In this document: one piece after another, positions 1-64,000 of the stretch
How positions within the stretch are numbered: the first letter of the stretch is position 1
Layout: each line of letters starts with the position of its first letter
Assembly: GCA_965541615.1 (NCBI GenBank)
Contig: CBEUCJ010000003.1
Span: forward strand, 32,186-96,185
Reading direction: 5' to 3'
From: an uncultured bacterium
GTDB lineage: Bacteria > Omnitrophota > Gorgyraeia > Duberdicusellales > CBEUCJ01
Length of the DNA: 64,000 nucleotides
Notes under the pieces: generated by a model
The model's input: only the letters and a program-made list of their open reading frames with translations
Told to the model about the DNA's origin: nothing
Databases searched by the model: none
Position numbers and translations under genes: made by a program

Positions 1-636
1 TGAAGAGAAAATTAAGGGTAATATAGGATGGTAAAAAGGTGAAGTAGTAATTTCAATTTGACCTGATTCTAAAAACCTTTTATAAGTATCTAAAATTGAA
101 TTCAATATTTTTTGATGAAACTCTAATACATAGATTTTATCTTCTTCAGAAAAGAATCTTGATTTTATAACTATTTCTTTTAATCGAGGATCAGAAAATC
201 TAAAAGTAGGGTCTACCCAACTGAGATTAAATAGCACTTGAAGGTCTAAAATGTCTTGATCTGTAAATTCTTGGTTTTTATTTTTCTTCTGGAATAACTC
301 ATAGTATCTTGGAAAAGGTGTAATCATATTTTCAAGATTACATTTAAAAAAGTTATCTATTATAAAATCACGCTCTTGAGGTGTGAGTTCTGATGGTTTT
401 TTATAACTTAACTCTAAATATCTATCTTTTTTATCTTTCAAATTTATTATCTGTTCTAATAAAGAAGGTGTAAGATTAAAAGTTAATTTTATTTTTGGAA
501 ATTCATTTAAGATAAAGACCATATCCATATAATCTTTTACTGAATGCAACCTTACCCAAGGAGAAAGTACTTTATTTTCTACTAAATCTTCATAAAAAGG
601 CTGGTGCATATGCCAGATAATACAGAGGTTAATCAT
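1..636 (-). CDS. Glycoside hydrolase family 57 (alpha-glucan active enzyme), N-terminal part; gene continues beyond window start
   Basis: Not in the ORF track because there is no stop inside the window. Reverse-strand translation from the ATG at 636..634 gives MINLCIIWHMHQPFYEDLVENKVLSPWVRLHSVKDYMDM... The WHxHQP and PWxRLHxxKDYxxM motifs are those I recall as typical of the GH57 N-terminus. Confidence 0.6.
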   Translation of the reverse strand, partial: MINLCIIWHMHQPFYEDLVENKVLSPWVRLHSVKDYMDMVFILNEFPKIKLTFNLTPSLLEQIINLKDKKDRYLELSYKKPSELTPQERDFIIDNFFKCNLENMITPFPRYYELFQKKNKNQEFTDQDILDLQVLFNLSWVDPTFRFSDPRLKEIVIKSRFFSEEDKIYVLEFHQKILNSILDTYKRFLESGQIEITTSPFYHPILPLIFSS

Positions 637-659
637 GGCAATCTATTATAACATTTTTT

Positions 660-697
660 TTAAAAATAAAAAGCCCCACTCTTTAAAGAGTGGGGCT
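660..697 (-). terminator. Rho-independent terminator downstream of the porin gene (perfect 10-bp GC-rich stem, U-tract on minus strand)
   Basis: agccccactc (672-681) / tttaaa loop / gagtggggct (688-697). The minus-strand transcript continues with UUUUUAUUUUUAAAAAAAA (revcomp of 652-671). It sits 29 nt after the porin stop codon. Confidence 0.55.
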
Positions 698-725
698 ATA
701 AAAATTTAATGAATAATTAAATCTT

Positions 726-2036
726 TTAGAATGTAACCTTTACAGCTCCTCTTACTTGATAACCTACATCATCATTTGAAGATGCAAAGAGATCAGATGG
801 AAAGAATAAAGCTGTGCACAATCCAAACTGAACATCTTCATTATAGTCATAGACTAAACCAAAATCTAACTCATCACCAACATCCTTCTCATTGGTGTTG
901 ACAGCATAGGTGTAGGTATTTGTGCCTCTTATAGTATTCACAGAAATTTGAGATACAGATATCTTTTCAGCTAAAATTAAATGAGAATATAATCCCCATA
1001 AAGTTACATCATCTCTTAACTTTGTTTGACCTGTCAGAGAAATAACATGAGAATTTGTATTAGCAAACAACAAGTTAGCTATTATTCCAGGAGATTGATC
1101 TTCAAACATTGGATCCCAACCTTCATAGGTAGAAGTCCCACGATCATCACCAGAAAGGTAAGTATAAATTAAACCTACACCTGCTTTTTCTAAATTGTAA
1201 TTTACTCCAACTTGAACTCCTACTGCTGATCTGTTATTGTTTTTACTTACATTACTTGCTGACTGATAATCACCAAACTGATAAGCTATTTCACCTGTTA
1301 AACTTAAATTCTCATTCAAATCTCCTTGTCCTCTTACTCCTACACAATAGACAGTATCTTTCTTTTCTGAAGGATTTCCTTTTCCTTGCTGACCTGTCCT
1401 TTTTGCAAAAAAGTAAGCTTCAAGTATAGCATTTTTCTTTCCTACATCATATTTTAAGTTAATTCCATAGAGATCTGTATCATCATCTACATTGATAGTA
1501 TTTCCACTATCTACTTTTGCATAAATTAAATCTACTGTTAAAGGAGCTAAATCCAAGACTGCTTTTACAGCATCAAAAGATTTTCTTAAAGAAAGATCTG
1601 TTAAAAAGAAACTATTTTGGACTTCAGAAATGTCTCTGTTAGTATCTGGATCACCAACTATTAACCCACTGCCATACTTTAAAGGTTGGCGACCAATAAC
1701 TAAAGTTAAATTTTCATTTACAAACTCTTTTAAAGTTACATAGCATTGATCTAAATCTACATCTGTAGATGCGACTGTAGAAATTCCCCAGTTTTTCTCA
1801 GTAAGCATTCTAATTGCAGCAAATATATTTTCTGTTAAATCTGCATTAATCTGTAGATAACCCTGTAAAGTTAAGAAATTGCTCTCATCAGGTGTACCTA
1901 ATTTGGAGCCTAATGAGATATCTTCAACTACTCCATTTGTAATAATTCCTCCAGAAACTTTTACATTTTCAAGTGCTGCAAAACTTAAAGGAGCTGTTAT
2001 AAGTAAAACTCCTAAAATTAATAATAATTTTTTCAT
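726..2036 (-). CDS. Outer-membrane beta-barrel protein (porin-like), signal peptide, C-terminal Phe
   Basis: 436 aa. N-terminal signal peptide MKKLLLILGVLLITAPLSFA. Alternating hydrophobic beta-strand pattern throughout. Terminal ...VKVTF, the aromatic C-terminus typical of OM barrels. SD aaaaggagg 6 nt upstream of the ATG. Confidence 0.5.
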   Translation of the reverse strand: MKKLLLILGVLLITAPLSFAALENVKVSGGIITNGVVEDISLGSKLGTPDESNFLTLQGYLQINADLTENIFAAIRMLTEKNWGISTVASTDVDLDQCYVTLKEFVNENLTLVIGRQPLKYGSGLIVGDPDTNRDISEVQNSFFLTDLSLRKSFDAVKAVLDLAPLTVDLIYAKVDSGNTINVDDDTDLYGINLKYDVGKKNAILEAYFFAKRTGQQGKGNPSEKKDTVYCVGVRGQGDLNENLSLTGEIAYQFGDYQSASNVSKNNNRSAVGVQVGVNYNLEKAGVGLIYTYLSGDDRGTSTYEGWDPMFEDQSPGIIANLLFANTNSHVISLTGQTKLRDDVTLWGLYSHLILAEKISVSQISVNTIRGTNTYTYAVNTNEKDVGDELDFGLVYDYNEDVQFGLCTALFFPSDLFASSNDDVGYQVRGAVKVTF

Positions 2037-2301
2037 TTTTCTTGCCTCCTTTTAGAAATTTAAATTTATATATAACAAGGTCTCTCAAAACCTTGTTATA
2101 ATCTATTTGAGTTATATCACCCCTTCTTAATTTAGCATACTCTGGCTTTTTAAACTTTTCCTCACCTCCTTTCTCGCCCAGATTGAGTATGCTTAGGGGT
2201 GGTATAACCATCTTTTAAAATTTTCAAATAACTTATTATATTTATCGCAAAAATATAAAAAATGTCAAGAAATTTTATTAAAAAATTTCAAAATCAATAT
2301 T

Positions 2302-2943
2302 TCAAAAATAGGACTTTACTCCTCTTATCCACTTACAGAACTCACAATTTGGAGAACTTTCAGGAATATCATCAGATTCTAAAATTTTTATTGCTCTCTC
2401 AAAGACTTCTTTTGCAAATTCAGGATTCGTATCTATGATATGGACATCTATTTCAAAATCAAATCCATACAAAGCTTGAGCTTTTATAGGATAGTAATAC
2501 ACTAAAACTGCTTTTTTCTTTGTCTTATAACCATTCTCTTCTAATAAAAGAGTATACACATCCATTTGAAACTTAAAAGAATCATGTATGCTTTGGGGAG
2601 CTGATCCCCTTGTTTTGTGATCTAAAGCTGCATAGGTATTATCCTGAAATACTATACATTCATCTAACTTCCCCCATAATAAAAAATCAGATTGAGGAGG
2701 TTTATAATACAAAGATTTTGGTAAATATTCTATTAGCTTTGCAGATAGTTTCTTTTCTAAAAAAGGAGGTAAAATCTTCTTTTCTCTAAAAAGATTGAAA
2801 TATTCTTTTATAATAGAATCCATACCTTGAGTAATTGAAGGCAAAGGTCTTTCAGGTCTTTTTATTCCTTTCTTGATACGTAACCAAAAGCATCTTGGGC
2901 ACTCTAAAAATAAGTTAAGGGTTGAAGCTGAAAGTTTAATCAT
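2302..2943 (-). CDS. Cas4-like / RecB-family PD-(D/E)XK nuclease with Fe-S cluster cysteines (stand-alone)
   Basis: N-terminal LSASTLNLFLECPRCFWL (CPR motif as in Cas4/AddB N-termini). GKLDE...ALDHK (D...DxK catalytic spacing). QALY (QxxxY-like). C-terminal CEFC. Four Cys in total, placed for a 4Fe-4S cluster. Confidence 0.4.
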   Translation of the reverse strand: MIKLSASTLNLFLECPRCFWLRIKKGIKRPERPLPSITQGMDSIIKEYFNLFREKKILPPFLEKKLSAKLIEYLPKSLYYKPPQSDFLLWGKLDECIVFQDNTYAALDHKTRGSAPQSIHDSFKFQMDVYTLLLEENGYKTKKKAVLVYYYPIKAQALYGFDFEIDVHIIDTNPEFAKEVFERAIKILESDDIPESSPNCEFCKWIRGVKSYF

Positions 2944-2993
2944 AACCTTAAAATATTAATATAACAGAACATTTTCTAATGTAAAATAATTCT

Positions 2994-3022
2994 TTGCATG
3001 AAAAATTATTTAGGTATAGAAT
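2994..3022 (+). promoter_or_regulatory. Sigma70-like promoter for the plus-strand gene 3048..3521
   Basis: TTGCAT (2994-2999), 17-nt spacer, TAGAAT (3017-3022). SD AAGGAGG at 3035-3041, 6 nt before the ATG. Confidence 0.4.
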
Positions 3023-3047
3023 TAGAATGTAAAAAAGGAGGTGTAAG

Positions 3048-3521
3048 ATGAAAAAGTTTAAAATTATAGGCATTTTGTTATCTGTTCTTTTATTTCCAAC
3101 TTTCTTAAATGCCTCTGAAGAAAAACCCCTTCCCTCACAGACAAAAGAAGCTCCTCTTGTAAAAGAAATCTTTTCTCTTGCAGATAAAGCTAAAGAAAAA
3201 TTGAATGAATTAGAAATAGCTATTAAAGAAAAAAAATCTGATAAAAAAATTAAAAAATTAATTAAAGAGTATACATCAGCTGTAAATGAGCTTACACAAA
3301 AAATTCAGAATGTTCAAAATAAAAAAGAAATAAATAAAGCTTTAGAGACTGTAAGAGAAGTTACCAAAAAACACACTCAAAGATTAAAGCAACTTTTAAA
3401 CAAAGCTCCATATGAAGCTAAAAACGCTATAAAACATGCCATCAGAGTATCAAAAAGAGGCAGAATAATTGCTTCAGAAAGATTAAGTAAAAAGCTTTTT
3501 AAGAGAATTAAATCAAAATGA
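3048..3521 (+). CDS. Secreted lysine-rich coiled-coil protein (possibly Skp/OmpH-like periplasmic chaperone)
   Basis: Signal peptide MKKFKIIGILLSVLLFPTFLNA. The rest is K/E-rich predicted helix, about 157 aa, which is Skp-like size and composition. It is the only convincing plus-strand gene in the window. Confidence 0.45.
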   Translation: MKKFKIIGILLSVLLFPTFLNASEEKPLPSQTKEAPLVKEIFSLADKAKEKLNELEIAIKEKKSDKKIKKLIKEYTSAVNELTQKIQNVQNKKEINKALETVREVTKKHTQRLKQLLNKAPYEAKNAIKHAIRVSKRGRIIASERLSKKLFKRIKSK

Positions 3522-3677
3522 AAAAATCAAAATGAAAAATAGAAGATTTCTTTAAAAGAGCTTTAGGATATAAATTTTTATTACCCTATGAAATGCAAAA
3601 GAAGAGAAAGTAAGCTTAGCTCTAATAGTTATTTTGTCGATAGAAAAAATCTTAGAATGTTCTCTATCAAAAGAGAC

Positions 3678-4232
3678 TCAATTAAAAAGATTTTTACGCC
3701 ACCTGTTTTCTTTATAATATTGGCGATCTTTTATTTGATGTAAGTAATCTTTTAATACACCTCTGTAAGGCCAAAAACCAAATTTTAACATCTCTTTGTA
3801 GGCTTCTTTGATAGATTTTCCTTCTACTATAATTCTATAAATAGCTACCATCAATCCTGTCCTGTCCCTTCCACTCTTGCAATATATAAATACAGGAAGA
3901 TTTTTTTGAGAAGTTACTGTATCTAAAAATTTTATTATTTTTTCATCCTCAGGAAACTTATAGACACTCAAAGGGATATTCACACATTTTAAACCTATCT
4001 CATCTAAAAATTTTTGGCAAGGTGAATTAGTAAGATTTATTACTGTCTTTATTCCCAAATTTTTTAAGTAAAGCCAAACTTTTTGATCTTTGGGTTCTGC
4101 TCCTCTATAGATATTCTCATTTACTTTATGAAAATTGGGTATTTTTAAGAAAGGGTCTTCTAAATAGCTTAGATAACTACAACTAGATAAAAAAAATAAT
4201 AAAATAAAAAAAATTTTAAGATTTTTACTCAT
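3678..4232 (-). CDS. Protein-tyrosine / dual-specificity phosphatase, lipoprotein-type signal
   Basis: CX5R P-loop IYCKSGRDRTG. N-terminal signal with LSSC lipobox-like cysteine. Confidence 0.6.
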   Translation of the reverse strand: MSKNLKIFFILLFFLSSCSYLSYLEDPFLKIPNFHKVNENIYRGAEPKDQKVWLYLKNLGIKTVINLTNSPCQKFLDEIGLKCVNIPLSVYKFPEDEKIIKFLDTVTSQKNLPVFIYCKSGRDRTGLMVAIYRIIVEGKSIKEAYKEMLKFGFWPYRGVLKDYLHQIKDRQYYKENRWRKNLFN

Positions 4233-4237
4233 CTTAT

Positions 4238-4825
4238 TTAAGAAATAGAATTAGAATTAAGAATTATATCTATCCTTAAAAAAACCTCAGGATTTTGAAG
4301 AGACTTAGGTTGAGTGGGTTTTTCTCTTAATGTGAAACGTATCCTAACACCATTATTTACACCATTAGAGCTAATTGGTACTAATTGAGAATTAGCTGTG
4401 ACTATTTTTGAATCTATAAGTTGAGTATATCCTACAACAGAGCCTGAAAAAGTTGAAGAATAAGGAATTCTGCTCTTCATCCATAAAGAGTTATTCCAAA
4501 TAATAAAATTTGTTCCTGAATTATCATCAGGTTGATAGTTATTGTTAGCATCTTCTCTTACCCACACACCTATTATCTGTCCGCCTGAGTAGATTGGTTT
4601 TATACCTGTATCTAACTTACTGCCACCCACACTTTCTTTAATTTTCTTTGCGATGTTCTCAACGCCATACATACCTTCATTTATTAAAGCTATTCTTTTT
4701 TCTATAATTTTTAATTGAGTCCTCGCAAACAAATCAAAAGCTACAGGGATAGCTATTACTACTCCTAACAACATAGCTGAAATCATTAACTCTACCAATG
4801 TAAGACTTTTTTTTGTCGTCACCAT
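4238..4825 (-). CDS. Minor pilin / pseudopilin (prepilin-type N-terminus)
   Basis: MVTTKKSLTLVELMISAMLLGVVIA. Class III signal with Leu-Thr-Leu-Val-Glu and a hydrophobic helix. 195 aa. Confidence 0.55.
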   Translation of the reverse strand: MVTTKKSLTLVELMISAMLLGVVIAIPVAFDLFARTQLKIIEKRIALINEGMYGVENIAKKIKESVGGSKLDTGIKPIYSGGQIIGVWVREDANNNYQPDDNSGTNFIIWNNSLWMKSRIPYSSTFSGSVVGYTQLIDSKIVTANSQLVPISSNGVNNGVRIRFTLREKPTQPKSLQNPEVFLRIDIILNSNSIS

Positions 4826-5181
4826 GTCACATTAATAGTTACTTTTCTACAGGTAGTGTTTGTAGAAGAGACTGTATAATTGCGTGAATAATTAATATTA
4901 TCTATAACTACATTACCTGCTGTATGCAAACCCAAAGACAAATCTCCTTTACCTGTACTCCACCAATCTTCTCTTACATCATCATATAAACTTTCCAAAA
5001 CTTCTCTTGCCAACTGAGTAGCCTGTAATCTATGTAAAGACCTTAAATTTAATTTTTTTACACTCAATATTGCACTTACCAAACCCACAAATACACTAGC
5101 TGTTATTAAACTCCCCATAAGGACTTCAGTTAAAGTCAATGATTTTTTATTTTTATTAGGGAAGAGGTTCATTTTTTTCAC
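4819..5181 (-). CDS. Minor pilin / pseudopilin
   Basis: NKKSLTLTEVLMGSLITASVFVGL after a 13-aa leader. 4-nt overlap with the neighbouring genes. Confidence 0.5.
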   Translation of the reverse strand: MKKMNLFPNKNKKSLTLTEVLMGSLITASVFVGLVSAILSVKKLNLRSLHRLQATQLAREVLESLYDDVREDWWSTGKGDLSLGLHTAGNVVIDNINYSRNYTVSSTNTTCRKVTINVTW

Positions 5182-5506
5182 TTAGAATATCTTTTGCTGT
5201 TCCTATATATTTAGCTTTAACTTGCCAAGGGTTCTTTACTACTTGAAAATCCCAATTTTCAGAAGAGATATCCAATTTTAATTTTGCATTACAATCTGAA
5301 GTATTACTACATGTTACATAACTCCCTGTCTCCAACTTGCATATTTTCTCAGCTTGCTTAATCAACTCCATTAGGGTATCAGCTTCTCTTTCAATGGAAT
5401 TTACCACAGCTTTTCTGTAAAGAGGAATAGAAATACTTGCTAAGATAATTATGATGAGTATTACTATCATTAATTCTAGTAAAGTAAATGAAACTTTCCT
5501 CTTCAT
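5156..5506 (-). CDS. Type IV prepilin-like protein
   Basis: MKRKVSFTLLELMIVILIIIILASISIPLY. Canonical N-methylation-site motif with Ser at -1 and Glu at +5. Confidence 0.65.
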   Translation of the reverse strand: MKRKVSFTLLELMIVILIIIILASISIPLYRKAVVNSIEREADTLMELIKQAEKICKLETGSYVTCSNTSDCNAKLKLDISSENWDFQVVKNPWQVKAKYIGTAKDILSEKNEPLP

Positions 5507-5508
5507 TT

Positions 5509-5859
5509 TTAATACACTGTAATTAAACCTTCTTTATTTATTTGAACATGCAAATTCTGATAAGGTGATCTTTGTTTGATAGCAGTTACTGTAAAACTAT
5601 TCACATTTCCACTGAAAGTGTAATTCCAATCTTGGTTAGAGGGATTAGAAATATCTAAATCTTGCCATCCTGTTGGAAATGTTTCCTTATCTTCTATGCA
5701 TCTTAAAATAGAGGCTCTGATTTGATGAAGTACTGCTTTGGCAGAAGCTATTAAGGCTTTCTTTAACTGAGTTCTATATATAGAAAAACCTATTCCCACC
5801 AATATAAGAATTATAATTATGGTTACTATAATTTCTATTAAAGTAAAACTCCTCCTCAA
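5509..5859 (-). CDS. Type IV prepilin-like protein
   Basis: MRRSFTLIEIIVTIIIILILVGI. Confidence 0.7.
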   Translation of the reverse strand: MRRSFTLIEIIVTIIIILILVGIGFSIYRTQLKKALIASAKAVLHQIRASILRCIEDKETFPTGWQDLDISNPSNQDWNYTFSGNVNSFTVTAIKQRSPYQNLHVQINKEGLITVY

Positions 5860-6239
5860 AAGCTCTCTACCTTACTTGGCTTTATTTTCATTTTATAGTT
5901 TCTACCACCAGTCTTAGAAGTAGCTATTATCTCGGCAGCGTCAGGATTGGAGGGGTTATTTACCTTATAAGTAAAATGTTTACTTTCAGAAGGGAGTCTT
6001 ATACCTGTGTTCTTTTCTAAAGCATTAAAGTCTGAAGTAAAAAATCCATTCTCAGCATGATAGATAATTTCAGCTTTTCTTATCAGCTCCATCATAGAAG
6101 TCGCCTCTGCTTTTCGAGCTTTTTCTACAGCCTTTTTATACTGAGTTACTCCAAAACTTGCCAATATAGAAATAGTTACTATTACTGTAATTAATTCTAT
6201 AAGAGTAAAGCTATCTCTCTTACAAATTATTTTCATCAA
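5856..6239 (-). CDS. Type IV prepilin-like protein
   Basis: KRDSFTLIELITVIVTISILAS. Confidence 0.7.
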   Translation of the reverse strand: MMKIICKRDSFTLIELITVIVTISILASFGVTQYKKAVEKARKAEATSMMELIRKAEIIYHAENGFFTSDFNALEKNTGIRLPSESKHFTYKVNNPSNPDAAEIIATSKTGGRNYKMKIKPSKVESF

Positions 6240-6657
6240 TGTCCCAAGTATTATTTATATAATTGTAATCTATGACTCGAGCTCCACCTTTTGCTTTGTT
6301 ATTTACATACAGGTGGGAAGAATTAGAGGTATAATTTGCATAATAGTATCTATTTCCATCGCCATATTTTGCTCTAAGACTAACTTTAATATCGGTCTCA
6401 CCATCACTATCTACATCTAAACTTAAAAGTTGAGTAGAAGAGCCATTAAAGCTTTCATTATAATAATTTCCATTTATTTGATAATAAAGTTGCAAAGCTT
6501 TCCCAATCTCTTTTGCTAAATCCATAGCCATAGATTTTCTTGCTCTTAAAACTACTTTGTAATAAGTAGCTACTCCTATTGAAGCTAATATGGCTATGAT
6601 TAAAATAACTGTGATTACTTCTGCTAACGTAAATCCTTTTTTTCTACAAAAAATCAT
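6220..6657 (-). CDS. Type IV prepilin-like protein
   Basis: RKKGFTLAEVITVILIIAILASIG (Gly at -1). Confidence 0.7.
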   Translation of the reverse strand: MIFCRKKGFTLAEVITVILIIAILASIGVATYYKVVLRARKSMAMDLAKEIGKALQLYYQINGNYYNESFNGSSTQLLSLDVDSDGETDIKVSLRAKYGDGNRYYYANYTSNSSHLYVNNKAKGGARVIDYNYINNTWDIDENNL

Positions 6658-7049
6658 TACTTAGGTATTAAAGGATGTGTTCCTCCTATTTGTCCAGTTT
6701 CATTTATTGTCACAGTTTTATTTTCATATCTTCCTCTTCGTCTCGTAGCAGTTGCAATAAAATTACTCGTACTATTCGTAGTAGTAATATTAAAACTCCA
6801 ATCAGTATCATTAACTTTTGCTACTTCGGGCACTTCTTCACTAAGATCAGACAAACTGGTTGTATAATTATCATAAAGAGAATGATAAATGGCTTCTGCC
6901 TTTCTTATCATATCTAATTTAGAAATAGCTGCTGAAACTTTCGCTCTTTCTTGAACTTTTATAAATTGAGGAATAGCTATAGCTGCTAAAATAGCTATGA
7001 TTATAATTACTATTGTCAATTCTGCTAAAGTAAAACTTTTCTTTATCAT
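6657..7049 (-). CDS. Type IV pilin (candidate major subunit)
   Basis: MIKKSFTLAELTIVIIIIAILAAIAIPQF. C-terminus GQIGGTHPLIPK is paralogous to the next gene. Confidence 0.7.
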   Translation of the reverse strand: MIKKSFTLAELTIVIIIIAILAAIAIPQFIKVQERAKVSAAISKLDMIRKAEAIYHSLYDNYTTSLSDLSEEVPEVAKVNDTDWSFNITTTNSTSNFIATATRRRGRYENKTVTINETGQIGGTHPLIPK

Positions 7050-7116
7050 TCTCTAACCTCCTCTTTTAAAACTATGATATTTTTATTATTCCATTTAAAT
7101 ATACCACAAAAAAACA

Positions 7117-7524
7117 TCATCTTAAAGGATGAGTGCCTCCAAATTTTCCAGTCTCATTTATGCTAATAACATAACCTGCATATTCACTTTCACCTATTCT
7201 TTCAGCCTCTGCTAAAAAACTTTTGTCATCAGCATAAACTATAGTATATTTCCAGTCTTCATCGCCCAAAATTTTTTCATTTAATTCAGGAACCTCTTGT
7301 GCCAATTCTTCAAAATCATCTGTATAGGTATCATATATTGAAAAGTACATACTTTCAGCTTTTTTAATAAGATTTAACTTAACTTTTGCAGAGGTAACTT
7401 TTGTTCTCTCTAAGAATTTCTTATATTGAGGTAAAGCTATACTTATTAATATTACAATAGCTACAATTACAATTACTAATTCAATAAGAGTGAAACTTCT
7501 TTTTTTAAAAGAAAATAAATTCAT
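7117..7524 (-). CDS. Type IV pilin (candidate major subunit, paralog of 6657..7049)
   Basis: KKRSFTLIELVIVIVAIVILISIALPQY. C-terminus GKFGGTHPLR. It is the first pilin gene after the platform gene. Confidence 0.7.
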   Translation of the reverse strand: MNLFSFKKRSFTLIELVIVIVAIVILISIALPQYKKFLERTKVTSAKVKLNLIKKAESMYFSIYDTYTDDFEELAQEVPELNEKILGDEDWKYTIVYADDKSFLAEAERIGESEYAGYVISINETGKFGGTHPLR

Positions 7525-8735
7525 TTACCTCCCAAAGTAGCTAACCTAAATATTGGTAAATACATTGCAATTACTAATGTACCTACAAAACCACCAATAA
7601 TTACTATCATTGCAGGCTCAAATAAAGCAATAAACCTTGCAATCTTTGCTTCTATAATTTTGTAATAATACTCTTGTATCTTTTTAAACATACCTGTAAG
7701 ATTCCCAACTTCCTCTCCTATCCTTATCATTTGAACTACCAGAGGTGGAAAATAATCAAACTTTCCTAAAGGTGCGTTTAAAGACTTCCCCTTCCTTACG
7801 CTTTCTTTTACTTCTTTTATTATTCCCTTCAAAACAGTATTTGTAGCTGACCTTTCGCTAATCTCTAGAGAATATACAATTGGAACTCCAGCCTCTAAAA
7901 GTGTAGCTATCTCTGAAGAAAACCTCTCTAAAGAAACTTCTTTTAAAAACGTCCCCAATAAAGGAATTCTTAATGTAATTCTATCAAAGATTTCTTTCCC
8001 TGTAGGTGTCCGAATAAATTTATAAAAGAAAAATAATATCATAGGGATTAATATCAATAATACAAGCCATGCCTTTCCTACAAAACTACTTACTTTAAAA
8101 AGCAACTTAGTCAAGAAAGGTATCTTTATATTGAATTCTGAAAATATTGTTTTAAATTTAGGTGTAATTATTAAGATAAAAAAAGCTACAGCTCCTATTG
8201 CTATAAAAAAGAGTATTGTAGGATATAAGAGTGCTGTTATTATCTTTCTCCTAAATTCTAATTTTTGTTCTAAATAATAAGCTAATCTTTCTAAAACTAA
8301 AGCTAAATTTCCTGAAGCTTCTCCTATTTCTACTAAACCTACCCATAAATCTGAAAATACTTTTGGAAACTTTCTAAGAGCATCTGAAAAACTGCTACCT
8401 TTCTCTACTTCTATCTTTATCCTTTCTACAATCTGTTGCAATTTAAAACTACCTATCTGAAACTTACAAATCTCTAAAGCTTTTACTAAAGTAACTCCTG
8501 CACTTATCATAGTAGCTAACTGATAAGCAAACATTAATAGATCTGTAGCTCTTACAGTTCGATGAGTAAATCTTTTCTTCTCTTTTTTAAAAGAAAGTGC
8601 AAGGGGTGTTATTTTTATAACTATCAATCCTTCCTCTCCAAGTCTTTTTACTAATTCCTCATAAGAATCTGCTTCTTCTATATTAACTACTTTTCTTCCT
8701 TGCTTATCTCTTGCAAAGTATTTGAAAAGTGGCAT
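7521..8735 (-). CDS. Type II secretion / type IV pilus inner-membrane platform protein (GspF/PilC/MshG family)
   Basis: 404 aa. Two T2SSF-like repeats with 3 TM segments. C-terminal ...IFRLATLGGK region is conserved in GspF/PilC. Confidence 0.85.
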   Translation of the reverse strand: MPLFKYFARDKQGRKVVNIEEADSYEELVKRLGEEGLIVIKITPLALSFKKEKKRFTHRTVRATDLLMFAYQLATMISAGVTLVKALEICKFQIGSFKLQQIVERIKIEVEKGSSFSDALRKFPKVFSDLWVGLVEIGEASGNLALVLERLAYYLEQKLEFRRKIITALLYPTILFFIAIGAVAFFILIITPKFKTIFSEFNIKIPFLTKLLFKVSSFVGKAWLVLLILIPMILFFFYKFIRTPTGKEIFDRITLRIPLLGTFLKEVSLERFSSEIATLLEAGVPIVYSLEISERSATNTVLKGIIKEVKESVRKGKSLNAPLGKFDYFPPLVVQMIRIGEEVGNLTGMFKKIQEYYYKIIEAKIARFIALFEPAMIVIIGGFVGTLVIAMYLPIFRLATLGGK

Positions 8736-8746
8736 AATTTAAAATT

Positions 8747-10450
8747 TTACAAAGCTACTCTTAATACCTCTTCTAAGCTTGTTACTCCCTCTTCTACTTT
8801 TTTTATGCCACTTTCTAATAAAGTTCGCATTCCTGCTTTTTTAGCTTCTTCCCTTATAAGATGGATACTTTCATTCTTAGAAATCAACTCTTTCAATGGC
8901 TCATCTACAAATAAAATCTCTGCAATTAAAGTTCTATCTTTATATCCTATATTTTTACATTCTTTGCATCCTTTAGCTTTATAAATTATATCTTTATTTA
9001 TGCTCACTTTCAATTCTTTAAGAATATCTTTCTCAACTTCATAAGGCTGCTTACAGTTAGGACATAGTTTTCTAATTAATCTTTGAGCGACTATACATGT
9101 TAAAGAAGCACTCACCAAATAAGGAGGTAAACCTATATCTATCAATCTAGTTATAGCTGAAGGTGCATCGTTTGTATGCAAAGTAGAAAGAACCAAATGT
9201 CCTGTTAACGATGCTCTAACACAAATTTCTGCTGTCTCTAAATCTCTAATCTCACCTACCATTATGATATCTGGGTCTTGTCTTAAAAAATGTCTTAAAA
9301 CTCTCGCAAAAGTCAATCCTATTTCAGGTTTTACTTGAACTTGATTTATTCCCTCTAATTTATACTCCACTGGATCTTCTACAGTTAAAATATTTTTTTT
9401 AGGAGATTTTATCTCATTTAAAATTGCATATAAAGTAGTGCTTTTCCCAGAACCAGTAGGACCTGTTAATAAAACTAATCCCCATGGAGAAGTAATCACT
9501 TTTCTCAATATTTTCAACTCTTCACTAGTAAACCCTAAGTAAGCTAAATCCAAAGGTACTCTGGACTTATCTAAGATTCTTATAACTACTTTTTCTCCAT
9601 AAATAGTAGGCACTGTTGAAACTCTCAAATCTATTATCTTATCTCCTTTCTTAACACTAAATCCACCATCTTGAGGTAATCTCTTTTCTGCTATATCCAT
9701 CTTAGAGAGAATCTTAATACGAGAAACTATAGGCAAATGCATGTGTTTAGCAGGTGAAGGAATCTCATACAAAACACCATCTATTCTATATCTTATTCTC
9801 AATCTATCAAAAAAGGGTTCAATATGAATGTCTGATGCCCTCTCTTCTATAGCTTCATTTAAGATTAAATCTACTAATCTTACTACCAAAGCCTCTTCTG
9901 CTTTCTCTACTAACTTATCTACACTTAATTCCTCCTGAGGAGGTGTTTCGGTTTTTGTCACCTCTTCTAAATCTACATCATAAGTAGATTCCACTGCTTT
10001 CTTTAAAAAATCTATTTTTCCATAAAATTCCTCAATAGATTTCAATATGTCTGACTTTGTAGAGACTACCAGATTTATTTGGCAACCAGTTAATTTCTTT
10101 AAATTATCTATTAAATCAAGATCTAAAGGATCTGAAATAGCACATGTAAGAGTATCTCCTTCTTTATTTAATGGTAAAACTAAATTTTTAACCGCTTCTT
10201 CTTTTGGAATTAACTCTTCCAATTTTTGATGAGGGTTGGGTTTTAAAAGGCCTGAAGAATAGGAAAGAAAAGGAAGATGTAGCTGTTCACTTAAAGCTCT
10301 CGCTAAATCCTCTTCTTTAATTATACCTTTTTTTATTAAAATTTCTCCTAATCTACCTCCCTCTTTCTTTTGAATCTCCAAAGCTTCTTTTAAGTTCTTT
10401 TCTGAAATTAACCCTTTTCTAATTAAAATTTCTCCTATTTTATCTTTCAT
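8747..10450 (-). CDS. GspE/PilB/MshE-family assembly ATPase with tandem MshEN c-di-GMP-binding motifs and C-terminal tetracysteine
   Basis: Walker A GPTGSGKST. Asp box and His box (LSTLHTND). CPNC...CKEC zinc motif. N-terminus KIGEILIRKGLISEKNLKEALEIQ-KKEGG-RLGEILIKKGIIKEEDLARALSEQ. Confidence 0.9.
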   Translation of the reverse strand: MKDKIGEILIRKGLISEKNLKEALEIQKKEGGRLGEILIKKGIIKEEDLARALSEQLHLPFLSYSSGLLKPNPHQKLEELIPKEEAVKNLVLPLNKEGDTLTCAISDPLDLDLIDNLKKLTGCQINLVVSTKSDILKSIEEFYGKIDFLKKAVESTYDVDLEEVTKTETPPQEELSVDKLVEKAEEALVVRLVDLILNEAIEERASDIHIEPFFDRLRIRYRIDGVLYEIPSPAKHMHLPIVSRIKILSKMDIAEKRLPQDGGFSVKKGDKIIDLRVSTVPTIYGEKVVIRILDKSRVPLDLAYLGFTSEELKILRKVITSPWGLVLLTGPTGSGKSTTLYAILNEIKSPKKNILTVEDPVEYKLEGINQVQVKPEIGLTFARVLRHFLRQDPDIIMVGEIRDLETAEICVRASLTGHLVLSTLHTNDAPSAITRLIDIGLPPYLVSASLTCIVAQRLIRKLCPNCKQPYEVEKDILKELKVSINKDIIYKAKGCKECKNIGYKDRTLIAEILFVDEPLKELISKNESIHLIREEAKKAGMRTLLESGIKKVEEGVTSLEEVLRVAL

Positions 10451-11928
10451 CTTTCAAATCTTTTTAAAGCTTCTTTTATAGCTCTCTCTTTCTCTCCTAA
10501 AGATTGTTCTCTCTGAAGAGCGAAAGTAAATTTTCTTTGAAATAATTTTGGCCACATTATCTTAGGAGTAATGAAAACTAACAACTCTCTCTCCTTTTTT
10601 TCTTTCTCTTTATGTCTAAATAAACTTCCTATCAGAGGTAAGTCTCCTAATAATGGTAAATGAGTTACTTTTTCCTCTACTTTATTTCTAATCAATCCAC
10701 TTAACACAACTGTCTCACCATCTTTTACTGTTAAAACAGACTTAAAGATCCTTTTTTCTGGATCTTTAAGTGTCTGAACACTTTCTTGAGTAGTTAAAGT
10801 AATAGGGGAAACTACTGCTTCAGAGACTGTGGGTACAATTATCATAGTAATCTCACCTGTCTCCAAATTCACTTGAGGAGTAACTCTTAAAGTAACTCCT
10901 GTCTCTGTTCTCTCAGGCTCTTCACTAACAGCCTCTTCAGTAATAGTAACTTTCTTTCCAATTGCTTCATTTCGAATAATCTTAATTTCTGCTGTCTCAT
11001 TACTTAAAGTTAAAATTCTAGGTCTAGCTAAAAATTTAGTGCTCGCATCTTTCCTAATAAAATCCAACATCATAGAAAAATTTGCAAATGAAACTTCTCC
11101 TAATGTAGGTTTTCCTGCTTCTACTCCTTTCATTAATCTTGAAGGAAAGGGGAAATGGGTGTATCTGGCCGGTCCTTTAAATGTAAAAATAGTCTCTCCA
11201 TAATTAAATCCTAATTTATCTAAAAGTTCTTTAGAAACATCTAAAATTTCAGCCTCTATCATCACCTGAGGAACAGGTGTATCTAACTCTTTTATTAACT
11301 TCTCTATCGCTGGAAATCTGGCTGGTCTATCAGTAATAATCAAACTATTTGTCCGAGGATCTTCTACCAATTTACCTACATCAGATAAAAGACCTGTAAT
11401 TGCTTCCTTTAAAGCTACATATCTACTCTCTTCACCACCTTCACTACTTTCTCCTCCCTCACTTTCTTCGCTTTCGCCTTCTTCCTCTTCACCTAACTGA
11501 GAGTTTATCTCTGCATCTAATTTGGAATTTGAAACTCTAGTATACTTTAATCTGTAAACTTTAGTAATAGTCTCTACTTCTGGTTTTCCTAATTCTTTTA
11601 CAATGAAAATATTGCTTTCAGGAAGAAACTCATAAGTAAGGTTATTAGCTTTCAATAAAGAATCAAAAGCTTCTTTTAAAGTGACATTTTCAAAATAGCA
11701 AGTAATTTTTCTTTTTCTAATATTCTCTGGACATATAAAGTTAAGTCCCACCTGTTGAGATAATGCTTTTAGAACATCTATTAAATCAGCACCCTCAAAA
11801 TCCATTGAAACTCTCTTTGAAGGATCTGTTAATAAATACTCTGCATAATATTTGTTGTTAATACCTGCATAACCAAAGTTAAAGTTTAAGAATAAGCTTC
11901 CTATAATAATTATTAAAAAACATCTCAT
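10447..11928 (-). CDS. Secretin (PilQ/GspD/MshL family)
   Basis: N-terminal STN-like DFEGADLIDVLKALSQQVGLNFI. C-terminal secretin core ...LLVFITPKI. Signal peptide present. Acidic low-complexity insert EEEEGESEESEGGESSEGGEE. Confidence 0.85.
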   Translation of the reverse strand: MRCFLIIIIGSLFLNFNFGYAGINNKYYAEYLLTDPSKRVSMDFEGADLIDVLKALSQQVGLNFICPENIRKRKITCYFENVTLKEAFDSLLKANNLTYEFLPESNIFIVKELGKPEVETITKVYRLKYTRVSNSKLDAEINSQLGEEEEGESEESEGGESSEGGEESRYVALKEAITGLLSDVGKLVEDPRTNSLIITDRPARFPAIEKLIKELDTPVPQVMIEAEILDVSKELLDKLGFNYGETIFTFKGPARYTHFPFPSRLMKGVEAGKPTLGEVSFANFSMMLDFIRKDASTKFLARPRILTLSNETAEIKIIRNEAIGKKVTITEEAVSEEPERTETGVTLRVTPQVNLETGEITMIIVPTVSEAVVSPITLTTQESVQTLKDPEKRIFKSVLTVKDGETVVLSGLIRNKVEEKVTHLPLLGDLPLIGSLFRHKEKEKKERELLVFITPKIMWPKLFQRKFTFALQREQSLGEKERAIKEALKRFER

Positions 11929-12287
11929 TTTTCAGCCTCCTTCTTAACAGGAAATATATAGATTCTTCTCTTATACATAATACTTACACCTTCTTTATTT
12001 ATATCTATTATTTTACCTCCTTGTATTTCATCTCCAATCTTATACAGTTGACCATCTATAATTGCACAAGGGAGCGTAGTATTCCAAACTACACCTTCCA
12101 CTTCTATTTCAAAATCTACTTTTTCTGCTCCATATTCTTCCTCCCCTTTGCTTTCTTCTTCATTTAAACTCGGCTCTATCTTTTTAGGAATACAATCTAC
12201 AAAAGGATCTATAACCTTTTTATCTTGTTTAGCATACCCTGTCAAAACAAACATTACTATAAAACTACCTAACCAAAAACATTTCAT
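11925..12287 (-). CDS. PilP/MshK-like small periplasmic pilus-assembly protein
   Basis: Signal peptide. C-terminal beta-domain pattern AIIDGQLYKIGDEIQGGKIIDINKEGVSIMY resembles the PilP C-domain. Sits between the PilO-like gene and the secretin. Confidence 0.4.
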   Translation of the reverse strand: MKCFWLGSFIVMFVLTGYAKQDKKVIDPFVDCIPKKIEPSLNEEESKGEEEYGAEKVDFEIEVEGVVWNTTLPCAIIDGQLYKIGDEIQGGKIIDINKEGVSIMYKRRIYIFPVKKEAEK

Positions 12288-12805
12288 CTTTTGAGTAGTT
12301 CCTTTTTAAATCTAATGGTGGACAATTTTAAATTCACATCTAAAAATGGTCCTTCTGTCTTACTAAGTAATAATTGATCTACATTTATATAAAAATTATA
12401 ATTTTCCAACGTTTCTAAAAATTTAATTAACTCAAAAAAACTAGCTTTTAAATTTACAATCAAACCAATCTTCTCAAAAAATTCATCTTTAGGAAAAGTA
12501 CCCCCTGGAGTAATAAAGGAAGTTCTAATTTGAGGATATTTTTTTAGAATTGAAATGATCATCTCAAGCATATTCTGTGCATCTTGAATAGAAAAATAAG
12601 AGCCTTGAAGATTTAATTCTCTTCTAATTTTCTTTAGCTCTTTTAACAAAAATTTTTTTTCTTCATTTTTTTCTATTTCATCCTCAATCTCGCTTATTCT
12701 CTTTTCAAAAAATACATTTATAAATTTTGTTATAGGATAAACACATCCCAAAATAAAAATTGAAATGATTATATCCTTTCTTTTAAAAATATACTTCATC
12801 TGCAT
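12284..12805 (-). CDS. PilO/MshJ-like bitopic membrane protein
   Basis: Single N-terminal TM, coiled-coil, then a small domain. Lies between the PilM-N fusion and the PilP-like gene, as in T4P operons. Confidence 0.4.
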   Translation of the reverse strand: MQMKYIFKRKDIIISIFILGCVYPITKFINVFFEKRISEIEDEIEKNEEKKFLLKELKKIRRELNLQGSYFSIQDAQNMLEMIISILKKYPQIRTSFITPGGTFPKDEFFEKIGLIVNLKASFFELIKFLETLENYNFYINVDQLLLSKTEGPFLDVNLKLSTIRFKKELLKR

Positions 12806-14250
12806 TCTATTTTAAAGCTAGTAACTCTATAACCTTTATATACTCCTTCTGAAATCTCTTTAAGAATTATCTTATCAAAATAATTAAAAAAATTTTTTCT
12901 TATATTACTTACAAATTTTTTTATTGAATCCATCCGCTCAGATTCCTCTTTAGCATAAGAAAATCCTTCCAAAAAAAGAACACTTCCTTTTTCTTCCTGC
13001 CATACTAAAGATAACCTCTCAATCCAAACACCTTGAGGAAGATTTTTAGAAAGTGCTTTTAAAATCGTGGAAAAAAATTTTTTAGAAGACTTAAAGTATT
13101 CAAATTGAGCTAATATCTTTTTAAACTTTACTTTATCTGACCTTAATTCCTCTATGCTCTTCAAAGCTCTTATTCCCTCTCTTAAAAGACGTCTCTTTAC
13201 TATCTTTAGCTGATTCTTTTTTTCTTTAAATTTGTTAAACTTACCTATAAAGTTAAAACCTGCAATTAAGAAAAAAATAAATGAAGATAAAATAATATAC
13301 TCTTTTCTAAAAGGAATTTCTTTGGATACTTCTACTTTCTTTTCTTCTTTTATCGAAACATTAAAGGAAATTAAAGTTCTAAGAGGGGAAGGTAAAGTAA
13401 CACTATAAGATTTTAATTCTTCTATACTAAATCTCTCACTAAAAATTTTTTCTTCACCTATAAAGTATAAAGGTAAATCAAATTCTTTATTCAACTCTTC
13501 AAAGTAATTTTTATACTTTTCTTTACCAATAAATAATAAACTTTGAACTACTTCTCCTTTATAACGTCTTTGATAGTACTCTAAAGACAATCTTAATTCC
13601 TCAGTAAATCTTTTTAGATCTTCTTTTCTTGAAATCTTAACATCTCTAAAGATACAAGGAAAATGATTACTCAACATTAAAAAACTTGCCTCTTCATCAT
13701 CTATAACTATTACTCCATAAGTCTTTAATCTCTGCATCATCTTTTCTTTCCTAAGATAAAGCAGTCTCCAAAAAGAAACAATAGCTGGTTCTATCTTCAT
13801 CAAATTTAAGTCGAACTGTTTAATCCCTTCTTTAATCTTAGAAAAATCTTTTTTATTCACTCCTACAAAGCACACTTCTGATGTTTTTTCTTTTTTAAAG
13901 ACTCTAAATTTAAAATCCCATAGTAAATCTTCCAATTTGAAAGGTAATCTTCTCTCAGCTTCAAAAGGGAGTGCTTGGATTACTTCCTTTTTAGAAAGAA
14001 AAGGGAATTCAAAGAATCTTATAAGTATAAATTGAGAAGAGAGAGAAAGATATAGTAAAACCTTCTCTCTAACTCTAAATTCTTCTAAAGCTCTCTGAAT
14101 GCAAATATTAAGAAAAGCTGAAAAATCAAGATATTCTTTTGGATTATATTTAAAATTTAATGTATCTTCGATAACATCATTTCTTACTTTACATAAATAG
14201 ACATTGTTATTTGCACTTATATACAAACCTATTTTAATACCTTTTTTCAT
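12796..14250 (-). CDS. PilM-PilN fusion (MshI-like) pilus assembly protein
   Basis: 484 aa. Actin-like N-domain (KIGLYISANNNVYLCKV start). Internal TM (YIILSSFIFFLIAGFNFI) followed by a PilN-like C-part. First gene of the cluster. Confidence 0.55.
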   Translation of the reverse strand: MKKGIKIGLYISANNNVYLCKVRNDVIEDTLNFKYNPKEYLDFSAFLNICIQRALEEFRVREKVLLYLSLSSQFILIRFFEFPFLSKKEVIQALPFEAERRLPFKLEDLLWDFKFRVFKKEKTSEVCFVGVNKKDFSKIKEGIKQFDLNLMKIEPAIVSFWRLLYLRKEKMMQRLKTYGVIVIDDEEASFLMLSNHFPCIFRDVKISRKEDLKRFTEELRLSLEYYQRRYKGEVVQSLLFIGKEKYKNYFEELNKEFDLPLYFIGEEKIFSERFSIEELKSYSVTLPSPLRTLISFNVSIKEEKKVEVSKEIPFRKEYIILSSFIFFLIAGFNFIGKFNKFKEKKNQLKIVKRRLLREGIRALKSIEELRSDKVKFKKILAQFEYFKSSKKFFSTILKALSKNLPQGVWIERLSLVWQEEKGSVLFLEGFSYAKEESERMDSIKKFVSNIRKNFFNYFDKIILKEISEGVYKGYRVTSFKIECR

Positions 14251-14280
14251 TGCAAAATCTATTTTTTCTACATTAGTTAA

Positions 14281-14309
14281 GTTTAATCTCTATTTTTTTA
14301 GTTGTCAAT
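14281..14309 (-). promoter_or_regulatory. Candidate sigma70 promoter for the pilM-N fusion operon
   Basis: Minus strand reads TTGACA (revcomp of 14304-14309), 17/18-nt spacer, TTAAAC/TAAACT, about 30 nt upstream of the start at 14250. Confidence 0.3.
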
Positions 14310-14399
14310 AAAATGATTTAAGATAAAAGTAGATAATGAAAGTAAAAATAGTTAAAAAAGATTCAAAAGAGATTTTTTTTAAAAAAATAGTTTAAAACT

Positions 14400-14711
14400 T
14401 TAAGGAGAATAATCGACTGTAGCATCAACAGTACATAGACCTGTGGAGGGATTAAGAGCACTTACACTTATATTAACATCATAATCTCCAACAGTAAGTT
14501 TAGCTGAACTCCCTGGTGAAAGAGAACCCTCTCTTAATCTATCTATAGCCCACCAGATTCCTCCCAAAGCTGCATAGTAAGCTTTAATTCTCCTTATATA
14601 ATGCTCATTTAACCTAGCCTGTGAAGTATAGAGGGTAAGTATTATTCCACACAAAATAGTGATTAAAAGAAAAATTATTAAAACAACAGTTAAAACTACT
14701 GCTCTCCTCAT
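14400..14711 (-). CDS. PilX-N-terminal-domain-like small membrane protein
   Basis: MRRAVVLTVVLIIFLLITIL...QARLNEHYIRRIKAYYAALGGIWWAIDRL resembles the PilX_N pattern (basic N-terminus, TM, then E..LA.N...A..AAEAGL). Confidence 0.35.
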   Translation of the reverse strand: MRRAVVLTVVLIIFLLITILCGIILTLYTSQARLNEHYIRRIKAYYAALGGIWWAIDRLREGSLSPGSSAKLTVGDYDVNISVSALNPSTGLCTVDATVDYSP

Positions 14712-14908
14712 TTTCTGAGAGTGATCTTAAAATCTTTATTCTCCTCTTTTAAAGATACGTGTCCTTCACGAGCTAACCATCCAACACTCATTAAAATCAA
14801 TTCCTTAGGTCTTTTTAAATCCTGAACTATTTGGCTTAAAAAACTCTCTCCTTTCTTATCTAAGTAATGCCAAATTTCTCCTGCAACTATGCCTATTTCT
14901 ATAATCAT
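14708..14908 (-). CDS. Small winged-helix-like protein (hypothetical)
   Basis: 66 aa, IGEIAGEIWHYLDKKGE...ILMSVGWLAREGHV. 4-nt overlap with the downstream gene. Confidence 0.3.
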   Translation of the reverse strand: MIIEIGIVAGEIWHYLDKKGESFLSQIVQDLKRPKELILMSVGWLAREGHVSLKEENKDFKITLRK

Positions 14909-14962
14909 TTCATTTCAATTATATCACCCTTAATTTGCATTTTCAATTTTTTAAATTAAATC

Positions 14963-15193
14963 TTAGTTTTGATCTCTAACATTTATACTTTTGCATAAAG
15001 GGCATATAGAAAACCTACCTATAGATTTAGAAAAATAAGTGTATCCACAGATTTGACATCTATAAATTTTTTTCTCATCTATATTGATAGTGTTATTTGA
15101 TGGTGGTCTTTCTAACAGCCATAAAAGAGAAAAAAATGTGATAGAGACCATTAAAACTGCTGCCGTAAATTCTGAAAAGGTTAAACTTATCAT
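14963..15193 (-). CDS. Small membrane protein with zinc-ribbon (CxxC...CxxC)
   Basis: 76 aa. N-terminal TM, then CQICGYTYFSKSIGRFSICPLC. Confidence 0.3.
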   Translation of the reverse strand: MISLTFSEFTAAVLMVSITFFSLLWLLERPPSNNTINIDEKKIYRCQICGYTYFSKSIGRFSICPLCKSINVRDQN

Positions 15194-15714
15194 TTTAATT
15201 TTAATTTAACTTGTCTCCAATAATCTTCTTTTTTCTTCTCAAAAATTTGTTTTCTTAGAAAACTCTCTGCAATCCTATCTATATGAGGACACAAAGTATA
15301 ATTAAATTTCTTTATCATTTTTACTATCCCAAAGTTAGAAATCAGCAAAGAAAACTCCAGTTCAGAAGGAAAATTATAAGTAAGACTTTCATTGGAAGGT
15401 AATTTTAATGTGAATAGTAAATTCTTTTTAGATGAAGGGAGTTTTACTTTAACTAAAGGTTCTTTTTTTTCAAATTTTAATTGAGGGAGGTAGATTTTTT
15501 TTATAAAAACATATTCTAAAAATTGAGAAGGAATAAAAAGATTATCGGTTATCTTTTTTAATTCTTTTTTATTCTCAATAATTTCACCTTTTGAAAATGC
15601 ACCCCAGAAATAGAGATGAGTTGGAGTCTGCTCAATTTTATCTATTTTTATATCAAATAATATAAAGCATATTGAGAATAAAAATACACTACATCCAATG
15701 TATTTTAATTTCAC
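15190..15714 (-). CDS. Membrane-anchored hypothetical protein following ExbD (TonB/TolA position, not recognisably TonB)
   Basis: N-terminal TM. No Pro-rich spacer and no TonB C-terminal motif that I could see. Confidence 0.3.
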   Translation of the reverse strand: MKLKYIGCSVFLFSICFILFDIKIDKIEQTPTHLYFWGAFSKGEIIENKKELKKITDNLFIPSQFLEYVFIKKIYLPQLKFEKKEPLVKVKLPSSKKNLLFTLKLPSNESLTYNFPSELEFSLLISNFGIVKMIKKFNYTLCPHIDRIAESFLRKQIFEKKKEDYWRQVKLKLK

Positions 15715-16109
15715 TTTTTTTGAGTAGCTATGTGAATTTTTCTAACTCCTATCTTTCTACATAAATCCCAAATTTTTACCACATCCTCAAATTTTGAATA
15801 TCTATCAGCCTTTATGAATACAGAATGTTCTTTATTCTTCTTTAACAAATCTTCTAACTCTTTTAAACTTACAGGTTTACCTTTGTAATAGACAACACCT
15901 TCTTTAGTGAGAGTTAAAATGATTTGGATTTCTTTTAAAAGTTGAGAGCTGGCAGCTTTTGGAAGATTTACTGGAAAACCTAACTGGACTACAAACTGAG
16001 AAGTTAACATAAAAAAGATTAACAACTGAAGAACAATGTCTACTAAGGGAGCTATGTCTATTTGTTTTAAACCTTCTTCAAATTTTATTTTTCTTTTTAA
16101 AATTATCAT
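15711..16109 (-). CDS. ExbD/TolR family biopolymer transport protein
   Basis: QIDIAPLVDIVLQLLIFFM TM with conserved Asp. 132 aa. Confidence 0.8.
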   Translation of the reverse strand: MIILKRKIKFEEGLKQIDIAPLVDIVLQLLIFFMLTSQFVVQLGFPVNLPKAASSQLLKEIQIILTLTKEGVVYYKGKPVSLKELEDLLKKNKEHSVFIKADRYSKFEDVVKIWDLCRKIGVRKIHIATQKK

Positions 16110-16726
16110 CTTATCTCTTCTGTTAAGAAAGCTACAAAGTCATTAGCTAATCTTTCTATCTCTGAAGTTAAAAAATTAACTTTATATACAAAGTAATTGT
16201 AAGCTACGTAACTAGGTATTGCTACTATTAAACCTGCAGCTGTAGTAAGTAAAGCTTCCCAAATACCACCTGCTAACTCCTGAGGATTAATAAAACCTAC
16301 ATTCAAAAGTTTTAATTCTATAGTATGAAAACATCTAACTAAACCCAAAACTGTGCCCAACAATCCTAATAAAGGTGAAATATGAGCGATTGTAGCTAAA
16401 AAAGATAAATGCCTCTCTAAACGAGGTACTTCATATAAAGCAGATTCCTTCATGTTTTCTTCTATTATCTCTCTTGTTTGGTCATATTTTAAGATGCCTG
16501 CTTTTAAAACTTTAGCTAAAGGGGTATTTTCCTTATCACACCTGTCTAAAGCTTCTTTTACTTTTCCTTTACTTACAAGTTCCTTTAACTCTTCTATTAA
16601 TTTTTTAGGGTCTTTTCTTGCACTTTGATAAAATATAAGTCTATCTATAATAATAGCTAAACTCAGTATGGAACACAAAATTATTGGATACATTACTAAG
16701 CCGCCTTTTAAAATTATGTTAATCAT
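16106..16726 (-). CDS. MotA/TolQ/ExbB family proton channel
   Basis: Three TM segments. Conserved C-terminal region ...GLLGTVLGL... Confidence 0.8.
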   Translation of the reverse strand: MINIILKGGLVMYPIILCSILSLAIIIDRLIFYQSARKDPKKLIEELKELVSKGKVKEALDRCDKENTPLAKVLKAGILKYDQTREIIEENMKESALYEVPRLERHLSFLATIAHISPLLGLLGTVLGLVRCFHTIELKLLNVGFINPQELAGGIWEALLTTAAGLIVAIPSYVAYNYFVYKVNFLTSEIERLANDFVAFLTEEIR

Positions 16727-19137
16727 CTTTTCCTCCTTTTCTTTAAAATATCTTTTATTTCTTGGGCTTTCTCTAAAGCTATTTTTTTATAATCATTGCC
16801 TAACATCTCAATTTTATTATAAATATTTAAAGCATTTTTTAAATCGTTTTTCATTTTGTAGATTTCAGCTATATTAAGATATGCTTTAAATACTGCTTCT
16901 TTTTCTTGAGGCCATAAATATACGACTTTAAAATAATTTTTTAAAGCTTGGTCTAAATCTTTTTTTTCTAAATAACAATCTGCCAAAGATAAGTAAATTT
17001 TAAAATCTTGCTCTTTAGTTAAGTAAATCTTATAAAACTGAATAGCTTTATCTAAGTAACCTGCCTCTTTTAAAGTATCTGCTATTCTTTGGATAATTAA
17101 AGGATCTTTCTTTGTTTCTTTTAAAAGCTGCTCAGCTAACTCACTGAGTTTTTTTTCATCTTGAAGAAGAGCGTATATTTCTAATAGACCTAACTCTGCT
17201 TGGATTCTTTTTTGTAAATCTCCTTTAATCTCTAAGACTTTATTAAAAAACTCTCTGCTCTCTTTAAGATTGCCTCTTTCCAATTCCAAGTAACCAATGT
17301 TAAGTAAAGCTTGGAGCCTGTATTCTTTTGTAGGAAGATTTAAAATCTCTTTATAATATTTTTTACTTAAATTAAATTTCTCTTCTTTGAAGTAATAATC
17401 TCCTAACCATAAAAGAATTCTGGCTTTCTGAATATTAGGAAGCTCATCTTTTATCTTTTTAAAATAATCTACAGCTTTTAGAACCTCTCCTCTCAAAAAT
17501 TTACACAATCCTTTATTAAAGTATGCTTCTTGGACCAATTCTTCTTCAATGGAAAATTCCTTTATTATCTTGTCTAAAATCTCTTCACATCTTTTGTAAT
17601 CTTTCTCTTGAAAATAGATTTGGCTTAAAAGATACAGAACTTCTAATCTAAGTGGAGTCTTAGGGTATTTTTCTATGAATTTTTTGATAAGATCTTTTGC
17701 TTTTGAAAAATCTGAAACTAAATAATAACAAAGAGCCTGATTATAAATAGCTTCATCTGAAAAAATAGAATTTGGAAATCTTTCTTCTAAAATCTTAAAA
17801 GCTAATATTGCTTTATTAAACTCTTTCATTTTTAAAAATACATTTCCTATCTGAAACTGGATATAGTCTGAATAGATATTATTAGGATAGGTCTTTAAAA
17901 TATTATCATAAATTTCTAAAGCTTTATCGAAATCTCCTACTTGTTGATAGGCATCTGCAATCTGACAATCAGCACTTATCTTTATAATAGGATCTGAAGA
18001 ATATAAACCTACTTTTTTAAACTCCTGAATAGCTCTCTTAAAATTTGAAATTTTTAAATACATCCATCCTAATCTATAATGAGCTTCTTGAGTAATATCT
18101 TTTAAATCTTGAAATTCATTTATAATCTTTTCAAATATCATAATAGCATCTTTGTACCTACCCAAAGCCTCCAGATTCTGAGCTTTTCCTAAAAAAGCAG
18201 AAGCCAAAATTCTTTTATCTTTGGCTTTTTTTATAAGCTCTTCATAAAATTTTAGAGATTCATTGTATCTTTTTTGATTAAAATAAAGTTCTGCTCTTTT
18301 AAGTATCTTTAACTCTGGATCAAAAATCTTTTCAATTAAATTTTGGGCTTCTTTAAATCGTGATTCTTTACAAAAGATATCTATCAATCTACTCAAACTC
18401 AGATCTTTAATATCCTGGTTCTCAGTAATCTTAATTACATCTAAAAATAATCTTTCTGCTTTCTTATAGTCTTTATCATAACAGAAAGAGAGCTCAGCTT
18501 TATAAAACATAAAATAATCCTTAAAGACTTTATCTGAAAGTCTTTTTTCATATTCTTTGAGTATCTTTTTCAACTTTGGGAAATCTTTTTTTTCATATAG
18601 AATAGAAAATATTTTTATATATATAGTTTCAACAAGCTCTTTGTCTTTTGAGAGCTGCAAAGCTTTTCTATAAAATTTAAGAGCATCTTCAAAACTCTTA
18701 TATAGAGCTTTTATCTCTCCCAAAGAATAATAGCTTAAAGCATCAAAATCTGTTTGGAATTTAGAATTAATAGCTTTTAAAAAATAATTCTGAGCTTCTG
18801 TAAAGTTCTTCCCTTCAAAGTTTATCCTTCCAAGAAGATAATATACTTCATCCAATAAAGGGTTTGATAAACTCTCTTTTATCATATTTTCCAAAAATTC
18901 TTTAGCTGAAAAATAATCTTTGAGTTTTATTAAGCATTTTGCCTTGTAGATTTTAGCTTTTAAGATTAGTTCTGAATCAGGGTATTTAGAAATGAAATCT
19001 TCAAAATATCTTAAAGAGACTTTATAGAAACCATCCTCAAAAGCTTTTTGAGCAACATAAAAGTCTTGCATTTCATCTCCAAAAGTTTGAACTAATGTTA
19101 TCATTAAAAATAAAAATAAAAAAAATATCTTTCTCAT
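16723..19137 (-). CDS. Secreted TPR-repeat protein (804 aa)
   Basis: Signal peptide. More than 15 TPR-like units (repeated ...A..YY..G..Y...K.Y..A...F). Confidence 0.75.
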   Translation of the reverse strand: MRKIFFLFLFLMITLVQTFGDEMQDFYVAQKAFEDGFYKVSLRYFEDFISKYPDSELILKAKIYKAKCLIKLKDYFSAKEFLENMIKESLSNPLLDEVYYLLGRINFEGKNFTEAQNYFLKAINSKFQTDFDALSYYSLGEIKALYKSFEDALKFYRKALQLSKDKELVETIYIKIFSILYEKKDFPKLKKILKEYEKRLSDKVFKDYFMFYKAELSFCYDKDYKKAERLFLDVIKITENQDIKDLSLSRLIDIFCKESRFKEAQNLIEKIFDPELKILKRAELYFNQKRYNESLKFYEELIKKAKDKRILASAFLGKAQNLEALGRYKDAIMIFEKIINEFQDLKDITQEAHYRLGWMYLKISNFKRAIQEFKKVGLYSSDPIIKISADCQIADAYQQVGDFDKALEIYDNILKTYPNNIYSDYIQFQIGNVFLKMKEFNKAILAFKILEERFPNSIFSDEAIYNQALCYYLVSDFSKAKDLIKKFIEKYPKTPLRLEVLYLLSQIYFQEKDYKRCEEILDKIIKEFSIEEELVQEAYFNKGLCKFLRGEVLKAVDYFKKIKDELPNIQKARILLWLGDYYFKEEKFNLSKKYYKEILNLPTKEYRLQALLNIGYLELERGNLKESREFFNKVLEIKGDLQKRIQAELGLLEIYALLQDEKKLSELAEQLLKETKKDPLIIQRIADTLKEAGYLDKAIQFYKIYLTKEQDFKIYLSLADCYLEKKDLDQALKNYFKVVYLWPQEKEAVFKAYLNIAEIYKMKNDLKNALNIYNKIEMLGNDYKKIALEKAQEIKDILKKRRKR

Positions 19138-21941
19138 AAGCTTACTTTTTCTTCAGATAACTTTTCTTTTAAGAATCTGCCTGTATAAGAAGAAGGCACT
19201 TTTATAATCTCTTCTGGAGAACCTGTTGCTACCAAATAACCTCCTTCATCTCCTCCTTCAGGACCTAAATCTATTATGTAATCTGCACATTTTACAACAT
19301 CTAAATTATGTTCAATGACAATAACTGTATTTCCTTTATCTACAAGTTTTTGTAAAACATTTATAAGTTTTTCAACATCTGCAAAATGTAAACCTGTGGT
19401 AGGTTCATCTAATATATACAAAGTTTTGCCTGTAGCTTTCTTCCTCAATTGAGAAGCTAACTTTAACCTTTGAGCTTCACCTCCTGATAAGGTGGTAGCT
19501 GGCTGTCCTAACTGTATGTAACCTAAACCTACATCTATTAAAGTCTTTAATATGTTTCTTATCTGAGGAATATTTTCAAATAATTCATAGGCTTCTGATA
19601 CACTCATTTCTAAAACATCAGCTATTGAATATCCTTTATATTTTACTTTTAATGTAGCTTCATTAAATCTTTTTCCTTTGCACTCTTGACATACTACATA
19701 CACATCAGGCAAAAAATGCATCTCAATTTTTTTAACTCCTTCTCCCTGACAAGCTTCACACCTTCCTCCTCTTACATTAAAACTAAATCTTGAAGGTTTA
19801 AAACCTCTGATTCTGGCTTCAGGTAACTTAGAAAATAACTCTCTTATGTAAGTGAATACTCCAGAGTAAGTAGCTGGATTTGAGCGAGGAGTCCTTCCAA
19901 TAGGTGATTGATCTACTAAAAGAACTTTATCTATTAAATTTGCATTTTTTAAACTTTTAAATTTACCTGGTTTTTCTTTAGAATTGTATAATTTTTTAGC
20001 CAAAGCCCTGTAAAGAGTCTCAGTTATTAATGAAGATTTACCAGACCCTGAAACTCCTGTCACGCATATAAAGACTCCCAATGGAAATTTTACAGTTATG
20101 TTCTTTAAATTATTGTGTTGACATCCTTCCAAAATTAAACAGGGTTTATTTTTGTAATCTCTTCTTTTTAGAGGAGTCTTTATTTTTAATTCTCCTTTTA
20201 AATACTTAGCTGTAAGAGTATTTGATTTCATAAATTCATCTTTTGTGCCTGCAAATACTACATACCCTCCTTCTTTTCCAGCTCCAGGTCCTAAATCTAC
20301 TATAAAATCTGCATTTCTGATTGTATCTTCATCGTGTTCGACTACTATAACAGTATTGGGCATGTCTCTTAGTTTTTTTAGAGTATTTAAGAGTTTTATA
20401 TTATCTCTTTTGTGTAGACCGATTGTGGGTTCATCTAAGATATAAATCACATTCACTAAACCTGAACCTAATTGAGTAGCTAATCTTATACGTTGAGCTT
20501 CTCCTCCAGAAAGAGTCTGAGATTTTCTATCTAAAGTAATATAATCTAAACCTACCTCCTCACAAAATTTTAATCTTTTTATTATCTCTTTTATTATGTC
20601 TTTAGCGATTTCATGCTTTTCTCCTTCTAATTTTAAATTATTAAAAAATTCTAAGGCTTCAGATACACTCATCTTTATAATATCTGCAATATTTTTTCCT
20701 TCTATATATACAGACAAACTTTCTTTTCTCAATCTTTGACCTTTACATTCTGGGCAAGGTAAATCTGACATAAATTTAGTTAATTCTTGTTTTAAATAAT
20801 CAGAATCTGTCTCATTAAATATTCTTTCTAAATGAGGAATTAATCCTTCAAAAGGTTTACCCCATATCCAGACATCACATCCATATAAGATTGCTTGCTG
20901 AATTTTTTTGGGGAGCTTTTTAAAAGGAGTATATAAACTGAACCCTAATTCTCTTGATAACTCTCTTAAAAGAGCTCTGTAATACATTATGTAACCTCTT
21001 CCACCTCTTCTCCAAGGTTCAATAGCTCCTTCAGCTATAGATTTAGATTTATCTGGAATACATAAATCTGGGTCGAATTCACATTTTGTGCCCAAACCCT
21101 TACATACAGGACAAGCTCCATACGGAGAATTAAAAGAAAAACTCCTGGGTTCTAATTCTGGGAAACTAAAATCACATACAGGGCATCCTAACTTTTGACT
21201 AAAAATATGCTCTTTAAATTCAGAATCTGTTTGTTCTAAGACTAAAACTAAACCTGAAGCTAATTTTAAAGCTGTCTCTACAGAATCTGTTAATCTGGAT
21301 TTTATATCTTTCCTTAATATTAATCTATCTACAACTACCTCTATATTGTGTGTCTTATATTTTTCTAACTTTATTTTGGCAGGAAGTTCATAAAAAATGC
21401 CATCTACTCTTACTCTTAAAAAACCTTCTTTTTGAATCTTTTTAAATAAAGTTTGGTATTCACCTTTTCTTCCTCTAACCAAAGGAGCCAAAATATAAAT
21501 CTTTTTATTTTCACCTAAATCCATTATCCTTTTTACTATTTGATCTGTAGTCTGAGCAGTAATAGGAATATTGCAGTTTGGACAAAAAGGTGTGCCAACT
21601 CTTGCAAAAAGGACTCTTAAATAATCATAAATTTCGGTTTGAGTAGCTACAATCGATCTGGGATTCCCTCCTGAAGTTCTTTGTTCAATGGAGATTGTAG
21701 GAGATAACCCTTGAATAAAATCTACATCTGGTTTTTGAAGTTGCTCTAAAAACTGACGAGCATAACTAGATAAACTCTCAACGTATCTACGTTGTCCTTC
21801 AGCATAGATAGTATCAAAAGCCAATGAAGATTTTCCTGAACCTGATAAACCTGTTATTACTATAAGTTTGTTTCTGGGAATCTTTAAATCTATATTCTTT
21901 AGATTATGGACTCTTGCTCCTTTTATAAGAATATCTCCCAT
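19134..21941 (-). CDS. uvrA: Excinuclease ABC subunit A
   Basis: 935 aa. Two ABC modules ([10 protein letters not shown] / [10 protein letters not shown]; LSGGEAQR x2). Zn-finger cysteines. Confidence 0.95.
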
Positions 21942-21978
21942 AGCTTCCTTATTTTAGCATAAAAATTTTGAATTAAAA

Positions 21979-23502
21979 TTAATCAGCAAGCATTAATACG
22001 GTATAATCTTTTGATAATTCAAGAGGTAACTCTACTTTTCTATAGGTTCTTAAGAAAGGTAAATAAAAATCTTGATAACTCTTCTTAAGCCAAATAATCT
22101 TAGGGTGATAAATCTCTAAAAATCTTTGGATATTTTCTTCGTTTAACACTTTTCCTTCAGGTAAAGATACTAAACTGCATTTTAAAGGAAAGGCATATTG
22201 ATATTCTAAAGTAGCTATCTTATCTTTTGGTTGAACACAAAAATTTAAGTATTCAACCATCTTTTTTCTATGAATAATTTCCTGTCTGATTTTTTTAGCA
22301 TTTTTTAAATAAAATAAATTTGTTTTTAAGATTTCTGGTCCATTGATCAAAAACAGAATTAAAAAAGTAAAATTTAGAAAGAACTTTTTGTGGTTCTCCT
22401 CTAACAAAAGAACTTTTTCAAAAAGAAAAATGCTTGAAATAATAAAGGTAATATAAGGAATTAGAATATATCTATAAATCTCTAACCGAGGTTCCCACCA
22501 CACTGAAATAGAATAAAAAATAAAGTTAATTACACCTATTAAAAACACCAACGAAATCAAGAGATTTTGAGAGTCTCTATTTTTCGATTTTATTTGTGCA
22601 TAGATACCCAAGGGTAATATCCACAGAAAGAAACCTAAATATCTATTAAAAAACCTCATAAATTCTCTCACTTTCAAAAGAGTTGTCTGTATTAGAAGAT
22701 AACTAACCCCCCAAATTGAAAATTTAACGCTTGGACGCAAAATTGGAGTCTGATAAAAATACTCTCCCCCAAATAATCTTGCTTGACCAAAGTATTTAGC
22801 AGCTAATAAATATTCTGGAAAAAATTTATGGCATTTTATAAAACACAGAACTTCATAAGGAAAAAGAATTAAAAACGTTCCTGCACAAAACCAAATAATA
22901 TTTTTAAACCGTTCTTTAGAAAAGAGTTGAAAGAAAATTAAATATCCAAATATATTATAAACATTAGCTACCCTAACTAATGTGACTATGCCCATTATTA
23001 TCCCTATAATAAAAACTTTTTTGAAAGAAAATTTCTTGAATATATAAAAAGAAAGCAATAAAAAAAATAAATGAAGCTGTTCTGTCCATGGAAAAAGAGA
23101 AGTAACAAACATAGTATAATTAAAACTTATAAGCGCACATATAATTAACCGAATTTTTTCAGAAAGAAAATCAAAGATATAATAAATTAAAAGAATATTA
23201 AGATAAGTTATAAACATATTAAAAATCGAAACTGCTTTTATAGTGTTAAAGAGTTTGTATAAAAAACCTGCAATAATGCAAAATATAGGATGCATAAAAC
23301 TGAAAGCTGGATAAGAAGAATCTTTCCAAAATTGATAAAAATTATAGGTAGTTATAAACCCTTTACCCTCAAATAAATTTCTTCCAATATCTAAGTAAAG
23401 GCACGCATCCGGAGAAAGAAATTCTCCTACGAAAATAGGAATTATTCTTACTGAAACTACCAAAAAGAAGATAAAAAAAATCTCTTTAACTTTTTTCTTC
23501 AT
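21979..23502 (-). CDS. ArnT/PMT-like (GT83/GT39) polytopic membrane glycosyltransferase
   Basis: More than 10 TM segments. First periplasmic loop SPDACLYLDIGRNLFEGKG resembles the DE/D-x-Y-x-x-x-A-R motif of polyprenyl-phosphate-sugar-dependent transferases. Confidence 0.5.
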   Translation of the reverse strand: MKKKVKEIFFIFFLVVSVRIIPIFVGEFLSPDACLYLDIGRNLFEGKGFITTYNFYQFWKDSSYPAFSFMHPIFCIIAGFLYKLFNTIKAVSIFNMFITYLNILLIYYIFDFLSEKIRLIICALISFNYTMFVTSLFPWTEQLHLFFLLLSFYIFKKFSFKKVFIIGIIMGIVTLVRVANVYNIFGYLIFFQLFSKERFKNIIWFCAGTFLILFPYEVLCFIKCHKFFPEYLLAAKYFGQARLFGGEYFYQTPILRPSVKFSIWGVSYLLIQTTLLKVREFMRFFNRYLGFFLWILPLGIYAQIKSKNRDSQNLLISLVFLIGVINFIFYSISVWWEPRLEIYRYILIPYITFIISSIFLFEKVLLLEENHKKFFLNFTFLILFLINGPEILKTNLFYLKNAKKIRQEIIHRKKMVEYLNFCVQPKDKIATLEYQYAFPLKCSLVSLPEGKVLNEENIQRFLEIYHPKIIWLKKSYQDFYLPFLRTYRKVELPLELSKDYTVLMLAD

Positions 23503-24682
23503 TCATCAAAATTTTAAAAGCTGTTTCAATTACCTCTTTAGGTTTTATATTTTTTAAACAAGGAATTTCTCCTCTACAGAATAAAGCAGGCTCGGTTCTG
23601 TACATATAAATACAAGGACTACAATCATAATCTAAATAGAATATTTTATGCAAAGGGTCTTTGACTCCATATAATTGAGGTGTTCCCGGACCCCAAATAG
23701 ATATAGAAGGGACTTTTTGCATATAAGCTAAGTGGAAAGGTCCAGAATCATTTGTAATTACCAATTTAGATAAGCTTATAAGTAAAACCAATTCTCTAAT
23801 GTTAAGCTGACCTGCGAGCACCAAAATTTTTTCTTTTGCTTTTGTAGATAGTCCTTTTACTATCTCTTCAACATACAAAGATTCAGCTTTTGTTCCTATA
23901 AAAACTATTCTTATTTTTTCCATTTTAACTAAATTTTCTATCAATTCTACAAAATATTCTTTAGGCCATCTCCTACAACCAGCCAATTCTCCTGCATTAG
24001 GATTTATAACTACCAGGATCTCTTTTTCTTCAACTCCCTTTTCTTTTAATTTTTCCATAAATTTCAATCTTTCTGATAAAGAAAATTCTATCTTTTCTAA
24101 TTCTAAAAGAGTAGTTTTTACATCTATCCCCAGAACTCTACATATCATCTTATAAGATCTCGTAATGTGTTTGGTAGGATTAAAATAAACTGGAAAGTTT
24201 ATAATAGAATTTCTCCACCAAAAAGGAAGATAAAATCCTATTCGCATTTTAGCTCCACTCAAAAAACACATTAAGGTAGAGAATTTAGAAAAAAACTCTA
24301 AATCAATACAGATATCTACACCTTTTACACCGAATTTCATAAGTTGAGAAAAAACGTCTTTTATAAATCTAAATATATTTTTTACAGAAATAGTCCTTAT
24401 TTCATCGCAAATTTTAAGTAGTTCTAAAATCTCTCTACGAGATTCAAAAGTTAAAAAAATAATTTTGCTCTCTGGAAAATGTTCTTTTATCCTTTTCAAA
24501 AAAGGAGAAAACAATACTATACTTCCTATACCAAACCATTTTAAGATTAAAATCTGTTTAGGCTTTTGAGAAACTTTCTCCTTAAATTTAAAAAATTGAG
24601 TTAATTTACACCACACCCCACACATACTACAAAGAGGCAAACCTAACCAGTGATCCAATTCTCTCATTAATTTTATCTTCAT
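23486..24682 (-). CDS. Glycosyltransferase family 9 (heptosyltransferase-like)
   Basis: VITNDSGPFHLAYMQKVPSISIWGPGTP matches the GT9 signature (TxDxGxxHLA). Confidence 0.6.
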   Translation of the reverse strand: MKIKLMRELDHWLGLPLCSMCGVWCKLTQFFKFKEKVSQKPKQILILKWFGIGSIVLFSPFLKRIKEHFPESKIIFLTFESRREILELLKICDEIRTISVKNIFRFIKDVFSQLMKFGVKGVDICIDLEFFSKFSTLMCFLSGAKMRIGFYLPFWWRNSIINFPVYFNPTKHITRSYKMICRVLGIDVKTTLLELEKIEFSLSERLKFMEKLKEKGVEEKEILVVINPNAGELAGCRRWPKEYFVELIENLVKMEKIRIVFIGTKAESLYVEEIVKGLSTKAKEKILVLAGQLNIRELVLLISLSKLVITNDSGPFHLAYMQKVPSISIWGPGTPQLYGVKDPLHKIFYLDYDCSPCIYMYRTEPALFCRGEIPCLKNIKPKEVIETAFKILMNEEKS

Positions 24683-24685
24683 AGC

Positions 24686-25756
24686 TTAAAAATACTTTAA
24701 AAGATGTTTTCTAAAATAATAAGGTTCTTCAATAATTTTGCCCTCAATGGGCTTTAGCTCTTTTAAACCAAAATACTGAGCATATTTCTTTTCTACTCCA
24801 TCACATAGGTAGTAATATTTGCACTTCTTACACTCTTTAGATTTAGTATATCCATACCTTCTAATGGCTTCTATAATACATTCATTTATTAATCTTCTTT
24901 TATTTAAAGAAACTAATCTTTTAAAATCGAGATTTATCATTCCATAAATTATCATTGGAATCCATATCAAAGGAGGATAGTGTTTTTCTAATCTCACCCT
25001 TACATAAGGATCCCATTCAAAAGGATCAAACATTACTTGAAGATGTCCACATATATAATTTTCATAATCTTTGAAAAAACAAAAGGGAACATATCTTATA
25101 TTTATATTCTCTAAGTATCCTCTAAGATAATCACATGCTTCTTTTAAATAGGGAGCAAGCTCTGAATAAGAAAGCACATATTTAGAAAAACTCTTTTTTG
25201 CATGCTTCCAATCATTGACGCTTATAAAGTTGAATTGCTCAGGAGAAAATTGTGTTCCAATTTTAGCTATGGTAAGTGCTTTTTTGTAATTCAGTTTATG
25301 GATTACAGAATTTATTCTTATTTTTATTCCTAATTTTACAGCATTCTCTAAAGCCTTCATCAATCTTGAGAAAGCATTTTTTACCCCTACTATGAAATCA
25401 TGAGAGTGTTCATCATAGCCTTGAAGAGAAAAAAGAGTCTCATTTAACCCTGCATCTTTCAATCTTTTATAATATTCCAAATTTGCTAAAGCTATACCGT
25501 TAGTTATTATACAAATGCTTTTTGCTCCTTTCTTCTTAGCAAAATAAATCAAATCAGGTAAATTTTTATGAAGAGTAGGCTCTCCTCCTGAGAAATCTAT
25601 ATTTTCTATTCCATTTTTCAAAGCAAAAAGAATATCTCTTTTTATTCTCTCTTGAGGAAAATTCGGTTGAGATAAAAATTCTTTATAATAACAAAATTTA
25701 CATAAAGCATTACATTTAAAACCTGTCATGATTTTTACTCTTTTTGTAATCTTCAT
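24686..25756 (-). CDS. Radical SAM protein with C-terminal SPASM/twitch-like Cys cluster
   Basis: CNALCKFCYY (CxxxCxxC). GGEPTL. C-terminal ECKKCKYYYLCDG (Cx2Cx5C). Confidence 0.7.
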   Translation of the reverse strand: MKITKRVKIMTGFKCNALCKFCYYKEFLSQPNFPQERIKRDILFALKNGIENIDFSGGEPTLHKNLPDLIYFAKKKGAKSICIITNGIALANLEYYKRLKDAGLNETLFSLQGYDEHSHDFIVGVKNAFSRLMKALENAVKLGIKIRINSVIHKLNYKKALTIAKIGTQFSPEQFNFISVNDWKHAKKSFSKYVLSYSELAPYLKEACDYLRGYLENINIRYVPFCFFKDYENYICGHLQVMFDPFEWDPYVRVRLEKHYPPLIWIPMIIYGMINLDFKRLVSLNKRRLINECIIEAIRRYGYTKSKECKKCKYYYLCDGVEKKYAQYFGLKELKPIEGKIIEEPYYFRKHLLKYF

Positions 25757-26598
25757 TTTCTAAACCATTCTTTAATAAAACCTTTTAAAGAATACCAAGA
25801 CCATAAAAATTTAAGATAAAAAATTTTTTTCAAGTATCCTTTAAAAAGAAATGTAAAATTGACCCAAAATATACCTTTAAAAGTCAAAAACAAAAAGAAT
25901 ACAACTAAGTGAGGATACTTAAATAAATATTTTTTTGTAAATACACATAGGCCTCTACCATTTCTTATACATTTTTCTTTAAATTCTTGTAAATTTTCTT
26001 CGTGGGAATGAAAGACGATAGCTTTCTTATTATACACATGCTTAAACCCTTTAAGCCTTGCTCTTACTCCTAAATCATTATCTTCCCAACTCGCTAATTT
26101 AAAGCGTGTATCGAATAAACCAACTTTCTTAAATACTTCTCTTTTATAAGCAATATTGCAGGTAGCAAATCTTTTCTGCGGAACATAAACAGACTTCTCC
26201 AGAAGATAAGGAAGAGAGTTTGTGTCTCTTATTAAAGAAAGAATCTTTCCACTCACTATATCTGCAGATTCTGTTTCAAAAGAGTTTATAATCTGAAACA
26301 ACCATTCTGTCGAAGGGACAGCATCATCATCTAAAAAACAAATTATTTGACCTCTACTTTTTTTGATACCCAAATTCCTTGCTTGAGCAGGTCCTTGATG
26401 GGGCTGAGAAAAGATATAAATTTCTAAATTATTTGAGGATTCTTTAATCTTCTCTAACTCCTCAAACCTTTCTAAAGTATCCTTTACTATTATAAGTTCT
26501 ACTTTAGTTTTTATTTTTTTGGTTTGAAAATCTAACTTCTCTACAATTTGAGGCAACAAAGATCTTGGTTTGTAAGTGGGGATAATAATAGAAACCAT
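25753..26598 (-). CDS. GT2 polyprenyl-phosphate sugar synthase-like glycosyltransferase (ArnC/DPM1-like)
   Basis: MVSIIIPTYKP. DDD/DxD region (FLDDDAV). C-terminal hydrophobic anchor VVFFLFLTFKGIFWVNFTFLF. Confidence 0.65.
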   Translation of the reverse strand: MVSIIIPTYKPRSLLPQIVEKLDFQTKKIKTKVELIIVKDTLERFEELEKIKESSNNLEIYIFSQPHQGPAQARNLGIKKSRGQIICFLDDDAVPSTEWLFQIINSFETESADIVSGKILSLIRDTNSLPYLLEKSVYVPQKRFATCNIAYKREVFKKVGLFDTRFKLASWEDNDLGVRARLKGFKHVYNKKAIVFHSHEENLQEFKEKCIRNGRGLCVFTKKYLFKYPHLVVFFLFLTFKGIFWVNFTFLFKGYLKKIFYLKFLWSWYSLKGFIKEWFRK

Positions 26599-26603
26599 TT
26601 AAT

Positions 26604-27398
26604 TTATAAATATTCCTTTATAGCATTCAGAGTAGTAGTCAAACAAGAAAACAAAGCTAAAGCACTAGTCTTAGGGTTGTATTTTGAAGGTAGATTTTGA
26701 GAAATACTTTCAAATCTTCCAATATCTGAGTCTATTAAGATATGGTGGATATTTTTATCTATAAAAGGTGAACATATAACTTTTACTCTTATCTTTTCAA
26801 ATTCTCCTGAAACTATCCCTAAAGTAGCTGCTACATTTATATTTTGAGGAAATTTTTTAATGCTTTCGATCAAACTCCCTTCAAAAAGCAGGGTCTCTTC
26901 TTTTAAAGAATAAACATCTATATTTTTTTCTTTTAAGAAAGGGGCGCCTTCTAAACTCTTTGGAGATTTATAAGTTCTCAATTCTATAGAGTTAACTTTG
27001 GAATACTTTAAAGCTTTAAAAATATCTAAACCAAAGATCGCTCCTTCAGGGATATAAATTTTGATCTGTTTTTGTAAAGTCTTAAATAGTTCATAATTAA
27101 GAATCAAACCTCCAACGCTCATAATAACTACATTCTTTTTATACTCTTTGCAAAATTTTAAGACTTCTTCTACAACATTTACATTAGCACATTCTATAAT
27201 TAATTGTGAAGATTTGATTAAATCTTCTAAATTCGCAGTCAAATCTGAATCTTTATCCCATATTTTTTTAAGATTTTGTGCTTTCTCAAAATTAATATCA
27301 TAAAAATAAACCTTATTAACAATATCTTTATCTAAATTTTCTATTAAGAACCTACCGATATTCCCGCATCCAATGATTCCTAACTTAATTTTTCTCAT
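26604..27398 (-). CDS. nadX: L-aspartate dehydrogenase
   Basis: IGCGNIGRFL Rossmann. PEGAIFGLD, FPQNINVAATLGI, KNIHHIL and NPKTSALALFS closely mirror the Thermotoga NadX motifs as I recall them. Confidence 0.7.
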   Translation of the reverse strand: MRKIKLGIIGCGNIGRFLIENLDKDIVNKVYFYDINFEKAQNLKKIWDKDSDLTANLEDLIKSSQLIIECANVNVVEEVLKFCKEYKKNVVIMSVGGLILNYELFKTLQKQIKIYIPEGAIFGLDIFKALKYSKVNSIELRTYKSPKSLEGAPFLKEKNIDVYSLKEETLLFEGSLIESIKKFPQNINVAATLGIVSGEFEKIRVKVICSPFIDKNIHHILIDSDIGRFESISQNLPSKYNPKTSALALFSCLTTTLNAIKEYL

Positions 27399-28270
27399 AA
27401 TTTAAAAATTATTTTATCTTTTCTAACATGAACTAACATGTTATCTATCAATCTTGTAGTCCCTATAAAAACAGCTAAAGCTACTAAAACTTTTCCTTCT
27501 ATTTTTTTTATTTTTTTTAAATTGTTAGCATCTGTTATTTCAATGTACTGAATTTTAGCTAAATCAAAATTTTTTTCTATAAAACTTTTCATCTTTCTCT
27601 TTATTTTAAAAACATCTCTTTCTCCTTTTAAAATGAGTTCTTTAGCTAATAAAAGGCTTTTGTACAAACATACTGCTTGTTTTCTCTCTTCTGAAGATAA
27701 ATAAGTATTTCTTGAACTTAAAGCTAAGCCATCTTTATCTCTTACAATGGGTAAAACTTTTATTTTAGTATTCATATTTAAATCTTTTACCATCTTCTTA
27801 ATGATCACTGCTTGCTGGAAATCCTTTTGACCAAAATAACTTATATCAGGCTCTGTTATATTAAAAAGTTTTGTAACAACAGTACATACACCTCTAAAAT
27901 GCCCTGGTCTAAATCTTCCACATAAAACTTTTGATAATTCTTCTACATCTACAAAAACTAATTGTTTTTCAGGGTACATTTCTTTTATTGAAGGCAAAAA
28001 CACCAGATCCACATTCTCTTTTCTACAAAGTCTCAAATCTTTTTTAACAGGTCTTGGGTATTTATCGAAATCTTCTGAAGGACCAAATTGCAAAGGATTT
28101 ACAAAGATACTCACAACTACATAATCACATTCTTTCCTGCATTTTCTTATTAAAGACAAATGACCTTCATGCAAAGCTCCCATAGTGGGAACAAAACCTA
28201 TTAATTTTCCTCTCCTTTTTTCTTCTCTAATTATCTCTTTTACTCTTTTAATATTTTTTACTACTTTCAT
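27395..28270 (-). CDS. panC: Pantoate--beta-alanine ligase
   Basis: PTMGALHEGHLSLIRK HIGH-type motif. 291 aa. Confidence 0.9.
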   Translation of the reverse strand: MKVVKNIKRVKEIIREEKRRGKLIGFVPTMGALHEGHLSLIRKCRKECDYVVVSIFVNPLQFGPSEDFDKYPRPVKKDLRLCRKENVDLVFLPSIKEMYPEKQLVFVDVEELSKVLCGRFRPGHFRGVCTVVTKLFNITEPDISYFGQKDFQQAVIIKKMVKDLNMNTKIKVLPIVRDKDGLALSSRNTYLSSEERKQAVCLYKSLLLAKELILKGERDVFKIKRKMKSFIEKNFDLAKIQYIEITDANNLKKIKKIEGKVLVALAVFIGTTRLIDNMLVHVRKDKIIFKL

Positions 28271-28689
28271 ACTAAAACTTTATGAGGAGCTATTTCTCTT
28301 AATGGCTTTAGAACGAATTCTCTTTTAAAAACTTGAGGGTGAGGAATCTTTAAATCTTGAGTATCTATTTTTAAATCTCCATAAAACAAAATGTCTATAT
28401 CTATGGTTCTAGGTCCCCATCTTATCTCTTTTTCTCTATTCCTTCCCAAAAGTCTTTCTATTTCTTGGAGTTTTTTTAATAACTCATGAGGGGATAAATC
28501 TGTAGAAATTTCTACCACACAGTTTAAGAAATAGTCTTGAGGTTTAAAACCTACAGGTTCTGTCTCATATATACTAGAAATTTTTTTAACTTGTGTTAAA
28601 GGGAGTTTTTTTATCATTTCAATCGCTTTTTCTAAATAAGATAATCTATTTCCTAAATTTGAACCCAATCCCAGATAACACACTTTCAT
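28267..28689 (-). CDS. folK: 2-amino-4-hydroxy-6-hydroxymethyldihydropteridine pyrophosphokinase
   Basis: GLGSNLGNR...ETEPVG...RWGPRTIDIDIL. Confidence 0.85.
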   Translation of the reverse strand: MKVCYLGLGSNLGNRLSYLEKAIEMIKKLPLTQVKKISSIYETEPVGFKPQDYFLNCVVEISTDLSPHELLKKLQEIERLLGRNREKEIRWGPRTIDIDILFYGDLKIDTQDLKIPHPQVFKREFVLKPLREIAPHKVLV

Positions 28690-28690
28690 T

Positions 28691-29851
28691 TTAAAGTTTT
28701 TTTCTCAATCTTTCTATAGCTTCTTCTAATATTTCTTCTTTTTTGGTTAAAGAAAATCTTATATAGCCTTCTCCATACATCCCAAATCCTATCCCAGGGG
28801 TTGCTAAAATGTTACATTCTTCTATTAAAAATTCTGCAAATTTAAAAGAATCCATATTTTTAGGGGTCTTTGCCCATACATAAAAGGTAGCTTTTGGCCA
28901 GAAAAATTCTAAACCTATTTCTTTTAAACCTTTACAAAATAAATCTCTTCTCTTTCTGTAGATTTCTCTTATTCTTTCAATAAATCTGAGTTCATTTTCT
29001 AAAAGATAAGCTCCTCCTATCTGAATAGGATTAAAGACTCCTGAATCTATATGAGACTTTACTTTTAAAAGAGCAGAGATCAAGTCTCTATTCCCACAAG
29101 CCCAACCTAATCTGAAACCTGTCATACAAAAAGTCTTTGAAAAAGAATGAAATTCTATACAAACTTGTTTTGCTCCTTCTATTTGCAAAAGGCTTAAAGG
29201 CTTTTCTTCAAAATAAAGTTCTGAATAAGCACAATCATTCACAATCACAAATCCAAAGGCTTTAGCTACTTCTATAACTTTTTTTAAGAAACTCTCAGAA
29301 GCTAAAGCTGTTGTGGGATTATTTGGATAATTTAAGAATAAAAGTTTTGCTTTTTCTAAAATATCTTTTGGAACTCTATCTAACTGGGGTAAAAATTCAT
29401 TCTCTATAGTTAAAGGTAAGTCTATGTAATCAGCTTCACAAAAGATAACACTGCTCCTATAAGGAGGATAACAAGGATTAGGGATTAAAGTTAGATCTCC
29501 TCTGTTTAAAATACTTAAAGGAAAATGCACTATTCCTTCTTTTGAACCTATTAATACCAAAATCTCAGATTCTGGATCTAAATCTACATTGAACCTCTTT
29601 TTCATATAAATAGCTATCTTTTCTCTTAAAATTCTTAATCCTCTTTCTAAAGAGTAAGTTTGATTCTCTTTTTTTTGAGATTCAGTGCAAATTATTTTTA
29701 TTAAACTATCTGGACATTTGATATCAGGATCACCTACCCCTAAGTCTATGAGATCTTTGCCCTCTTCTAAAATCCTTTTCTTCTTTTTATCTAATTCTAC
29801 AAATAAATATTTAGGTAATTTTTTAAATCTATCTGCAAACTCGAAGTTCAT
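28691..29851 (-). CDS. dapL: Class I/II aminotransferase, likely LL-diaminopimelate aminotransferase
   Basis: N-terminal LPKYLFVEL...IDLGVGDPDIKCP resembles the DapL N-terminus. NNPT. SFSKTFCMTGFRLGW PLP-Lys region. Sits in a dapB/A/F-lysA cluster with no dapD/dapE. Confidence 0.55.
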   Translation of the reverse strand: MNFEFADRFKKLPKYLFVELDKKKKRILEEGKDLIDLGVGDPDIKCPDSLIKIICTESQKKENQTYSLERGLRILREKIAIYMKKRFNVDLDPESEILVLIGSKEGIVHFPLSILNRGDLTLIPNPCYPPYRSSVIFCEADYIDLPLTIENEFLPQLDRVPKDILEKAKLLFLNYPNNPTTALASESFLKKVIEVAKAFGFVIVNDCAYSELYFEEKPLSLLQIEGAKQVCIEFHSFSKTFCMTGFRLGWACGNRDLISALLKVKSHIDSGVFNPIQIGGAYLLENELRFIERIREIYRKRRDLFCKGLKEIGLEFFWPKATFYVWAKTPKNMDSFKFAEFLIEECNILATPGIGFGMYGEGYIRFSLTKKEEILEEAIERLRKKL

Positions 29852-29881
29852 AGGTTTCTTAAGCTCCCTTTTTAGAAGATT

Positions 29882-30619
29882 TTAAAATTCATATAAATCT
29901 TCCATTGAATATAATCCTTTCTCTTTATTAGCTATAAATTTACAAGCTAATATTGCGCCTTTTGCAAAAGTCTTTCTACTGATAGCCCTATGAACGAACT
30001 CTATTCTCTCTTCATTACCACAAAAGATTATATAGTGATCACCTACAACTTCACCTATCCTTAAAGAATGGACTCTTAAAGGTTTTTTATAATTTTCTTC
30101 TAAAATATTTATGAACTTTTTTGCTGTTCCAGAAGGTGCATCTTTTTTAAATCTATGATGAATATCTATTACCTCTACATCATAAACATCTTTCAAAATA
30201 GAAGAAACTCTTCTTAAAAGTTTAAATAAAAAATTCACTCCAAAACTCATATTAGGTGAAAGTAAAATAGCAGTCTCTTTTGAAGCTTCTTTAATTTTTT
30301 CTATTTCAGAATCTGTAAATCCAGTTGTACCTATTACCATCTTTTTTTTGAATTTTTTACAAAACTCTAACTTTTCTAAACAAGCCTTTCTTTCAGAAAA
30401 ATCTATTAAAACATCACAAGTTAAAATCTTTTGTGGATCAGATTCTAAACGTAAACCGATTTCCTTTCCAACCAAAATCTTTCCAACATCTTCTCCTAAA
30501 AGAGGGTGGTCTTTTTTTTCTAAAGCTAAGACCAATTCTAAATCTTTATCTTCTAAAACTAACTGTGAAATTAATCTTCCCATTCTGCCCAAAGCTCCAC
30601 TCACAGCTGTTTTTATCAT
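29882..30619 (-). CDS. dapB: 4-hydroxy-tetrahydrodipicolinate reductase
   Basis: VSGALGRMGR. EVIDIHHRFKKDAPSGTA. Confidence 0.9.
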   Translation of the reverse strand: MIKTAVSGALGRMGRLISQLVLEDKDLELVLALEKKDHPLLGEDVGKILVGKEIGLRLESDPQKILTCDVLIDFSERKACLEKLEFCKKFKKKMVIGTTGFTDSEIEKIKEASKETAILLSPNMSFGVNFLFKLLRRVSSILKDVYDVEVIDIHHRFKKDAPSGTAKKFINILEENYKKPLRVHSLRIGEVVGDHYIIFCGNEERIEFVHRAISRKTFAKGAILACKFIANKEKGLYSMEDLYEF

Positions 30620-30642
30620 AAATTTACCTCCTTTTTAACTTT

Positions 30643-31524
30643 TTAAGAAATCAAATCGTATTTTTTAAGAATCTTTTTAAGCTTTTCCAAATTTTCTTTT
30701 TTCATACTACATAGAGGTAATCTCAATTCAGGACTGATCATACCCATTAATCCTAAGGCTGTTTTTACAGGTATAGGATTTGTTTCTATAAAGAGTGCTT
30801 TTATTAATGGGTATAAATAAAAATGCAGGTCTTGAGCTTTTTTAACATCACCTGCTAAAAAACTTTCAACTAAATCATGAGTGATTTTAGGCAAAATATT
30901 TGCCACTACACTTATTACCCCTTTTCCACCAATAGAAAGAATCGGTAAAGTTAAAGCATCATCACCTGATAAGAGAGTAATTTTTTTATTTGTTAAACTC
31001 AAAATCTTTGTCATTTGGTCTAAATTTCCAGAAGCTTCTTTAATAGCTATTATATTTTTACATTTAGATACTAACTTTGCTACGGTTTCAGGTAAAAGAT
31101 TTATACCTGTCCTTGAAGGTATGTTATAAAGAACAAGAGGGATATCTACAGATTCTGCTATCTTTAAAAAATGCTCATACAAACCTTCTTGAGTAGGTTT
31201 ATTATAATAAGGACAGATTAACAAACAAGCTGTTGCTCCTGCTTTTTTAGCAAACTTTGTCAATCTTAAAGCTTCTTCTGTAGAATTTGAACCCGTCCCT
31301 GCTATCACAGGAATTCTTCCTCTTACTTCTTGTACACAAATATCTATTATTTTTTCATGCTCTTGGTAATTTAAAGTAGCTGACTCTCCTGTAGTTCCAC
31401 AAGGGACTATCGCATCTGTATTATTTTTTAAATGGAATTTAATTAATTTTTTAAAACTTTTAATATCTAACTTCCCATTTTTGAAAGGAGTAACTATTGC
31501 TACCATTGAACCTTTCAATTCCAT
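30643..31524 (-). CDS. dapA: 4-hydroxy-tetrahydrodipicolinate synthase
   Basis: GTTGESATL. Active-site Lys region IAIKEASG. Confidence 0.9.
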   Translation of the reverse strand: MELKGSMVAIVTPFKNGKLDIKSFKKLIKFHLKNNTDAIVPCGTTGESATLNYQEHEKIIDICVQEVRGRIPVIAGTGSNSTEEALRLTKFAKKAGATACLLICPYYNKPTQEGLYEHFLKIAESVDIPLVLYNIPSRTGINLLPETVAKLVSKCKNIIAIKEASGNLDQMTKILSLTNKKITLLSGDDALTLPILSIGGKGVISVVANILPKITHDLVESFLAGDVKKAQDLHFYLYPLIKALFIETNPIPVKTALGLMGMISPELRLPLCSMKKENLEKLKKILKKYDLIS

Positions 31525-31551
31525 AGATTTTTCACCTCCTTTTAAAAATCT

Positions 31552-32376
31552 TTATAAATAAAACTTTCCTTCACATATAAGATTTACTTTTCCTTCTAAC
31601 CATATATCAAAAAAATTCCTTCCTTTATTTTTAAAATATACAGTCTGAGAATCTTTATATTTATTTACCACTTTTATTTGATGAGCTGAATCTTTCTTTA
31701 TAAATTTAAGTACATAAAGTAAACTAACTGCAACATTTCCTGTTCCACAAGAATAAGTCTCATCTTCTACTCCTCTTTCATAAGTTCTTACTAAAATTTT
31801 ATTTTTTCCTAAAACCTGAGCAAAATCTACGTTTGTACCTTCGTTACCAAACATTTTGTTGTACCTTATAACAGGAGCTATATCTAAAATGTTCAGATTT
31901 TGGAGATTCTGAGTAAATATTACTGTATGAGGCACACCTGTATTTATAAAATCTGCATTAAATACTTTTGACTTAATTTTAAATTTTAAATTTAATCTTA
32001 TATCTTGAGGGTCTGGCATTTTTATTCTTATTAAGTCCTCTGAAACTTTCTGAGCAAATATAGGTGAACTCTGAGTCTTGATAACTAACCTTTCTTTTTT
32101 AAGCTGATCTGTAAGCCAGAAAGCAAAGCATCTTGCTCCATTTCCACACATTTTGGGTTCTGTGCCATCAGGATTAAATATTCTCATAAAACCATCAAAA
32201 CCTTTGTATTTCTCCCAAACAAGTAAACCATCAGCTCCTATTCCTTTATTTCGGTGACACATTTTCTTGGCTAAATCTTTTAATTTTTTAGTATCAAAAG
32301 TCTTATCCAAATTTTTTATTAATATAAAATCATTTCCAGAAGCTGACATTTTAATGAACTCTAAAGCTTTTTTCAT
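31552..32376 (-). CDS. dapF: Diaminopimelate epimerase
   Basis: SASGNDFILI. Catalytic Cys MCGNGARC and SCGTGNVA. Confidence 0.85.
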   Translation of the reverse strand: MKKALEFIKMSASGNDFILIKNLDKTFDTKKLKDLAKKMCHRNKGIGADGLLVWEKYKGFDGFMRIFNPDGTEPKMCGNGARCFAFWLTDQLKKERLVIKTQSSPIFAQKVSEDLIRIKMPDPQDIRLNLKFKIKSKVFNADFINTGVPHTVIFTQNLQNLNILDIAPVIRYNKMFGNEGTNVDFAQVLGKNKILVRTYERGVEDETYSCGTGNVAVSLLYVLKFIKKDSAHQIKVVNKYKDSQTVYFKNKGRNFFDIWLEGKVNLICEGKFYL

Positions 32377-33620
32377 ACTATCATCTCCTTTCTTATTAAA
32401 TCTTTATAGGTCTCCCTCTTTCTTATTAAATAAAATCTATCTTTATCTACTAAAACTTCTGCAGGTTTTTTCCTTGAATTATAATTTGAACTCATACTCA
32501 TCCCGTAAGCTCCACAACTAAATACACACAGAAAATCACCTTCTTTTAAAGAAGCAGGCAACTTTATTGACTTTGCCAAAAAATCTGTAGTTTCACAAAT
32601 TGGACCTACAACATCATATTCTTGATACTCGTCTTTTATAGAAATTAATTCTAAAGGAGAAATAAAATGATAAGCTGAATATAAAGCAGGTCTAATTAAT
32701 TCAGTAAATCCTGCATCTACTATACAGAATCTTTTTTTAAAACTCTTTTTTATATACAAAACTTTGGTGATTAGAACACCTGCATTTGCAACTATGAATC
32801 TACCTGGTTCTAAAATTATCTTAAGTTTCATATCTTTTAATAAAGGTTTAATGTATCTTGCAAAATCTTGAGCTAAAGTAGGAGGTTCATTAAAATCATA
32901 TTGAGCAGCAAACCCTCCTCCAATATTAAAATATTTCAAAGGCATATTTATTTTTTTTATCAACTCTTTTGCTTTCTTAATAGCTGAAACGAAATTCTGA
33001 GGCTCAGAAATTTGAGAACCTATATGAATGTGAATGCCTTCTATTTTTATATTTTTATATCTTTCTCTTTGTTTCAAAATCTGTAAAATAGTTTTTTTAT
33101 CCATACCAAATTTGGTCTCAGATTCTCCAGTCCTAATAAACTTATGAGTAGAAACTTTTATATCAGGGTTATATCTTAAACAGACTTTTGCTATTGTATT
33201 TTTCTTTCTGCAAATTTTATCTATTTTCTCCAGTTCTGATAAAGACTCTACATTAAATAAAAGTATCTTATAATCTAAAGCTGATCTTATTTCTTCTTCA
33301 GTCTTTCCTACACCTGCGAATACTATTTTATTTGGAGGTGCTTTTATAGTCTTTAATCTGTATAATTCTCCTCCTGAGACTATGTCAAAACCTGCACCTA
33401 AATTTTTTAATATTTTTAAGATGCTAAGATTTGAATTTGCTTTCACTGAATAACATATTAAAGGATTCAATTCTTTAAAAGCTCTTTTTAGTTTCTGATA
33501 ATGCTCAACTAAAGTTTTTTTACTGTATACATACAAAGGAGTCTTAAATTTTAAAGCTAACTCTTTTAAAGGAATTCTTTCACAAAATAATTGATTGTTT
33601 TTGTATTCAAAATAATGCAT
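32373..33620 (-). CDS. lysA: Diaminopimelate decarboxylase
   Basis: CYSVKANSNLSIL (PLP-Lys). GGG...EPGR. CESGD-like C-terminal motif. Confidence 0.9.
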   Translation of the reverse strand: MHYFEYKNNQLFCERIPLKELALKFKTPLYVYSKKTLVEHYQKLKRAFKELNPLICYSVKANSNLSILKILKNLGAGFDIVSGGELYRLKTIKAPPNKIVFAGVGKTEEEIRSALDYKILLFNVESLSELEKIDKICRKKNTIAKVCLRYNPDIKVSTHKFIRTGESETKFGMDKKTILQILKQRERYKNIKIEGIHIHIGSQISEPQNFVSAIKKAKELIKKINMPLKYFNIGGGFAAQYDFNEPPTLAQDFARYIKPLLKDMKLKIILEPGRFIVANAGVLITKVLYIKKSFKKRFCIVDAGFTELIRPALYSAYHFISPLELISIKDEYQEYDVVGPICETTDFLAKSIKLPASLKEGDFLCVFSCGAYGMSMSSNYNSRKKPAEVLVDKDRFYLIRKRETYKDLIRKEMIV

Positions 33621-34990
33621 TACTTTAGTATCTTTTTAAAATAATTTATTTGATTGGTTACTGACTCAAAAGAAGAACTAGGCTTTGTTTTTTTAAATTT
33701 AAATAACTTTTTGTAATCTAAGACTTCTTTTATATCTTCTTCAAATTTTCTATTGAATCTTTTAAAATCTTTTAAATCTAAATCTGAAATCTTAATTTTA
33801 TTTTCTTCACAATAACTCAAAATCTTTGTAGTTATTTTATAAGAACTCTCATAATCACACCCTTTTCTCATCAAATATTCTGAGAGTTCTGGTGCAAAAA
33901 CAAAATCATTCTCTTTTATAGCTTTTAAAACATTTTTTTCATTTAACTTTATACTTTTAAAGATGCTTTTTAAAAGGACTAATACATCTTCTACAACTTT
34001 TATACTTCTAATCAAATAAGATTTATCTAACTGATAATCTCTGTTGTATCCTGTAATTAGACCTTTAAGTAAATAAGAAAACCCTGTAAAATCTGCAAAT
34101 AAAAAACTTATCTTTGCTCTTATTAATTCTAAAGCATCTGGATTTTTTTTGTGAGGCATAGCAGATGACCCTGTCAAAAATCTTTCATCTAAATCTATAA
34201 ATCTCAAGTTATCCTGAAAATAAAAGATTAAATCCTGACTGATTTTTTGAAGAGTAATTCCTATACACAAATTAGAAAATAAAAATTCTAAAACAAATTT
34301 TCTGTTATCAGTTCCATAGATACTATTAAAAACTGCTTTTTTAAATCCTAATTCTTTTCTTAAAAACTCTGTATCTAAAGGAATTTGTGTTCCACCTATA
34401 CTTTGAGAACCCAAAATTAAAACATCCATCCTATCTAAAAGTTCTTTAAACAAAGATTTATCATCTTCTAAATACCAAATATAATTTAGAAGAAAATGTG
34501 AGAATAGAACGAGCTGAGAGAATTTGGTGTGAGTGAAAGCTAAAAATGGTTTATCTTTGTATTTTTGAGCTTTCTTTAATATTTCTTTCTGTAAAGATGA
34601 AATCTTTTCTATAATTTGAAGTATCTTATCCTTACAAAATAACCTTAATTCTGTTACCACTAAATCATTTCTGGACCTTCCTGCATGCAAAAACTTTGAA
34701 AGAGCTTTTACTTTCTTCTTTAATAAATGGAAAAAGAAAGTATGGATATCTTCATAATGAGGAGAGTAATCTATCTTTTTATTTTTAAATTCTTCATAAA
34801 TCTCATCTATTGCTTTTAAAAGCTTTTTTTCACTAGTTTTGTCTAAAATTTTTGCACGTCTTAAAGCTTTTATGTAAGCAGAATTTACTTTTACTTCATA
34901 AGGAAATAAAAATTCATCTTCAGTTTTTGAGAATTCTAAAAAGAATTTATCCTGCTCAGATTTTATTCTGCTCTTCCAAAAAGTCTTCAT
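33620..34990 (-). CDS. argH: Argininosuccinate lyase
   Basis: GRSRNDLV. GSSAMPHKKNPD fumarate-lyase signature. Confidence 0.9.
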   Translation of the reverse strand: MKTFWKSRIKSEQDKFFLEFSKTEDEFLFPYEVKVNSAYIKALRRAKILDKTSEKKLLKAIDEIYEEFKNKKIDYSPHYEDIHTFFFHLLKKKVKALSKFLHAGRSRNDLVVTELRLFCKDKILQIIEKISSLQKEILKKAQKYKDKPFLAFTHTKFSQLVLFSHFLLNYIWYLEDDKSLFKELLDRMDVLILGSQSIGGTQIPLDTEFLRKELGFKKAVFNSIYGTDNRKFVLEFLFSNLCIGITLQKISQDLIFYFQDNLRFIDLDERFLTGSSAMPHKKNPDALELIRAKISFLFADFTGFSYLLKGLITGYNRDYQLDKSYLIRSIKVVEDVLVLLKSIFKSIKLNEKNVLKAIKENDFVFAPELSEYLMRKGCDYESSYKITTKILSYCEENKIKISDLDLKDFKRFNRKFEEDIKEVLDYKKLFKFKKTKPSSSFESVTNQINYFKKILK

Positions 34991-36159
34991 TTTCTTATAA
35001 AAGGAAGTCTGAAGATTTCAATGAAACCTTCTGCCCACTTTTGATTAAAAACAGATTCTTTTGAATAGGTGGCTAACTCTTTTTTGTAAAGAGAGTGCTT
35101 AGCATATCTTTCTAAGATTTGAATGTTTCCTTTATATAACCTTAACTTTATTTTTCCTGTTAAAAATCTTCTTAAATAATCAAAGAATTTATCCAAAGCT
35201 ATTTTTAAATCTGTAAAAAACAATCCATAGTAAATTAACTCTGAATACTTTGAAGACAAAATATCAAAAAAATGTAAAGTTTCTCTATCTAAAACTAAAC
35301 TGTATAACTCTTCATACACTTTATGCAAAATTACACTTTGAGGAGTTTCATAAATCTCTCTACTTTTAATACCTACCAACCTATTCTCTATCATATCTAT
35401 CCTTCCAACACCTGTCTTTGCACCTGCTTCTCTTAAGATCTCAATCATCTTTTTAAAAGAGACTTTTTTACCATTTAATTTAAAAGGGATACCTTCTTTG
35501 AGTTCGATCTCTAAATCTATAGGTTTATTAATAGCAAATTCTGGAGCTCTTACTAAAAAATAGGAATCTTTTGGAGGAGGATTTTTTAAATCTTCTAAGG
35601 GACCTGCTTCTATACTTAAACCCCAAATATTTTCATCTAAACTGTAAGGATGTGATTTTTTAACTTTTAACTTTAAGCCTTTTTTTAACAAAAATTCAGC
35701 TTGTTCTTCTCTGGATTTAAAATGCCATTCTCTAACTGGAGCTAAAATCTTTATTTTAGGATTTAAGATTTTAGCACTAACTTCTATTCTTACTTGGTCG
35801 TTACCTTTGCCTGTGCAACCATGAGCTACAAAATCTGTCTTTTCAGCTTTTGCGATCTCTACTAAGTATTTAGCTATTAAGGGTCTGGATAAAGACGTAA
35901 ATAAAGGATATTTAGACTCATAAAGAGATTTAGCCCAAAGAGAAGGCAATATAAAATCTTTTAAAAATTCATCTAATAAATCCTTAATATAAATTTTTTC
36001 AGCTCCTAATCTTAAAGCTCTTTTTTTAATCTCATTAAAGTTTTCTTTTTGACCGATCTTTGCTGAAAAACATATCACTCTAAAGCCTTTTTCTCTCAAA
36101 TAAGGAATACAACAACTGGTATCTAAACCTCCTGAATAAGCTAAAATTACCTTCTTCAT
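34987..36159 (-). CDS. argG: Argininosuccinate synthase
   Basis: AYSGGLDTS PP-loop. Confidence 0.9.
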   Translation of the reverse strand: MKKVILAYSGGLDTSCCIPYLREKGFRVICFSAKIGQKENFNEIKKRALRLGAEKIYIKDLLDEFLKDFILPSLWAKSLYESKYPLFTSLSRPLIAKYLVEIAKAEKTDFVAHGCTGKGNDQVRIEVSAKILNPKIKILAPVREWHFKSREEQAEFLLKKGLKLKVKKSHPYSLDENIWGLSIEAGPLEDLKNPPPKDSYFLVRAPEFAINKPIDLEIELKEGIPFKLNGKKVSFKKMIEILREAGAKTGVGRIDMIENRLVGIKSREIYETPQSVILHKVYEELYSLVLDRETLHFFDILSSKYSELIYYGLFFTDLKIALDKFFDYLRRFLTGKIKLRLYKGNIQILERYAKHSLYKKELATYSKESVFNQKWAEGFIEIFRLPFIRK

Positions 36160-37049
36160 TTCTTATAAATCTTTGTTAAAATTGCCATTTGAGCATAAAG
36201 TCTATTTTCAGCTTGCAGAAAAATTAGACTATTTTCTGATTCTAAAATATCATCTGTAACTTCTGCTCCTCTCTTAGCAGGTAAACAATGCATTATAAAA
36301 GGTGTCTTATTACAATATTTTAAAAGTTTTTTATTCAGTTGAAAACCTTTAAAGGCTTTTATTTTGGTTTTGGCTTCCTTTTCCTGCCCCATAGAGACCC
36401 AAACATCTGTGTAGATAATATCTGAATCTTTTATTGCTTTCTTTGGCTCAGTAAATATCTTCAACTTTTTGTGACCAGAATTTTTTATTATCTCCTCTTT
36501 AGGTTTGTATTTTTCAGGAGTAGCTATATTTAAAGGAATATTTAATTTAGCTGTTCCATATATTAAAGAATGACACACATTGTTACCATCTCCTATAAAA
36601 GCTATTTTTACTTTTTTAAAACTTTTAAAGATCTCCTTTATAGTAATTAAATCTCCTAAAATTTGGCAAGGGTGTAATAAATCTGTAAGAGCATTTATTA
36701 CAGGGATTTCTGAGTACTTTTTAAATTCTAATAGATCTGAATGAGAAAATAATCTTAAAATAACTCCATCTAAATATTTAGAAAGAGTTCTGGCTATATC
36801 TTTTATAGGCTCTCTTTTGCCTAACCCTATATCCTGATTAGAAAGATATACAGCTTTTCCTCCTAATTTTGAGATTCCCACTTCAAAACTTACTCTTGTT
36901 CTTAAAGAAGGTTTTTGAAAAATTAAACCTAAAATTTTTTCTTTTAAAATTTGAGGATAATGTTTTCTTTTCTTTAAAGCTAAACCCAATTCAATTAGTT
37001 CTAAAAGTTCTGAAGATTTAAGATTTTTAAGAGTAATAAAATCTTTCAT
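36156..37049 (-). CDS. argF: Ornithine carbamoyltransferase
   Basis: KPSLRTRVSFE. HCLPA. DVWVSMGQE (the OTCase-specific motif). Confidence 0.85.
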   Translation of the reverse strand: MKDFITLKNLKSSELLELIELGLALKKRKHYPQILKEKILGLIFQKPSLRTRVSFEVGISKLGGKAVYLSNQDIGLGKREPIKDIARTLSKYLDGVILRLFSHSDLLEFKKYSEIPVINALTDLLHPCQILGDLITIKEIFKSFKKVKIAFIGDGNNVCHSLIYGTAKLNIPLNIATPEKYKPKEEIIKNSGHKKLKIFTEPKKAIKDSDIIYTDVWVSMGQEKEAKTKIKAFKGFQLNKKLLKYCNKTPFIMHCLPAKRGAEVTDDILESENSLIFLQAENRLYAQMAILTKIYKK

Positions 37050-38224
37050 TTGAATTCTTTTTTAAAACAGAATTCTAAAATATCTAATCCTTTATGTAAA
37101 AGTTCTTCAGGTGTATTTAAAGCAGGTAATAACCTTAAGATTTTTTGATGAGTGCAATTTATCAACAATTTATTCTTAAAAGCTCTCTCTGCTATCTTTT
37201 GAGCTGATGTCTTTAATTCTATCCCTATCATAAACCCTTTTCCTCTTACTTCTTTTATCACCTTAAATTTATTTTTTAATTTATAAAGCCTTTCAAATAT
37301 TTTTTTACTTAAAAATCTTACTCTTTTTATCAAATCCTCTTCTTCTATAATTTTAAAGACTTCTAAAGCTACTCTACAAGCTAAAGGATTTCCTCCAAAA
37401 GTAGAAGCATGCATTCCAGGTTTAAAGACATCAGCTTTATCTATATGAGCTACAAAAGCTCCTATAGGAAAACCTGCTCCTAAACCTTTTGACAAACACA
37501 TACCATCAGGAATAATTCCATAGTCTTTAAACAAAAACCACTTCCCGCACCTTCCCATACCAGTCTGTACTTCATCTACAATAAAAAGAATATTTTTTTC
37601 TTTACAGATTTGATAAACTTTTTTAATAAAATCTATATCTGCTACATTTATGCCACCTTCTCCTTGAATCAACTCTAAAAATACAGCACAGGTTTTTGGA
37701 CTCAGTTTTTTTTCAAAATCTTTGATATCATTGAATTTACAGAATTTGGCTCCTTTCAATAAAGGTTTAAAAGGCATTTGATATTTTTTTTGAGCAGTTA
37801 AACTCAAAGCACCCATAGTTCTTCCATGAAAAGAATTTTTCATCGATATTATCTCATATTTATTCCAAGATTTGCCCCAAGCTCTACAAAATTTAATAGC
37901 AGTCTCTACAGATTCTGCTCCTGAATTACAAAAAAACACTTTACCTTTAAAAGCTCTCTTTACAATCTCTTTGGCTAACTCTCCTTGAAATTCATTATAA
38001 AAATTGTTAGGTAGATGTATTAATTTTTTTGCTTGCTGTGAGATTACTTTTGAAATTCTGGGATGAACATGTCCTAAGATCGATGTTCCCCAACCAGGAA
38101 ATAAATCTATATATCTTTCTCCTTCTGTTGAATATAAATAAACACCTTTTCCTTTTACAAATACAACTTTAGCTCTTTGATAGGTATTTAAGACGTATTT
38201 TTGGGTAACTTCAATTAAATTCAT
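37046..38224 (-). CDS. argD: Acetylornithine aminotransferase (class III)
   Basis: DEVQTGMGRCG. PLP-Lys region. Confidence 0.85.
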   Translation of the reverse strand: MNLIEVTQKYVLNTYQRAKVVFVKGKGVYLYSTEGERYIDLFPGWGTSILGHVHPRISKVISQQAKKLIHLPNNFYNEFQGELAKEIVKRAFKGKVFFCNSGAESVETAIKFCRAWGKSWNKYEIISMKNSFHGRTMGALSLTAQKKYQMPFKPLLKGAKFCKFNDIKDFEKKLSPKTCAVFLELIQGEGGINVADIDFIKKVYQICKEKNILFIVDEVQTGMGRCGKWFLFKDYGIIPDGMCLSKGLGAGFPIGAFVAHIDKADVFKPGMHASTFGGNPLACRVALEVFKIIEEEDLIKRVRFLSKKIFERLYKLKNKFKVIKEVRGKGFMIGIELKTSAQKIAERAFKNKLLINCTHQKILRLLPALNTPEELLHKGLDILEFCFKKEFK

Positions 38225-39075
38225 CTCAAAATCTCTGTACCTATTCCTTCATCTGTAAATATCTCTAACAACAAAGAATGAGGAATTAATGCTGAAATTA
38301 TATGCACTTTTTTCACACCTTCTTTTAAAGCTGATATTGCATTTTGAACTTTAGGAACCATACCTTGATTTATCACTCCTTCTTTTATTAATCTCTGAGC
38401 TTCGGGTTCAGTAAGGGTAGGGATAAAGCTATCTTCTGTATCTCCTCTCATTATCCCTCTTACATCAGTTAAAAAAATGAGTTTTTCTGCTTTTAATTTA
38501 GCTGCCAATTTTGAAGCTGATTCATCTGCATTTAGATTAAATTTTTCTCTGGTCTTTGAAATTCCCATTGGAGTAATAACAGGTATAAAATGCTCTTGAC
38601 AAGCTTTTAAGATTTTTTCAGGATTAACTTCTATAACTCTTCCCACATACCCTAAATCTATTTCTGAAACTTTCTTCTCAGCTATAAACACACAATCTTC
38701 TGTCTTGAAACCTCTAACATTTGCTTTATGAGAGCTTATCTCTTTTACTAAAAGATCATTTATTTTGTTTAACTCTTCTTCTACTATCTCTAAAGTCCTT
38801 AAATCTGTCTTTCTCATTCCTTCATAAAATTCTGTTTTTATACCCTCCTTTTTTAATCTTTCTGAAATTTGAGGACCTCCTCCATGAACTAATACTGGTC
38901 TAATCCCACTGAAAGCTAAAAACACTATATCTTCTAAAACTTCTTTTCTCACACGCTCTTCTCCTAAAATAGAACCTCCATACTTTATAACAAAAATTTT
39001 CTTATGAAATCTCTTTAGATAGGGTAAAGCTTCAATTAAAACTTGAGCTTTTTTGATGGCAGTTTCTAATTTCAT
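38221..39075 (-). CDS. argB: Acetylglutamate kinase
   Basis: VIKYGGS amino-acid-kinase start. Confidence 0.85.
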   Translation of the reverse strand: MKLETAIKKAQVLIEALPYLKRFHKKIFVIKYGGSILGEERVRKEVLEDIVFLAFSGIRPVLVHGGGPQISERLKKEGIKTEFYEGMRKTDLRTLEIVEEELNKINDLLVKEISSHKANVRGFKTEDCVFIAEKKVSEIDLGYVGRVIEVNPEKILKACQEHFIPVITPMGISKTREKFNLNADESASKLAAKLKAEKLIFLTDVRGIMRGDTEDSFIPTLTEPEAQRLIKEGVINQGMVPKVQNAISALKEGVKKVHIISALIPHSLLLEIFTDEGIGTEILR

Positions 39076-40265
39076 TTTAAATTTATCTTTACGTATTCAG
39101 AGCTCAAATCTGAAGTATAAAATTCAAAAGAAAAAGGTTTTTTAAAAAAATCAATCTCTATAGTAAATCTTTTATTATTTACAAGCCCAGTTACTTTATT
39201 TAAATTTTTGTAATTAGGTTCTCCTTTTTTGAAAATCTGATATTTTTTGTTTTCTGATGATAAAGAAATTGAAAAATCTGTTTCTCTTATTTTTAAAGAA
39301 GGAACAGCCCCTAAACTTTGAATTAATCTCCCTAAGTTAAATCCTGTGCAGAAAGATATCCTTAAAAGTATATTTTGACAGATAGCATCAAAAACTTTTT
39401 TTGCTTTGTTGAATTCTAAACCTTTTATTCTCACAGTTATAAATTTATTTGCTCCTTCAGCATCTTCTATTATTTTCTTTGAAAGTTCTTTAAAAACTAT
39501 GCTCAACTCTTTTTTAAATGCTTTTAAATATCTCTTGTTTTTGGTCAAATCTATTTCTGATAGTCCATTGCATAACAAAAAGACTGAATCATTTGTGCTT
39601 AAAGCTGAATCTACGTTTATTCTGTGAAAGGAATCCTGCAGGCAATCATTAACGATCTTATCTAAATTATTTCTGTCGATTTTAGCATCTGTTAATAAAA
39701 AGCAGAGCATAGTAGCAAAGTCAGGATGGATCATTCCAGCTCCTTTTACTATCCCTAAAATGTTTATATTTCTATCTTTAATTCTTAAAGAACTGCTAAC
39801 TATTTTAGGAAAAGTATCTGTAGTCATTATACTCTCAGCAAATTCTAATACTTTATAAGGAGAGAGATTTTTCAAAAGCCTATCAAAAGCTTTTTTTATC
39901 TTATCTGAAGGAAAGGGAATTGAGATCTTTCCTGTAGAAGCAATGAACACTTCTTCTTTTTTTAAAGATAATTTTTTAGAAATCTCTTTTACTAAATTTT
40001 GGGTCTCTGAAAAGTATTTCTTACCATTAGCACAGTTAGCATTTCCACTGTTTACCAAAATAGCTCTTTGAAAAGAGGTTTTTTTCATATTTTCCAAACA
40101 TACCTTTATAGAATTAGACTTTATATTGTTTTTTGTAAATTTTGCTAATGCTAAAGTTTTAGTAGCTGAATAAATGAGTCCTAAATCTCTCTTTCTTTTC
40201 TTTATCCCACAGTTTATGCCTGAAAATAAAAATCCTACAGGTATATTAATTTTTGAACCCTTCAT
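39072..40265 (-). CDS. argJ: Bifunctional glutamate N-acetyltransferase / ornithine acetyltransferase
   Basis: ATMLCFLLTDA autoproteolytic Thr site. Confidence 0.85.
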   Translation of the reverse strand: MKGSKINIPVGFLFSGINCGIKKRKRDLGLIYSATKTLALAKFTKNNIKSNSIKVCLENMKKTSFQRAILVNSGNANCANGKKYFSETQNLVKEISKKLSLKKEEVFIASTGKISIPFPSDKIKKAFDRLLKNLSPYKVLEFAESIMTTDTFPKIVSSSLRIKDRNINILGIVKGAGMIHPDFATMLCFLLTDAKIDRNNLDKIVNDCLQDSFHRINVDSALSTNDSVFLLCNGLSEIDLTKNKRYLKAFKKELSIVFKELSKKIIEDAEGANKFITVRIKGLEFNKAKKVFDAICQNILLRISFCTGFNLGRLIQSLGAVPSLKIRETDFSISLSSENKKYQIFKKGEPNYKNLNKVTGLVNNKRFTIEIDFFKKPFSFEFYTSDLSSEYVKINLK

Positions 40266-41259
40266 CTTCTTTAAAACCTAACATTATATTCATATTTTGA
40301 ACTGCTTGACCTGAAGCTCCTTTCATTAAATTATCTATGCAAGTCACCAAAATCAACAATCTTTCTTTCTTAAAAAATCTAAATCCTATATCGCAAAAAT
40401 TTGTATCATACACATCTCTTATTTGAGGCAAATATCCATCAAAATACACTCTTACAAACTTTTCATTTTTATAAATCTCAAAAGCTTTAGAAATATCTTT
40501 TTCAGCTACTTTGGGTTTGGTTTTTATATAAATAGTAGTAAGGATACCTCTGTTAATAGGAACCAAATGAGGTGAAAAATGAATCTTAATCTTAGATTTT
40601 GTGATTTGAGTCGCAATTGATTCTATTTCTGGAGCATGTTGATGGATTAGAGGTTTATAACATTTCAGATTTTCATTTACCTCACAAAAACTTAATTCTA
40701 AATTTGGCTTTCTGCCTGCTCCTGTTACTCCTGACTTTGCATCTACTATTATATCAGAATCTGTGAGTTTAAATTTTAGAACAGGCAAAACTCCTAACAA
40801 AACAGCTGTAGGATAGCATCCAGGATTTGCTACTAACATAGCTTTTTTGATTTTATCTCTAAAAAATTCAGGTAGACCATAAACTGCTTTTTTTAGGTTT
40901 TTGGTATCTGTGTGTTTAGTGTAATACTTCTCATATAACTTGGGATCTTTTAATCTATAATCAGCACTTAAATCTATTACAGGCTTTTTCTTTCTTAAAA
41001 TCTCTGGAACATACTTTAAAGAAACTTTATGCGGTAAACACAAAAAGATAAAATCTTTTTCTAAGATCTCTTTTAAATCTGGTTTTTTACATAAAATATC
41101 TAATCTTCCTTTAAATTCTTTAAATATCTCTGAATAAGGTGTATTTTTATCTAAGAGAGCCCATAGACCAGAAATCTTTACTCTGTGATGGTTGAGTAAA
41201 ATTGAAATTAATTTTTTACCTGTGTAACCTGTAGCTCCTACAATTCCTACCTGAATCAT
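40246..41259 (-). CDS. argC: N-acetyl-gamma-glutamyl-phosphate reductase
   Basis: GATGYTG. ANPGCYPT catalytic Cys. Confidence 0.9.
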   Translation of the reverse strand: MIQVGIVGATGYTGKKLISILLNHHRVKISGLWALLDKNTPYSEIFKEFKGRLDILCKKPDLKEILEKDFIFLCLPHKVSLKYVPEILRKKKPVIDLSADYRLKDPKLYEKYYTKHTDTKNLKKAVYGLPEFFRDKIKKAMLVANPGCYPTAVLLGVLPVLKFKLTDSDIIVDAKSGVTGAGRKPNLELSFCEVNENLKCYKPLIHQHAPEIESIATQITKSKIKIHFSPHLVPINRGILTTIYIKTKPKVAEKDISKAFEIYKNEKFVRVYFDGYLPQIRDVYDTNFCDIGFRFFKKERLLILVTCIDNLMKGASGQAVQNMNIMLGFKEDEGFKN

Positions 41260-41377
41260 TTTTGCCCAGAATTAATTCATTTTATCACAATTTTTACTCT
41301 TCTTGAATTTTTAAACTTTTATTTTTGTGGAAAAAGAGTAAAAAGAAGAACGTTAATAAGACTTTCTCTCAGAAAAA

Positions 41378-42199
41378 TCAACAAGAGAGTGTATTTATTA
41401 CTTCTTTTATAAAATCTTTATCTACTTCTAAAAACTTTATTCCTAAAAAATATTCTCCTTTATCGAGCATATTGCATCTTACAACTTGAGCTTTAGCTAT
41501 ATATTCAGAATTTTTAAAAAAGAACTTCACAGAAAGTTCTATTCCTGGAGGGAGGAATACAAAAGTTTTAACTCCCATTCCTTTCCCACTTTGGGATATG
41601 TCACATACAGTAGCTGAAATAGGAGCAGAAGAAATTAGTCTTATCCTGCTATCAGTAACCTTTATTTCTACAGGAAGATTTGCCTGTAACCTCTCTGACT
41701 CTCTACAAAAAATAAAATTAGATTTAGAAGAATAAGAATGAGTTAAGTACTCTTCCAAATTATACAACTCATCTTCTGGTCCAAAAAAATTATCTATTGC
41801 TTTTAAGATAGTTGTTGGTAAAGAAAATAGAGGAAAAACTTCTAATTCTGTTTTTACCTTTAGTTCTTTTATAAGATCAGCTTTTAAAGGATTAGCCATA
41901 GCTATAAAAAGAGTATTATCTACTTTAAAAAGTGGCACTAATAGATTTTCTCTATAAAATTCTTCAGAGAACAAACTCATTAATTCAGGATTAAGTTTGT
42001 AATCTGAAAGTCTTACTAAAGGAATCTGTGTCTGTTGGGCAAAGAAAGTATAGATATCTTCTTCAGTTAAATACCCTAACTTTATAAGTGTAGAAAATAA
42101 TGATTTTTTTATTTTTTTTTGTTCTTCTTTAGCTCTTAAAAGCTGTTCTAAAGTAAGATGAGTTTGTCTTAACAACCTTTCCTCTAAATCTTTTCTCAT
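41378..42199 (-). CDS. MshEN-like (T2SSE_N) domain fused to C-terminal PilZ domain; putative dual c-di-GMP receptor
   Basis: N-terminus DLEERLLRQTHLTLEQLLRAKEEQ-KKIKK-SLFSTLIKLGYLTEEDIYTFFAQQ (24+5+24 architecture). C-terminus RESER...DISQSGKGMG plus GIKF (PilZ RxxxR, DxSxxG). 4-nt overlap with the receiver gene. Confidence 0.55.
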   Translation of the reverse strand: MRKDLEERLLRQTHLTLEQLLRAKEEQKKIKKSLFSTLIKLGYLTEEDIYTFFAQQTQIPLVRLSDYKLNPELMSLFSEEFYRENLLVPLFKVDNTLFIAMANPLKADLIKELKVKTELEVFPLFSLPTTILKAIDNFFGPEDELYNLEEYLTHSYSSKSNFIFCRESERLQANLPVEIKVTDSRIRLISSAPISATVCDISQSGKGMGVKTFVFLPPGIELSVKFFFKNSEYIAKAQVVRCNMLDKGEYFLGIKFLEVDKDFIKEVINTLSC

Positions 42200-42753
42200 T
42201 TTTCTCCTTTTGGAGAAGAATATTTTCTCACAAATTGTGTAATTATCTCACAAATTTTTTTCTCATCTAACTTCACAGAAGTATTAGAAACAATATCAGG
42301 ATACTTTTCTTTAAGATCTCTTATCCACTCAGCTTGCTGACGAGCTATTTGTAATAAGAGTCTATTTTCTTTTAAAACTCTGTAGTAATCGAAAGCATGT
42401 TTTAAAAGAATCTTTAATTCTTCTGGATCTATAGGTTTTGTTATGTAACGCCAAATGTGAGCTTTGTTTATTGCCTCCATTGCACTGTTCAAATCTGGAT
42501 ACCCAGTAACGAGTATTCTAATGGTATCTGGATAGCGCATCTTTACTTTTAAAAGAAAATCTATTCCAGAGATTCCTGGTAAACGTTGATCACATAATAC
42601 TACCTCTACTTCTCCCTTTTCTTGTAATATCTGCCATGCTTTCTCAGCATTTTCTGCAGTAAAAATCTCTCTTTCTTCAGAAGCTAAAAGCCTTTTTAGA
42701 GAAGTGAGAATATGGGGTTCATCATCTACAATTAAAATAGTGTGTTTAGACAT
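42196..42753 (-). CDS. Response regulator receiver protein with ~60-aa C-terminal extension, no recognisable output domain
   Basis: ILIVDDEPH. LCDQRLPG phospho-Asp. LVTGY. ITKP. Confidence 0.8.
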   Translation of the reverse strand: MSKHTILIVDDEPHILTSLKRLLASEEREIFTAENAEKAWQILQEKGEVEVVLCDQRLPGISGIDFLLKVKMRYPDTIRILVTGYPDLNSAMEAINKAHIWRYITKPIDPEELKILLKHAFDYYRVLKENRLLLQIARQQAEWIRDLKEKYPDIVSNTSVKLDEKKICEIITQFVRKYSSPKGEK

Positions 42754-42771
42754 AATCTTCCTCCTCTAATA

Positions 42772-42972
42772 CTACTTTTTATGACTTAAATCTAAAAGAC
42801 TTAACGCAATACTAAAAAGCAAACACATTACTGAAAATCTCAAAATTCCAGTTGTAGTAATCCCCCAAAAGATTTTCTTTATCTCCAAAAGTCTTAATAC
42901 TACTCCTACCATAAAACTTACAAAAGCTATAGCTATAAACAAATCATCTCCTAATCTGTACATATTCTTCAT
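42772..42972 (-). CDS. Small two-TM membrane protein (paralog B)
   Basis: 66 aa. Ends ...LLFSIALSLLDLSHKK, about 45% identical to 43371..43574. SD-like ggaggtg 6 nt upstream. Confidence 0.4.
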   Translation of the reverse strand: MKNMYRLGDDLFIAIAFVSFMVGVVLRLLEIKKIFWGITTTGILRFSVMCLLFSIALSLLDLSHKK

Positions 42973-43003
42973 CTTTTACACCTCCTTTTTATTACAACAA
43001 ATC

Positions 43004-43366
43004 TCATATTTTAATAACTTTTCTTTCTTTATTTTTACTAATAAGTTCTTTAAAAAGAGAAGGGTAAACTTTAATAAATCTTATACCCATTCCTGAAGGT
43101 AAATGCTCTCCTTCATTATAATTTAATTGAGTTTCCAGTCTTCTCCAAACGACTACTCCTTGAATGTACACTTCCATTTCAGGTTCGTTTAATTTAAAAA
43201 GTAACTCCACTGGTGTGTTAGGAGGATCTGTTTTATTTGTAACCACAAAAGCACCTTGAGATGAAATATCTTTTACCTTTGCAAGTTGCCATATTCTTTT
43301 ACTTCTATATTCTACAGGAATTTTTAAAGGTATCCTTTCAAATTTTCTTTTATCTTTCATATTCAT
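43004..43366 (-). CDS. PilZ domain protein
   Basis: RKFERIP. DISSQGAFV. GMGIRF. Confidence 0.7.
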   Translation of the reverse strand: MNMKDKRKFERIPLKIPVEYRSKRIWQLAKVKDISSQGAFVVTNKTDPPNTPVELLFKLNEPEMEVYIQGVVVWRRLETQLNYNEGEHLPSGMGIRFIKVYPSLFKELISKNKERKVIKI

Positions 43367-43370
43367 TCAT

Positions 43371-43574
43371 TCATTCTTTTTTACTTAAATCCAATAAACT
43401 TAAAGAGATGCTAAAAAGTAAACATATCAAAGATAATCCTAAAAGTTCATCAGGGGTGATTTTCATAGAAGTCATTGCTTTTATTCCCCATAGTTTTGTT
43501 ATCCCCCCTATTACAAAGCTTATGAAAGCAAATATTACAAACAAATCTCCTCCTAAATTATAATTCTCTTTCAT
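43371..43574 (-). CDS. Small two-TM membrane protein (paralog A)
   Basis: 67 aa. ...LLFSISLSLLDLSKKE. SD ggaggtg upstream. Overlaps the HK stop. Confidence 0.4.
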   Translation of the reverse strand: MKENYNLGGDLFVIFAFISFVIGGITKLWGIKAMTSMKITPDELLGLSLICLLFSISLSLLDLSKKE

Positions 43575-44364
43575 AACTCACCTCCTTTTTAGGTAACACT
43601 ACTGTAAATGTAGCTCCCTTTCTATCTCTGTTTTCTACATCTATTCTTCCTTTATATTTTTTTATAATATCTCTACTTACATACAATCCTAAGCCTGTCT
43701 TTCCTTTCGTAGTAAAGAAGGGATCAAATATCTTTGGTATGATCTTTGGGTCTACTCCTCTTCCTGTATCTGAAATCTTTATATATAAATTTTCATCATC
43801 TTCAAAAGTAGAGATTTCTATTAATCCTCTACCATTCTCTATTGCCTCTGAAGCATTAAGAATTATGTTTAAAAACACTTGACCTAACTCAGTAGAATCT
43901 ACCCATATTTTGTCCTTAGCTTTATAATCTTTTATAATGTCTGCTTTATGCTTAATCTCATTCCACACTGCTCTTATTACACTATCTAAAAGCGTATTAA
44001 CATCTACTAAGGTCTTTTTTCCTCTTGCGCAGTGAGAGAAAAGGAGAAAATCTTGAACTACTCTCCTAATCCTGTAAGCTCCATTTAAACATTCTTCTAA
44101 GATTAAAGGTGCTTCTTCTAATCTTTGTCTTTGCTCAAGATAGCTTAAGAGGAGTTTCAAATTAACGATTAGATAACTTAAAGGATTATTTATCTCATGA
44201 GCTACACCTGCACATAAAGTCTTTAAAGAATTCATTTTTTCTTTATGAATATCATAAGCCTTTCTTTCTCTTTCACTTTTACTCTTTTTTTTATAGAGAA
44301 AGTAAAAGATGACAGCTATTAATGAGAAAGAAATAAAGAATATTAACACCATCTCATTTTGCAT
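43558..44364 (-). CDS. Sensor histidine kinase, minimal (one TM, no periplasmic/cytoplasmic sensor domain)
   Basis: H-box LCAGVAHEINNPL. N, G1, G2 boxes (DTGRGV, GLGL). Confidence 0.8.
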   Translation of the reverse strand: MQNEMVLIFFISFSLIAVIFYFLYKKKSKSERERKAYDIHKEKMNSLKTLCAGVAHEINNPLSYLIVNLKLLLSYLEQRQRLEEAPLILEECLNGAYRIRRVVQDFLLFSHCARGKKTLVDVNTLLDSVIRAVWNEIKHKADIIKDYKAKDKIWVDSTELGQVFLNIILNASEAIENGRGLIEISTFEDDENLYIKISDTGRGVDPKIIPKIFDPFFTTKGKTGLGLYVSRDIIKKYKGRIDVENRDRKGATFTVVLPKKEVSYEREL

Positions 44365-45619
44365 GCTTTACTACAGATATTAAATTCCATAAAGGTAAAA
44401 ATATCGCCAAAGCCATACCCATAACTACAACTCCCAAGACTGCTGTCATAATTGGCTCAATTAAAGAAGTTAAATTTCTTATCGTAGCTCTTACCTCTAA
44501 AGAATAATATTCACATAAAGAATCTAACATAGTAGGTAAAGCTCCTGTCTTTTCTCCAATTGAGATCATGTATCCTACTAATCTAGGAAATAACCTGCTA
44601 CCTAAAACACCTCCAGCTATTCCTTTTCCATCAGCTACATCTTTTTTAATATTCTCTATATCTTTAGATAAAATTACATTTCCAATCGTAGTCTTTACAA
44701 TGTTAAGAATAGTTAAAATAGGTAAACCTGCCTGATACAGGACATTTAACATAGATGCAAATCTTAACATTACTATTTTATTATAGATCTTACCAAATAT
44801 TGGCATCTTAAATTTTAAATTATCCCAGTACCATCTTCCTTTAGATGTATTTATTAAAAATCTAAATCCACTATAAAAAATAAATCCCATTACAAAAAGT
44901 ATTAAGTACCACGAAAATTTTAAAAAAACATTTCTACTCTCTCTCCATGGTCCTAATAAAAAGTTACTCACAGCTATCATTATTCTGGTAGGTAGAGGTA
45001 AACTCACTTTAAAACCTTGATAGATTCTAACAAAAGGAGGAACCACAAATACACTGAGCACAAATAAAGCTACAAAAAGAGCTATTATTACCATAATAGG
45101 ATACCTTAAAGCTGATTTTATTCCCATTTTAGTCTCTCTTTCTTCTTCTAAAACTTGAGCTAATCTTAACAAAACTTTATCTAAGACACCACCTGCTTCA
45201 CCTGCAACGACACTATTTACATACAATTCACTAAACACATGAGGATGCTTTGACATAGCTTCTGATAGTTTGTGTCCTTCTTCTATATCATGAATAATTT
45301 GATTAAGAGCTTCTTTTAAAACTTCATCTTCTGCTTGTTCAGTTAAAACTTTTAAACCTTCTATTATAGGAACAGCAGCTTTGACTATCGTAGCAAATTG
45401 GCGAGTAAAGACTATGAGAGCTTGGGAAGAGACTTTACGCATCCTTTTTTTAAAAAACCTCTCCCAGATAGAAGCAATATCTCTTTTGAATCCTATACTT
45501 ATTGGTGAATATCCTAACTTAGCAAGGTGGGTTGAGACTTCCAATTCATTTGCTGCTTCTAATTCTCCTTTAACGATCTTGCCTTGAGAGTCTATAGCTC
45601 TATAAATATACTTTCCCAT
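44354..45619 (-). CDS. GspF/PilC/MshG-family platform protein (second copy)
   Basis: 421 aa. Duplicated T2SSF domains, 3 TM segments. Confidence 0.85.
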   Translation of the reverse strand: MGKYIYRAIDSQGKIVKGELEAANELEVSTHLAKLGYSPISIGFKRDIASIWERFFKKRMRKVSSQALIVFTRQFATIVKAAVPIIEGLKVLTEQAEDEVLKEALNQIIHDIEEGHKLSEAMSKHPHVFSELYVNSVVAGEAGGVLDKVLLRLAQVLEEERETKMGIKSALRYPIMVIIALFVALFVLSVFVVPPFVRIYQGFKVSLPLPTRIMIAVSNFLLGPWRESRNVFLKFSWYLILFVMGFIFYSGFRFLINTSKGRWYWDNLKFKMPIFGKIYNKIVMLRFASMLNVLYQAGLPILTILNIVKTTIGNVILSKDIENIKKDVADGKGIAGGVLGSRLFPRLVGYMISIGEKTGALPTMLDSLCEYYSLEVRATIRNLTSLIEPIMTAVLGVVVMGMALAIFLPLWNLISVVKHAK

Positions 45620-45620
45620 A

Positions 45621-46463
45621 TTAACTGAGATTGAATTCTTTTATTACTGAATTTATAAATTGAGCATCTATTTTTGAGATCTTTTTAGCAAATCCTGAAA
45701 GCAGAACTAAATCACAAAGAGTGTTTATTTTTCTAGGGATGCCTCCTGTATGGTTAAATATTACTTTAATAGCTTCAGAATCAAAAACTGGTTCTAAAGA
45801 ACCTTGAGCTGGATTCTCAAGTCTGGCTACATTTATTCTATGTTCAATGTATTTGGCTACATCTTCTTCTGTCAAAGGTCCTAAGTGGCATCTTATAGGT
45901 ATCCTTTGAACAAAAGGTTTTATCATTTCTACTTTATCTTTGAGTTCGGGTTGACCTAATATAAGGAGGGTTAAGAGGAATCTATTTTCATTTTGAAAAT
46001 TCAAGATTAATCTCAAAGTTTCAAATATTCTCATATTCTCTATAGTATGAGCTTCATCTATAATTACCACGTTCTCCTTTCCTTCACGAATATTATCTAT
46101 GAGGATATTATATAGTTTTTCTAATAGAGGGTCAATTAAGAGCTCTGTTTTCTTTTCTGGTAAAGGTTGAGGACTTAAAAGTCTTACTATTGATCTTATA
46201 AGTTCAGAGGGCTCAGAAAACAAAGGATGGTTTATGTAAGCAGTACAGAATTTTTGAGGACCTAACTCTTTCAAAATTACTCTTGCTAAAAGTGTTTTTC
46301 CACACCCAAAAACTCCAGTAAGCATACCGCATCCCAAATTTTGAGCTATAACATAAGTAAGTTTCATTAAAGCATCTTCGTGTTGGGGAGAAAGATATAA
46401 AAATCTGGGATCTGGTGTATTTTGAAATGGCTTTTCTTTCAAACCCCAGTAACTTTCATACAT
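45621..46463 (-). CDS. ExeA/GspA/MshM-like AAA ATPase
   Basis: N-terminus MYESYWGLKEKPFQNTPDPRFLYLSPQHEDAL...GVFGCGKTLL parallels the ExeA/MshM N-terminus (FGL...PF...PDPRFLY...GxGKT). Confidence 0.65.
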   Translation of the reverse strand: MYESYWGLKEKPFQNTPDPRFLYLSPQHEDALMKLTYVIAQNLGCGMLTGVFGCGKTLLARVILKELGPQKFCTAYINHPLFSEPSELIRSIVRLLSPQPLPEKKTELLIDPLLEKLYNILIDNIREGKENVVIIDEAHTIENMRIFETLRLILNFQNENRFLLTLLILGQPELKDKVEMIKPFVQRIPIRCHLGPLTEEDVAKYIEHRINVARLENPAQGSLEPVFDSEAIKVIFNHTGGIPRKINTLCDLVLLSGFAKKISKIDAQFINSVIKEFNLS

Positions 46464-48266
46464 CTATTTTTTACTTAACCAGCGCGTGATACGAGTTTTA
46501 TACTCTTCTAACGCCTGTGTATCTATTTTGATCTCTGTAGGTTTGGTGACTTTTGTCGTTTCTTTTTGAACAGCTATGTAAGGTTTTACTTCTGTTTCTA
46601 CAGGTTTTATCTCTACCTGCTCTTCACAGACTCTGGCTACCTCTTCAAAAGTAGTCAATCCTTTTAAAACTTTTTCTCTTCCATCTTCCCACAATAACCT
46701 CATACCTTTTTCCTGAGCTTTCTTTCTCAAAACCACAGTGGAAGCTCCTTGGTTAATTAGTTCTCTGATCTCATCATCCACTACCATCAATTCAAAAATA
46801 CCTGTTCTCCCTTTGTAACCTGTTCCTTTACATTCAGCACATCCTTTACCTCTATATACAGTTATGTTACCTCTATCTTCTAACTTCCATTTTTTAAGGA
46901 CTGCTTTTGAGGGTGTGTAAGGTTCTTTACATTTAGGACAGATTAATCTCACTAATCTCTGAGCCATTACCCCTATCAAAGAAGCTGCAACTAAAAATTG
47001 TTCTACTCCCATGTCCACTAATCTGGCTACAGCTGATGGTGCGTCATTAGTATGCAAAGTAGAAAAGACCAAGTGTCCAGTTAAAGCTGCCTGCACTGCC
47101 ATACGAGCAGTTTCTAAATCTCTTATTTCACCTACCATTATTACATCTGGGTCTTGACGCAGAATAGCTCTTAAACCTGTAGCAAAAGTTATACCTGCTT
47201 TGGGATTTACTTGAACTTGTCTAATTAAACCTAATCTGTATTCTACAGGATCTTCCAATGTAATTATATTTCTTTCAGGAGTATTTATTCTCATTAAAGC
47301 TGAATATAAAGTAGTGGTCTTTCCACTTCCTGTAGGACCTGTTGAAAGTATTATTCCGTATGGCTTTTTTATCAACTCTTCAAATCTCTTCAAATCCTCA
47401 TAAGTAGTAAACCCTAATCTTTCTAAACCTATCGTCACAGAAGCAGTATCTAACAGTCTTAAGACAACATTTTCTCCATGGATTGTAGGAAGGGTTGAGA
47501 CACGAAAATCTATTAATTTATCATCTACTATTGCCTGAAAATGTCCATCTTGGGGAATTCTGGATTCAGCTATATCCATACCTGCTAAAACTTTTATTCT
47601 GGAAATAATAGCTGCCTCCCACTCTTTTGGAGGAGAAGGAATCTCATGCAAAATTCCATCTATACGAAACCTGATCCTTGTAGTTTTCTCTTCTGGTTCA
47701 ATATGAATATCTGAAGCTCTATCTCTTACTGCCTGGGCTATAATTAAATCTACAATCCTTACAATAGATGTCGTCTCACTTAAAGGTTTTCCTTCCTCTT
47801 TTGCTACTTCTAATTCTGCAAACAGATTTTCTTTCTTTTTTTGATAAATTCTATTCAAAGCATCTTCAATTTCTTGTGCAGAAGAGAAATAAACTTCGAT
47901 TGGATAGTTAGTAAAAAGTTGTATCTGATCTATTAATGAAATATCTTGAGGATCTTGCATTGCTACATGTAAAATGCCATCCTTTATAAAAAGAGGAACT
48001 GACTTTGTAGACCGAGCTAATTCTTCTGGATATATTTTTAATAGATCTTCTTCTACTTCTAAATTATCTAAATTTTTGTATTCTACTCCTAACTTTTCAG
48101 CTACAGCTTTATAGAGAACTTCTTTTTTTAATAAATGCATATCTATAATTACTCTTTCTAAAGGGCGTTTTAATTTTTTTGTTTCATCTATTGCTTTTTC
48201 TAACTCCTCAGGTGTTAATAAATTTTTATTTAAAAGTAATTCTCTTAATTCTTCTTCACTAATCAT
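46464..48266 (-). CDS. GspE/PilB/MshE-family assembly ATPase (second copy; N-domain motifs degenerate)
   Basis: GPTGSGKTT. His box STLHTND. CPKC...CAEC. N-domain LRELLLNKNLLTPEELEKAIDET keeps the hydrophobic pattern but lacks the R/G/Q positions of the MshEN consensus. Confidence 0.9.
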   Translation of the reverse strand: MISEEELRELLLNKNLLTPEELEKAIDETKKLKRPLERVIIDMHLLKKEVLYKAVAEKLGVEYKNLDNLEVEEDLLKIYPEELARSTKSVPLFIKDGILHVAMQDPQDISLIDQIQLFTNYPIEVYFSSAQEIEDALNRIYQKKKENLFAELEVAKEEGKPLSETTSIVRIVDLIIAQAVRDRASDIHIEPEEKTTRIRFRIDGILHEIPSPPKEWEAAIISRIKVLAGMDIAESRIPQDGHFQAIVDDKLIDFRVSTLPTIHGENVVLRLLDTASVTIGLERLGFTTYEDLKRFEELIKKPYGIILSTGPTGSGKTTTLYSALMRINTPERNIITLEDPVEYRLGLIRQVQVNPKAGITFATGLRAILRQDPDVIMVGEIRDLETARMAVQAALTGHLVFSTLHTNDAPSAVARLVDMGVEQFLVAASLIGVMAQRLVRLICPKCKEPYTPSKAVLKKWKLEDRGNITVYRGKGCAECKGTGYKGRTGIFELMVVDDEIRELINQGASTVVLRKKAQEKGMRLLWEDGREKVLKGLTTFEEVARVCEEQVEIKPVETEVKPYIAVQKETTKVTKPTEIKIDTQALEEYKTRITRWLSKK

Positions 48267-48900
48267 TTCTCAACATTTTTTTAATCTCTTTTATCCATTC
48301 TTCAATCTCTTTCTTTTCTTTATGAGAAGCAAATTTCAAATACTTCTGATAATAATTAATAGCCCTCCTCTTATCATTAAGATAACTCTCATAGAGTACT
48401 CCTAAATTATAATATGCATCTTTATCAGAAGGATTTAATTGAATAACTTTTTCAAAGGAATGAGCTGCCTGAATGTAATTTGACTTTTTTAGATAAATTA
48501 CTCCTAAATTATAATAAATATCTGGATTTTGAGGATACTTTTTTAAAATCTTTTTGTAAATGCTTAATGCCTTATCATACTCTTCTTTCTGAAAAGCATG
48601 TTCTGCTTCTTCTAAAATATTCTTATCTTTTTTCTCTTCCTTTTTTTTCTCTATAAAAATTTTAGGACTTTCTTTTCCTATCTTTTGCTCAGCAGAAAAA
48701 GATGTTAATCTGTCTAAAATTTCTTCTGCTTTTTTAAAAAACTCTTCTGCAGACTTATAATCTCCTTTTAACATTAGTTCCTTACCTTTTAAATAGTAGA
48801 TTTGGGCATTATTTATCTGCTCATCACAAAAACTTATGTAAATGGGAAAGAATAAAAATAGTAAACAGATTTTAAAGAGTAATTTACTTTGTTTTTTCAT
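48259..48900 (-). CDS. Secreted TPR protein (MshN-like position)
   Basis: Signal peptide. 4-5 TPR units (YYNLGVIY..., YYNLGVLY...). Confidence 0.55.
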   Translation of the reverse strand: MKKQSKLLFKICLLFLFFPIYISFCDEQINNAQIYYLKGKELMLKGDYKSAEEFFKKAEEILDRLTSFSAEQKIGKESPKIFIEKKKEEKKDKNILEEAEHAFQKEEYDKALSIYKKILKKYPQNPDIYYNLGVIYLKKSNYIQAAHSFEKVIQLNPSDKDAYYNLGVLYESYLNDKRRAINYYQKYLKFASHKEKKEIEEWIKEIKKMLRND

Positions 48901-50458
48901 CTAAAACAACCTCTTCTTTTTTTTGCAAATTTATTGACTCAATCTTAACATCTACTTTTTTTTGAGGAATCTTTTTTAAATACTCTGTCAATTTAGATTG
49001 AGAGTTAGTAATCCTTTCTATTTCATCCCTTAAATTTCTTAACAATTCTTCTCTTTCAGCTAATCTTTTAGATAACTTAGCGTTCGCTAATTTAACTTTT
49101 ACTATATTCTCTCTAAGAAGAGCCAACTCTTTTATTCGATCGTTTAACTCTGTCTTTAAATTTTTGAGTTCAGTTTCTTTTTTTTCTAAATCTTCTTGTA
49201 AAGTTAAAATCTTATCTGCACGTTTAGCTAACTCTAAATGAATATTTTCTATTCTTTCTTGAGCTAAATGGTACTTTTCTTCTAACATTTTATATTTTTC
49301 AGAAAGTTGTAAAATTTCTTCTTTTAAAGACTTTATTTGAAATTCTTTATTTTTCAACTTTATCTTTAACATACCTGAAATTTTTTTAAACTTAGTCTTT
49401 TGTTGAGATAAAATACTATTATCTTCTTTTAACTCCTTTACTAGTTGTGTTAAATCTTCTTTTTCTTTCTTTAAATTTTCTAAATCTTTATAAAGAGAAG
49501 ATATCTTCTCATCTAATAATTTTAACTGCTCATCTTTTTTTGAAAGCTCTTCTTCCAACTTCTCTTTAGTTGCACTTAAACTTTTTTGAGTTTCAAGTAA
49601 AGAAGATATTTTTTCTTCTAACTCTAATTTTTCTTTCTTTGCTCTATCTAATTTTTTTAATAGTTCTTCTTTTTCTTTCAAAACTAAAGACAATTTTTGA
49701 ATATGTTCTTCTAACTGTTTTTCTAAATTTTTCTTAGTTAAAAGCACTTTTTCTTTTTCTCTTCCTAAAACTTCAACTTTATCTTTTAAATCTTTAACTT
49801 TCTTTTCAAGCTTATCAACGCAATAAGTTAACTCTTTATTTTTAGAAGAAAGAGATTTCACTTTTTTAGAGTATTCAGAAAGTGTTCTTTTTTGTTTTTC
49901 ATAAGAAGCTTTTAATCTTTCTAATTCTCTTATTTTTTTCTTCAAATTCTTTATCTCATACTTTAACTTTTTACTCTCTTTTTTCTTCTCTTCATATTTA
50001 TTGCGGTAAAGAGCATCTTTTTTCATCAATTTAGATAAGTTAAAATCTAAAGAACTTAATTCTTTGTATATAGAATTCAAAAGAGAATTTATCTTTCTTT
50101 TATCTGATAAAGCAAAATCTCTTTTATCTATTAAAAAAGCTATCTCTTTTAATCTATCTTCTATTTGAATAAGAAACTGATTTATTTGAGGAGACCGGGG
50201 TCCAAACTGTCTTTTTAACTTCTTTTTTTTAAGTTCTTCTATCTTCTTTTTTAATTCTGTATTTTCAGCCTTTAGTTTTTTAAAGCTTGCTAAAAATTTA
50301 TTAAAAACTCTTTCTTTAATTTCAGAAGAAAGTCTATATTCTTGTAAAGATAAATTGAGGATTTTTTGTTGATAAAGAAGAACTATTAAAAAGAAACTTA
50401 AAAATAAAATCATAACTATTGCCCTCATTCCTTTACTTTCTAAAAAACCTTTCATCAT
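48884..50458 (-). CDS. Membrane-anchored 524-aa coiled-coil protein (K/E-rich)
   Basis: N-terminal TM IVMILFLSFFLIVLLY, then an almost continuous heptad-like K/E/L repeat (SMC-like). Confidence 0.5.
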   Translation of the reverse strand: MMKGFLESKGMRAIVMILFLSFFLIVLLYQQKILNLSLQEYRLSSEIKERVFNKFLASFKKLKAENTELKKKIEELKKKKLKRQFGPRSPQINQFLIQIEDRLKEIAFLIDKRDFALSDKRKINSLLNSIYKELSSLDFNLSKLMKKDALYRNKYEEKKKESKKLKYEIKNLKKKIRELERLKASYEKQKRTLSEYSKKVKSLSSKNKELTYCVDKLEKKVKDLKDKVEVLGREKEKVLLTKKNLEKQLEEHIQKLSLVLKEKEELLKKLDRAKKEKLELEEKISSLLETQKSLSATKEKLEEELSKKDEQLKLLDEKISSLYKDLENLKKEKEDLTQLVKELKEDNSILSQQKTKFKKISGMLKIKLKNKEFQIKSLKEEILQLSEKYKMLEEKYHLAQERIENIHLELAKRADKILTLQEDLEKKETELKNLKTELNDRIKELALLRENIVKVKLANAKLSKRLAEREELLRNLRDEIERITNSQSKLTEYLKKIPQKKVDVKIESINLQKKEEVVLDEKTK

Positions 50459-50507
50459 AATTATTTTATCTTAATCTTTTTTTAAATTCAATTTTCACAA
50501 AAGCTAT

Positions 50508-51962
50508 TTATTCTAATTTAATCTCTCTCAAATTGAGTTTAAACTTTCTGGGAGGGTAAGTTATAATGTTGCTTTGATAAGCTAAAAGCCTTCCTTCTTT
50601 TTCTTGATTTATTACTCTCGCTGTAACAAAAATTAACAATTCAGATTTCTCATTAGGATCTACACTCTTATGGGTAAAGAAAAATCCCAATAAAGGTAAG
50701 TCTCCTAAAATAGGAACTTTATGAACGGATTTAGTCTTCTTTGTTTCTATTAATCCTCCAATAACAATCGTTTGACCATCTTTTATTACAACTTCTGTTT
50801 CAGCATAGCGTTCACTCATAACAGGATAATCAAAGCCTAACGCTCCAAAAGTTACTTTATCTACATAATTTGTAACTTTGGGTTTTAACTTTAGTTTTAT
50901 ATAATAATCATCGCCTATCTTGCTTATCTGTGGAGTTACAGTTAAACTCACTCCTTCTATTTTCTCCTCGAAACCAATGATTTGATATTGTCCTGTTTCA
51001 GAATTATATTCAAATTGAGGGATTGGTCTTGTTTTGCCTATATAAATTTCTGCTTCTTTATTGTTCATCGTTACTACTCGAGGAGATGAGATTAGTTTAG
51101 AATCTGTTTTAGCCATAAGAAAATTTAGCACACTTCTAAATTCATTGAAACTTAACGTTCCAAACAAAAACTTTCCTCTAACAATTTCATCAACGCTACT
51201 TGTAGTTACTCTTTCCGTATCATCCCCTTTTACATAAGGAAAACTGTAAGGATATCCTGAAGGAAACGCATCTCCTGTAGCTGGAGGAAATATATTCTTC
51301 ATCCACTTTTTTTCTCCCTTAGGTTCAAAGGGTAAAGTCGTTGGTCTAGCTGCTCCACTAACACTCATGGTTACATTCCAATCGATTCCTAATTTCTCTA
51401 TTGTTCCTAAAGAAGTTTCAATGAATCTTGCTTCAATTAAAACTTGAGGGGTAAGGTTATCTAATTTAGGAATTATCTTTCCTATTTTCTCAAGTACTTG
51501 TGGCACATCTGTAACGATTAGCGAATTTGAACGAACATCTGCTTCAATTGAACCTTGAGAAGAAAGCATCTTTTTCAAAACTTCTTTCAATTTAGAAGCA
51601 TCTGCATTATTTAATTTAAACACTCTTGTATAACTTCCTTCTTTTTCAGCCTCTTCAGGGGTAGTAATTTTGTAAATGTTGCCTTTTTTTGTATAAACAT
51701 AACCATTAGTAGTCACTATTGCATCTAAAGCTTGTTCAACAGTCACATTTTGAAGCTGAACAGTAACGAGTCCTTTTACAGATTGAGAAAAGATAATATT
51801 TAAATTGTATTGCTTGGCTATCTGTCTTAAAACATCTTTAATATCTACTTCTCTAAACTCCAAATACTTTATAATTTGAGATGGTTCTTCAGAATACAAA
51901 AAATTAAAACACCAAAATAATAAGATAAAAAGTATACACTTTTTTCCAATTAATTTTTTCAC
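50508..51962 (-). CDS. Secretin (second copy, MshL/PilQ-like)
   Basis: STN-like FREVDIKDVLRQIAKQYNLNIIF. C-terminal ...LLIFVTARVI. Signal peptide. Confidence 0.85.
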   Translation of the reverse strand: MKKLIGKKCILFILLFWCFNFLYSEEPSQIIKYLEFREVDIKDVLRQIAKQYNLNIIFSQSVKGLVTVQLQNVTVEQALDAIVTTNGYVYTKKGNIYKITTPEEAEKEGSYTRVFKLNNADASKLKEVLKKMLSSQGSIEADVRSNSLIVTDVPQVLEKIGKIIPKLDNLTPQVLIEARFIETSLGTIEKLGIDWNVTMSVSGAARPTTLPFEPKGEKKWMKNIFPPATGDAFPSGYPYSFPYVKGDDTERVTTSSVDEIVRGKFLFGTLSFNEFRSVLNFLMAKTDSKLISSPRVVTMNNKEAEIYIGKTRPIPQFEYNSETGQYQIIGFEEKIEGVSLTVTPQISKIGDDYYIKLKLKPKVTNYVDKVTFGALGFDYPVMSERYAETEVVIKDGQTIVIGGLIETKKTKSVHKVPILGDLPLLGFFFTHKSVDPNEKSELLIFVTARVINQEKEGRLLAYQSNIITYPPRKFKLNLREIKLE

Positions 51963-51997
51963 ATTACTTATTATACTAAAAATCTGTTTTTTTAAAA

Positions 51998-52471
51998 CTA
52001 TTTTAACTCCTCTTCTGGTAAGACCAAATAAAACTTTTCACTTCCCTTTTCTAAAAGTACTTTCTTTTTTGTTATCTCTATTACTCTAAATCCTTCTATG
52101 ACATCACCTACAGTAACTATTGAATCATTAATAAAAGCATATCCTTTTTTATCTTTTCCTATAGAGATTCCTTTCAAGACTAAATTTACAGCTCTATGGA
52201 TTTCTCTATCAGAGACAGGATAAAAAGGATCTCTTCCCCAATCTAACTCTGCTCTTTTTTTCTGAAGAGAAAGCATTTTTGAAGAAATCTCTCTTTCAGA
52301 AATCGATCTTCTTTTTATAGACAAAGAAATTTTAGGTCTTACTTTAACTGCTGCAGGTTTGGGAGGGATAGTTTTCCTTCTCCTTTTGGGTTTTAAATTA
52401 TTTATTAATAAAACTACAAAGACTACAACCAAAATAGCTGTAATTATATATTCAGCAGTCTTTTTATTCAT
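51998..52471 (-). CDS. PilP/MshK-like protein
   Basis: N-terminal TM, basic linker, C-terminal GISIGKDKKGYAFINDSIVTVGDVIEGFRVIEI beta-domain. Confidence 0.45.
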   Translation of the reverse strand: MNKKTAEYIITAILVVVFVVLLINNLKPKRRRKTIPPKPAAVKVRPKISLSIKRRSISEREISSKMLSLQKKRAELDWGRDPFYPVSDREIHRAVNLVLKGISIGKDKKGYAFINDSIVTVGDVIEGFRVIEITKKKVLLEKGSEKFYLVLPEEELK

Positions 52472-53092
52472 TTATATCTTCCATACTTTATAACTACTAA
52501 TCAGTAAAGTAGCTATTATCTTGTTTTCTGGAGTCTGTTTACTCTTAGATCTTTTTGTTTTTCTCTCTCCTGTAGAGAATTCTTCTACTTCAGGCTTTTC
52601 TATAGAAAGAGTCTCTATCGTTAAAAGGATTGGTAATTCTTCTAAAGCTTTAAGATATTCTCCTAAAACTTTATAAGGAGCTTTAAGTACTACTTCTATA
52701 TAAAATTTACTTACACCTTGAGGTAATTCTTTTTCTTCAAAAGGAACTTCTGAAACAGGTTTTATAGAAATAATCTCTATGTTAAGTTCACTACTTTTTT
52801 TTGTTAGTTCTCTGATTATCTTGGGGAGTTCCCTGTCAGAAGCTGATTTACTTTTAAAATCCTTCATTTTTTTGTGAAGCTCTTCTATCTTTTTCTTAGG
52901 GTTGGGGACTTCTTTTACCAAGGATTCCATTTGTTCCAACTCTTTTTGAAGTTTTCCTAATTCTTCCTTTTCTTTATTCAACTTTTTAATAGCTGGTCTT
53001 CCTAAGAAAAGATGTGCAAGAATAAGTATAAAAAGGTAGATACAAATATCTATAAATACTCTTACTATTCTGTTTTCTATCCTTCTTATCAT
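52472..53092 (-). CDS. PilO/MshJ-like protein
   Basis: N-terminal TM, then coiled-coil (EKEELGKLQKELEQMESL), then a small domain. Confidence 0.4.
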   Translation of the reverse strand: MIRRIENRIVRVFIDICIYLFILILAHLFLGRPAIKKLNKEKEELGKLQKELEQMESLVKEVPNPKKKIEELHKKMKDFKSKSASDRELPKIIRELTKKSSELNIEIISIKPVSEVPFEEKELPQGVSKFYIEVVLKAPYKVLGEYLKALEELPILLTIETLSIEKPEVEEFSTGERKTKRSKSKQTPENKIIATLLISSYKVWKI

Positions 53093-53093
53093 T

Positions 53094-54851
53094 TCAATAC
53101 ACTATTTCACAGATTATTTCAAAATTTGCTTTAGGAATAGGAGAATACATATCTCTTTCACTCGAGATAAGACGCACATTTGTAAAAAAAGGAGATTCAT
53201 CAAGATTTAAAGTATACTGAGAGATAGCTAAATCCAAATTAGTATATTGAGTGGCGACTTCTCCAATTATAGTTAACTCTTTTAAACCTTTACGAGAGAC
53301 TATCTCTAATCTATGCAGAGTTATCTCTTTAGGAGTAATATTACTCAATTCTTTTAGAATTGCCCACCATAGAGGTTGTCTTCCAACAGCTCTTTTTAAT
53401 AAACTCTCTCTTTCTGCAAGAGTTTTTTTAAGTAAAAGATATTCTTTTATTTCTTTTACTAAAGGTGTCAAAGACCTTATTTGATTTTCCATTCTTTTAG
53501 CTACACCTTTATAAAGTAAAGCTCTACCATAAGAAAATGCATAAAATCCTAAAAGGATAGTAAAGATTAAAGGAAATGTTATCCTTGCTAAAAACATTAA
53601 AAATAAAGCTTTCTGTTCTAATTTTTCTTTAGGAGGAACCAGATTCAATCTACCGCCTTTATCTATACAAACTCCAAAAACAGAGGCTAAGTGAGGAGCT
53701 GCTTCTTCCATTATAAGTTCTTGTCTAAATACACCTACATCAAACCATCCTTTAGCTATTTTTAAAGGATTCAATTTTTCTATTTTCTTTATGGGTAGGT
53801 TACTTAAATTAGCAGAAAAAAATTCTTTTATATTTTTCATGCGAGAACCTCCACCTGTGAGATAAAAAACATCTAAGCTTTCGACTTTGTAGGTTCTAAA
53901 ATAAAAAGCCATAGTACGTGAAACTTCAGTAATCATCCTTTCTAATAAAGGCCTTAAAACACCTGCTATCTGACTTCCTTTTATTACTCCAAAATCTGTA
54001 TAGAAATCTGTCCCTGCTTCTTCCAAAGGAATCCCACATTCTCTTTTAAAGACCTCTGCATCTTCAATAGTAACATCTTTATTTAAATCTGATAAAACTC
54101 TCATTATCGCATGAGTAAATTGATCAGCTCCAATAGGTATCTGATGATTAAATTGCAAAAGTCTGCCTTTATAAAAATTCAGAGAACTTTCTTTAGCTCC
54201 TATATCTAAAACTGCTATGTATTGAGTTTCTTTTTCAAAACTACCTACCAGATTTCCCAAAGCATCAGGAATAACGTTTATTACTACTGGCCTTAAATTA
54301 AATTTTTTTAAAAAATTTAAATATTCTTCCAAAACAAGATTATCTACTGCAATACAGGTAACCTGAGCAAAATTTCCTTTTTCAGTTTCAAACTTGTGCG
54401 TTATAAAATAGTCAAAAGTTATATTTTTAAAATTTACTTGAAAAGGTAACCTTTTTTTAAGCTCTATACTTACAGCTCCTCTCAAGTCCTTTTCTGAGAC
54501 AAAAGGTAAAATAAATGAAAAGATAAAAATTCCCCTTCCTTGAACAACTAACCTTCCTAGATGAGATTTTATTCTTGTCTGAAAAAGGAATTCTTTAATA
54601 AATCTTTCTATAAATTCTCTTCTTTTATTAAAATCATCTTTTATATTAAAAGGAATGCCTCTTACTCTATAATCACTTATTAAATATCCTTTTTGAACTT
54701 TTTGAAATTGAGCTATCTTTACATAACTATATCCAATATCTATTCCTACAGATGTACGTGTAGATAAGAAGAAATTTTTAAATGAGACTAATAATTGCTT
54801 TAAGTTAACTCTTGTCTTTGCCTCTAAAGAAGGTTTTGAAGAAGGTTTCAT
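53094..54851 (-). CDS. PilM-PilN fusion (MshI-like), 585 aa
   Basis: VGIDIGYSYVKIAQF actin-like start. Internal TM ALFLMFLARITFPLIFTILLGFYAF, then a PilN-like tail. Confidence 0.6.
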   Translation of the reverse strand: MKPSSKPSLEAKTRVNLKQLLVSFKNFFLSTRTSVGIDIGYSYVKIAQFQKVQKGYLISDYRVRGIPFNIKDDFNKRREFIERFIKEFLFQTRIKSHLGRLVVQGRGIFIFSFILPFVSEKDLRGAVSIELKKRLPFQVNFKNITFDYFITHKFETEKGNFAQVTCIAVDNLVLEEYLNFLKKFNLRPVVINVIPDALGNLVGSFEKETQYIAVLDIGAKESSLNFYKGRLLQFNHQIPIGADQFTHAIMRVLSDLNKDVTIEDAEVFKRECGIPLEEAGTDFYTDFGVIKGSQIAGVLRPLLERMITEVSRTMAFYFRTYKVESLDVFYLTGGGSRMKNIKEFFSANLSNLPIKKIEKLNPLKIAKGWFDVGVFRQELIMEEAAPHLASVFGVCIDKGGRLNLVPPKEKLEQKALFLMFLARITFPLIFTILLGFYAFSYGRALLYKGVAKRMENQIRSLTPLVKEIKEYLLLKKTLAERESLLKRAVGRQPLWWAILKELSNITPKEITLHRLEIVSRKGLKELTIIGEVATQYTNLDLAISQYTLNLDESPFFTNVRLISSERDMYSPIPKANFEIICEIVY

Positions 54852-54861
54852 CTAAATTAAT

Positions 54862-55209
54862 TCAATATTCTTCTATTTCTTTTAAATATTGTAATATAAA
54901 TAATAATATTTTTAACTCTTTTTCAACATCTAAATCCCTGAATTCTACCCCTGTAAAATAACCTGTGTTATCTGCTTTCTTTTGCCAAATGACCCTTCCT
55001 ACACATTCTATTTGAGTCTTCTCTTTATCTGGCAAATAAAATTTTAAAAGTAACAAAGTGCCTACTTTTAATTCATCTTTAGTTAAAAAGCACAATCCAT
55101 TTCTACTTATATTTTTAGTTCTACTTTTGAATACAGAATTTAAAGGAAGAATTTGATATTCTACTTCAGTACAAATATCTACTCTTAAAAACTTTCTATG
55201 GTCTTGCAT
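54862..55209 (-). CDS. PilZ domain protein
   Basis: RKFLRVDI. NISRNGLCF. GVEF. Confidence 0.65.
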   Translation of the reverse strand: MQDHRKFLRVDICTEVEYQILPLNSVFKSRTKNISRNGLCFLTKDELKVGTLLLLKFYLPDKEKTQIECVGRVIWQKKADNTGYFTGVEFRDLDVEKELKILLFILQYLKEIEEY

Positions 55210-55291
55210 TCTAAAAGTATTATATTATACTACCTTAACATTGTAAATTTAATTAATATCCGGAGAGGAAATTAGAAGAACTTACAAAGTG

Positions 55292-56233
55292 TTATTTTTT
55301 CCGTTCTTTATATTCCTCCCATTCAAGGGGAACTACTTCTTTTATTTTCTCTTCATTCTCAATAATTCTTTTACAAATTAAGTCTTTGATTACCTTTTCA
55401 GAATAAAAAATATCTGCCAATTTCATTCTAATATAGACTATTTTGCTCTCAAAAAGTAAAGCTCCAAAAATTTGAACTCTATGAATTGTAGGTTTAGGAG
55501 GCTCGGATGGAGGAATTGGTTTTTTAAATTTTTTAATTTTCTCAAACTCTTTTTTAACTTTAAGTGGTTGGATAGGAACTAATGATTTTTTCCCTCTCAA
55601 ATCTATTCTTATATACTTCACATCTGAAATTATAATCCCATACCATTTAGCATTATCTTCCATTAGGAGTCTTTGAGAACCTACTTTTTTAGTCTTAGTA
55701 GGTTCACCTGTTAATATCAAAACTCCATACCCTTTAAAGTCACCTTTTAAAGTTAACTTTGCCTTATCTACTACTACTATCTTTGGATCATCAAAACTCC
55801 CAATACTACCACCATTATAGGTAGTGTCTTTTGTAATCGTAATATCTGCATATTTTTGTAAGACTTCTAATACATCTCTTTTAAGAGAAATGTAAGGAGA
55901 CTTTTGCTTTGGAGGGTTACCTTCTACTTTTACTCTGCGAATTCTAATCTTTGCTTCATTAAAGACTACTCCTGCTGTACCTTTACCAATTACTTTTCCC
56001 TCTAAATCATGGTTCTTTCCACTGATTACACTTAAAGGAAGGTCTAATCCTTTAACTTTTAAGTAACCTATTTTTACATCCTCAGGTAACATATAGGTTA
56101 AAGCTCCTATCTCTTCTTTTAGGATTTTGCTAGATTTTGGCTCACCTCTCATAGAGACTATCTTTTCTTGGGCATTTAAGACGATAGGAAAAAATAAAAC
56201 GATTATTATAATTCCTATTATTATTTTTCTCAT
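55292..56233 (-). CDS. Secreted hypothetical protein (313 aa)
   Basis: Signal peptide MRKIIIGIIIIVLFFPIVLNA. No recognisable motif. Confidence 0.4.
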   Translation of the reverse strand: MRKIIIGIIIIVLFFPIVLNAQEKIVSMRGEPKSSKILKEEIGALTYMLPEDVKIGYLKVKGLDLPLSVISGKNHDLEGKVIGKGTAGVVFNEAKIRIRRVKVEGNPPKQKSPYISLKRDVLEVLQKYADITITKDTTYNGGSIGSFDDPKIVVVDKAKLTLKGDFKGYGVLILTGEPTKTKKVGSQRLLMEDNAKWYGIIISDVKYIRIDLRGKKSLVPIQPLKVKKEFEKIKKFKKPIPPSEPPKPTIHRVQIFGALLFESKIVYIRMKLADIFYSEKVIKDLICKRIIENEEKIKEVVPLEWEEYKERKK

Positions 56234-56296
56234 AATTCACCTCCTTATTTAAGCTCCCATTTACAACTATAACATATATTTTCAAAGAAAACAAGA

Positions 56297-56749
56297 TTAG
56301 TCTTGAGTAAGTTTTATCATTTCCTCTAAATAAGCTTCTACTTTAAGAGTAGGGTTGTTTTTTGTTCCAGAGACGTAAATTCTGTAATATGCTCTTTTCC
56401 CGCCAGGAGGGATCGTAATATTTTCTTCTAAATAACATTTATCACAGTTGGGGTCTGTATAACTACAACTGCAACCAGCAGGACATGTGCATTTATCACA
56501 TACAGGTGCACAATATAAAGGACAATTTGCCCAAGGCCTCCAAGGATGAGAACTACCTTCTTTATCTCTCATTAATTCTTTTCCTCTCTCTATTCCTGAA
56601 TCACTTATAAATTCTACTAAACTTTTATAATAATATAAAGGTGAAGTCTCAAGATAAATTGAGTTAAGGTTTGTAAGATAAACACCTATCAATGCTAAGA
56701 TTAATATTATTAAGATTACAATTATAAGAGTTATTCCCTTCTTATTCAT
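56297..56749 (-). CDS. PilX/GspK-like minor pseudopilin with cysteine-rich insert
   Basis: MNKKGITLIIVILIILILALIGVYL. CPLYCAPVCDKCTCPAGCSCSYTDPNCDKCY (10 Cys). Confidence 0.5.
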   Translation of the reverse strand: MNKKGITLIIVILIILILALIGVYLTNLNSIYLETSPLYYYKSLVEFISDSGIERGKELMRDKEGSSHPWRPWANCPLYCAPVCDKCTCPAGCSCSYTDPNCDKCYLEENITIPPGGKRAYYRIYVSGTKNNPTLKVEAYLEEMIKLTQD

Positions 56750-57230
56750 ACAAATTTCTTGGACAAACTACTGTAAAAAAGTTTATTCGTTGGCCTGCTC
56801 TTTCCAAAGTTAAATTTACTCTTATCTTTCTAATTTGTCTCCTCTTAGCAGAATTAAGAGGTAAAGGACCTAAAACCTGATTTCTTTCATCAAAATATGT
56901 AAATTCCAAAGTCTCAACATCTTCACATAAAGGATAACCATTTCTATTAATAACATCTCCTACTAAAGCAAATTCTATTGTATTATCATCAGAATCTGTG
57001 AAAGTTAATTGATCTGAATCTGCTACAGATATACTAAATTCATCTTTAATTTTTTTAATGTCTGATGCCATCCAATCCAAAGTTTTTTTAGCTTGATATG
57101 CTATATCATTACGAATATCTATAAATCTATATGTATCTAAAAGCTGATTCATAAAACTACTCAATCCAATAATAGTTATTCCTACTAATACGATAACTGT
57201 GATTATCTCTATTAAAGTAAAACCTTTCAT
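56742..57230 (-). CDS. Type IV prepilin-like protein
   Basis: MKGFTLIEIITVIVLVGITIIGLS. Confidence 0.65.
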   Translation of the reverse strand: MKGFTLIEIITVIVLVGITIIGLSSFMNQLLDTYRFIDIRNDIAYQAKKTLDWMASDIKKIKDEFSISVADSDQLTFTDSDDNTIEFALVGDVINRNGYPLCEDVETLEFTYFDERNQVLGPLPLNSAKRRQIRKIRVNLTLERAGQRINFFTVVCPRNLYE

Positions 57231-57739
57231 TTAGGAGTATGTCCTTTAGAAACTACACAAGAAAAGTATATTTCTCCAATTACTCTATGAGAAACAGTTA
57301 TATCTACTCTCTTATAATCTAAAGTGTTCTGTGTATCAGATTTGTAGCAATCTAAAGAATTTAATTGAGGACCATTTAAACAACCTGATGGTGATGAATC
57401 AGGATCTATGTAATGGACCTGAACACTCCTTTGATAACCTTTTATAGTATCTGTATAACCATCAAAATCATCTATATCATCATAATCTGAAACAGAGCTC
57501 TCACCTGGATCTGGCCCTAACACATCACTCCAAGGAGGCGTCTTTCTTTCATCAAATCTTTTACATAAAATCTCTTCCATCAAATCTCTTCCTACTACGA
57601 TTGCCTGATAATAACTCTCACCTTCAATTGCTTTATGAGTAACATCTGAGATCATTATTATAAGAGGTGGAACTCCTATAGCAAAAGTAACTATCACAGC
57701 TATTACTTCTATTAAGGTAAGTCCTTTTTTGAATCTCAT
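57227..57739 (-). CDS. Type IV prepilin-like protein
   Basis: KKGLTLIEVIAVIVTFAIGV. Confidence 0.6.
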   Translation of the reverse strand: MRFKKGLTLIEVIAVIVTFAIGVPPLIIMISDVTHKAIEGESYYQAIVVGRDLMEEILCKRFDERKTPPWSDVLGPDPGESSVSDYDDIDDFDGYTDTIKGYQRSVQVHYIDPDSSPSGCLNGPQLNSLDCYKSDTQNTLDYKRVDITVSHRVIGEIYFSCVVSKGHTPK

Positions 57740-58239
57740 TCTACATTTATTTTACCAGTGTAAGGAGTAATTTTTATTGTAACCTGATTTCCTTGATACT
57801 CTAAAGTTATATTCCCTTCATTAGTTAAATTTTGACCTGTAGCTGTTTGAGGAGTACCTTTCCAGTTAAATCTTAAAATCTGAGTACCACCTATATCTAC
57901 ATTTTGAATCTCTATCCCTCTGTATTGATTATGGGTATCAAAATCTATTTCTAAAGGAAGTTTGGTAAAAGGGTCTAAAAGACTACTATTATCTGAAACT
58001 CTATATACTCTGTAAGTATTTTGAGTAGTATTAAACTCAATAGCGTAATCTGTTTTGGTGGTAATAGCTACTGTTTGAGTGTATCTTATATCTGAAATTA
58101 ATTTTTTTGCTGCAGATTGCAATTTCATATCATAGAATACATTGAACTTTGGTATAGATAAAAGAGCTAAAATCCCTATTATAGAGATTGTCATTATGAA
58201 TTCTATTAAAGTATAACTTTTAATTGTTATTCTCACCAC
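57736..58239 (-). CDS. Prepilin-like protein (FimT/GspH-like position)
   Basis: IKSYTLIEFIMTISIIGILALLSIP. Confidence 0.5.
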   Translation of the reverse strand: MVRITIKSYTLIEFIMTISIIGILALLSIPKFNVFYDMKLQSAAKKLISDIRYTQTVAITTKTDYAIEFNTTQNTYRVYRVSDNSSLLDPFTKLPLEIDFDTHNQYRGIEIQNVDIGGTQILRFNWKGTPQTATGQNLTNEGNITLEYQGNQVTIKITPYTGKINVE

Positions 58240-58250
58240 TTAAAAATTTA

Positions 58251-58664
58251 TCAGAAAATTTTTAAAAAATCTATGTCTTTTAAATACTTTAAAATCTCTT
58301 TTTTATCTACTTTAAAAAAATGTGTCTTACATTTGCAATCTGAAGAACCAAATTTTTCTTTTACTACCTTTAATCTTAAATCTTTTAGAAATTTTCTAGA
58401 GATCTCACATTCAGTATTTTTGCTTACCCAAACGTTCTCTATCTCAAATTCTTTTAAAGAAGTTATAAAATCTATATGCCAAAATTTTCTTTTATTTTTT
58501 AAAAAATGCCTTTGTACTCTCTTAAATAATTTATTTAAAGGTGCAGAACCTACATACACATAGTATCCTTTTTTAAAATTTATTTTACCTAATTTTCCCA
58601 CACTGAGTTTTATATCTCTTTTGCATCTTATTAATAGTAAATAAGAATTCTTTTTATCTTTCAT
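58251..58664 (-). CDS. GIY-YIG-like nuclease superfamily protein (DUF123-like)
   Basis: YLLLIR...GYYVYVGSA...RVQRH matches the DUF123/GIY-YIG pattern as I recall it. Confidence 0.45.
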   Translation of the reverse strand: MKDKKNSYLLLIRCKRDIKLSVGKLGKINFKKGYYVYVGSAPLNKLFKRVQRHFLKNKRKFWHIDFITSLKEFEIENVWVSKNTECEISRKFLKDLRLKVVKEKFGSSDCKCKTHFFKVDKKEILKYLKDIDFLKIF

Positions 58665-58671
58665 TTCAATC

Positions 58672-58743
58672 TGGAGCTGGGGGGACTTGAACCCCCGACC
58701 TCTTCTTTGCGAAAGAAGCGCTCTCCCCCTGAGCTACAGCCCC
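58672..58743 (-). tRNA. tRNA-Ala (anticodon CGC)
   Basis: Revcomp: GGGGCTGTAGCTCAGGGGGAGAGCGCTTCTTTCGCAAAGAAGAGGTCGGGGGTTCAAGTCCCCCCAGCTCCA. Cloverleaf with 7-bp acceptor including the G3:U70 Ala identity pair, anticodon loop TTCGCAA, TTCAAGT T-loop, discriminator A. CCA is not encoded. Confidence 0.85.
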
Positions 58744-58750
58744 TTCTAAT

Positions 58751-59971
58751 TTAAAGATAAATAGTATCTGAAGAGTTAAACAAAGATAAAAATAAGAGCA
58801 TGTAGTCTTGTATGTGTCTTGTTATAAGAAAATTATTTTTTACATGTCTTTTCCCATTTTTACCTAACCTCTTTGCATATTCAGGTTCATGGATTAATTG
58901 TTTTATCCAGTAAGCAGTCCCTTCTATAGTGTAAGTTAGTATTCCTGAGTATTTGTGAGCGATCTGTAAAGGAATACCTCCTACAGCTGAAGCTATTACG
59001 GGTTTTTCTTTCCATAAAGCTTCTGTAACTGTCAAACCAAAGCCTTCCTTTAAAGATTTCTGCAAAATTATAGTTGAGGCTCTTTGTAAAGCATTTATCT
59101 CTAAATGACTGTTAGGAGGTAAAAATAATACAAAAATATCTTTATCAGAAGCTGCTTCTGACATTACATCCTCTAAAACTTTCTTTCCTTCTGGATCGTC
59201 AGCTGCTCCTCCACCAGCTAAAACTAATTGACAATCTATATATTTTTTAACTAATCTATAAGCTTTTATTACTCCTATTGGGTCTTTTAAATAATCGAAC
59301 CTTGAAATCTGAGTGATTATTGGTTTTTCTTTATCTATACCAAATCTTCTTAAAACAGAGTCTATAAAATCTGGACTTAACTCTTTATTCTTATCACTGA
59401 GAGGATCTATTGAAGGAGAAATTAATACTTGTCTGATAGAAAGCTTTCTTGCAAAGCGTGGAGCTGAAAACACAGATGCATCATATTTTTCTATAAAATT
59501 TTTTAAAAATAACCATATATCTTTTTTAGGAGTAGAAAAATCTACATGGCACCTCCATATCCATTTATTTTTAAACTTCCTTTTCTTTCTCACCAAAGCT
59601 ATGGGTTGAGGATCATGGATAAAAACGATATCCTGAGTTTTGCTAAGGAGCTTTTCATTCTTTTCATTTATCTCTATAAAGTATTCTAATTCTTCTTTGG
59701 TCAAAACTACATCTACTCCATGTAGACCATTATGGATTTTTTTAGTAATCTCAAAGAACTTTTTATCACCCCAAATTACATCCCATCTTACTTTTAAACC
59801 CAAATCTTGCATTAAGGGGACTATAGCTGAAAGCATTTCAGCTACTCCCCCACCATAACTCGTAGAGTTAATGTTTTGGATGCTAACATGTTTTAATTTC
59901 TCAGCTAACATATATAATTCATCTATAACTTCATCTCCTACTATTTTACGATACTCATCTATTTTTCTCAT
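58751..59971 (-). CDS. treT: GT4 trehalose glycosyltransferring synthase-like protein
   Basis: NSTSYGGGVAEMLSAIVPLMQDLGLKVRWDVI parallels the archaeal/Thermotogae TreT N-terminus (NSTSFGGGVAEIL...). 406 aa. Confidence 0.6.
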   Translation of the reverse strand: MRKIDEYRKIVGDEVIDELYMLAEKLKHVSIQNINSTSYGGGVAEMLSAIVPLMQDLGLKVRWDVIWGDKKFFEITKKIHNGLHGVDVVLTKEELEYFIEINEKNEKLLSKTQDIVFIHDPQPIALVRKKRKFKNKWIWRCHVDFSTPKKDIWLFLKNFIEKYDASVFSAPRFARKLSIRQVLISPSIDPLSDKNKELSPDFIDSVLRRFGIDKEKPIITQISRFDYLKDPIGVIKAYRLVKKYIDCQLVLAGGGAADDPEGKKVLEDVMSEAASDKDIFVLFLPPNSHLEINALQRASTIILQKSLKEGFGLTVTEALWKEKPVIASAVGGIPLQIAHKYSGILTYTIEGTAYWIKQLIHEPEYAKRLGKNGKRHVKNNFLITRHIQDYMLLFLSLFNSSDTIYL

Positions 59972-60612
59972 TTTCTATTAATCTCCTCTTCTATTAGACT
60001 GATTATCTTTTTCCTTAAACCTTCTAAAGTGTATGTATAAGGGTCTAATCTAGAGATTTTATTTGCCAACTCAGCATAACCTGAATCTCTTAACCAACAA
60101 GAAAAATCATTATCTGGTTTTTTTAATCTTAATCTAGCTTCAAACATATGAAAATAAACTGAATGTATGGTCACTTTTTTTAAACACTCACAGAACTCTT
60201 TTAAATTTTTGGCTACAAAAGGAGTTGGAAGTATGAATATTCTAGAAGATAGAAATCTGAATTCTTCTCCTGGAATACAGTTTCTTAAAACAGTTGCAGA
60301 ACTAACATACTCTTCTAAAATTTCAATAAATCTTTTTCTCAAATCTTCTATATCATGAAATTGAATAATATCTACACTAGCTATTCTTTCTCCTAAAGCT
60401 TTTAATCCTAAGTTATTTGTGATCCAATATGAAAAATCATTTGGGTATTCTGGAGAAAAGTACCTATGTTGCTCTAGATACCTGTGAGTATGATGATAGA
60501 TGCTTGAAGAAGGAATTTTTTTTATTCCTTCTAATAACTCTTTAACGTTCTTGGCGCTGATACCTAAAAGTTCTACTTGAGTTATTCTGGTATAAAAATA
60601 AAATGGTTCCAT
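59968..60612 (-). CDS. Hypothetical protein made of two ~105-aa internal repeats
   Basis: NDFSYWITNNLGLKALGERIASVD...EDLRKRFIEILEE versus NDFSCWLRDSGYAELANKISRLD...EGLRKKIISLIEE. Confidence 0.4.
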   Translation of the reverse strand: MEPFYFYTRITQVELLGISAKNVKELLEGIKKIPSSSIYHHTHRYLEQHRYFSPEYPNDFSYWITNNLGLKALGERIASVDIIQFHDIEDLRKRFIEILEEYVSSATVLRNCIPGEEFRFLSSRIFILPTPFVAKNLKEFCECLKKVTIHSVYFHMFEARLRLKKPDNDFSCWLRDSGYAELANKISRLDPYTYTLEGLRKKIISLIEEEINRK

Positions 60613-60618
60613 CTTTCT

Positions 60619-61404
60619 CTAAGACTTTAATTCTAATAAAAATGATAAAAATTTTTTCAACTCTGTAGGACTTTTTAAAAAGTAATCTGCACTAGAATCT
60701 TTCTTTTTTCTACCTATCCTGATTCCTATATCTCTTTTTTTTAATTTAGAAAAAACTTCTTCATCTGTCAAATCATCTCCTGCATAGATAGTTATATCTT
60801 TTTTATTTTTTTTAAAAAGACCTTCAAAAAATCTCAAAGCCAGAAACTTATTGAAAACTACATCTGGTCTAATCTCAATCACTTTCTTTCCTCTACCTAA
60901 TTTTAAATGTACATTTTTATTAACGTATTCAGAAAGGATTTGTTTAACTATCCTTTTTAAATAAGAAACTTTATTTTGTGCAACATTTCTATAGTGAATA
61001 GCTAAAATTACTCTTTTATTTTCTAAAATTACTCCTTTAATATTTTTTAATTTTTTTTCTATTCTTTTTTCTATATCTTTCAATATTTTTTGATAAAATT
61101 TGAAAGATAACCCTTTTAAAAGAGAGAGCTTTTTCTTATCATAGATTTCTAAACCATGATTTCCTGCGTATAAAATATTATCAAGTCCTACTCTTTTTTT
61201 TAAATCTTTAATAGTCCTTCCACTGATTATTCCTAAAATAAAATTTTTATTTTTTGAAATTTTTTTTAAGAGTTTTTTTGTAGAATTATCTAAATAAACT
61301 TTATAAGGAGTTTTAATAATAGGAGTTAACGTTCCATCAAAATCTAAGAATAAAAAAATTCTATTTGCTTTTTTTAGTTTACTTTTAAGCGTCTCAAAAT
61401 TCAC
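60619..61404 (-). CDS. otsB: Trehalose-6-phosphate phosphatase (HAD family)
   Basis: FLFLDFDGTLTPI. YAGDDLTDEEVF. Confidence 0.75.
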   Translation of the reverse strand: MNFETLKSKLKKANRIFLFLDFDGTLTPIIKTPYKVYLDNSTKKLLKKISKNKNFILGIISGRTIKDLKKRVGLDNILYAGNHGLEIYDKKKLSLLKGLSFKFYQKILKDIEKRIEKKLKNIKGVILENKRVILAIHYRNVAQNKVSYLKRIVKQILSEYVNKNVHLKLGRGKKVIEIRPDVVFNKFLALRFFEGLFKKNKKDITIYAGDDLTDEEVFSKLKKRDIGIRIGRKKKDSSADYFLKSPTELKKFLSFLLELKS

Positions 61405-61411
61405 TTATTTT

Positions 61412-62881
61412 TTAGATTTTAGGAATATCCGTAATTATCTTTCCTATCCATTTCCAAATATTATTCCTGTGGACTACCTGTCTTAACTTACGCATCTTTT
61501 CTTTTATCTGCTCTTCTTGCATAAATAAGGCTTTATAAATACTTTGAGCTGTCTCTTCTTCAGAATAAGGGTTTATAAGCAAAGCATCTTTTAATTCTCT
61601 TGAAGCACCTGTAAACTTACTTAAGATCAAAACTCCTAAGTTATCGAATCTTGCAGAAACAAATTCTTTTGCTACCAGATTCATACCATCGTGAAGAGAA
61701 GTAACCAAACAAACATCAGCTAACCTATAAAAGGCTAATAACTCTTTAAAAGAGAGGTGTCTCCTCACAAAAATTATAGGTCTCCATGAACCTTGAGAAT
61801 GTTTGAAATTTACTTCTTCTACTAAAAGATTTATCTCATCATTTAACCTTTTATATTGAGGAATATGTATCCTTGAAATTTCACCCATCTGAACAAAGAC
61901 TACTTTTTCTTTAAGCTCTGGATGCAAATCTAAAAGTCTATCTATAGCTGAAATCCTTTCTAATATTCCTTTTGTATAGTCTATCCTATCTAAACCTATT
62001 ATTACCTTATAATTTGAAAGATTATACTCAGATTTTAGACTTTGTATCTTCTCACAAATCTCAGGGCTCTTTGCTTGCTTTTCTATACCCTCAAAATCTA
62101 CGCTTATAGGATAAGCTCTTACAAAAGTTGTATGATCTTTAAAAGTCACTGAAAAATTCTCCTTATTTATTTTGGCTTCCAATTCATTGGCCACAGCTTC
62201 TAAAAAATTATTACAAAAATATCTTATCTGAAAACCTAACAGATCGTAAGAAAGTAGAGCTTCTAAAATCTGCTGCTTTTGAGGCAGGATCCTAAAGATA
62301 TCATAAGTAGGCCAAGGTATATGCCAAAATAAGAGAGTAATAGCTTGTGGATATAATTCTTTTAAATATTTACTCACCAAAATCAAATGATAATCTTGCA
62401 CAAATACCACAGCTTTTTTTCCTTTTATCTCTTCAAAAATAGCTTGAGCAAATTTTCTATTCACATCTTTATAGACTCTCCAATACTCTTCCTTAAAAAC
62501 AGGTCTCACAAAAGCTAAATGAAACAACGGCCATAAACTTTGATTAGAAAATCCAAAATAATATCCTAAATTCTCTTCTTTGGTAAGCCAGACATACTTT
62601 AAAGTATAAGTAGGGTTTTCTGGAGGGACCTTTACTTTAGAATCTTTGGCAACTATTCTATCAGCATCTCCTACTCCACATGAAATCCATAAACCACCTA
62701 ACTCTTGCATAACAGGATCTAAAGCTGATACTACACCTCCTGGTCCTCTTACACACTCAATCTTTCCTTTTATTAACTTATGGATATAAGGTTGGCGATT
62801 AGAGACTACTACGAATTGACAGTTTGATAGTTTTTCCTTTACTATCTCTAAAACTGTCTTTTTGCTCCAAACTTTAAACAC
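61412..62881 (-). CDS. otsA: Alpha,alpha-trehalose-phosphate synthase (GT20)
   Basis: VVVSNRQPY. SLWPLFH. VQDYHL. Confidence 0.85.
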   Translation of the reverse strand: MFKVWSKKTVLEIVKEKLSNCQFVVVSNRQPYIHKLIKGKIECVRGPGGVVSALDPVMQELGGLWISCGVGDADRIVAKDSKVKVPPENPTYTLKYVWLTKEENLGYYFGFSNQSLWPLFHLAFVRPVFKEEYWRVYKDVNRKFAQAIFEEIKGKKAVVFVQDYHLILVSKYLKELYPQAITLLFWHIPWPTYDIFRILPQKQQILEALLSYDLLGFQIRYFCNNFLEAVANELEAKINKENFSVTFKDHTTFVRAYPISVDFEGIEKQAKSPEICEKIQSLKSEYNLSNYKVIIGLDRIDYTKGILERISAIDRLLDLHPELKEKVVFVQMGEISRIHIPQYKRLNDEINLLVEEVNFKHSQGSWRPIIFVRRHLSFKELLAFYRLADVCLVTSLHDGMNLVAKEFVSARFDNLGVLILSKFTGASRELKDALLINPYSEEETAQSIYKALFMQEEQIKEKMRKLRQVVHRNNIWKWIGKIITDIPKI

Positions 62882-62887
62882 AATTTT

Positions 62888-64000
62888 TTAAAGAAATTTA
62901 AAGTACACAGAGAGTGTATCTTTTGTTAATCTCTCTTTTGTGTATTGAGATTCAACTATTTGCCTACCTGTGTAACCTAATCTTTCTCTCAAAACATTAT
63001 CCTCTAAAAGAAGATTGATCTTTTCTGCCAAAGCTTCAAAATCTCTCGCAGGAATAACGAATCCATTGATCCCATCTTTTATCACCTCTGGCATACCTCC
63101 TACATTGGTAACTATCACAGGTTTTTTCATAGCCATCGATTCTAACATAACTAAACCAAATGGTTCACTTAAAGTAGAAGGATAAATGCAGACTTTAGCT
63201 ACTTCATAAAGTTGTCTTACCTCTTCTATGGTATAAACATCTATTAAAATATTTTTTTCTAATTTGAAATGCTTTACTAAATTTACTAAGTAAGCAATAT
63301 CTTTTTGTTGGGTTTCTCCCCAATCTATTATATTTTTAGAACCTGCCAGAACCAACAACACATCTGGATACTTTTTTCTCACCAAATTTATTGCTTTAAT
63401 ACTTACATCGCATCCTTTAGCCAAACCAATCCTTGCTGGATGAAAAACTACTGGTCTATTTTTGAGCTGAGGATATTTTTTAAATATGTGAGTAGTATCT
63501 ACTCCGGGTTTAAATTGCTCTTGATCTACTCCGTGATGGATTACAGTGATTCTTTTATCATCTATTCCTGCTCCTATTAACTCCTTTTTTATAAAATGAC
63601 TAACAGCTATTATATGAGTCCATTTTATTTTATGGGTAAGTTCTAAAAACAAAAGATCATCCCATACATTATGTGCAGTAAGAATTAAAGGAACCCCTCT
63701 TTTTTTAGCTAAATTCTCTATAGCTTTTGCATGGATTTCACTGAAATAATGCATATTATGGACATGGAGTATATGAGGTTGGGTCTTCTTTATAAATTCA
63801 GAAAAAATTTTCAATACTTCATCCTCTAAACCTTCTAATCCTCTCCTGTAAAGCCAATTCAAATCCATCAAAGGTGTTCTATAAATTTGGACTCCTTTGT
63901 AGTTGTATCTATCCTCTACTCCTTCTGCAGAACATGTCAATAAACTCACTCTATGCCCAAATTTTACAAGTTGAGGTAAAAGTATGGTTAAATGGGTCTC
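62888..64000 (-). CDS. GT4 glycosyltransferase, N-terminus beyond window end
   Basis: EPFGLVMLESMA (EX7E). The tool start at 63949 is GTG. The frame stays open through 64000 (...ETHLTILLPQLVKFGHRVSLLT), which looks like a GT4 N-terminus, so the true start lies outside the window. Confidence 0.7.
   Translation of the reverse strand, partial: ETHLTILLPQLVKFGHRVSLLTCSAEGVEDRYNYKGVQIYRTPLMDLNWLYRRGLEGLEDEVLKIFSEFIKKTQPHILHVHNMHYFSEIHAKAIENLAKKRGVPLILTAHNVWDDLLFLELTHKIKWTHIIAVSHFIKKELIGAGIDDKRITVIHHGVDQEQFKPGVDTTHIFKKYPQLKNRPVVFHPARIGLAKGCDVSIKAINLVRKKYPDVLLVLAGSKNIIDWGETQQKDIAYLVNLVKHFKLEKNILIDVYTIEEVRQLYEVAKVCIYPSTLSEPFGLVMLESMAMKKPVIVTNVGGMPEVIKDGINGFVIPARDFEALAEKINLLLEDNVLRERLGYTGRQIVESQYTKERLTKDTLSVYFKFL

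Follow-up and report, generated by a model that had tools for sequence, protein, structure and literature searches.

The window, the 64,000-nucleotide stretch of DNA analysed here, contains two sets of type IV filament genes, which raises the question of what kind of machine each set encodes and whether they serve two machines or one. The host is a Candidatus Omnitrophota MAG, as judged from homologues of the cluster-2 PilM-PilN fusion (PilMN), which at 40-80% identity were almost all labelled Omnitrophota or Omnitrophica. We consider it probable that the two sets are phylum-conserved type IVa-like machines that differ in c-di-GMP control, with cluster 2 using a pilin from outside. Gene content, homology, phylum-wide synteny and the presence or absence of motifs were observed and are described below.

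Gene content of the two clusters

All genes named in the first-pass annotation were intact minus-strand ORFs with unchanged coordinates. Together with the Pfam matches, they bear out its description of a pair of paralogous type IV filament machines that share one core order, namely PilM-PilN fusion, PilO, PilP, secretin, ATPase and platform. Cluster 1 has its eight prepilin genes downstream of the core, whereas the four of cluster 2 (one without Glu5) lie upstream. The upstream edge of cluster 1 was found beyond 14250, at 14711 at least and probably at 14908.

14708..14908, minus strand, DUF2582 winged-helix protein, 66 aa, possible regulator (Pfam PF10771, 48.2 bits)
14400..14711, minus strand, 103-aa protein with PilX/GspK-like hydrophobic N-terminus and no Glu5 (PilX_N 16.8 and GspK 20.7 bits, sub-threshold)
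12796..14250, minus strand, PilM-PilN fusion, 484 aa (Pfam PilN 30.3 bits; Amuc_1101 PilM-like, E=1e-16)
12284..12805, minus strand, PilO-like protein, 173 aa (T2SSM_b 19.6 bits, below cut-off; hhalign to cluster-2 PilO family)
11925..12287, minus strand, PilP-like protein, 120 aa (conserved position; hhalign to cluster-2 PilP-like family)
10447..11928, minus strand, secretin, 493 aa (Pfam Secretin 130 bits, Secretin_N 50.6 bits)
8747..10450, minus strand, PilB-type assembly ATPase, 567 aa, with intact tandem MshEN motif (T2SSE 465, MshEN 64, PilB model 628.8 bits)
7521..8735, minus strand, GspF/PilC-family platform, 404 aa (Pfam T2SSF 197 bits, two repeats)
5156..7524, minus strand, six small major-pilin/GspG-like prepilin genes, 7117-7524, 6657-7049, 6220-6657, 5856-6239, 5509-5859 and 5156-5506 (N_methyl matches; class III signal motif with Glu5)
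4238..5181, minus strand, two minor pilins, 4819-5181 (120 aa) and 4238-4825 (195 aa) (cleavage motif and Glu5)

The 103-aa protein, a candidate K/X-type minor pilin, had an orthologue in all 44 cluster-1 loci, and the DUF2582 gene stood upstream of PilMN in 39 of the 44. The PilM_2 domain was carried by orthologues of the cluster-1 PilMN and Pfam PilO by one orthologue of its PilO-like protein; within the window both families matched in cluster 2 only. The cluster-1 PilP-like protein had no Pfam or NCBIfam match, and the STN match of the secretin (26.8 bits) was under its cut-off of 28.4. Inspection of the prepilin motifs upheld the earlier count of eight pilin genes. Two of these, 7117-7524 and 6657-7049, were 48% identical, and the six major-type genes compare with only one to three in relatives. 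Orthologues of the two minor pilins were the last two pilin genes in most cluster-1 loci.

Cluster 2 extended downstream beyond 44354, to 41378.

56297..58239, minus strand, four minor-pilin genes, 57736-58239 (GspH/ComGD-like), 57227-57739 (PilV-like), 56742-57230 and 56297-56749 (K/X-like, without Glu5) (weak GspH, ComGD, PilV and N_methyl matches; signal motifs)
55292..56233, minus strand, signal-peptide protein, 313 aa (no family match)
54862..55209, minus strand, PilZ-domain protein (Pfam PilZ 55.6 bits; RKFLR and NISRNG motifs)
53094..54851, minus strand, PilM-PilN fusion, 585 aa (PilM_2 71.6, PilN 28.1 bits)
52472..53092, minus strand, PilO, 206 aa (Pfam PilO 31.2 bits, cut-off 22)
51998..52471, minus strand, PilP-like protein, 157 aa (position; hhalign to cluster-1 PilP-like family; CdsD_C 29.4 bits)
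50508..51962, minus strand, secretin, 484 aa (Pfam Secretin 141 bits, Secretin_N, STN, N0)
48884..50458, minus strand, membrane-anchored coiled-coil protein, 524 aa (coiled-coil-type matches only)
48259..48900, minus strand, small TPR protein with signal peptide, 213 aa (TPR_1 67.7 bits, other TPR models)
46464..48266, minus strand, PilB-type assembly ATPase, 600 aa, with degenerate MshEN motif (T2SSE 475, MshEN 65 bits)
45621..46463, minus strand, ExeA/MshM-like AAA_22 ATPase, 280 aa, accessory (AAA_22 70.3 bits; TIGR03015 202 bits, below its cut-off of 324.5)
44354..45619, minus strand, GspF/PilC-family platform, 421 aa (T2SSF 185 bits)
41378..44364, minus strand, regulatory tail (Pfam matches), comprising the following four genes
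43558-44364, minus strand, histidine kinase (Pfam HisKA/HATPase_c)
43004-43366, minus strand, PilZ protein (Pfam PilZ 48.1 bits; canonical motifs)
42196-42753, minus strand, response regulator (Pfam Response_reg 84.9 bits)
41378-42199, minus strand, MshEN-PilZ protein (MshEN 61.5 and PilZ 37.1 bits; canonical PilZ motifs)

The PilN match lay at the C-terminus of both PilM-PilN proteins (cut-off 22.8 bits). AAA_22, TPR and coiled-coil matches agreed with the additional genes first reported for cluster 2 (ExeA-like, TPR, coiled-coil). The TPR protein, which may be a secretin pilotin or an accessory factor, scored 33.9 bits with PilW and 24.7 with Tgl, both below cut-offs, and was present in 27 of 27 loci, as was a long ORF in the position of the coiled-coil protein. 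The four-gene minor-pilin set was kept in 22 of these 27 loci, and no major pilin adjoined cluster 2 in any of them. The ExeA-like gene was found in 13 of 24 orthologous loci and was missing from 11; after the platform gene, a histidine kinase occurred in 13 of the 24 and an MshEN-PilZ gene in 7. The 313-aa protein had a homologue only in a sister genome; it occupies the place of the variable C-terminal part of the 360-729-aa fourth minor pilin of relatives.

Between the two clusters, some 27 kb (14.9-41.4 kb) belong to neither system and hold genes for ExbBD, UvrA, the cell envelope and pantothenate/folate, lysine and arginine biosynthesis. PilD and PilT were not found in the window, in line with the earlier remark: a six-frame search of the window found no PilT-like ATPase, and no window ORF scanned against Pfam matched Peptidase_A24 (prepilin peptidase).

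Relation between the clusters and conservation across the phylum

Pairwise alignment of the paralogs, which the first-pass annotation had proposed, was performed by BLASTP between the clusters. It aligned the ATPases (46.2% identity, 556 aa), platforms (30.8%, 425 aa) and secretins (27.3%, 513 aa) and gave no match for the PilMN, PilO-like and PilP-like pairs. These three pairs were homologous by hhalign profile-profile comparison, with probabilities of 99.7% (cluster-1 PilMN residues 4-484 against the cluster-2 PilMN family), 98.2% and 97.4%. Judged by sequence, the paralogy between the two clusters is deep.

Cluster 2 had 41 syntenic loci in GTDB species genomes. For cluster 1, 80 metagenome loci were recovered; 31 held all six core genes, and MN-O-P-Q-E-F was contiguous and ordered in 30 of the 31 (ORFs in comparative loci were called by a simple longest-ORF procedure). 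The cluster-1 ATPase was 61-86% identical to its orthologues, compared with 46% to its in-genome paralogue. Because syntenic orthologues of each cluster span the phylum, the clusters are an old conserved pair and not a local duplication. On these sequence comparisons they are two complete type IV pilus gene sets, ordinary, only distantly akin to each other and found throughout the phylum; the literature already describes type IVa pili for Omnitrophota. Both clusters were seen directly in one genome in the window and in one sister genome, GCA_053996315.1.

This co-occurrence, within 64 kb here, would also fit an unlikely reading, in which both loci contribute to a single functional system and cluster 2 relies on the pilins, and perhaps other parts, of cluster 1. 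Canonical type IVa pili are themselves encoded at several separate loci, and major-type pilins, numbering one to six in cluster 1, were never found in cluster 2. However, each locus has its own ATPase, platform, PilMN, PilO, PilP, secretin and minor pilins, which is redundant for a single machine, and across the sampled phylum the two ATPase families form distinct lineages, each with 100% bootstrap support. In addition, a gene beyond the window may encode the major pilin of cluster 2.

Type IVa character, secretion and MSHA

Both clusters are likely type IVa-like, a view drawn from the architecture, the fold and a neighbour-joining tree that is small and has weak deep nodes. PilM_2, PilN and PilO matches in cluster 2 were above their Pfam cut-offs. 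The AlphaFold2 model of the cluster-2 PilMN (pLDDT 79.7) gave as top Foldseek matches the type IVa PilM of Pseudomonas, Myxococcus and Thermus, with a target-normalised TM-score (TMt) of up to 0.81, and no GspL/EpsL chain was among its 50 best matches. The PilB model aligned full length to both ATPases, while the GspE model began at residue 81-85. In the neighbour-joining ATPase tree, with deep nodes at 36-62% bootstrap and references that left out full-length authentic MshE, type IVb and Com, each ATPase family was monophyletic (100% bootstrap) and outside the GspE clade. The NCBIfam equivalog cut-offs for PilB, PilQ, PilM and PilC were not reached.

In the ATPase tree and the Foldseek search neither set fell firmly with the T2SS, a placement that the first-pass annotation had regarded as contrary to its view. 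We nevertheless considered whether one cluster, with cluster 2 the likelier candidate, is a T2SS or T2SS-like pseudopilus that exports proteins instead of forming a surface pilus, and judge this to be very unlikely. Cluster 2 has H-I-J-K-like minor pilins with no long-fibre pilin, yet it is also without a GspG-type major pseudopilin. ExeA-like ATPases are known as a T2SS accessory, and the cluster-2 MshEN domain is degenerate, as in Xanthomonas XpsE; however, a full N-terminal MshEN domain, outside the coverage of the GspE model, is present on both ATPases, which both lie outside the proteobacterial GspE clade. The GspE, GspF and GspD models scored nearly as high as PilB, PilC and PilQ, and weak GspH, GspM, GspC and GspK matches were found, but the GspG, GspH and GspK scores were all far below cut-off. 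Pfam scans of both PilM-PilN and the PilO/PilP-like proteins gave no GspL- or GspC-type family, and the PilM domain fold matched type IVa PilM and FtsA, not GspL. Giant genes of Omnitrophota are flanked by secretion and pilus genes (bioRxiv 10.64898/2026.06.07.730766), which would suit an exporter.

The secretins were not identified as MshL: their equivalog scores were 120.5 bits (cluster 1) and 118.9 bits (cluster 2), where the cut-off is 250.2, and the GspD and PilQ models scored higher (202 and 189 bits for cluster 1, below cut-offs). These scores, the ATPase N-termini, the patchy ExeA-like gene and the lack of an MshA-type pilin speak against the original label of MSHA-like clusters, with cluster 2 as a full MSHA-type system. 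It is therefore highly improbable that cluster 2 represents a complete MSH system (MshI-J-K-L-M-N-E-G) with cluster 1 as a reduced version. In gene order and gene sizes, cluster 1 is reminiscent of mshIJKL-EG with pilins after it, which we take to be the arrangement of the Vibrio operon; the PilM-PilN fusion resembles MshI, cluster 2 has ExeA-like AAA_22 and TPR genes, and cluster 1 has the MshEN motif. Like MSH loci, both are without a prepilin peptidase (PMC6668835). However, MshA and MshM are both mandatory in the MSH model (PMC6668835), whereas cluster 1 and 11 of 24 cluster-2 orthologues have no MshM-like gene, and cluster 2 has no MshA-type pilin in any of 27 loci. The M-like gene is placed between E and G, not after L, and no MshO-, MshP- or MshQ-like genes were recognised. 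The N-terminal domain, over which alone authentic MshE is comparable (Vibrio, PDB 5HTL), scored 61.7 bits to MshE versus 87.6 to Myxococcus/Geobacter type IVa PilB in cluster 1, and 35.7 versus 62.4 in cluster 2. Since type IVa PilB also has MshEN, in which it is widespread, this motif is not diagnostic of MSH (PMC11656802).

c-di-GMP motifs and division of labour

Both ATPases contain a Walker A motif as well as two CxxC motifs. The NF053729 c-di-GMP motif model scored 72.9 bits on the cluster-1 ATPase and 34.5 on that of cluster 2 (cut-off 38). Two relaxed 24-residue MshEN motifs, as defined by Wang et al. 2016 (PMC5013675), were found in the cluster-1 ATPase at residues 4 and 33 with a 5-residue spacer, and none in the cluster-2 ATPase, so that cluster 1 does have the best MshEN motif, as first described. 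Its key residues were >90% conserved among 141 ATPase orthologues, and the signature R/G/G/Q residues were missing from 27 of 27 cluster-2 orthologues. The cluster-2 domain is degenerate, as is that of Xanthomonas XpsE, in which c-di-GMP binding is lost (PMC5013675), but loss of the canonical motif may not mean loss of binding. The three PilZ domains of cluster 2 all carry RxxxR and (D/N)xSxxG. The two clusters thus seem, from these motifs, to sense c-di-GMP by different routes, and the consistent difference in this motif between the ATPase families makes the functional specialisation suggested earlier plausible.

Direct binding of c-di-GMP to the motor switches on assembly in Vibrio MshE and Myxococcus PilB. 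For the two type IVa-like machines, we infer ligand binding, regulation, pilin source and biological role as follows. Cluster 1 (4238-14711) forms a self-contained operon that encodes both minor pilins and major-type pilins, six of the latter here, and its filament assembly may be switched on directly by c-di-GMP on the motor. Cluster 2 (41378-58239) combines the shared core with a four-gene minor-pilin (tip/initiation) set and putative secretin-side accessories, namely the coiled-coil membrane protein, the small TPR protein and the ExeA-like AAA ATPase, which about half of the lineages have. c-di-GMP and other signals would reach it in trans, through the three canonical PilZ-domain proteins of the cluster and its pair of histidine kinase and response regulator, and it may polymerise a pilin encoded elsewhere, possibly surplus cluster-1 pilin. 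As to the role of these pili, the Omnitrophota literature points to attachment, either to surfaces or to host cells.

Gene layout and divergence of the two clusters

Both type IV pilus gene sets are encoded on the minus strand, as are 67 of the 69 window ORFs of at least 100 aa (GC ~29%). Each gene named in the first-pass annotation was found in the window with its reading frame intact. The core shared by the two sets consists of PilMN (a PilM-PilN fusion protein), PilO, PilP, secretin, ATPase and platform genes (MN-O-P-Q-E-F).

Features of cluster 1 and cluster 2 (window positions)
14708-14908, minus: DUF2582 winged-helix gene, upstream of cluster 1
14400-14711, minus: protein with PilX/GspK-like N-terminus, directly preceding the cluster 1 PilMN region
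12796-14250, minus: cluster 1 PilMN, 484 aa, C-terminal PilN domain (Pfam PilN)
12284-12805, minus: cluster 1 PilO-like protein (profile comparison only)
11925-12287, minus: cluster 1 PilP-like protein, 120 aa (profile comparison only)
10447-11928, minus: cluster 1 secretin (Pfam Secretin, 130 bits)
8747-10450, minus: cluster 1 GspE/PilB-family ATPase (domain matches)
7521-8735, minus: cluster 1 GspF/PilC-family platform (domain matches)
7524 down to 4238, minus: eight cluster 1 prepilin genes, 3' of the platform gene
58239-56297, minus: four cluster 2 prepilin-like genes, first in reading direction
55292-56233, minus: cluster 2 313-aa protein, after the prepilin-like genes
54862-55209, minus: cluster 2 PilZ protein, between the 313-aa protein and PilMN
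53094-54851, minus: cluster 2 PilMN, 585 aa (PF11104 and PilN), followed in order by PilO, PilP-like, secretin, 524-aa coiled-coil, 213-aa TPR and ATPase genes
46464-48266, minus: cluster 2 ATPase, then an AAA_22/ExeA-like ATPase
44354-45619, minus: cluster 2 platform, after the AAA_22/ExeA-like ATPase
41378-44364, minus: cluster 2 tail with histidine kinase, PilZ, response regulator and MshEN-PilZ protein

Within each cluster the genes overlap or lie less than ~80 bp apart, as expected for operons. Promoter-like and terminator-like matches in the window were no more frequent than chance expects, and an Rfam search of the window returned one tRNA only, without a c-di-GMP riboswitch. No PilT/PilU or PilD gene was seen within the 64-kb window. 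At the flank of cluster 1, a tyrosine-phosphatase-like (dual-specificity) protein with a lipoprotein-type signal peptide (3678-4232) starts 5 bp past the last pilin gene; the sister genome GCA_053996315.1 has 94-aa and 119-aa genes at this position, listed there without Pfam annotation. Directly upstream of the first cluster 2 pilin lie a DUF123 gene (58251-58664), also found in the sister genome, and a tRNA gene (58672-58743, minus strand). These are followed by trehalose synthesis genes (58751-63949; glycosyltransferase family 20, trehalose phosphatase, TreT-like and DUF5752), a block that is syntenic in the sister genome.

The pairwise comparison of the paralogues proposed in the first-pass annotation was performed by BLASTP and by hhalign, with the profiles for each cluster made from its own orthologues. 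BLASTP showed identities of 46% for the ATPases, 31% for the platforms and 27% for the secretins, and gave no match for the PilMN, PilO-like and PilP-like pairs. The latter were linked by hhalign with probabilities of 99.7%, 98.2% and 97.4%, respectively, and the PilMN match spanned nearly the whole protein. All six core pairs were therefore homologous by one method or the other. The low BLASTP identity and the profile-only links in three pairs indicate that, at the level of sequence, the two clusters are true but ancient paralogues across all six core genes.

Relationship to type IVa pili, T2SS and MSHA

We assessed class membership with Pfam and NCBIfam models. The cluster 2 PilMN matched PF11104 (PilM_2) at 71.6 bits (cut-off 27); orthologues of the cluster 1 protein carry PilM_2, and the two families are linked by hhalign (99.7%). 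PilN was matched in both clusters (30.3 and 28.1 bits in clusters 1 and 2; cut-off 22.8), and PilO in cluster 2 (31.2 bits; cut-off 22), while the cluster 1 PilO and both PilP-like proteins were identified by profile comparison. The secretins scored 130 and 141 bits with Pfam Secretin. Both features of type IVa membership, the actin-like PilM component and the PilN/PilO/PilP set with a PilQ secretin, were thus found. When both PilMN and the PilO/PilP-like proteins were scanned with Pfam, no family of GspL or GspC type was matched, and NCBIfam GspM and GspC reached 23 and 17 bits, far under their cut-offs. Neither the GspL/GspM/GspC platform of a T2SS nor its GspE, GspD and GspG equivalogs were recovered. 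The equivalog cut-offs for PilB, GspE, GspD, PilQ and MshL were reached by neither cluster; the PilB model was the top-scoring NCBIfam model for the ATPases and aligned over the full length.

NCBIfam scores (bits; cluster 1, cluster 2, cut-off)
PilB (TIGR02538): 628.8, 596.4, 675.65
GspE: 605, 596, 630
PilQ: 189, 238, 284
GspD: 202, 255, 351
MshL (TIGR02519): 120.5, 118.9, 250.2
GspG: at most 37, cut-off 89

In an AlphaFold2 model of the cluster 2 PilMN (pLDDT 79.7), an actin-like domain could be discerned, together with a PilN core of ferredoxin-like fold and a long membrane and coiled-coil helix. The best Foldseek matches to the model were type IVa PilM of Pseudomonas, Myxococcus and Thermus (target-normalised TM-score 0.76-0.81), followed by FtsA, and no GspL/EpsL chain was among the 50 best matches. 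The PilB model covered the N-terminal MshEN domain of both ATPases, whereas the GspE model began at residue 81-85. A small neighbour-joining tree of the ATPase core, built without MSH, type IVb or Com references (379 columns, 100 bootstraps, outgroup E. coli YggR), recovered the cluster 1 and cluster 2 families as monophyletic with 100% bootstrap each. Both lay outside the clade of the two GspE references (90%) and sat with PilB-like sequences, weakly (36-62%). The PilM fold, the PilB model covering MshEN and the tree position thus gave no firm placement with T2SS; such a placement would have contradicted the pilus assignment according to the first-pass annotation. Taken together, the tests point to both clusters being type IVa-like machines.

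The core part set of both clusters is the same as that of the type IVa machines of Myxococcus xanthus, Geobacter, Pseudomonas and Thermus. The best full-length ATPase matches in the PDB were PilB/PilF (461-518 bits), and the MshEN c-di-GMP motif of the cluster 1 ATPase is also found in Myxococcus PilB. Unlike those machines, both clusters have PilM and PilN fused, short secretins (484-493 aa) without an AMIN match in the Pfam scan, and the whole core in one operon rather than several loci; PilT was not seen in the window, and cluster 2 has, between secretin and platform, extra genes for coiled-coil, TPR and ExeA-like proteins.

From the sequence alone, both clusters had been called MSHA-like, and cluster 2 had been said to look like a full MSHA-type system. 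In an MSH system, MshM and MshA are mandatory (Denise et al. 2019, PMC6668835). Cluster 1 has pilins and lacks an MshM-like gene. The MshM-like (ExeA-like) gene occurs in cluster 2 only and is dispensable among its orthologues (present in 13/24 loci), and none of 27 loci has an MshA-type pilin next to cluster 2. Of MshE, the sole authentic region compared was the Vibrio N-terminal domain (PDB 5HTL); it scored 61.7 and 35.7 bits against the ATPases of clusters 1 and 2, less than the type IVa PilB of Myxococcus/Geobacter (87.6 and 62.4 bits against their N-termini). A plasmid tblastn search for ATPase references recovered GspE and PilB-like sequences and no MshE. Since the MshEN motif also occurs in the type IVa PilB of Myxococcus (PMC11656802) and in other ATPases (PMC5013675), it is no marker of MSH. 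The MSHA label was therefore not sustained, given the MshL scores, the MshM and MshA results and ATPase N-termini closer to PilB than to the one MshE domain compared; the case that the clusters are not MSHA pili is strong but not final. Both share with Vibrio cholerae MSHA a single-locus organisation and a locus without prepilin peptidase; cluster 1 further shares a predicted c-di-GMP-binding-type MshEN on the ATPase, and cluster 2 the ExeA-like and TPR accessories. They differ from it in gene order and in falling short of the MshL model, and cluster 2 in having no MshA-type pilin. For annotation, this cautions against naming such loci MSHA when the grounds are a fused PilM-PilN, the presence of MshEN or a gene resembling ExeA.

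Among curated NCBIfam families, the PilM-like Amuc_1101 of Akkermansia muciniphila was the closest to both PilMN proteins (E=1e-16 for cluster 1, 2e-29 for cluster 2). Both secretins matched the Amuc_1098 secretin family, far under their GspD and PilQ scores, and for neither the Amuc_1101 nor the Amuc_1098 family did the scores come near the equivalog cut-off (61 and 103 against 650; 76 and 98 against 750). The Amuc_1101 and Amuc_1098 families come from the same PVC superphylum as Omnitrophota. Amuc_1098-1102 encode a long PilM-like protein, then small periplasmic proteins and a secretin (PMC10688800); in contrast to the window's clusters, the ATPase, platform and pilin genes lie outside this described five-gene cluster.

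Conservation and pilin content across Omnitrophota

Homologues of the cluster 2 PilMN at 40-80% identity were nearly all named Omnitrophota or Omnitrophica. An alignment-based scan with one genome per GTDB species gave 41 loci, mostly titled Omnitrophota, a few bearing submitters' placeholder names such as 'uncultured Planctomycetia'. A word-based search with the cluster 1 PilMN gave two matches, and cluster 1 was considered as a rare system; the ATPase search and a metagenome scan overturned this. Cluster 1 ATPase orthologues form a large family with 61-86% identity, as against 46% to the in-genome paralogue, and the metagenome scan with the cluster 1 PilMN, a fast-evolving protein, yielded 80 loci among at least 242 matches. 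The sister genome carries both clusters in a gene order identical to that of the window, with PilMN identities of 80% (cluster 2) and 57% (cluster 1). The presence of both clusters in one genome was directly evidenced only in the window and in this one sister genome.

The comparative loci were annotated by profiles seeded from window proteins, with ORFs called by a simple longest-ORF procedure. For cluster 1, all six core genes were found in 31 loci, contiguous and in the order MN-O-P-Q-E-F in 30 of them. Upstream of the cluster stand a gene for a ~110-160-aa protein whose N-terminus is PilX/GspK-like (44/44 loci) and the DUF2582 winged-helix gene (39/44), and farther upstream in relatives comes a UvrA / large TPR / ExbB / ExbD block. 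In the window this block (14963-21941) comprises UvrA, an 804-aa TPR protein, ExbB, ExbD, a 174-aa protein and a Zn-ribbon protein. Synteny of the block extends across the phylum, with ExbB-ExbD missing from some lineages. Relatives also have a ~60-80-aa ORF directly before the cluster 1 PilMN, annotated as HTH_17 in the three Pfam-annotated loci (L003, L005, L006). The corresponding slot in the window (14251-14399) is a 149-bp gap lacking any ORF, which suggests that this candidate regulator was lost there.

For cluster 2, a long ORF and a TPR gene separate secretin from ATPase in 27/27 loci, and a four-gene minor-pilin set lies upstream in 22/27. The ExeA-like gene stands between ATPase and platform in only 13/24 loci. 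A histidine kinase follows the platform gene in 13/24, often with PilZ and response regulator genes, and an MshEN-PilZ gene does so in 7/24; since the window holds all four at 41378-44364, cluster 2 reaches 41378. One relative (L022, ~1-8000) has a third partial set of pilin-like, platform-like and second PilMN-like genes directly upstream of cluster 2, indicating that some Omnitrophota hold more than two such systems.

The pilin genes differed between the clusters. After the cluster 1 platform, 4-5 pilin genes were found in most of 16 loci with adequate downstream sequence, as against eight in the window and sister genome, by expansion of small major-type pilins. No major-type pilin adjoins cluster 2 in 27 loci. 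Position -1 of prepilins is near-universally Gly. Among the 11 window prepilins with a recognisable cleavage motif (4238-7524, 56742-58239), nine have Ser at -1 (e.g. KKRS|FTLIE), whereas orthologues in other Omnitrophota have mostly Gly or Ala, which suggests a lineage-specific shift of prepilin peptidase specificity.

The fourth cluster 2 minor pilin of relatives (e.g. L009, L013, L023, L025) is 360-729 aa long, with only the N-terminal ~40 residues conserved. The window (55292-56749) and the sister genome instead have a 150-aa gene, followed by a distinct gene for a 313-aa protein with a signal peptide, to which nothing similar was detected outside these two genomes. An HMM of the relatives' long proteins matched the 150-aa protein over its first ~40 residues only and gave no match to the 313-aa protein. 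Together, the fourth minor pilin and the 313-aa protein might form a hypervariable module that acts as a tip or adhesin. In most relatives, a ~90-aa signal-peptide/coiled-coil ORF ending in ...LDQVLSNQ.KIL.ELDIVKVRA(S/T)R directly precedes the cluster 2 PilMN (e.g. L020, 4642-4911). A search of the window for this ORF found none; its slot (54862-55209) holds a canonical PilZ gene, as in the sister genome.

Predicted c-di-GMP inputs and possible roles

The MshEN motif consists of two 24-residue units with a 5-residue spacer, for which a relaxed search pattern is available, and Xanthomonas XpsE has lost c-di-GMP binding through changes of key residues (Wang et al. 2016, PMC5013675). The cluster 1 ATPase matched the relaxed pattern twice (residues 4-27 and 33-56) and scored 72.9 bits with the c-di-GMP motif model NF053729, above the cut-off of 38. 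Below this cut-off, and with no pattern match, were the cluster 2 ATPase (34.5 bits) and the MshEN-PilZ protein (41378-42199; 33.6 bits), which agrees with the first-pass reading that cluster 1 carries the better motif. Across 141 distinct cluster 1-type N-termini, conservation exceeded 90% at the key positions, which hold Gly, Arg, Leu and Gln, whereas all 27 cluster 2-type N-termini shared a different conserved stretch (...KKLKRPLEKVI.DM.LL...) without these residues. This difference in motif is a family property. All three cluster 2 PilZ domains (54862-55209, 43004-43366, 41378-42199) carry RxxxR and (D/N)xSxxG with Pfam scores above cut-off, and the cluster also encodes a histidine kinase and a receiver protein. 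The cluster 1 motor would thus be gated directly by c-di-GMP, and cluster 2 would be controlled indirectly. In several distant relatives, the region just upstream of cluster 2 holds genes for ComFB-CheR fusions (L002, 4398-6591; L135, 4159-5244). ComFB proteins have been published as a family of c-di-NMP receptors, and PMC12448109 mentions the ComFB-CheR architecture in Omnitrophota. The window has no such gene directly upstream of its cluster 2; the DUF123, tRNA and trehalose synthesis genes are found there.

Seymour et al. 2023 (PMC10066038) report type IVa pili by TXSScan in nearly all Omnitrophota, with 'at least one copy', and discuss them as attachment organelles in a host-dependent lifestyle. 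The window's clusters belong to those type IVa families. In the sections consulted, Seymour et al. do not separate two conserved types or differing c-di-GMP receptors, and our non-exhaustive literature search found no description of either in Omnitrophota. Seymour et al. also describe F-type ATPase genes beside many type IVa loci; these are absent from the window.

One reading, which we regard as rather unlikely as a whole, is that Omnitrophota have retained two type IV filament machines from an early stage and that these divide the work between them. The fibre-forming pilus, gated by c-di-GMP, would be cluster 1. The cluster 2 machine would build no fibre from a pilin of its own; on a short stalk it would display a K/X-type tip protein of very large size and hypervariable sequence, which is 360-729 aa long in relatives and split in the window into the 150-aa and 313-aa genes. 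A lineage-specific coiled-coil/TPR/ExeA-like secretin module would stabilise cluster 2, and PilZ proteins would control it together with a two-component pair, joined in relatives by ComFB-CheR. Under this division of labour, cluster 2 would serve as a host-recognition or contact device for the proposed epibiotic or predatory nanobacterial lifestyle.

Type IVa pili in Omnitrophota were already known, and the comparative picture adds useful detail and no mechanistic surprise. Omnitrophota are uncultured, mostly ultra-small and suspected to attach to or prey on other cells, and their genomes encode few candidates for a contact organelle, type IV pili being one of them. Separately conserved machines with apparently different c-di-GMP inputs would offer the two ATPase N-domains, the three PilZ domains and the variable tip protein as targets, and one Omnitrophota enrichment culture is available.

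Follow-up and report, generated by a model that had tools for sequence, protein, structure and literature searches.

Predicted direct c-di-GMP binding by one of two paralogous type IV filament ATPases, and PilZ domains beside the other, in a Candidatus Omnitrophota genome

Omnitrophota are an uncultivated phylum in which c-di-GMP signalling has not been studied, and a literature search returned nothing on the regulation of their pilus or secretion machines or on c-di-GMP control of these. The stretch of DNA analyzed here (64 kb; the window) belongs to a Candidatus Omnitrophota genome and carries two paralogous gene clusters for type IV filaments, either pili or secretion systems. A first-pass annotation read a near-consensus c-di-GMP motif in the assembly ATPase of one cluster and a degenerate one in that of the other, and predicted that the messenger directly gates only one of the two motors. 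The locus raises the question of which of the two machines c-di-GMP reaches, and by what route. The features of the first cluster are as follows.

4238..14250, minus strand: cluster 1, with a PilM/N fusion, a PilO/GspM-like protein, a 120-aa protein, a secretin, ATPase 1, PilC/GspF, and approximately seven pilin-like genes (Pfam, NCBIfam)
8747..10450, minus strand: ATPase 1, a PilB/GspE-type assembly ATPase of 567 aa with an N-terminal MshEN domain at residues 1-145 (Pfam, AF2)
10283..10441, minus strand: tandem MshEN c-di-GMP motif, ATPase 1 residues 4-56 (translation, NF053729, key-position scoring, ortholog conservation)

The translation of ATPase 1 starts MKDKIGEILIRKGLISEKNLKEALEIQKKEGGRLGEILIKKGIIKEEDLARALSEQ. 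Motif 1, KIGEILIRKGLISEKNLKEALEIQ, and motif 2, RLGEILIKKGIIKEEDLARALSEQ, are separated by exactly 5 aa (KKEGG), giving a 53-residue unit of 24+5+24. The two 24-mers and their spacing, as first annotated, were confirmed, with a correction of one residue in their location: the 53-mer is real, but the span given for it, 10280..10438, encodes residues 5-57 (IGEIL...SEQL). Matches were scored against the MshEN consensus (R/K/L)LGxx(L/V/I)(L/V/I)xxG(L/V/I)(L/V/I)xxxxLxxxLxxQ (PMC5013675, PMC11731258). Motif 1 of ATPase 1 begins KI where the strict consensus has RL, and these are the only two departures from it; as the extended form (R/K/L)LG in the literature admits K at position 1 (PMC11731258), the substitution of Ile for Leu at position 2 is the sole liberty taken. 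Lysine at position 1 is known from high-affinity binders, including PilF GSPII-B at 6 nM, and a K167R mutant bound c-di-GMP 25-fold more weakly (PMC11731258). All 22 of the 22 key positions are matched, equal to V. cholerae MshE, and all four Gly3/Gln24 ligand contacts are present (G6, Q27, G35, and Q56). The NCBIfam model NF053729 ("c-di-GMP_motif") aligns residues 4-56 without gaps over all 53 of its positions and scores 72.9 bits (E value, 1.3e-20; cut-off, 38), which indicates homology and not chance. A six-frame search of the window with the motif regular expression matched the two 24-mers of ATPase 1 and nothing else. Position scoring took the place of the strict tandem-motif expression, which under-counts: among the 120 family-A proteins it matched 66, and among the 90 generic ATPases it matched 4.

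Conservation was assessed in two families of 120 Omnitrophota orthologs each, family A for ATPase 1 and family B for ATPase 2, each aligned with the window protein (n = 121). Family A keeps Q27, G35, and Q56 in all 121 sequences and G6 in 118. Among 90 background ATPases, at least 20 of the 22 key positions are matched in 27 and all four Gly3/Gln24 residues are present in 28, although this is a rough background only, since the set was selected by a similarity search of genome contigs with ATPase 2 and is not random. That search was dominated by the generic pattern QDPDVIMV, and its hits were PilB/GspE relatives in many phyla, none above 53% identity; family-B orthologs were not found in this one scan.

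The AF2 models of both N-domains are confident. ATPase 1 matches Pfam T2SSE at 465 bits, with the MshEN_C part at residues 73-145, and an AF2 model of residues 1-155 (pLDDT, 90.6) shows four helices followed by the alpha/beta MshEN_C part. Its top Foldseek match in the PDB is 5HTL, c-di-GMP-bound MshE (TM score, 0.73 to 0.82); for both ATPases, the E values of binding and non-binding templates lie close together. Having the motifs, spacing, polar ligand contacts, and predicted fold of MshEN domains that bind c-di-GMP, ATPase 1 is most likely a c-di-GMP binder, a prediction made from its sequence.

The second cluster and its ATPase comprise the following features.

41378..58239, minus strand: cluster 2 (Pfam, NCBIfam)
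54862..55209, minus strand: stand-alone PilZ protein of 115 aa, directly upstream of pilM/N, with RKFLR and NISRNG (Pfam PilZ, 55.6 bits)
46464..48266, minus strand: ATPase 2, a PilB/GspE-type ATPase of 600 aa, 46% identical to ATPase 1 by BLASTP (Pfam T2SSE, 475 bits)
48093..48251, minus strand: motif-less 53-residue equivalent, ATPase 2 residues 6-58 (NF053729, key positions, ortholog conservation)
43558..44364, minus strand: histidine kinase (Pfam HisKA, HATPase_c)
43004..43366, minus strand: stand-alone PilZ protein of 120 aa, encoded between the genes for histidine kinase and response regulator, with RKFER and DISSQG (Pfam PilZ, 48.1 bits)
42196..42753, minus strand: response regulator, REC domain and linker (Pfam Response_reg)
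41378..42199, minus strand: MshEN-PilZ fusion of 273 aa, a motif-less MshEN-like part at residues 1-145 and PilZ at residues 166-266, with RESER and DISQSG (Pfam MshEN, 61.5 bits; PilZ, 37.1 bits)

In ATPase 2, BLASTP, HMMER against 5HTL, and NF053729 agree on one gap-free register, with motif 1 at residues 6-29, the spacer at 30-34 (KKLKR), and motif 2 at 35-58. Both ATPases show the 24+5+24 arrangement, aligned without gaps to NF053729; P. aeruginosa PA14_29490, compared over 80 residues (PMC5013675 supplement), has the same 5-residue spacer and a motif 1 that starts PLG. The hydrophobic skeleton ascribed to ATPase 2 is indeed kept, at 14 of 22 key positions, but the interval first given for it, 48164..48254, holds motif 1 and the spacer only. 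None of the four Gly3 and Gln24 residues is present. The replacements are R8 and E37 at Gly3, N15 and H44 at Gly10, T29 and K58 at Gln24, and E6 and P35 at position 1, and NF053729 scores 34.5 bits, under its cut-off of 38. In the alignment to the MshE structure 5HTL, R9 faces K4 in ATPase 1 and E6 in ATPase 2. The AF2 model of the N-domain (pLDDT, 86.9) retains the MshEN fold, with 9G1W, the non-binding PilF GSPII-A, as its best PDB match. Because substitutions of G11 and G40 abolish binding in MshE (PMC5013675) and ATPase 2 lacks these residues, the most likely state, on the basis of sequence, is that ATPase 1 binds c-di-GMP directly and ATPase 2 does not.

Cluster 2 nevertheless holds other candidates for c-di-GMP reception. 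Its genes run in the order minor pilins, PilZ, PilM/N, PilO, a 157-aa protein, secretin, a coiled-coil protein, a TPR protein, ATPase 2, an AAA_22 (ExeA-like) ATPase, PilC, the histidine kinase, a small membrane protein, and PilZ, followed by a small membrane protein, the response regulator, and MshEN-PilZ. PilM/N is encoded at 53094..54851 and PilC at 44354..45619. The gene order recurs in four related loci (L001, L004, L005, and L093). Scanning cluster 2 for promoters and terminators gave no useful signal; shuffled sequence contained more promoter-like sites than the cluster. All three PilZ domains score above the Pfam gathering score of 22.5, and the RxxxR and [D/N]xSxxG motifs are intact in each. 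Orthologs of the 115-aa protein and of the 120-aa protein occur in L001 (at the equivalent place) and in L001, L004, L005, L092, and L093, respectively. The response regulator aligns to positions 1-156 only of a 422-position REC-HD-GYP model. By contrast with cluster 2, Pfam found no PilZ gene in cluster 1 or in the syntenic family-A loci, L007 and L008, in which the gene order of cluster 1 recurs.

The third PilZ domain belongs to the MshEN-PilZ protein, encoded at the tail of the operon, which scores 33.6 bits on NF053729, under the cut-off. In an alignment of 47 homologs and the window protein, all 48 sequences have RxxxR and 43 of the 48 have [DN]xSxxG. In each of the seven related loci examined (L001, L002/L003, L004, L005, L006, L092, and L093), an MshEN(-PilZ) gene lies 3′ of the family-B T2SSF gene; in two of them (L002/L003 and L006) the [D/N]xSxxG of the protein is degraded. 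A metagenome-contig scan with the protein returned three loci; it is so far known only from Omnitrophota, and no source has a name for it. A Pfam MshEN match, as in this protein, is uninformative on c-di-GMP binding because the Pfam model does not cover the site; annotators should judge the motif by NF053729 or by Gly3/Gln24 instead.

Taken together, the three canonical PilZ domains in cluster 2 suggest that c-di-GMP probably reaches both machines. We slightly favor an explanation, drawn from sequence, in which ATPase 1 would bind the messenger in cis and system 2 would be reached in trans through PilZ proteins. The intact four-helix MshEN_N site of ATPase 1 would bind one c-di-GMP directly, as in V. 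cholerae MshE and T. thermophilus PilF GSPII-B, each 24-mer clamping one guanine: the Gly3 backbone amides would touch the base, the Leu positions would stack, and Gln24 would contact the ribose-phosphate. In cluster 2, PilZ adaptors would carry the signal to the N-domain of the motor or to the PilM docking site; that c-di-GMP acts there in trans is probable by analogy with known systems, the link from PilZ to the motor being suggested by gene adjacency and the same analogy. Ligand binding by all these proteins, and the direction of regulation, are likewise predictions. The explanation presumes that the organism makes c-di-GMP, and three observations weigh against it: the window holds no GGDEF, EAL, or HD-GYP gene, the consensus alone does not guarantee binding (PMC12002112), and [D/N]xSxxG of the fusion protein is degraded in two of the seven related loci. 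One motor is thus predicted to sense c-di-GMP itself and the other through PilZ adaptors, with the MshEN-PilZ family as a candidate regulator. A bolder extension, which we consider speculative and on the whole unlikely, is that the MshEN-PilZ protein is a c-di-GMP-controlled mimic of the motor's N-terminal docking domain, competing with or recruiting ATPase 2 at the PilM platform, so that the two systems would answer the same messenger by different mechanisms and possibly in opposite directions. If so, a cis/trans split of c-di-GMP control would have arisen from duplicated MshEN modules.

The PilZ proteins may instead be c-di-GMP active with a target other than the motor ATPase: the platform (PilM/N, PilC), the pair of histidine kinase and response regulator, or an unrelated process. 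The positions of their genes lend this some weight, one lying directly before pilM/N and the other two flanking the kinase and regulator genes, and elsewhere a sub-domain of the MshEN_C (ND1) type binds GspL/PilM (PMC8389850). The sole structural precedent, however, is PilZ bound to the N-domain of PilB, and although the possible targets are otherwise not discriminated, we think it unlikely that the motor is bypassed.

The first-pass annotation implied a simpler arrangement, with c-di-GMP gating the cluster 1 motor only, cluster 2 independent of c-di-GMP, and the N-terminus of ATPase 2 a decayed relic. Its core survives, in that ATPase 2 falls under the NF053729 cut-off without any Gly3 or Gln24, and binding by one ATPase is what the sequence most likely indicates. 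Control of a single system, in contrast, sits poorly with the three canonical PilZ domains inside cluster 2 and their recurrence in orthologous loci. Nor is the N-terminus of ATPase 2 degenerate: although Gly3 is absent from family B, the alternative residues are conserved across the alignment (K31 in 112, L32 in 111, R34 in 111, P35 in 115, L36 in 119, E37 in 109, and Y52 in 116 of 121 sequences), and this strong conservation marks a distinct variant and not a decayed copy. The N-domain of ATPase 2 thus presents a different but conserved surface, which probably serves protein-protein contacts, and we regard independence of cluster 2 from c-di-GMP as rather improbable.

The motif of ATPase 1 might also owe its conservation to a role in folding or to a different ligand, for example 3′3′-cGAMP, and not serve as a physiological c-di-GMP switch. 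The consensus alone is insufficient to predict binding: PilF GSPII-A is near consensus, yet restoring the full consensus did not make it bind, as its site is obstructed by an N-cap and by contacts between subdomains (PMC12002112). MshEN also binds cGAMP weakly (PMC5013675), and the window is without a cyclase gene; no GGDEF, EAL, or HD-GYP gene was found in its 64 kb (motif scan; Pfam search of every ORF of 90 aa or longer), nor a c-di-GMP riboswitch (Rfam). Against this stand the near invariance of Gly3/Gln24 in family A and the family-B domain, whose predicted fold is the same without these residues, which are therefore not needed for folding. Furthermore, only three residues precede the motif in ATPase 1 and helix 1 is predicted from residue 5 in the apo AF2 model, so that a long cap at the N-terminus probably could not be accommodated, and the model appears closest to ligand-bound MshE. 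We consider a role restricted to folding or to another ligand quite improbable. Finally, binding of c-di-GMP or another nucleotide by ATPase 2 at a non-canonical site in the conserved KKLKRPLE loop is very improbable: the loop is basic, its conservation exceeds that of the corresponding family-A spacer, and PilF GSPII-C binds despite proline at position 1 of motif II (PMC11731258), but both Gly3 positions hold large side chains, of the sort that abolishes binding in MshE, and such a site is without precedent.

The kind of machine each ATPase serves calls for caution. Both carry a Walker A motif, GPTGSGK(S/T)T, and a tetracysteine motif, CPxC...CxxC, and both score below the PilB equivalog model TIGR02538 (628.8 for ATPase 1 and 596.4 for ATPase 2; cut-off, 675.65) and the GspE equivalog model TIGR02533 (605 and 595.7; cut-off, 630.25), so that either a pilus or a secretion system is possible and the label of pilus motors should be used with care. 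An MSHA pilus, suggested for cluster 1 by its MshE-like motif, was rejected, as msh-type neighbors are missing. The cluster 1 secretin scores 120.5 bits on the MshL equivalog model (cut-off, 250.2), and no AAA_22 (MshM-like) or MshN-like gene was found in the cluster with Pfam and NCBIfam; the ExeA-like AAA_22 and TPR genes typical of msh operons adjoin the motif-less ATPase 2 instead.

Among known systems, V. cholerae MshE (5HTL; Wang et al. 2016, PMC5013675) resembles ATPase 1 in its 24+5+24 unit at the N-terminus of a PilB/GspE-type ATPase and differs in having RLG where ATPase 1 has KIG at the start of motif 1, eight residues before the motif where ATPase 1 has three, and an MSHA cluster around it. 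T. thermophilus PilF offers a counterpart for each ATPase: its binding domain GSPII-B has a lysine at the start of motif I, as ATPase 1 does (PMC11731258), and GSPII-A, the best structural match of ATPase 2, has an MshEN fold without binding (PMC12002112), with 18 of 22 consensus positions against 14 of 22 in ATPase 2. In PilF, binding and non-binding domains stand in tandem in one protein, whereas here they are split over two paralogous ATPases in two clusters. The N-domain of X. campestris XpsE (PDB 2D27/2D28) is a GspE-type MshEN fold whose binding is lost through G11V, G40L, and Gln24 substitutions among other changes (PMC5013675), and ATPase 2 has similar substitutions; XpsE, however, belongs to a classical T2SS and ATPase 2 to a PilM/N/O-secretin cluster with PilZ genes. 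Among extension ATPases of type IV pili, c-di-GMP binding through an MshEN motif at the N-terminus has been demonstrated for M. xanthus PilB (19 of 22 key positions and all four Gly3 and Gln24 residues) and C. perfringens PilB2, from phyla other than Omnitrophota (reviewed in PMC11656802). P. aeruginosa pairs a motif-less PilB with a second, directly binding ATPase, PA14_29490 (PMC8389850, PMC5013675), and in X. citri the motif-less N-domain of PilB binds a PilZ protein linked to the c-di-GMP receptor FimX (PMC8389850, PMC11656802). The Xanthomonas and Pseudomonas PilZ proteins depend on FimX and do not bind c-di-GMP themselves, whereas the PilZ domains of cluster 2 keep the canonical motifs, one of them is fused to an MshEN-like domain, and no FimX-like gene is present in cluster 2. 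Paralogs with and without the motif, and PilZ control of a motif-less PilB, are thus already known, and the pattern otherwise repeats that of Vibrio, Pseudomonas, Xanthomonas, Thermus, and Myxococcus; novelty is confined to the MshEN-PilZ accessory protein.

Two type IV filament clusters emerged in the window when all ORFs of 90 aa or longer were annotated with Pfam; their features are as follows.

4238..14250, minus strand: cluster 1 (PilM/N, PilO-like, a 120-aa protein, secretin, ATPase 1, PilC/GspF, and about seven pilin-like genes)
8747..10450, minus strand: ORF of ATPase 1, 567 aa, with the N-terminus MKDKIGEILIRKGLISEKNLKEALEIQKKEGGRLGEILIKKGIIKEEDLARALSEQ
10283..10441, minus strand: 53-mer tandem motif in translation, ATPase 1 residues 4-56
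41378..58239, minus strand: cluster 2, first part (minor pilins, PilZ, PilM/N, PilO, a 157-aa protein, secretin, coiled-coil protein, and TPR protein)
within 41378..58239, minus strand: cluster 2, rest (ATPase 2, AAA_22 [ExeA-like] ATPase, PilC, and histidine kinase)
within 41378..58239, minus strand: cluster 2 tail (small membrane protein, PilZ, second small membrane protein, response regulator, and 273-aa MshEN-PilZ fusion)
46464..48266, minus strand: ORF of ATPase 2, 600 aa, 46% identical to ATPase 1
48093..48251, minus strand: equivalent region of ATPase 2, with motif 1 at residues 6-29, spacer KKLKR at 30-34, and motif 2 at 35-58

Cluster 1 is preceded upstream by genes encoding a large TPR protein, ExbB, ExbD, and UvrA. 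An assignment of cluster 1 as an MSHA cluster was ruled out; the msh-like ExeA-type and TPR genes adjoin the motif-less ATPase 2. Both ATPases fall short of the PilB and GspE equivalog cut-offs and the window contains no PilT-like retraction ATPase, so the designation "pilus motor" is provisional. The AAA_22 ATPase (45621..46463) and TPR protein (48259..48900; minus strand) that flank ATPase 2 have sub-cut-off best NCBIfam matches of the PEP-CTERM/XrtA-system type (TIGR03015, 202 bits versus a cut-off of 324; TIGR02917), which may hint that the cluster 2 filament system is linked to exopolysaccharide or exosortase-type machinery. No GGDEF, EAL, or HD-GYP genes and no c-di-GMP riboswitch were found within the 64-kb window. 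Of the 422 positions in the NCBIfam model for NosR-family REC-HD-GYP c-di-GMP phosphodiesterases, the response regulator (42196..42753, minus strand) matches 1-156 only; it consists of a receiver domain and linker without a catalytic domain. The window, assigned to Candidatus Omnitrophota by database names, has a GC content of 29%. Nearly all of its genes are encoded by the minus strand, and many overlap by 4 bp at their start and stop codons; 3048..3521 is the only plus-strand ORF of at least 90 aa not overlapping a longer minus-strand ORF. Between the clusters are lysine (dap) and arginine biosynthesis genes (26604..41259, minus strand), and upstream of cluster 2 are a tRNA gene (58672..58743) and a trehalose synthesis block (TreT-like GT1, DUF5752, trehalose phosphatase, and GT20; 58751..63949, minus strand).

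ATPase 1 is a PilB/GspE-type assembly ATPase (Pfam T2SSE, 465 bits). NF053729 ("c-di-GMP_motif"), a dedicated NCBIfam model of 53 positions with a curated cut-off of 38, matches it end to end over residues 4-56 (72.9 bits; E value, 1.3e-20). The tandem MshEN motif recognized in the first-pass annotation is present at 22 of the 22 key positions scored across the two 24-residue motifs, equal to MshE; the sequence quoted there is exact, and its coordinates (10280..10438, residues 5-57) are one residue off. In the alignment it proposed, ATPase 1 is gap-free to both Vibrio cholerae MshE (RLGDLLVEEGIVSEAQLEQALNAQ-KNTGR-RLGDTLISLGFLSETQLLNFLAQQ; c-di-GMP-bound N-domain, PDB 5HTL) and PA14_29490 (PLGQRLLERGLVSGQELERALDLQ-RRLGG-RLGGILVRSGAISENTLMQVLAEQ; N-terminus from the Wang et al. 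2016 supplement, PMC5013675). In this motif, guanine is bound by the backbone amides of Gly3 and the following residue, Leu positions stack on the bases, and Gln24 contacts the ribose-phosphate; substitutions at G11 and G40 abolish MshE binding (Wang et al., PMC5013675). Motif 1 has lysine at its position 1, which is no defect. Lysine also occurs there in PilF GSPII-B (KD, 6 nM), where its replacement by Arg gives 25-fold weaker binding, and in D. geothermalis PilB2 and C. thermophilum PilB, and the consensus has since been widened to (R/K/L)LG (PMC11731258).

Matches to the Pfam MshEN model (PF05157) start at residue 73 (to 145) in ATPase 1, thus leaving its c-di-GMP site uncovered, and at residue 59 in ATPase 2, so that the motif lies outside the match in both; the supplement of Wang et al. 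(PMC5013675) likewise places the site outside this model. The two proteins score alike (64.3 bits for ATPase 1 and 65.5 bits for ATPase 2) despite opposite motif status, on which the Pfam annotation by itself is misleading.

The N-terminal helices of the two ATPases align without gaps, residue n of ATPase 1 corresponding to n+2 of ATPase 2, a register confirmed identically by HMMER against 5HTL and by NF053729. The interval earlier taken as equivalent, 48164..48254, includes the first motif and spacer but not motif 2. The hydrophobic skeleton described there is retained, with 14 of 22 key positions; Gly3 is replaced by R8 and E37, Gly10 by N15 and H44, and Gln24 by T29 and K58, and NF053729 yields 34.5 bits, under its cut-off. 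ATPase 2 also has a Lys/Glu-rich C-terminal tail of ~50 residues (~548-600; 46464..46625, minus strand) that is absent from ATPase 1.

Each ATPase belongs to a separate orthologous Omnitrophota family (A for ATPase 1, B for ATPase 2), sampled as 120 proteins per family plus the window protein (121 aligned sequences each). Protein lengths are consistently ~600-612 aa in family B versus ~565-575 aa in family A. Position 1 in family A is K in 69 sequences and R in 49, and G6 (118/121), Q27 (121), R33 (109), G35 (121), and Q56 (121) are kept. In family B, Gly3 is almost absent, position 1 is E/D, and the residues kept are K31 (112/121), L32 (111), K33 (105), R34 (111), P35 (115), L36 (119), E37 (109), and Y52 (116). 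Because family B conserves its own residue set, the ATPase 2 N-terminus is a conserved alternative and not the degenerate copy first supposed, and families A and B parted early in the phylum. Proteins with the motif are common: among 90 PilB/GspE-like ORFs from 80 GTDB loci, a nonrandom background, 27 have at least 20/22 key positions and 28 have all four Gly3/Gln24 residues, and Wang et al. (PMC5013675) reported over 10,000 proteins that have the domain. AF2 models (mean pLDDT over residues 1-155, 90.6 for ATPase 1 and 86.9 for ATPase 2) predict a common N-domain topology of four helices and then an alpha/beta subdomain, The best PDB match of the ATPase 1 model is 5HTL (TM score, 0.73-0.82), and that of the ATPase 2 model is the nonbinding PilF GSPII-A (9G1W); the ATPase 2 model matches 5HTL with a TM score of 0.56-0.67. 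The E values of these structural matches lie close together, so the support they give is weak.

The proposal that c-di-GMP gates only one motor agrees with the presence of the motif in ATPase 1 alone but overlooked three PilZ domains in cluster 2, all of which exceed the Pfam gathering score with both binding motifs intact (RKFLR/NISRNG, RKFER/DISSQG, and RESER/DISQSG). The MshEN half of the fusion is motif-less, with Gly3 replaced by E in motif 1 and F in motif 2 (NF053729, 33.6 bits). A sensitivity-limited search recovered at least 48 sequence clusters of this MshEN-PilZ family, mostly of ~265-285 aa. Their source names go no further than "PilZ domain-containing protein" or "hypothetical", and where an organism is given it belongs to Omnitrophota only. 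RxxxR is present in 48/48 and [D/N]xSxxG in 43/48 aligned sequences (47 homologs and the window protein). This conserved accessory protein was not recovered in searches on MshEN-PilZ fusions, its architecture is absent from the architecture lists in the Wang et al. supplement (PMC5013675), and it is the sole element without a description found in the literature. Paralogous predicted membrane proteins of 66-67 aa are encoded on either side of the stand-alone PilZ gene (42772..42972 and 43371..43574, both minus strand); they have the common motifs LGxDLF and SLSLLDLSxK and no family match, and both occur in related locus L001, with one copy each in L004, L005, and L093.

The tail of kinase, PilZ, regulator, and MshEN-PilZ is repeated in family-B loci L001 (90% identity), L004 (73%), and L005 (64%) and in L092 and L093 (36-37%; reached via distant MshEN-PilZ homologs). 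L002/L003 and L006 lack the kinase, regulator, and stand-alone PilZ and encode, immediately 3′ of T2SSF, an MshEN protein of ~280 aa with RESER or REAER intact and the second PilZ motif degraded. Family-A loci L007 and L008 have the cluster 1 synteny of the window, UvrA through pilins, and no PilZ gene. A third filament cluster, absent from the window, directly follows the family-B cluster in the more distant relatives L002 (14248..20782), L005 (17301..21836), and L006 (14309..21818; locus coordinates) and encodes a DUF8575 protein, a two-gene split secretin, and a 556-aa ATPase with an N-terminus scoring 20/22 on the motif. A ComFB-CheR methyltransferase fusion gene adjoins the family-B cluster in L002/L003 (1..96) and L006 (1..322); the ComFB family was recently described as c-di-NMP receptors.

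The observed sequences, register, conservation, gene order, and predicted folds frame the following proposal. Like MshE, ATPase 1 would bind a single c-di-GMP molecule, with the N-terminal four-helix bundle as the site, and ATPase 2 probably does not bind it in that mode. c-di-GMP probably reaches system 2 in trans via its PilZ proteins. More speculatively, and by analogy with X. citri, the fusion's MshEN half might take the motor's PilM docking site or pair with the motor N-domain, and it would be controlled by its PilZ half. The consensus motif is necessary, not sufficient, for binding; PilF GSPII-A with a restored consensus is inactive until N-cap and inter-subdomain contacts are removed (PMC12002112).

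A precedent for system 2 is X. citri PilB, a motif-less PilB with an N-domain bound by a PilZ protein (PMC8389850), chiefly at ND1 (MshEN_C) (PMC8389850; PMC11656802); PilM is proposed to dock on a different face of ND1 (PMC8389850). Like the ATPase 1/ATPase 2 pair, P. aeruginosa has the directly binding PA14_29490 beside PilB. T. thermophilus PilF has binding and nonbinding domains within one protein, and X. campestris XpsE is an assembly ATPase that has lost binding via changes at MshEN ligand positions (Wang et al., PMC5013675). The literature searched contained no work on c-di-GMP and pili in Omnitrophota. Since genomes with one binding and one nonbinding assembly ATPase and PilZ control of a motif-less PilB are already documented, the Omnitrophota case represents a known pattern, now extended to this phylum.

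Follow-up and report, generated by a model that had tools for sequence, protein, structure and literature searches.

The stretch of DNA analysed here (64 kb, referred to as the window) carries four co-directional open reading frames on the minus strand, at exactly the coordinates given in an earlier note made from the sequence alone. The genes are arranged in the order GT2 glycosyltransferase, radical SAM enzyme, GT9-family glycosyltransferase, and GT-C membrane glycosyltransferase, with junctions of -4, +3, and -17 nt, respectively. These genes and their main features are as follows:

25753..26598, minus strand: GT2 glycosyltransferase (281 aa; PF00535, PF13641, PF13632), a GT-A domain followed by a single hydrophobic segment near the C-terminus
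26323..26331, minus strand: GT2 DDD (DxD) motif, residues 90-92; D90 and D92 invariant among eight orthologues
26074..26088, minus strand: GT2 WEDND motif, residues 171-175; E172 and D173 invariant among orthologues
25843..25917, minus strand: GT2 C-terminal hydrophobic segment YPHLVVFFLFLTFKGIFWVNFTFLF, residues 228-252, putative membrane anchor (mean Kyte-Doolittle 1.85)
24686..25756, minus strand: 356-aa radical SAM enzyme from an uncurated glycosyltransferase-associated family (PF04055)
25691..25714, minus strand: radical SAM cluster motif CNALCKFC (C15, C19, C22); the three Cys invariant in 48 family members
25079-25081, minus strand: C226 of the radical SAM enzyme, invariant in 48 sequences
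24803..24832, minus strand: C-terminal CKKCKYYYLC of the radical SAM enzyme (C309, C312, C318; CX2CX5C), Cys invariant in 48 sequences
23486..24682, minus strand: GT-B glycosyltransferase of family GT9 (398 aa; PF01075), belonging to the 'G-x-G-S' clade
24521..24532, minus strand: GIGS of the GT9, residues 51-54; Ser54 at the position of E. coli HepI catalytic Asp13 (HMMER and MAFFT alignments)
23726..23752, minus strand: NDSGPFHLA donor-site motif of the GT9, residues 311-319; aligns with TNDSGpmHv (3tov, WaaF) and vDtGlsHL (WaaC)
21979..23502, minus strand: membrane glycosyltransferase with a GT-C fold (507 aa), divergently related to PMT_2 and carrying a small alpha/beta domain at its C-terminus
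23407..23409, minus strand: Asp32 of the GT-C, in SPDACLY past the first TM helix (model helix 2-25); candidate catalytic or metal-binding Asp

The cassette is embedded in a 26-kb run of co-directional housekeeping genes, and its flanks in the window offer no contextual clue. Two T4P/T2SS-like clusters, the nearby pilus clusters of the earlier note, do occupy about 3.7-14.3 kb and 44.3-55 kb of the window, though housekeeping genes lie between them and the cassette.

Properties of the four proteins

The GT2 combines a GT-A domain (PF00535, E 1.7e-21) with the hydrophobic segment at residues 228-252, which agrees with its first description as a GT2 with a C-terminal anchor. A tail motif (P229...L262-F264-W266...G273) is also kept among the orthologues. 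The ArnC/DPM1-like character included in that description was not retained, since the best matches of the protein are glycan-extending GT2s. Namely, the top NCBIfam models were EpsD, MftF, HpsN, AglG, and PglI, every one under its cutoff, and the top match in the PDB search was PglI (9jma); ArnC reached 22 bits and DPMS an E value of 0.005. No AglJ, PpgS, or Dol-P-hexose transferase matches of this protein were obtained with NCBIfam, unlike the true polyprenyl-phosphate GT2s encoded in the related loci L003 and L089, which gave 64-111 bits to AglJ/PpgS and 51-88 bits to the dolichyl-phosphate hexose transferase model. In related loci, genuine polyprenyl-phosphate GT2s are separate genes matching AglJ, Dol-P-hexose transferase, PpgS, and ArnC. 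Judged by these profile matches, the window GT2 is of the glycan-extending and not of the ArnC/DPM1 polyprenyl-phosphate type, and the cassette in the window contains no polyprenyl-phosphate GT2 to supply a donor for the GT-C.

The radical SAM enzyme belongs to its superfamily by both the PF04055 match (E 1.2e-24) and the CX3CX2C motif at residues 15-22. Assignment to a subfamily was suggested previously as a check; in the NCBIfam scan, no curated family reached its cutoff. Weak matches include HxsC4, MoaA, PqqE, and sactipeptide maturases. The enzyme is most similar to BlsE (cytosylglucuronate decarboxylase) and viperin, which act on a nucleoside sugar and a nucleotide, respectively. The identity to these enzymes is just about 22%, with some 228-259 residues aligned, and the equivalog cutoffs were missed (67.8 vs 400 for BlsE; 44 vs 450 for viperin TIGR04278), as was that of the prokaryotic viperin model NF038283 (69.8 vs 180). 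This likeness does not fix the substrate class, because it is confined to the core of roughly 228 aa and because the scores of PFL-AE, SkfB, and GDGT-MAS are almost as high. Unlike in BlsE and viperin, the C-terminal 130 aa contain four invariant Cys and have no counterpart in the PDB (TMq 0.51).

These four residues, C226, C309, C312, and C318, may together coordinate a single auxiliary Fe-S cluster. A SPASM domain has seven Cys and two auxiliary clusters, while Twitch-type enzymes, such as BtrN, have a shortened SPASM domain and a single auxiliary [4Fe-4S] cluster. The C-terminal CX2CX5C pattern given in the earlier note is present, but the term SPASM-like overstates the case, because the Pfam scan gave no PF13186 (SPASM) match and the extra Cys number four, one auxiliary cluster's worth, rather than seven.

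The GT9 matched PF01075 (E 1.5e-24) and, in the PDB, 3tov (1e-21) and WaaF (1e-11). It remained below the NCBIfam equivalog cutoffs for HepI (87 vs 134.6), HepII (69 vs 170), and HepIII (62 vs 185). Asp13 of HepI is reported to be the catalytic base and to be strictly conserved (bioRxiv 10.1101/2021.06.16.448588). In the window protein this position is occupied by Ser in the HMMER alignments to 3tov, 1psw, and 2gt1 as well as in the MAFFT alignment with the WaaC N-terminus, and the same substitution was found in 117 of the 121 clade members. The enzyme, described earlier as heptosyltransferase-like, does have the family domain and the donor-site motif; because its catalytic Asp is Ser, it is not a canonical heptosyltransferase. 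As read from these alignments, it could be non-catalytic or could use another base. One candidate for such a base is the clade-invariant E129 of the DLE motif.

With WaaC/WaaF the window GT9 has in common PF01075, a basic RRW segment, and NDSGxxHLA as the donor-site motif of the GT-B fold, and the gene that adjoins the cassette in its closest relative (L001/L002), overlapping the GT2 start, codes for the ADP-heptose 6-epimerase HldD (312 bits, cutoff 274.6). The window GT9 differs from these enzymes by a conserved, partly hydrophobic extension of some 40 aa at the N-terminus, by clade-wide replacement of Asp13 and widely missed equivalog cutoffs, and by linkage to GT-C genes rather than to waa/Kdo genes.

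The 507-aa membrane protein has at least eight hydrophobic segments. It had no match of its own in Pfam, NCBIfam, or sequence-profile searches of the PDB and was classified solely through a family-wide Pfam scan and a fold search. A word-indexed search retrieved only six relatives, and an exhaustive HMM search found more. PF13231 was matched by 37 of 60 family members (best 2.9e-15), and the AF2 model of the window protein has a GT-C fold; the polytopic GT83/GT39-like transferase proposed before is in this way recovered as a PMT/ArnT-like GT-C. An acidic residue in the first extracytoplasmic loop, a trait of PMT_2/ArnT-type GT-C enzymes, is represented by D32, which is invariant in a nine-sequence alignment and conserved at 90% or more in a 60-sequence alignment. 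By analogy with ArnT, PMT, and PglB, D32 would have a catalytic role, and the fold suggests that the enzyme would use a polyprenyl-phosphate sugar donor.

Related loci and the two sub-modules

At least three further lineages have the order GT2-radical SAM-GT9-GT-C between other flanking genes: L001/L002 (68% identity), L003/L004 (Omnitrophota, 58%), and L005/L006 (Margulisiibacteriota, 50%). Since the flanks are unrelated, this linkage is more than chance. A different order is seen in the Elusimicrobiaceae locus L082, in which a radical SAM::GT2 fusion is accompanied by two GT-C genes and one GT9 that has Ser instead of Asp13 (hereafter GT9(Ser)). Missing synteny, named in the earlier note as part of what would speak against its reading, was thus not the finding; the gene order recurs in Omnitrophota and Margulisiibacteriota, and the same components, rearranged, occur in Elusimicrobiaceae. 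The cross-phylum synteny and the fusion proteins bear out a conserved envelope-glycosylation cluster in which the radical SAM enzyme works as a functional partner to the glycosyltransferases.

The cassette consists of two sub-modules, GT9(Ser) with GT-C and GT2 with radical SAM. The window shares its DapL-FolK-PanC-NadX...UvrA-TPR-ExbBD flanks with locus L092, and in both GT9(Ser) and GT-C are located between nadX and uvrA; L092 contains GT9(Ser) and two GT-C genes but neither GT2 nor radical SAM. Locus L089 also contains GT9(Ser) and two GT-C genes, while a methyltransferase::GT2 fusion and RmlA/RmlB replace the radical SAM enzyme. GT9 genes of this type were found near GT-C genes in eight of the nine contexts examined. 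The GT9(Ser) clade comprises at least 117 protein clusters from Omnitrophota, Schekmanbacteria, Planctomycetota, Desulfuromonadales, and other lineages.

The radical SAM family is present in at least 189 species-representative genomes. A GT2 gene is adjacent or fused to the radical SAM gene in 41 of 83 non-redundant loci and lies within three genes of it in 50, and orthologues of the window GT2 are located immediately upstream in L001-L016. At least seven loci (L009, L019, L022, L029, L033, L051, and L082) encode the two enzymes as one radical SAM::GT2 fusion protein. A GT-C gene was found within three genes in only nine of the 83 loci. Other members of the family are encoded in surface-polysaccharide loci with genes for GT4, UDP-GlcNAc 2-epimerase, GFO/IDH/MocA, and heparinase-like proteins; a Nanoarchaeota locus (L008) had no informative neighbours.

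For neither the radical SAM family nor the GT9(Ser) clade did literature searches yield a paper or a characterised member, and both carry generic public labels only ('radical SAM protein' and 'glycosyltransferase family 9 protein'). A literature match in Burkholderia concerned HpnH only, and an Omnitrophota preprint mentions radical SAM solely within giant proteins.

Proposed function and alternative readings

We consider it about an even chance that the region is a conserved envelope glycan-building and tailoring cassette of two separable sub-modules. The first would comprise a cytoplasmic GT9 GT-B enzyme, which retains a nucleotide-sugar site, probably for ADP-heptose, in combination with the Ser substitution, and a PMT/ArnT-like GT-C, which would move a polyprenyl-phosphate-linked sugar onto an acceptor at the periplasmic face. 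The second would pair the membrane-anchored, glycan-extending GT2 with a radical SAM enzyme predicted to hold one extra four-Cys Fe-S site. The latter may perform radical redox tailoring, for example dehydrogenation, epimerisation, decarboxylation, or dehydration, on the sugar of the GT2, be it at the nucleotide-sugar stage that precedes transfer or in the lipid-linked product. Acting together, the sub-modules would add a modified sugar to a glycoconjugate of the envelope, for which LPS or some other lipid-anchored glycan is the most plausible candidate.

The HpnH/HpnI/HpnJ system (radical SAM, GT2, and B12-radical SAM) provides a precedent for radical SAM enzymes that remodel a GT2-installed sugar on a lipid. 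A trio of this kind is adjacent in L003, L005, and L007, where the B12-radical SAM enzymes matched HpnJ best (139-152 bits), far below equivalog cutoffs. The window differs in having no B12-radical SAM gene, and HpnH is not in the best 25 of the 53 NCBIfam matches of its radical SAM enzyme. An HpnH/I/J-like hopanoid pathway was set aside, as no equivalog cutoff was approached and no squalene-hopene cyclase context was seen.

An Arn-like relay appears unlikely. In this scheme the GT2 would, like ArnC, load a monosaccharide onto polyprenyl phosphate, the radical SAM enzyme would alter the lipid-linked sugar in the way that ArnD hydrolyses its own substrate, and the GT-C would pass the sugar to a lipid A/core acceptor built by the GT9. 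The profile matches of the GT2, including those to ArnC and DPMS and the missing AglJ, PpgS, and Dol-P-hexose signals, argue against its first step. L092 retains GT9 and two GT-C genes in the absence of any GT2, most radical SAM+GT2 pairs have no GT-C, and the GT9 lacks the base expected of a core heptosyltransferase. The cassette also differs from the Ara4N pathway (ArnC, ArnD, ArnT) in that the tailoring enzyme is a deformylase there and a radical SAM enzyme here, that a GT9 is an integral partner, and that the window cassette has no analogues of ArnA or ArnB.

A donor-synthase role for the Ser-type GT9 is rather unlikely. The enzyme would then load polyprenyl phosphate with heptose, or with a similar sugar, taken from ADP-heptose and supply the adjacent GT-C enzyme or enzymes, with the GT2 and radical SAM enzyme adding a separate tailored residue. 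The Asp would be dispensable for such an enzyme, because no general base is required when the nucleophile is a phosphate. The clade-wide Ser next to conserved donor-site motifs is consistent with this, as are the steady linkage to one to three GT-C genes, the minimal clusters L092 and L093 without a polyprenyl-phosphate GT2, the partly hydrophobic N-terminal extension, and the HldD neighbour in L001. However, we know of no GT-B or GT9 enzyme that makes a polyprenyl-phosphate sugar, another base, such as E129, may substitute for Asp13, L089 has its own polyprenyl-phosphate GT2, and the whole case is drawn from sequence. The bolder proposal that the clade dropped its Asp as it glycosylates phosphate (e.g. 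to polyprenyl-phosphate heptose), giving a new class of lipid-linked donors for a dedicated GT-C, and that a GT2-coupled radical SAM family performs new glycan-sugar tailoring, is quite unlikely in our estimate.

Protein O-glycosylation, with pilin or another envelope protein as acceptor and the GT-C acting like PMT/TfpW, is very unlikely. A combined LPS-core and pilin or protein O-glycosylation system had been suggested in view of the neighbouring pilus clusters, but this idea found no support: related cassettes never adjoin pilus genes, and L092, with shared nadX...uvrA flanks, carries GT9 and GT-C alone. A pilin-specific system was rejected. That the radical SAM enzyme is a housekeeping cofactor or RiPP maturase and a chance neighbour is extremely improbable and was rejected: the weak HxsC4, MoaA, PqqE, and sactipeptide maturase matches and the housekeeping surroundings are outweighed by the failure of any curated family to reach its cutoff, by the GT2 partnership kept across phyla and in covalent fusions, and by the lack of both an adjacent precursor gene, which the earlier note had not seen either and for which intergenic gaps of at most 37 nt leave no room, and an N-terminal RRE/PqqD-like domain, for which there is no space with a radical SAM core that begins at residue 6.

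If the two-sub-module reading holds, the cassette represents an undescribed route of envelope glycan tailoring common to mostly uncultivated Omnitrophota, Margulisiibacteriota, and Elusimicrobiota, and its halves reach well beyond the phyla with the full cassette. The radical SAM family is open to experiment, because members are present in the cultured Nitrosomonas ureae, Nitrosomonas supralitoralis, Halobacteriovorax, and Thiocapsa. Published work treats the catalytic Asp as universal in GT9, which the Ser-type clade contradicts, and this clade could reveal a different acceptor chemistry. Many surface-polysaccharide loci would be better annotated once both families are defined.

Cassette genes and their setting in the window

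The cassette comprises four co-directional open reading frames, which were found where the earlier note had placed them:

25753-26598, minus strand: GT2, 281 aa; Pfam match PF00535
24686-25756, minus strand: radical SAM protein, 356 aa; Pfam match PF04055
23486-24682, minus strand: GT9, 398 aa; Pfam match PF01075
21979-23502, minus strand: polytopic membrane protein, 507 aa

The Pfam matches confirm the GT2, radical SAM, and GT9 assignments; the junctions between the genes measure -4, +3, and -17 nt. All of the motifs named in the earlier note were present on translation. Translation showed CNALCKFC (residues 15-22) and CKKCKYYYLC (residues 309-318) in the radical SAM protein, NDSGPFHLA in GT9, and, in GT2, the DDD motif and a single hydrophobic segment (residues 228-252).

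The window has a G+C content of about 29%, and its minus strand carries nearly all genes. The cassette lies inside an unbroken, co-directional minus-strand array of about 26 kb (14963-41259) with gaps of at most 37 nt. In the order of transcription, it is preceded by the genes for ArgC-J-B-D-F-G-H, LysA, DapF, DapA, DapB, DapL, FolK, PanC, and NadX, and followed by those for UvrA, a TPR protein, and ExbB/ExbD. These are housekeeping neighbours and, therefore, uninformative on function. The array, which joins arg, lys/dap, folK, panC, nadX, uvrA, and tol/exb-like genes, contains many 4-nt ATGA overlaps, and GC skew is strongly negative over the entire window. The genome organisation seen here is unusually compact and one-stranded.

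The two pilus clusters reported to lie nearby do exist and are of the T4P/T2SS type, but housekeeping genes stand between them and the cassette:

3678-14250: T4P/T2SS-like cluster 1, with T2SSE ATPase carrying an MshEN domain, T2SSF platform protein, secretin, and PilM/PilN-like proteins
44354-54851: T4P/T2SS-like cluster 2, with the same set of components

Runs of 116-145-aa ORFs without Pfam matches, located at 4.8-7.5 kb, may encode pseudopilins. A 524-aa ORF (48884-50458), also lacking a Pfam match, is found within the lowest-GC stretch of the window (0.248). A 273-aa protein (41378-42199) combines a PilZ domain with MshEN, a c-di-GMP-binding domain, and adjoins a response regulator (42196-42753); it may serve as a c-di-GMP switch for the neighbouring pilus cluster.

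The radical SAM family and its GT2 partner

The NCBIfam scan revealed no model near its cutoff for the radical SAM protein. In an alignment of 48 family members, C15, C19, and C22 were invariant, together with exactly four more cysteines (226, 309, 312, and 318). A SPASM domain holds two auxiliary clusters. The four additional cysteines would suffice for one putative auxiliary cluster, not for two, and no match to PF13186 (SPASM) was obtained in Pfam; the earlier description of this enzyme as SPASM-like goes too far. In profile comparison with the PDB, BlsE ranked first (E 5e-28), followed by GDGT-MAS, SkfB, viperins, PqqE, and MoaA. BlsE was also the top Foldseek match (query-normalised TM about 0.5), with the similarity confined to the core; the C-terminal ~130 residues had no solved-structure counterpart in this search. 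The substrates of the closest characterised enzymes are a nucleoside sugar or nucleotides, an analogy that would fit, without proving, a nucleotide-sugar substrate. An RRE domain is absent, since the radical SAM core begins at residue 6. As previously noted, a precursor peptide is also absent: gaps of at most 37 nt leave no space for its gene beside the cassette.

The scan of GTDB species representatives identified relatives of the radical SAM protein in at least 189 genomes, including members of the Desulfobacterota, Nitrospirota, Nitrospinota, Bdellovibrionota, Planctomycetota, Patescibacteria, and DPANN archaea. The cultured carriers are Nitrosomonas ureae Nm13, N. supralitoralis APG5, Halobacteriovorax sp. 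CON-3, and Thiocapsa sp. KS1. Gene neighbours were analysed with custom HMMs in 83 non-redundant radical SAM loci; the GT2 HMM was narrow, so that the GT2 counts are lower bounds. A GT2 gene was adjacent to or fused with the radical SAM gene in at least 41 of these loci and located within three genes in at least 50, with radical SAM::GT2 fusions in at least seven (L009, L019, L022, L029, L033, L051, and L082). GT9 and GT-C genes each occurred within three genes of the radical SAM gene in only 9 of the 83 loci. Other family members neighbour GT4s, UDP-GlcNAc 2-epimerase, GFO/IDH/MocA, and heparinase-like genes. Accordingly, the pairing of GT2 with the radical SAM protein is widespread among surface-glycan loci.

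The best NCBIfam matches of GT2 were to the glycan-extending EpsD, MftF, HpsN/E, AglG, and PglI, and its best PDB matches were to PglI and chondroitin synthase; ArnC scored 22 bits and DPMS E 0.005. Genuine polyprenyl-phosphate GT2s, matching AglJ, Dol-P-hexose transferase, PpgS, and ArnC, are encoded by separate genes in related loci, namely a 226-aa protein in L003 (Omnitrophota) and a methyltransferase::GT2 fusion in L089 (also Omnitrophota). For these two reasons, the proposed ArnC/DPM1-like assignment is unsupported. The hydrophobic tail of GT2 is conserved, pointing to a membrane-associated site of action.

The Ser-type GT9 and its membrane partners

In alignments with 3tov, WaaF, and WaaC (HMMER, MAFFT), Ser54 of the window GT9, located in the sequence GIGS, aligns with the G-D motif, which in HepI holds the catalytic Asp13. 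Serine occupied this position in 117 of 121 proteins, i.e. the window protein and its 120 best homologues. The latter are at least 33% identical over full length and originate from Omnitrophota, Schekmanbacteria, Planctomycetota, Binatia, and Desulfuromonadales. On the donor side, the motifs NDSGxxHLA and RRW are kept. Among the loci retrieved in the radical SAM search, Ser-type GT9s adjoin GT-C genes, whereas most Asp-type GT9s (e.g. in L010, L011, and L016) do not.

The 507-aa membrane protein has no Pfam or NCBIfam match of its own. An exhaustive profile search yielded 75 representative clusters at E <1e-30, which grade into a much larger superfamily, and 37 of 60 family members matched PF13231 (PMT_2). 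The GT83/GT39-like character ascribed to this protein is supported at the level of the fold; the scores give no discrimination between a lipid and a protein acceptor.

The gene order GT2, radical SAM, GT9, and ~510-aa membrane protein is kept, with unrelated flanks, in L001/L002 (JGI contigs), L003/L004 (Omnitrophota MAG), and L005/L006 (Margulisiibacteriota MAG), where the radical SAM homologues share 50-68% identity with that of the window. This recurrence in other lineages speaks against a housekeeping radical SAM enzyme placed here by chance. In L005/L006, a B12-radical SAM gene is inserted before the membrane protein gene. L082 (Elusimicrobiaceae) contains a radical SAM::GT2 fusion, a GT-C, a GT9, and a second GT-C gene, with three B12-radical SAM genes interspersed. 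The GT2 start of L001/L002 is overlapped by a gene for an ADP-glyceromanno-heptose 6-epimerase (above the curated cutoff); no other evidence points directly to heptose. A giant protein (3086-3090 aa) with GH76 and glucan-synthase domains is encoded upstream of the Omnitrophota cassette copy (L003:1-1930 and L004:1-1930). The Margulisiibacteriota locus has a much larger tailoring repertoire than the window: besides a second radical SAM gene (362 aa), L005:15324-16945 encodes another radical SAM fragment, an STT3 homologue, and two B12-radical SAMs.

Locus L092 has the same flanks as the window cassette: the genes for DapL, FolK, PanC, and NadX lie at one end, those for UvrA (67% identity), TPR, and ExbBD at the other. 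Between them are a Ser-type GT9 (41% identity) and two GT-C paralogues, without GT2 and radical SAM genes. In L089, a Ser-type GT9 and two GT-C genes are followed by the methyltransferase::polyprenyl-phosphate-GT2 fusion, RmlA, an RmlD-like gene, and RmlB. L093 (Desulfuromonadales) combines a Ser-type GT9 with three PMT_2 proteins and a methyltransferase. The contents of these loci and of L094 (Schekmanbacteria) indicate that the Ser-type GT9 and GT-C form a stable unit, and that GT2 with the radical SAM protein belongs to a set of several tailoring add-ons that can replace one another. Also, the nadX-GT9 interval of L092 (3909-4154) contains an 81-aa Lys-rich ORF composed of two near-identical halves (KVGVKRQKGYLYFIDKDGDV... 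/ KVGVDKKDGYLYFLDKQGDV...), which has no counterpart in the window.

A proposed glycan-tailoring pathway

We propose, at roughly even odds for the outline as a whole, a two-compartment glycan-tailoring pathway. At the cytoplasmic face, the Ser-type GT9 would use an ADP-heptose-type donor and the membrane-anchored GT2 would add a second sugar. Either this sugar or its nucleotide precursor would be the substrate of the radical SAM enzyme, which would modify it by abstracting a hydrogen atom. The four-cysteine site would probably act as electron acceptor, a role that would favour a reaction of the dehydrogenation, epimerisation, or decarboxylation type. GT-C would move a polyprenyl-phosphate-linked sugar to the final periplasmic acceptor, most likely LPS or another lipid-anchored glycan, and possibly a protein. 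We consider it unlikely that the Ser-type GT9 synthesises the donor used by its GT-C partners; its acceptor would then be a phosphate, e.g. polyprenyl phosphate, so that no base would be needed.

The two-compartment pathway resembles the Arn pathway in its overall logic, but the cassette GT2 does not belong to the polyprenyl-phosphate type. The domain trio is similar to that of HpnH/I/J in hopanoid side-chain tailoring. Unlike the GT9 heptosyltransferases, the window GT9 lacks Asp13 and scores below equivalog cutoffs; unlike SPASM and curated radical SAM families, the radical SAM protein has no SPASM domain and falls below every curated cutoff. All four cassette proteins are within known superfamilies. 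No paper describing the GT2-coupled radical SAM family or the Ser-type GT9 clade was found in a partial coverage of the literature, and earlier work may exist.

L094:6823-9179 contains a tandem pair of GT9 genes, one Asp-type and one Ser-type, surrounded by three B12-binding radical SAM genes, GT2, and methyltransferases. Such a pair would lend itself to examining whether the two GT9 types differ in their roles. In cultured Nitrosomonas ureae Nm13 (L064:8707-14228), where the family is open to experiment, the radical SAM homologue is located among genes for a GFO/IDH/MocA oxidoreductase, a heparinase II/III-like protein, and UDP-GlcNAc 2-epimerase; none of its immediate neighbours is a GT2.
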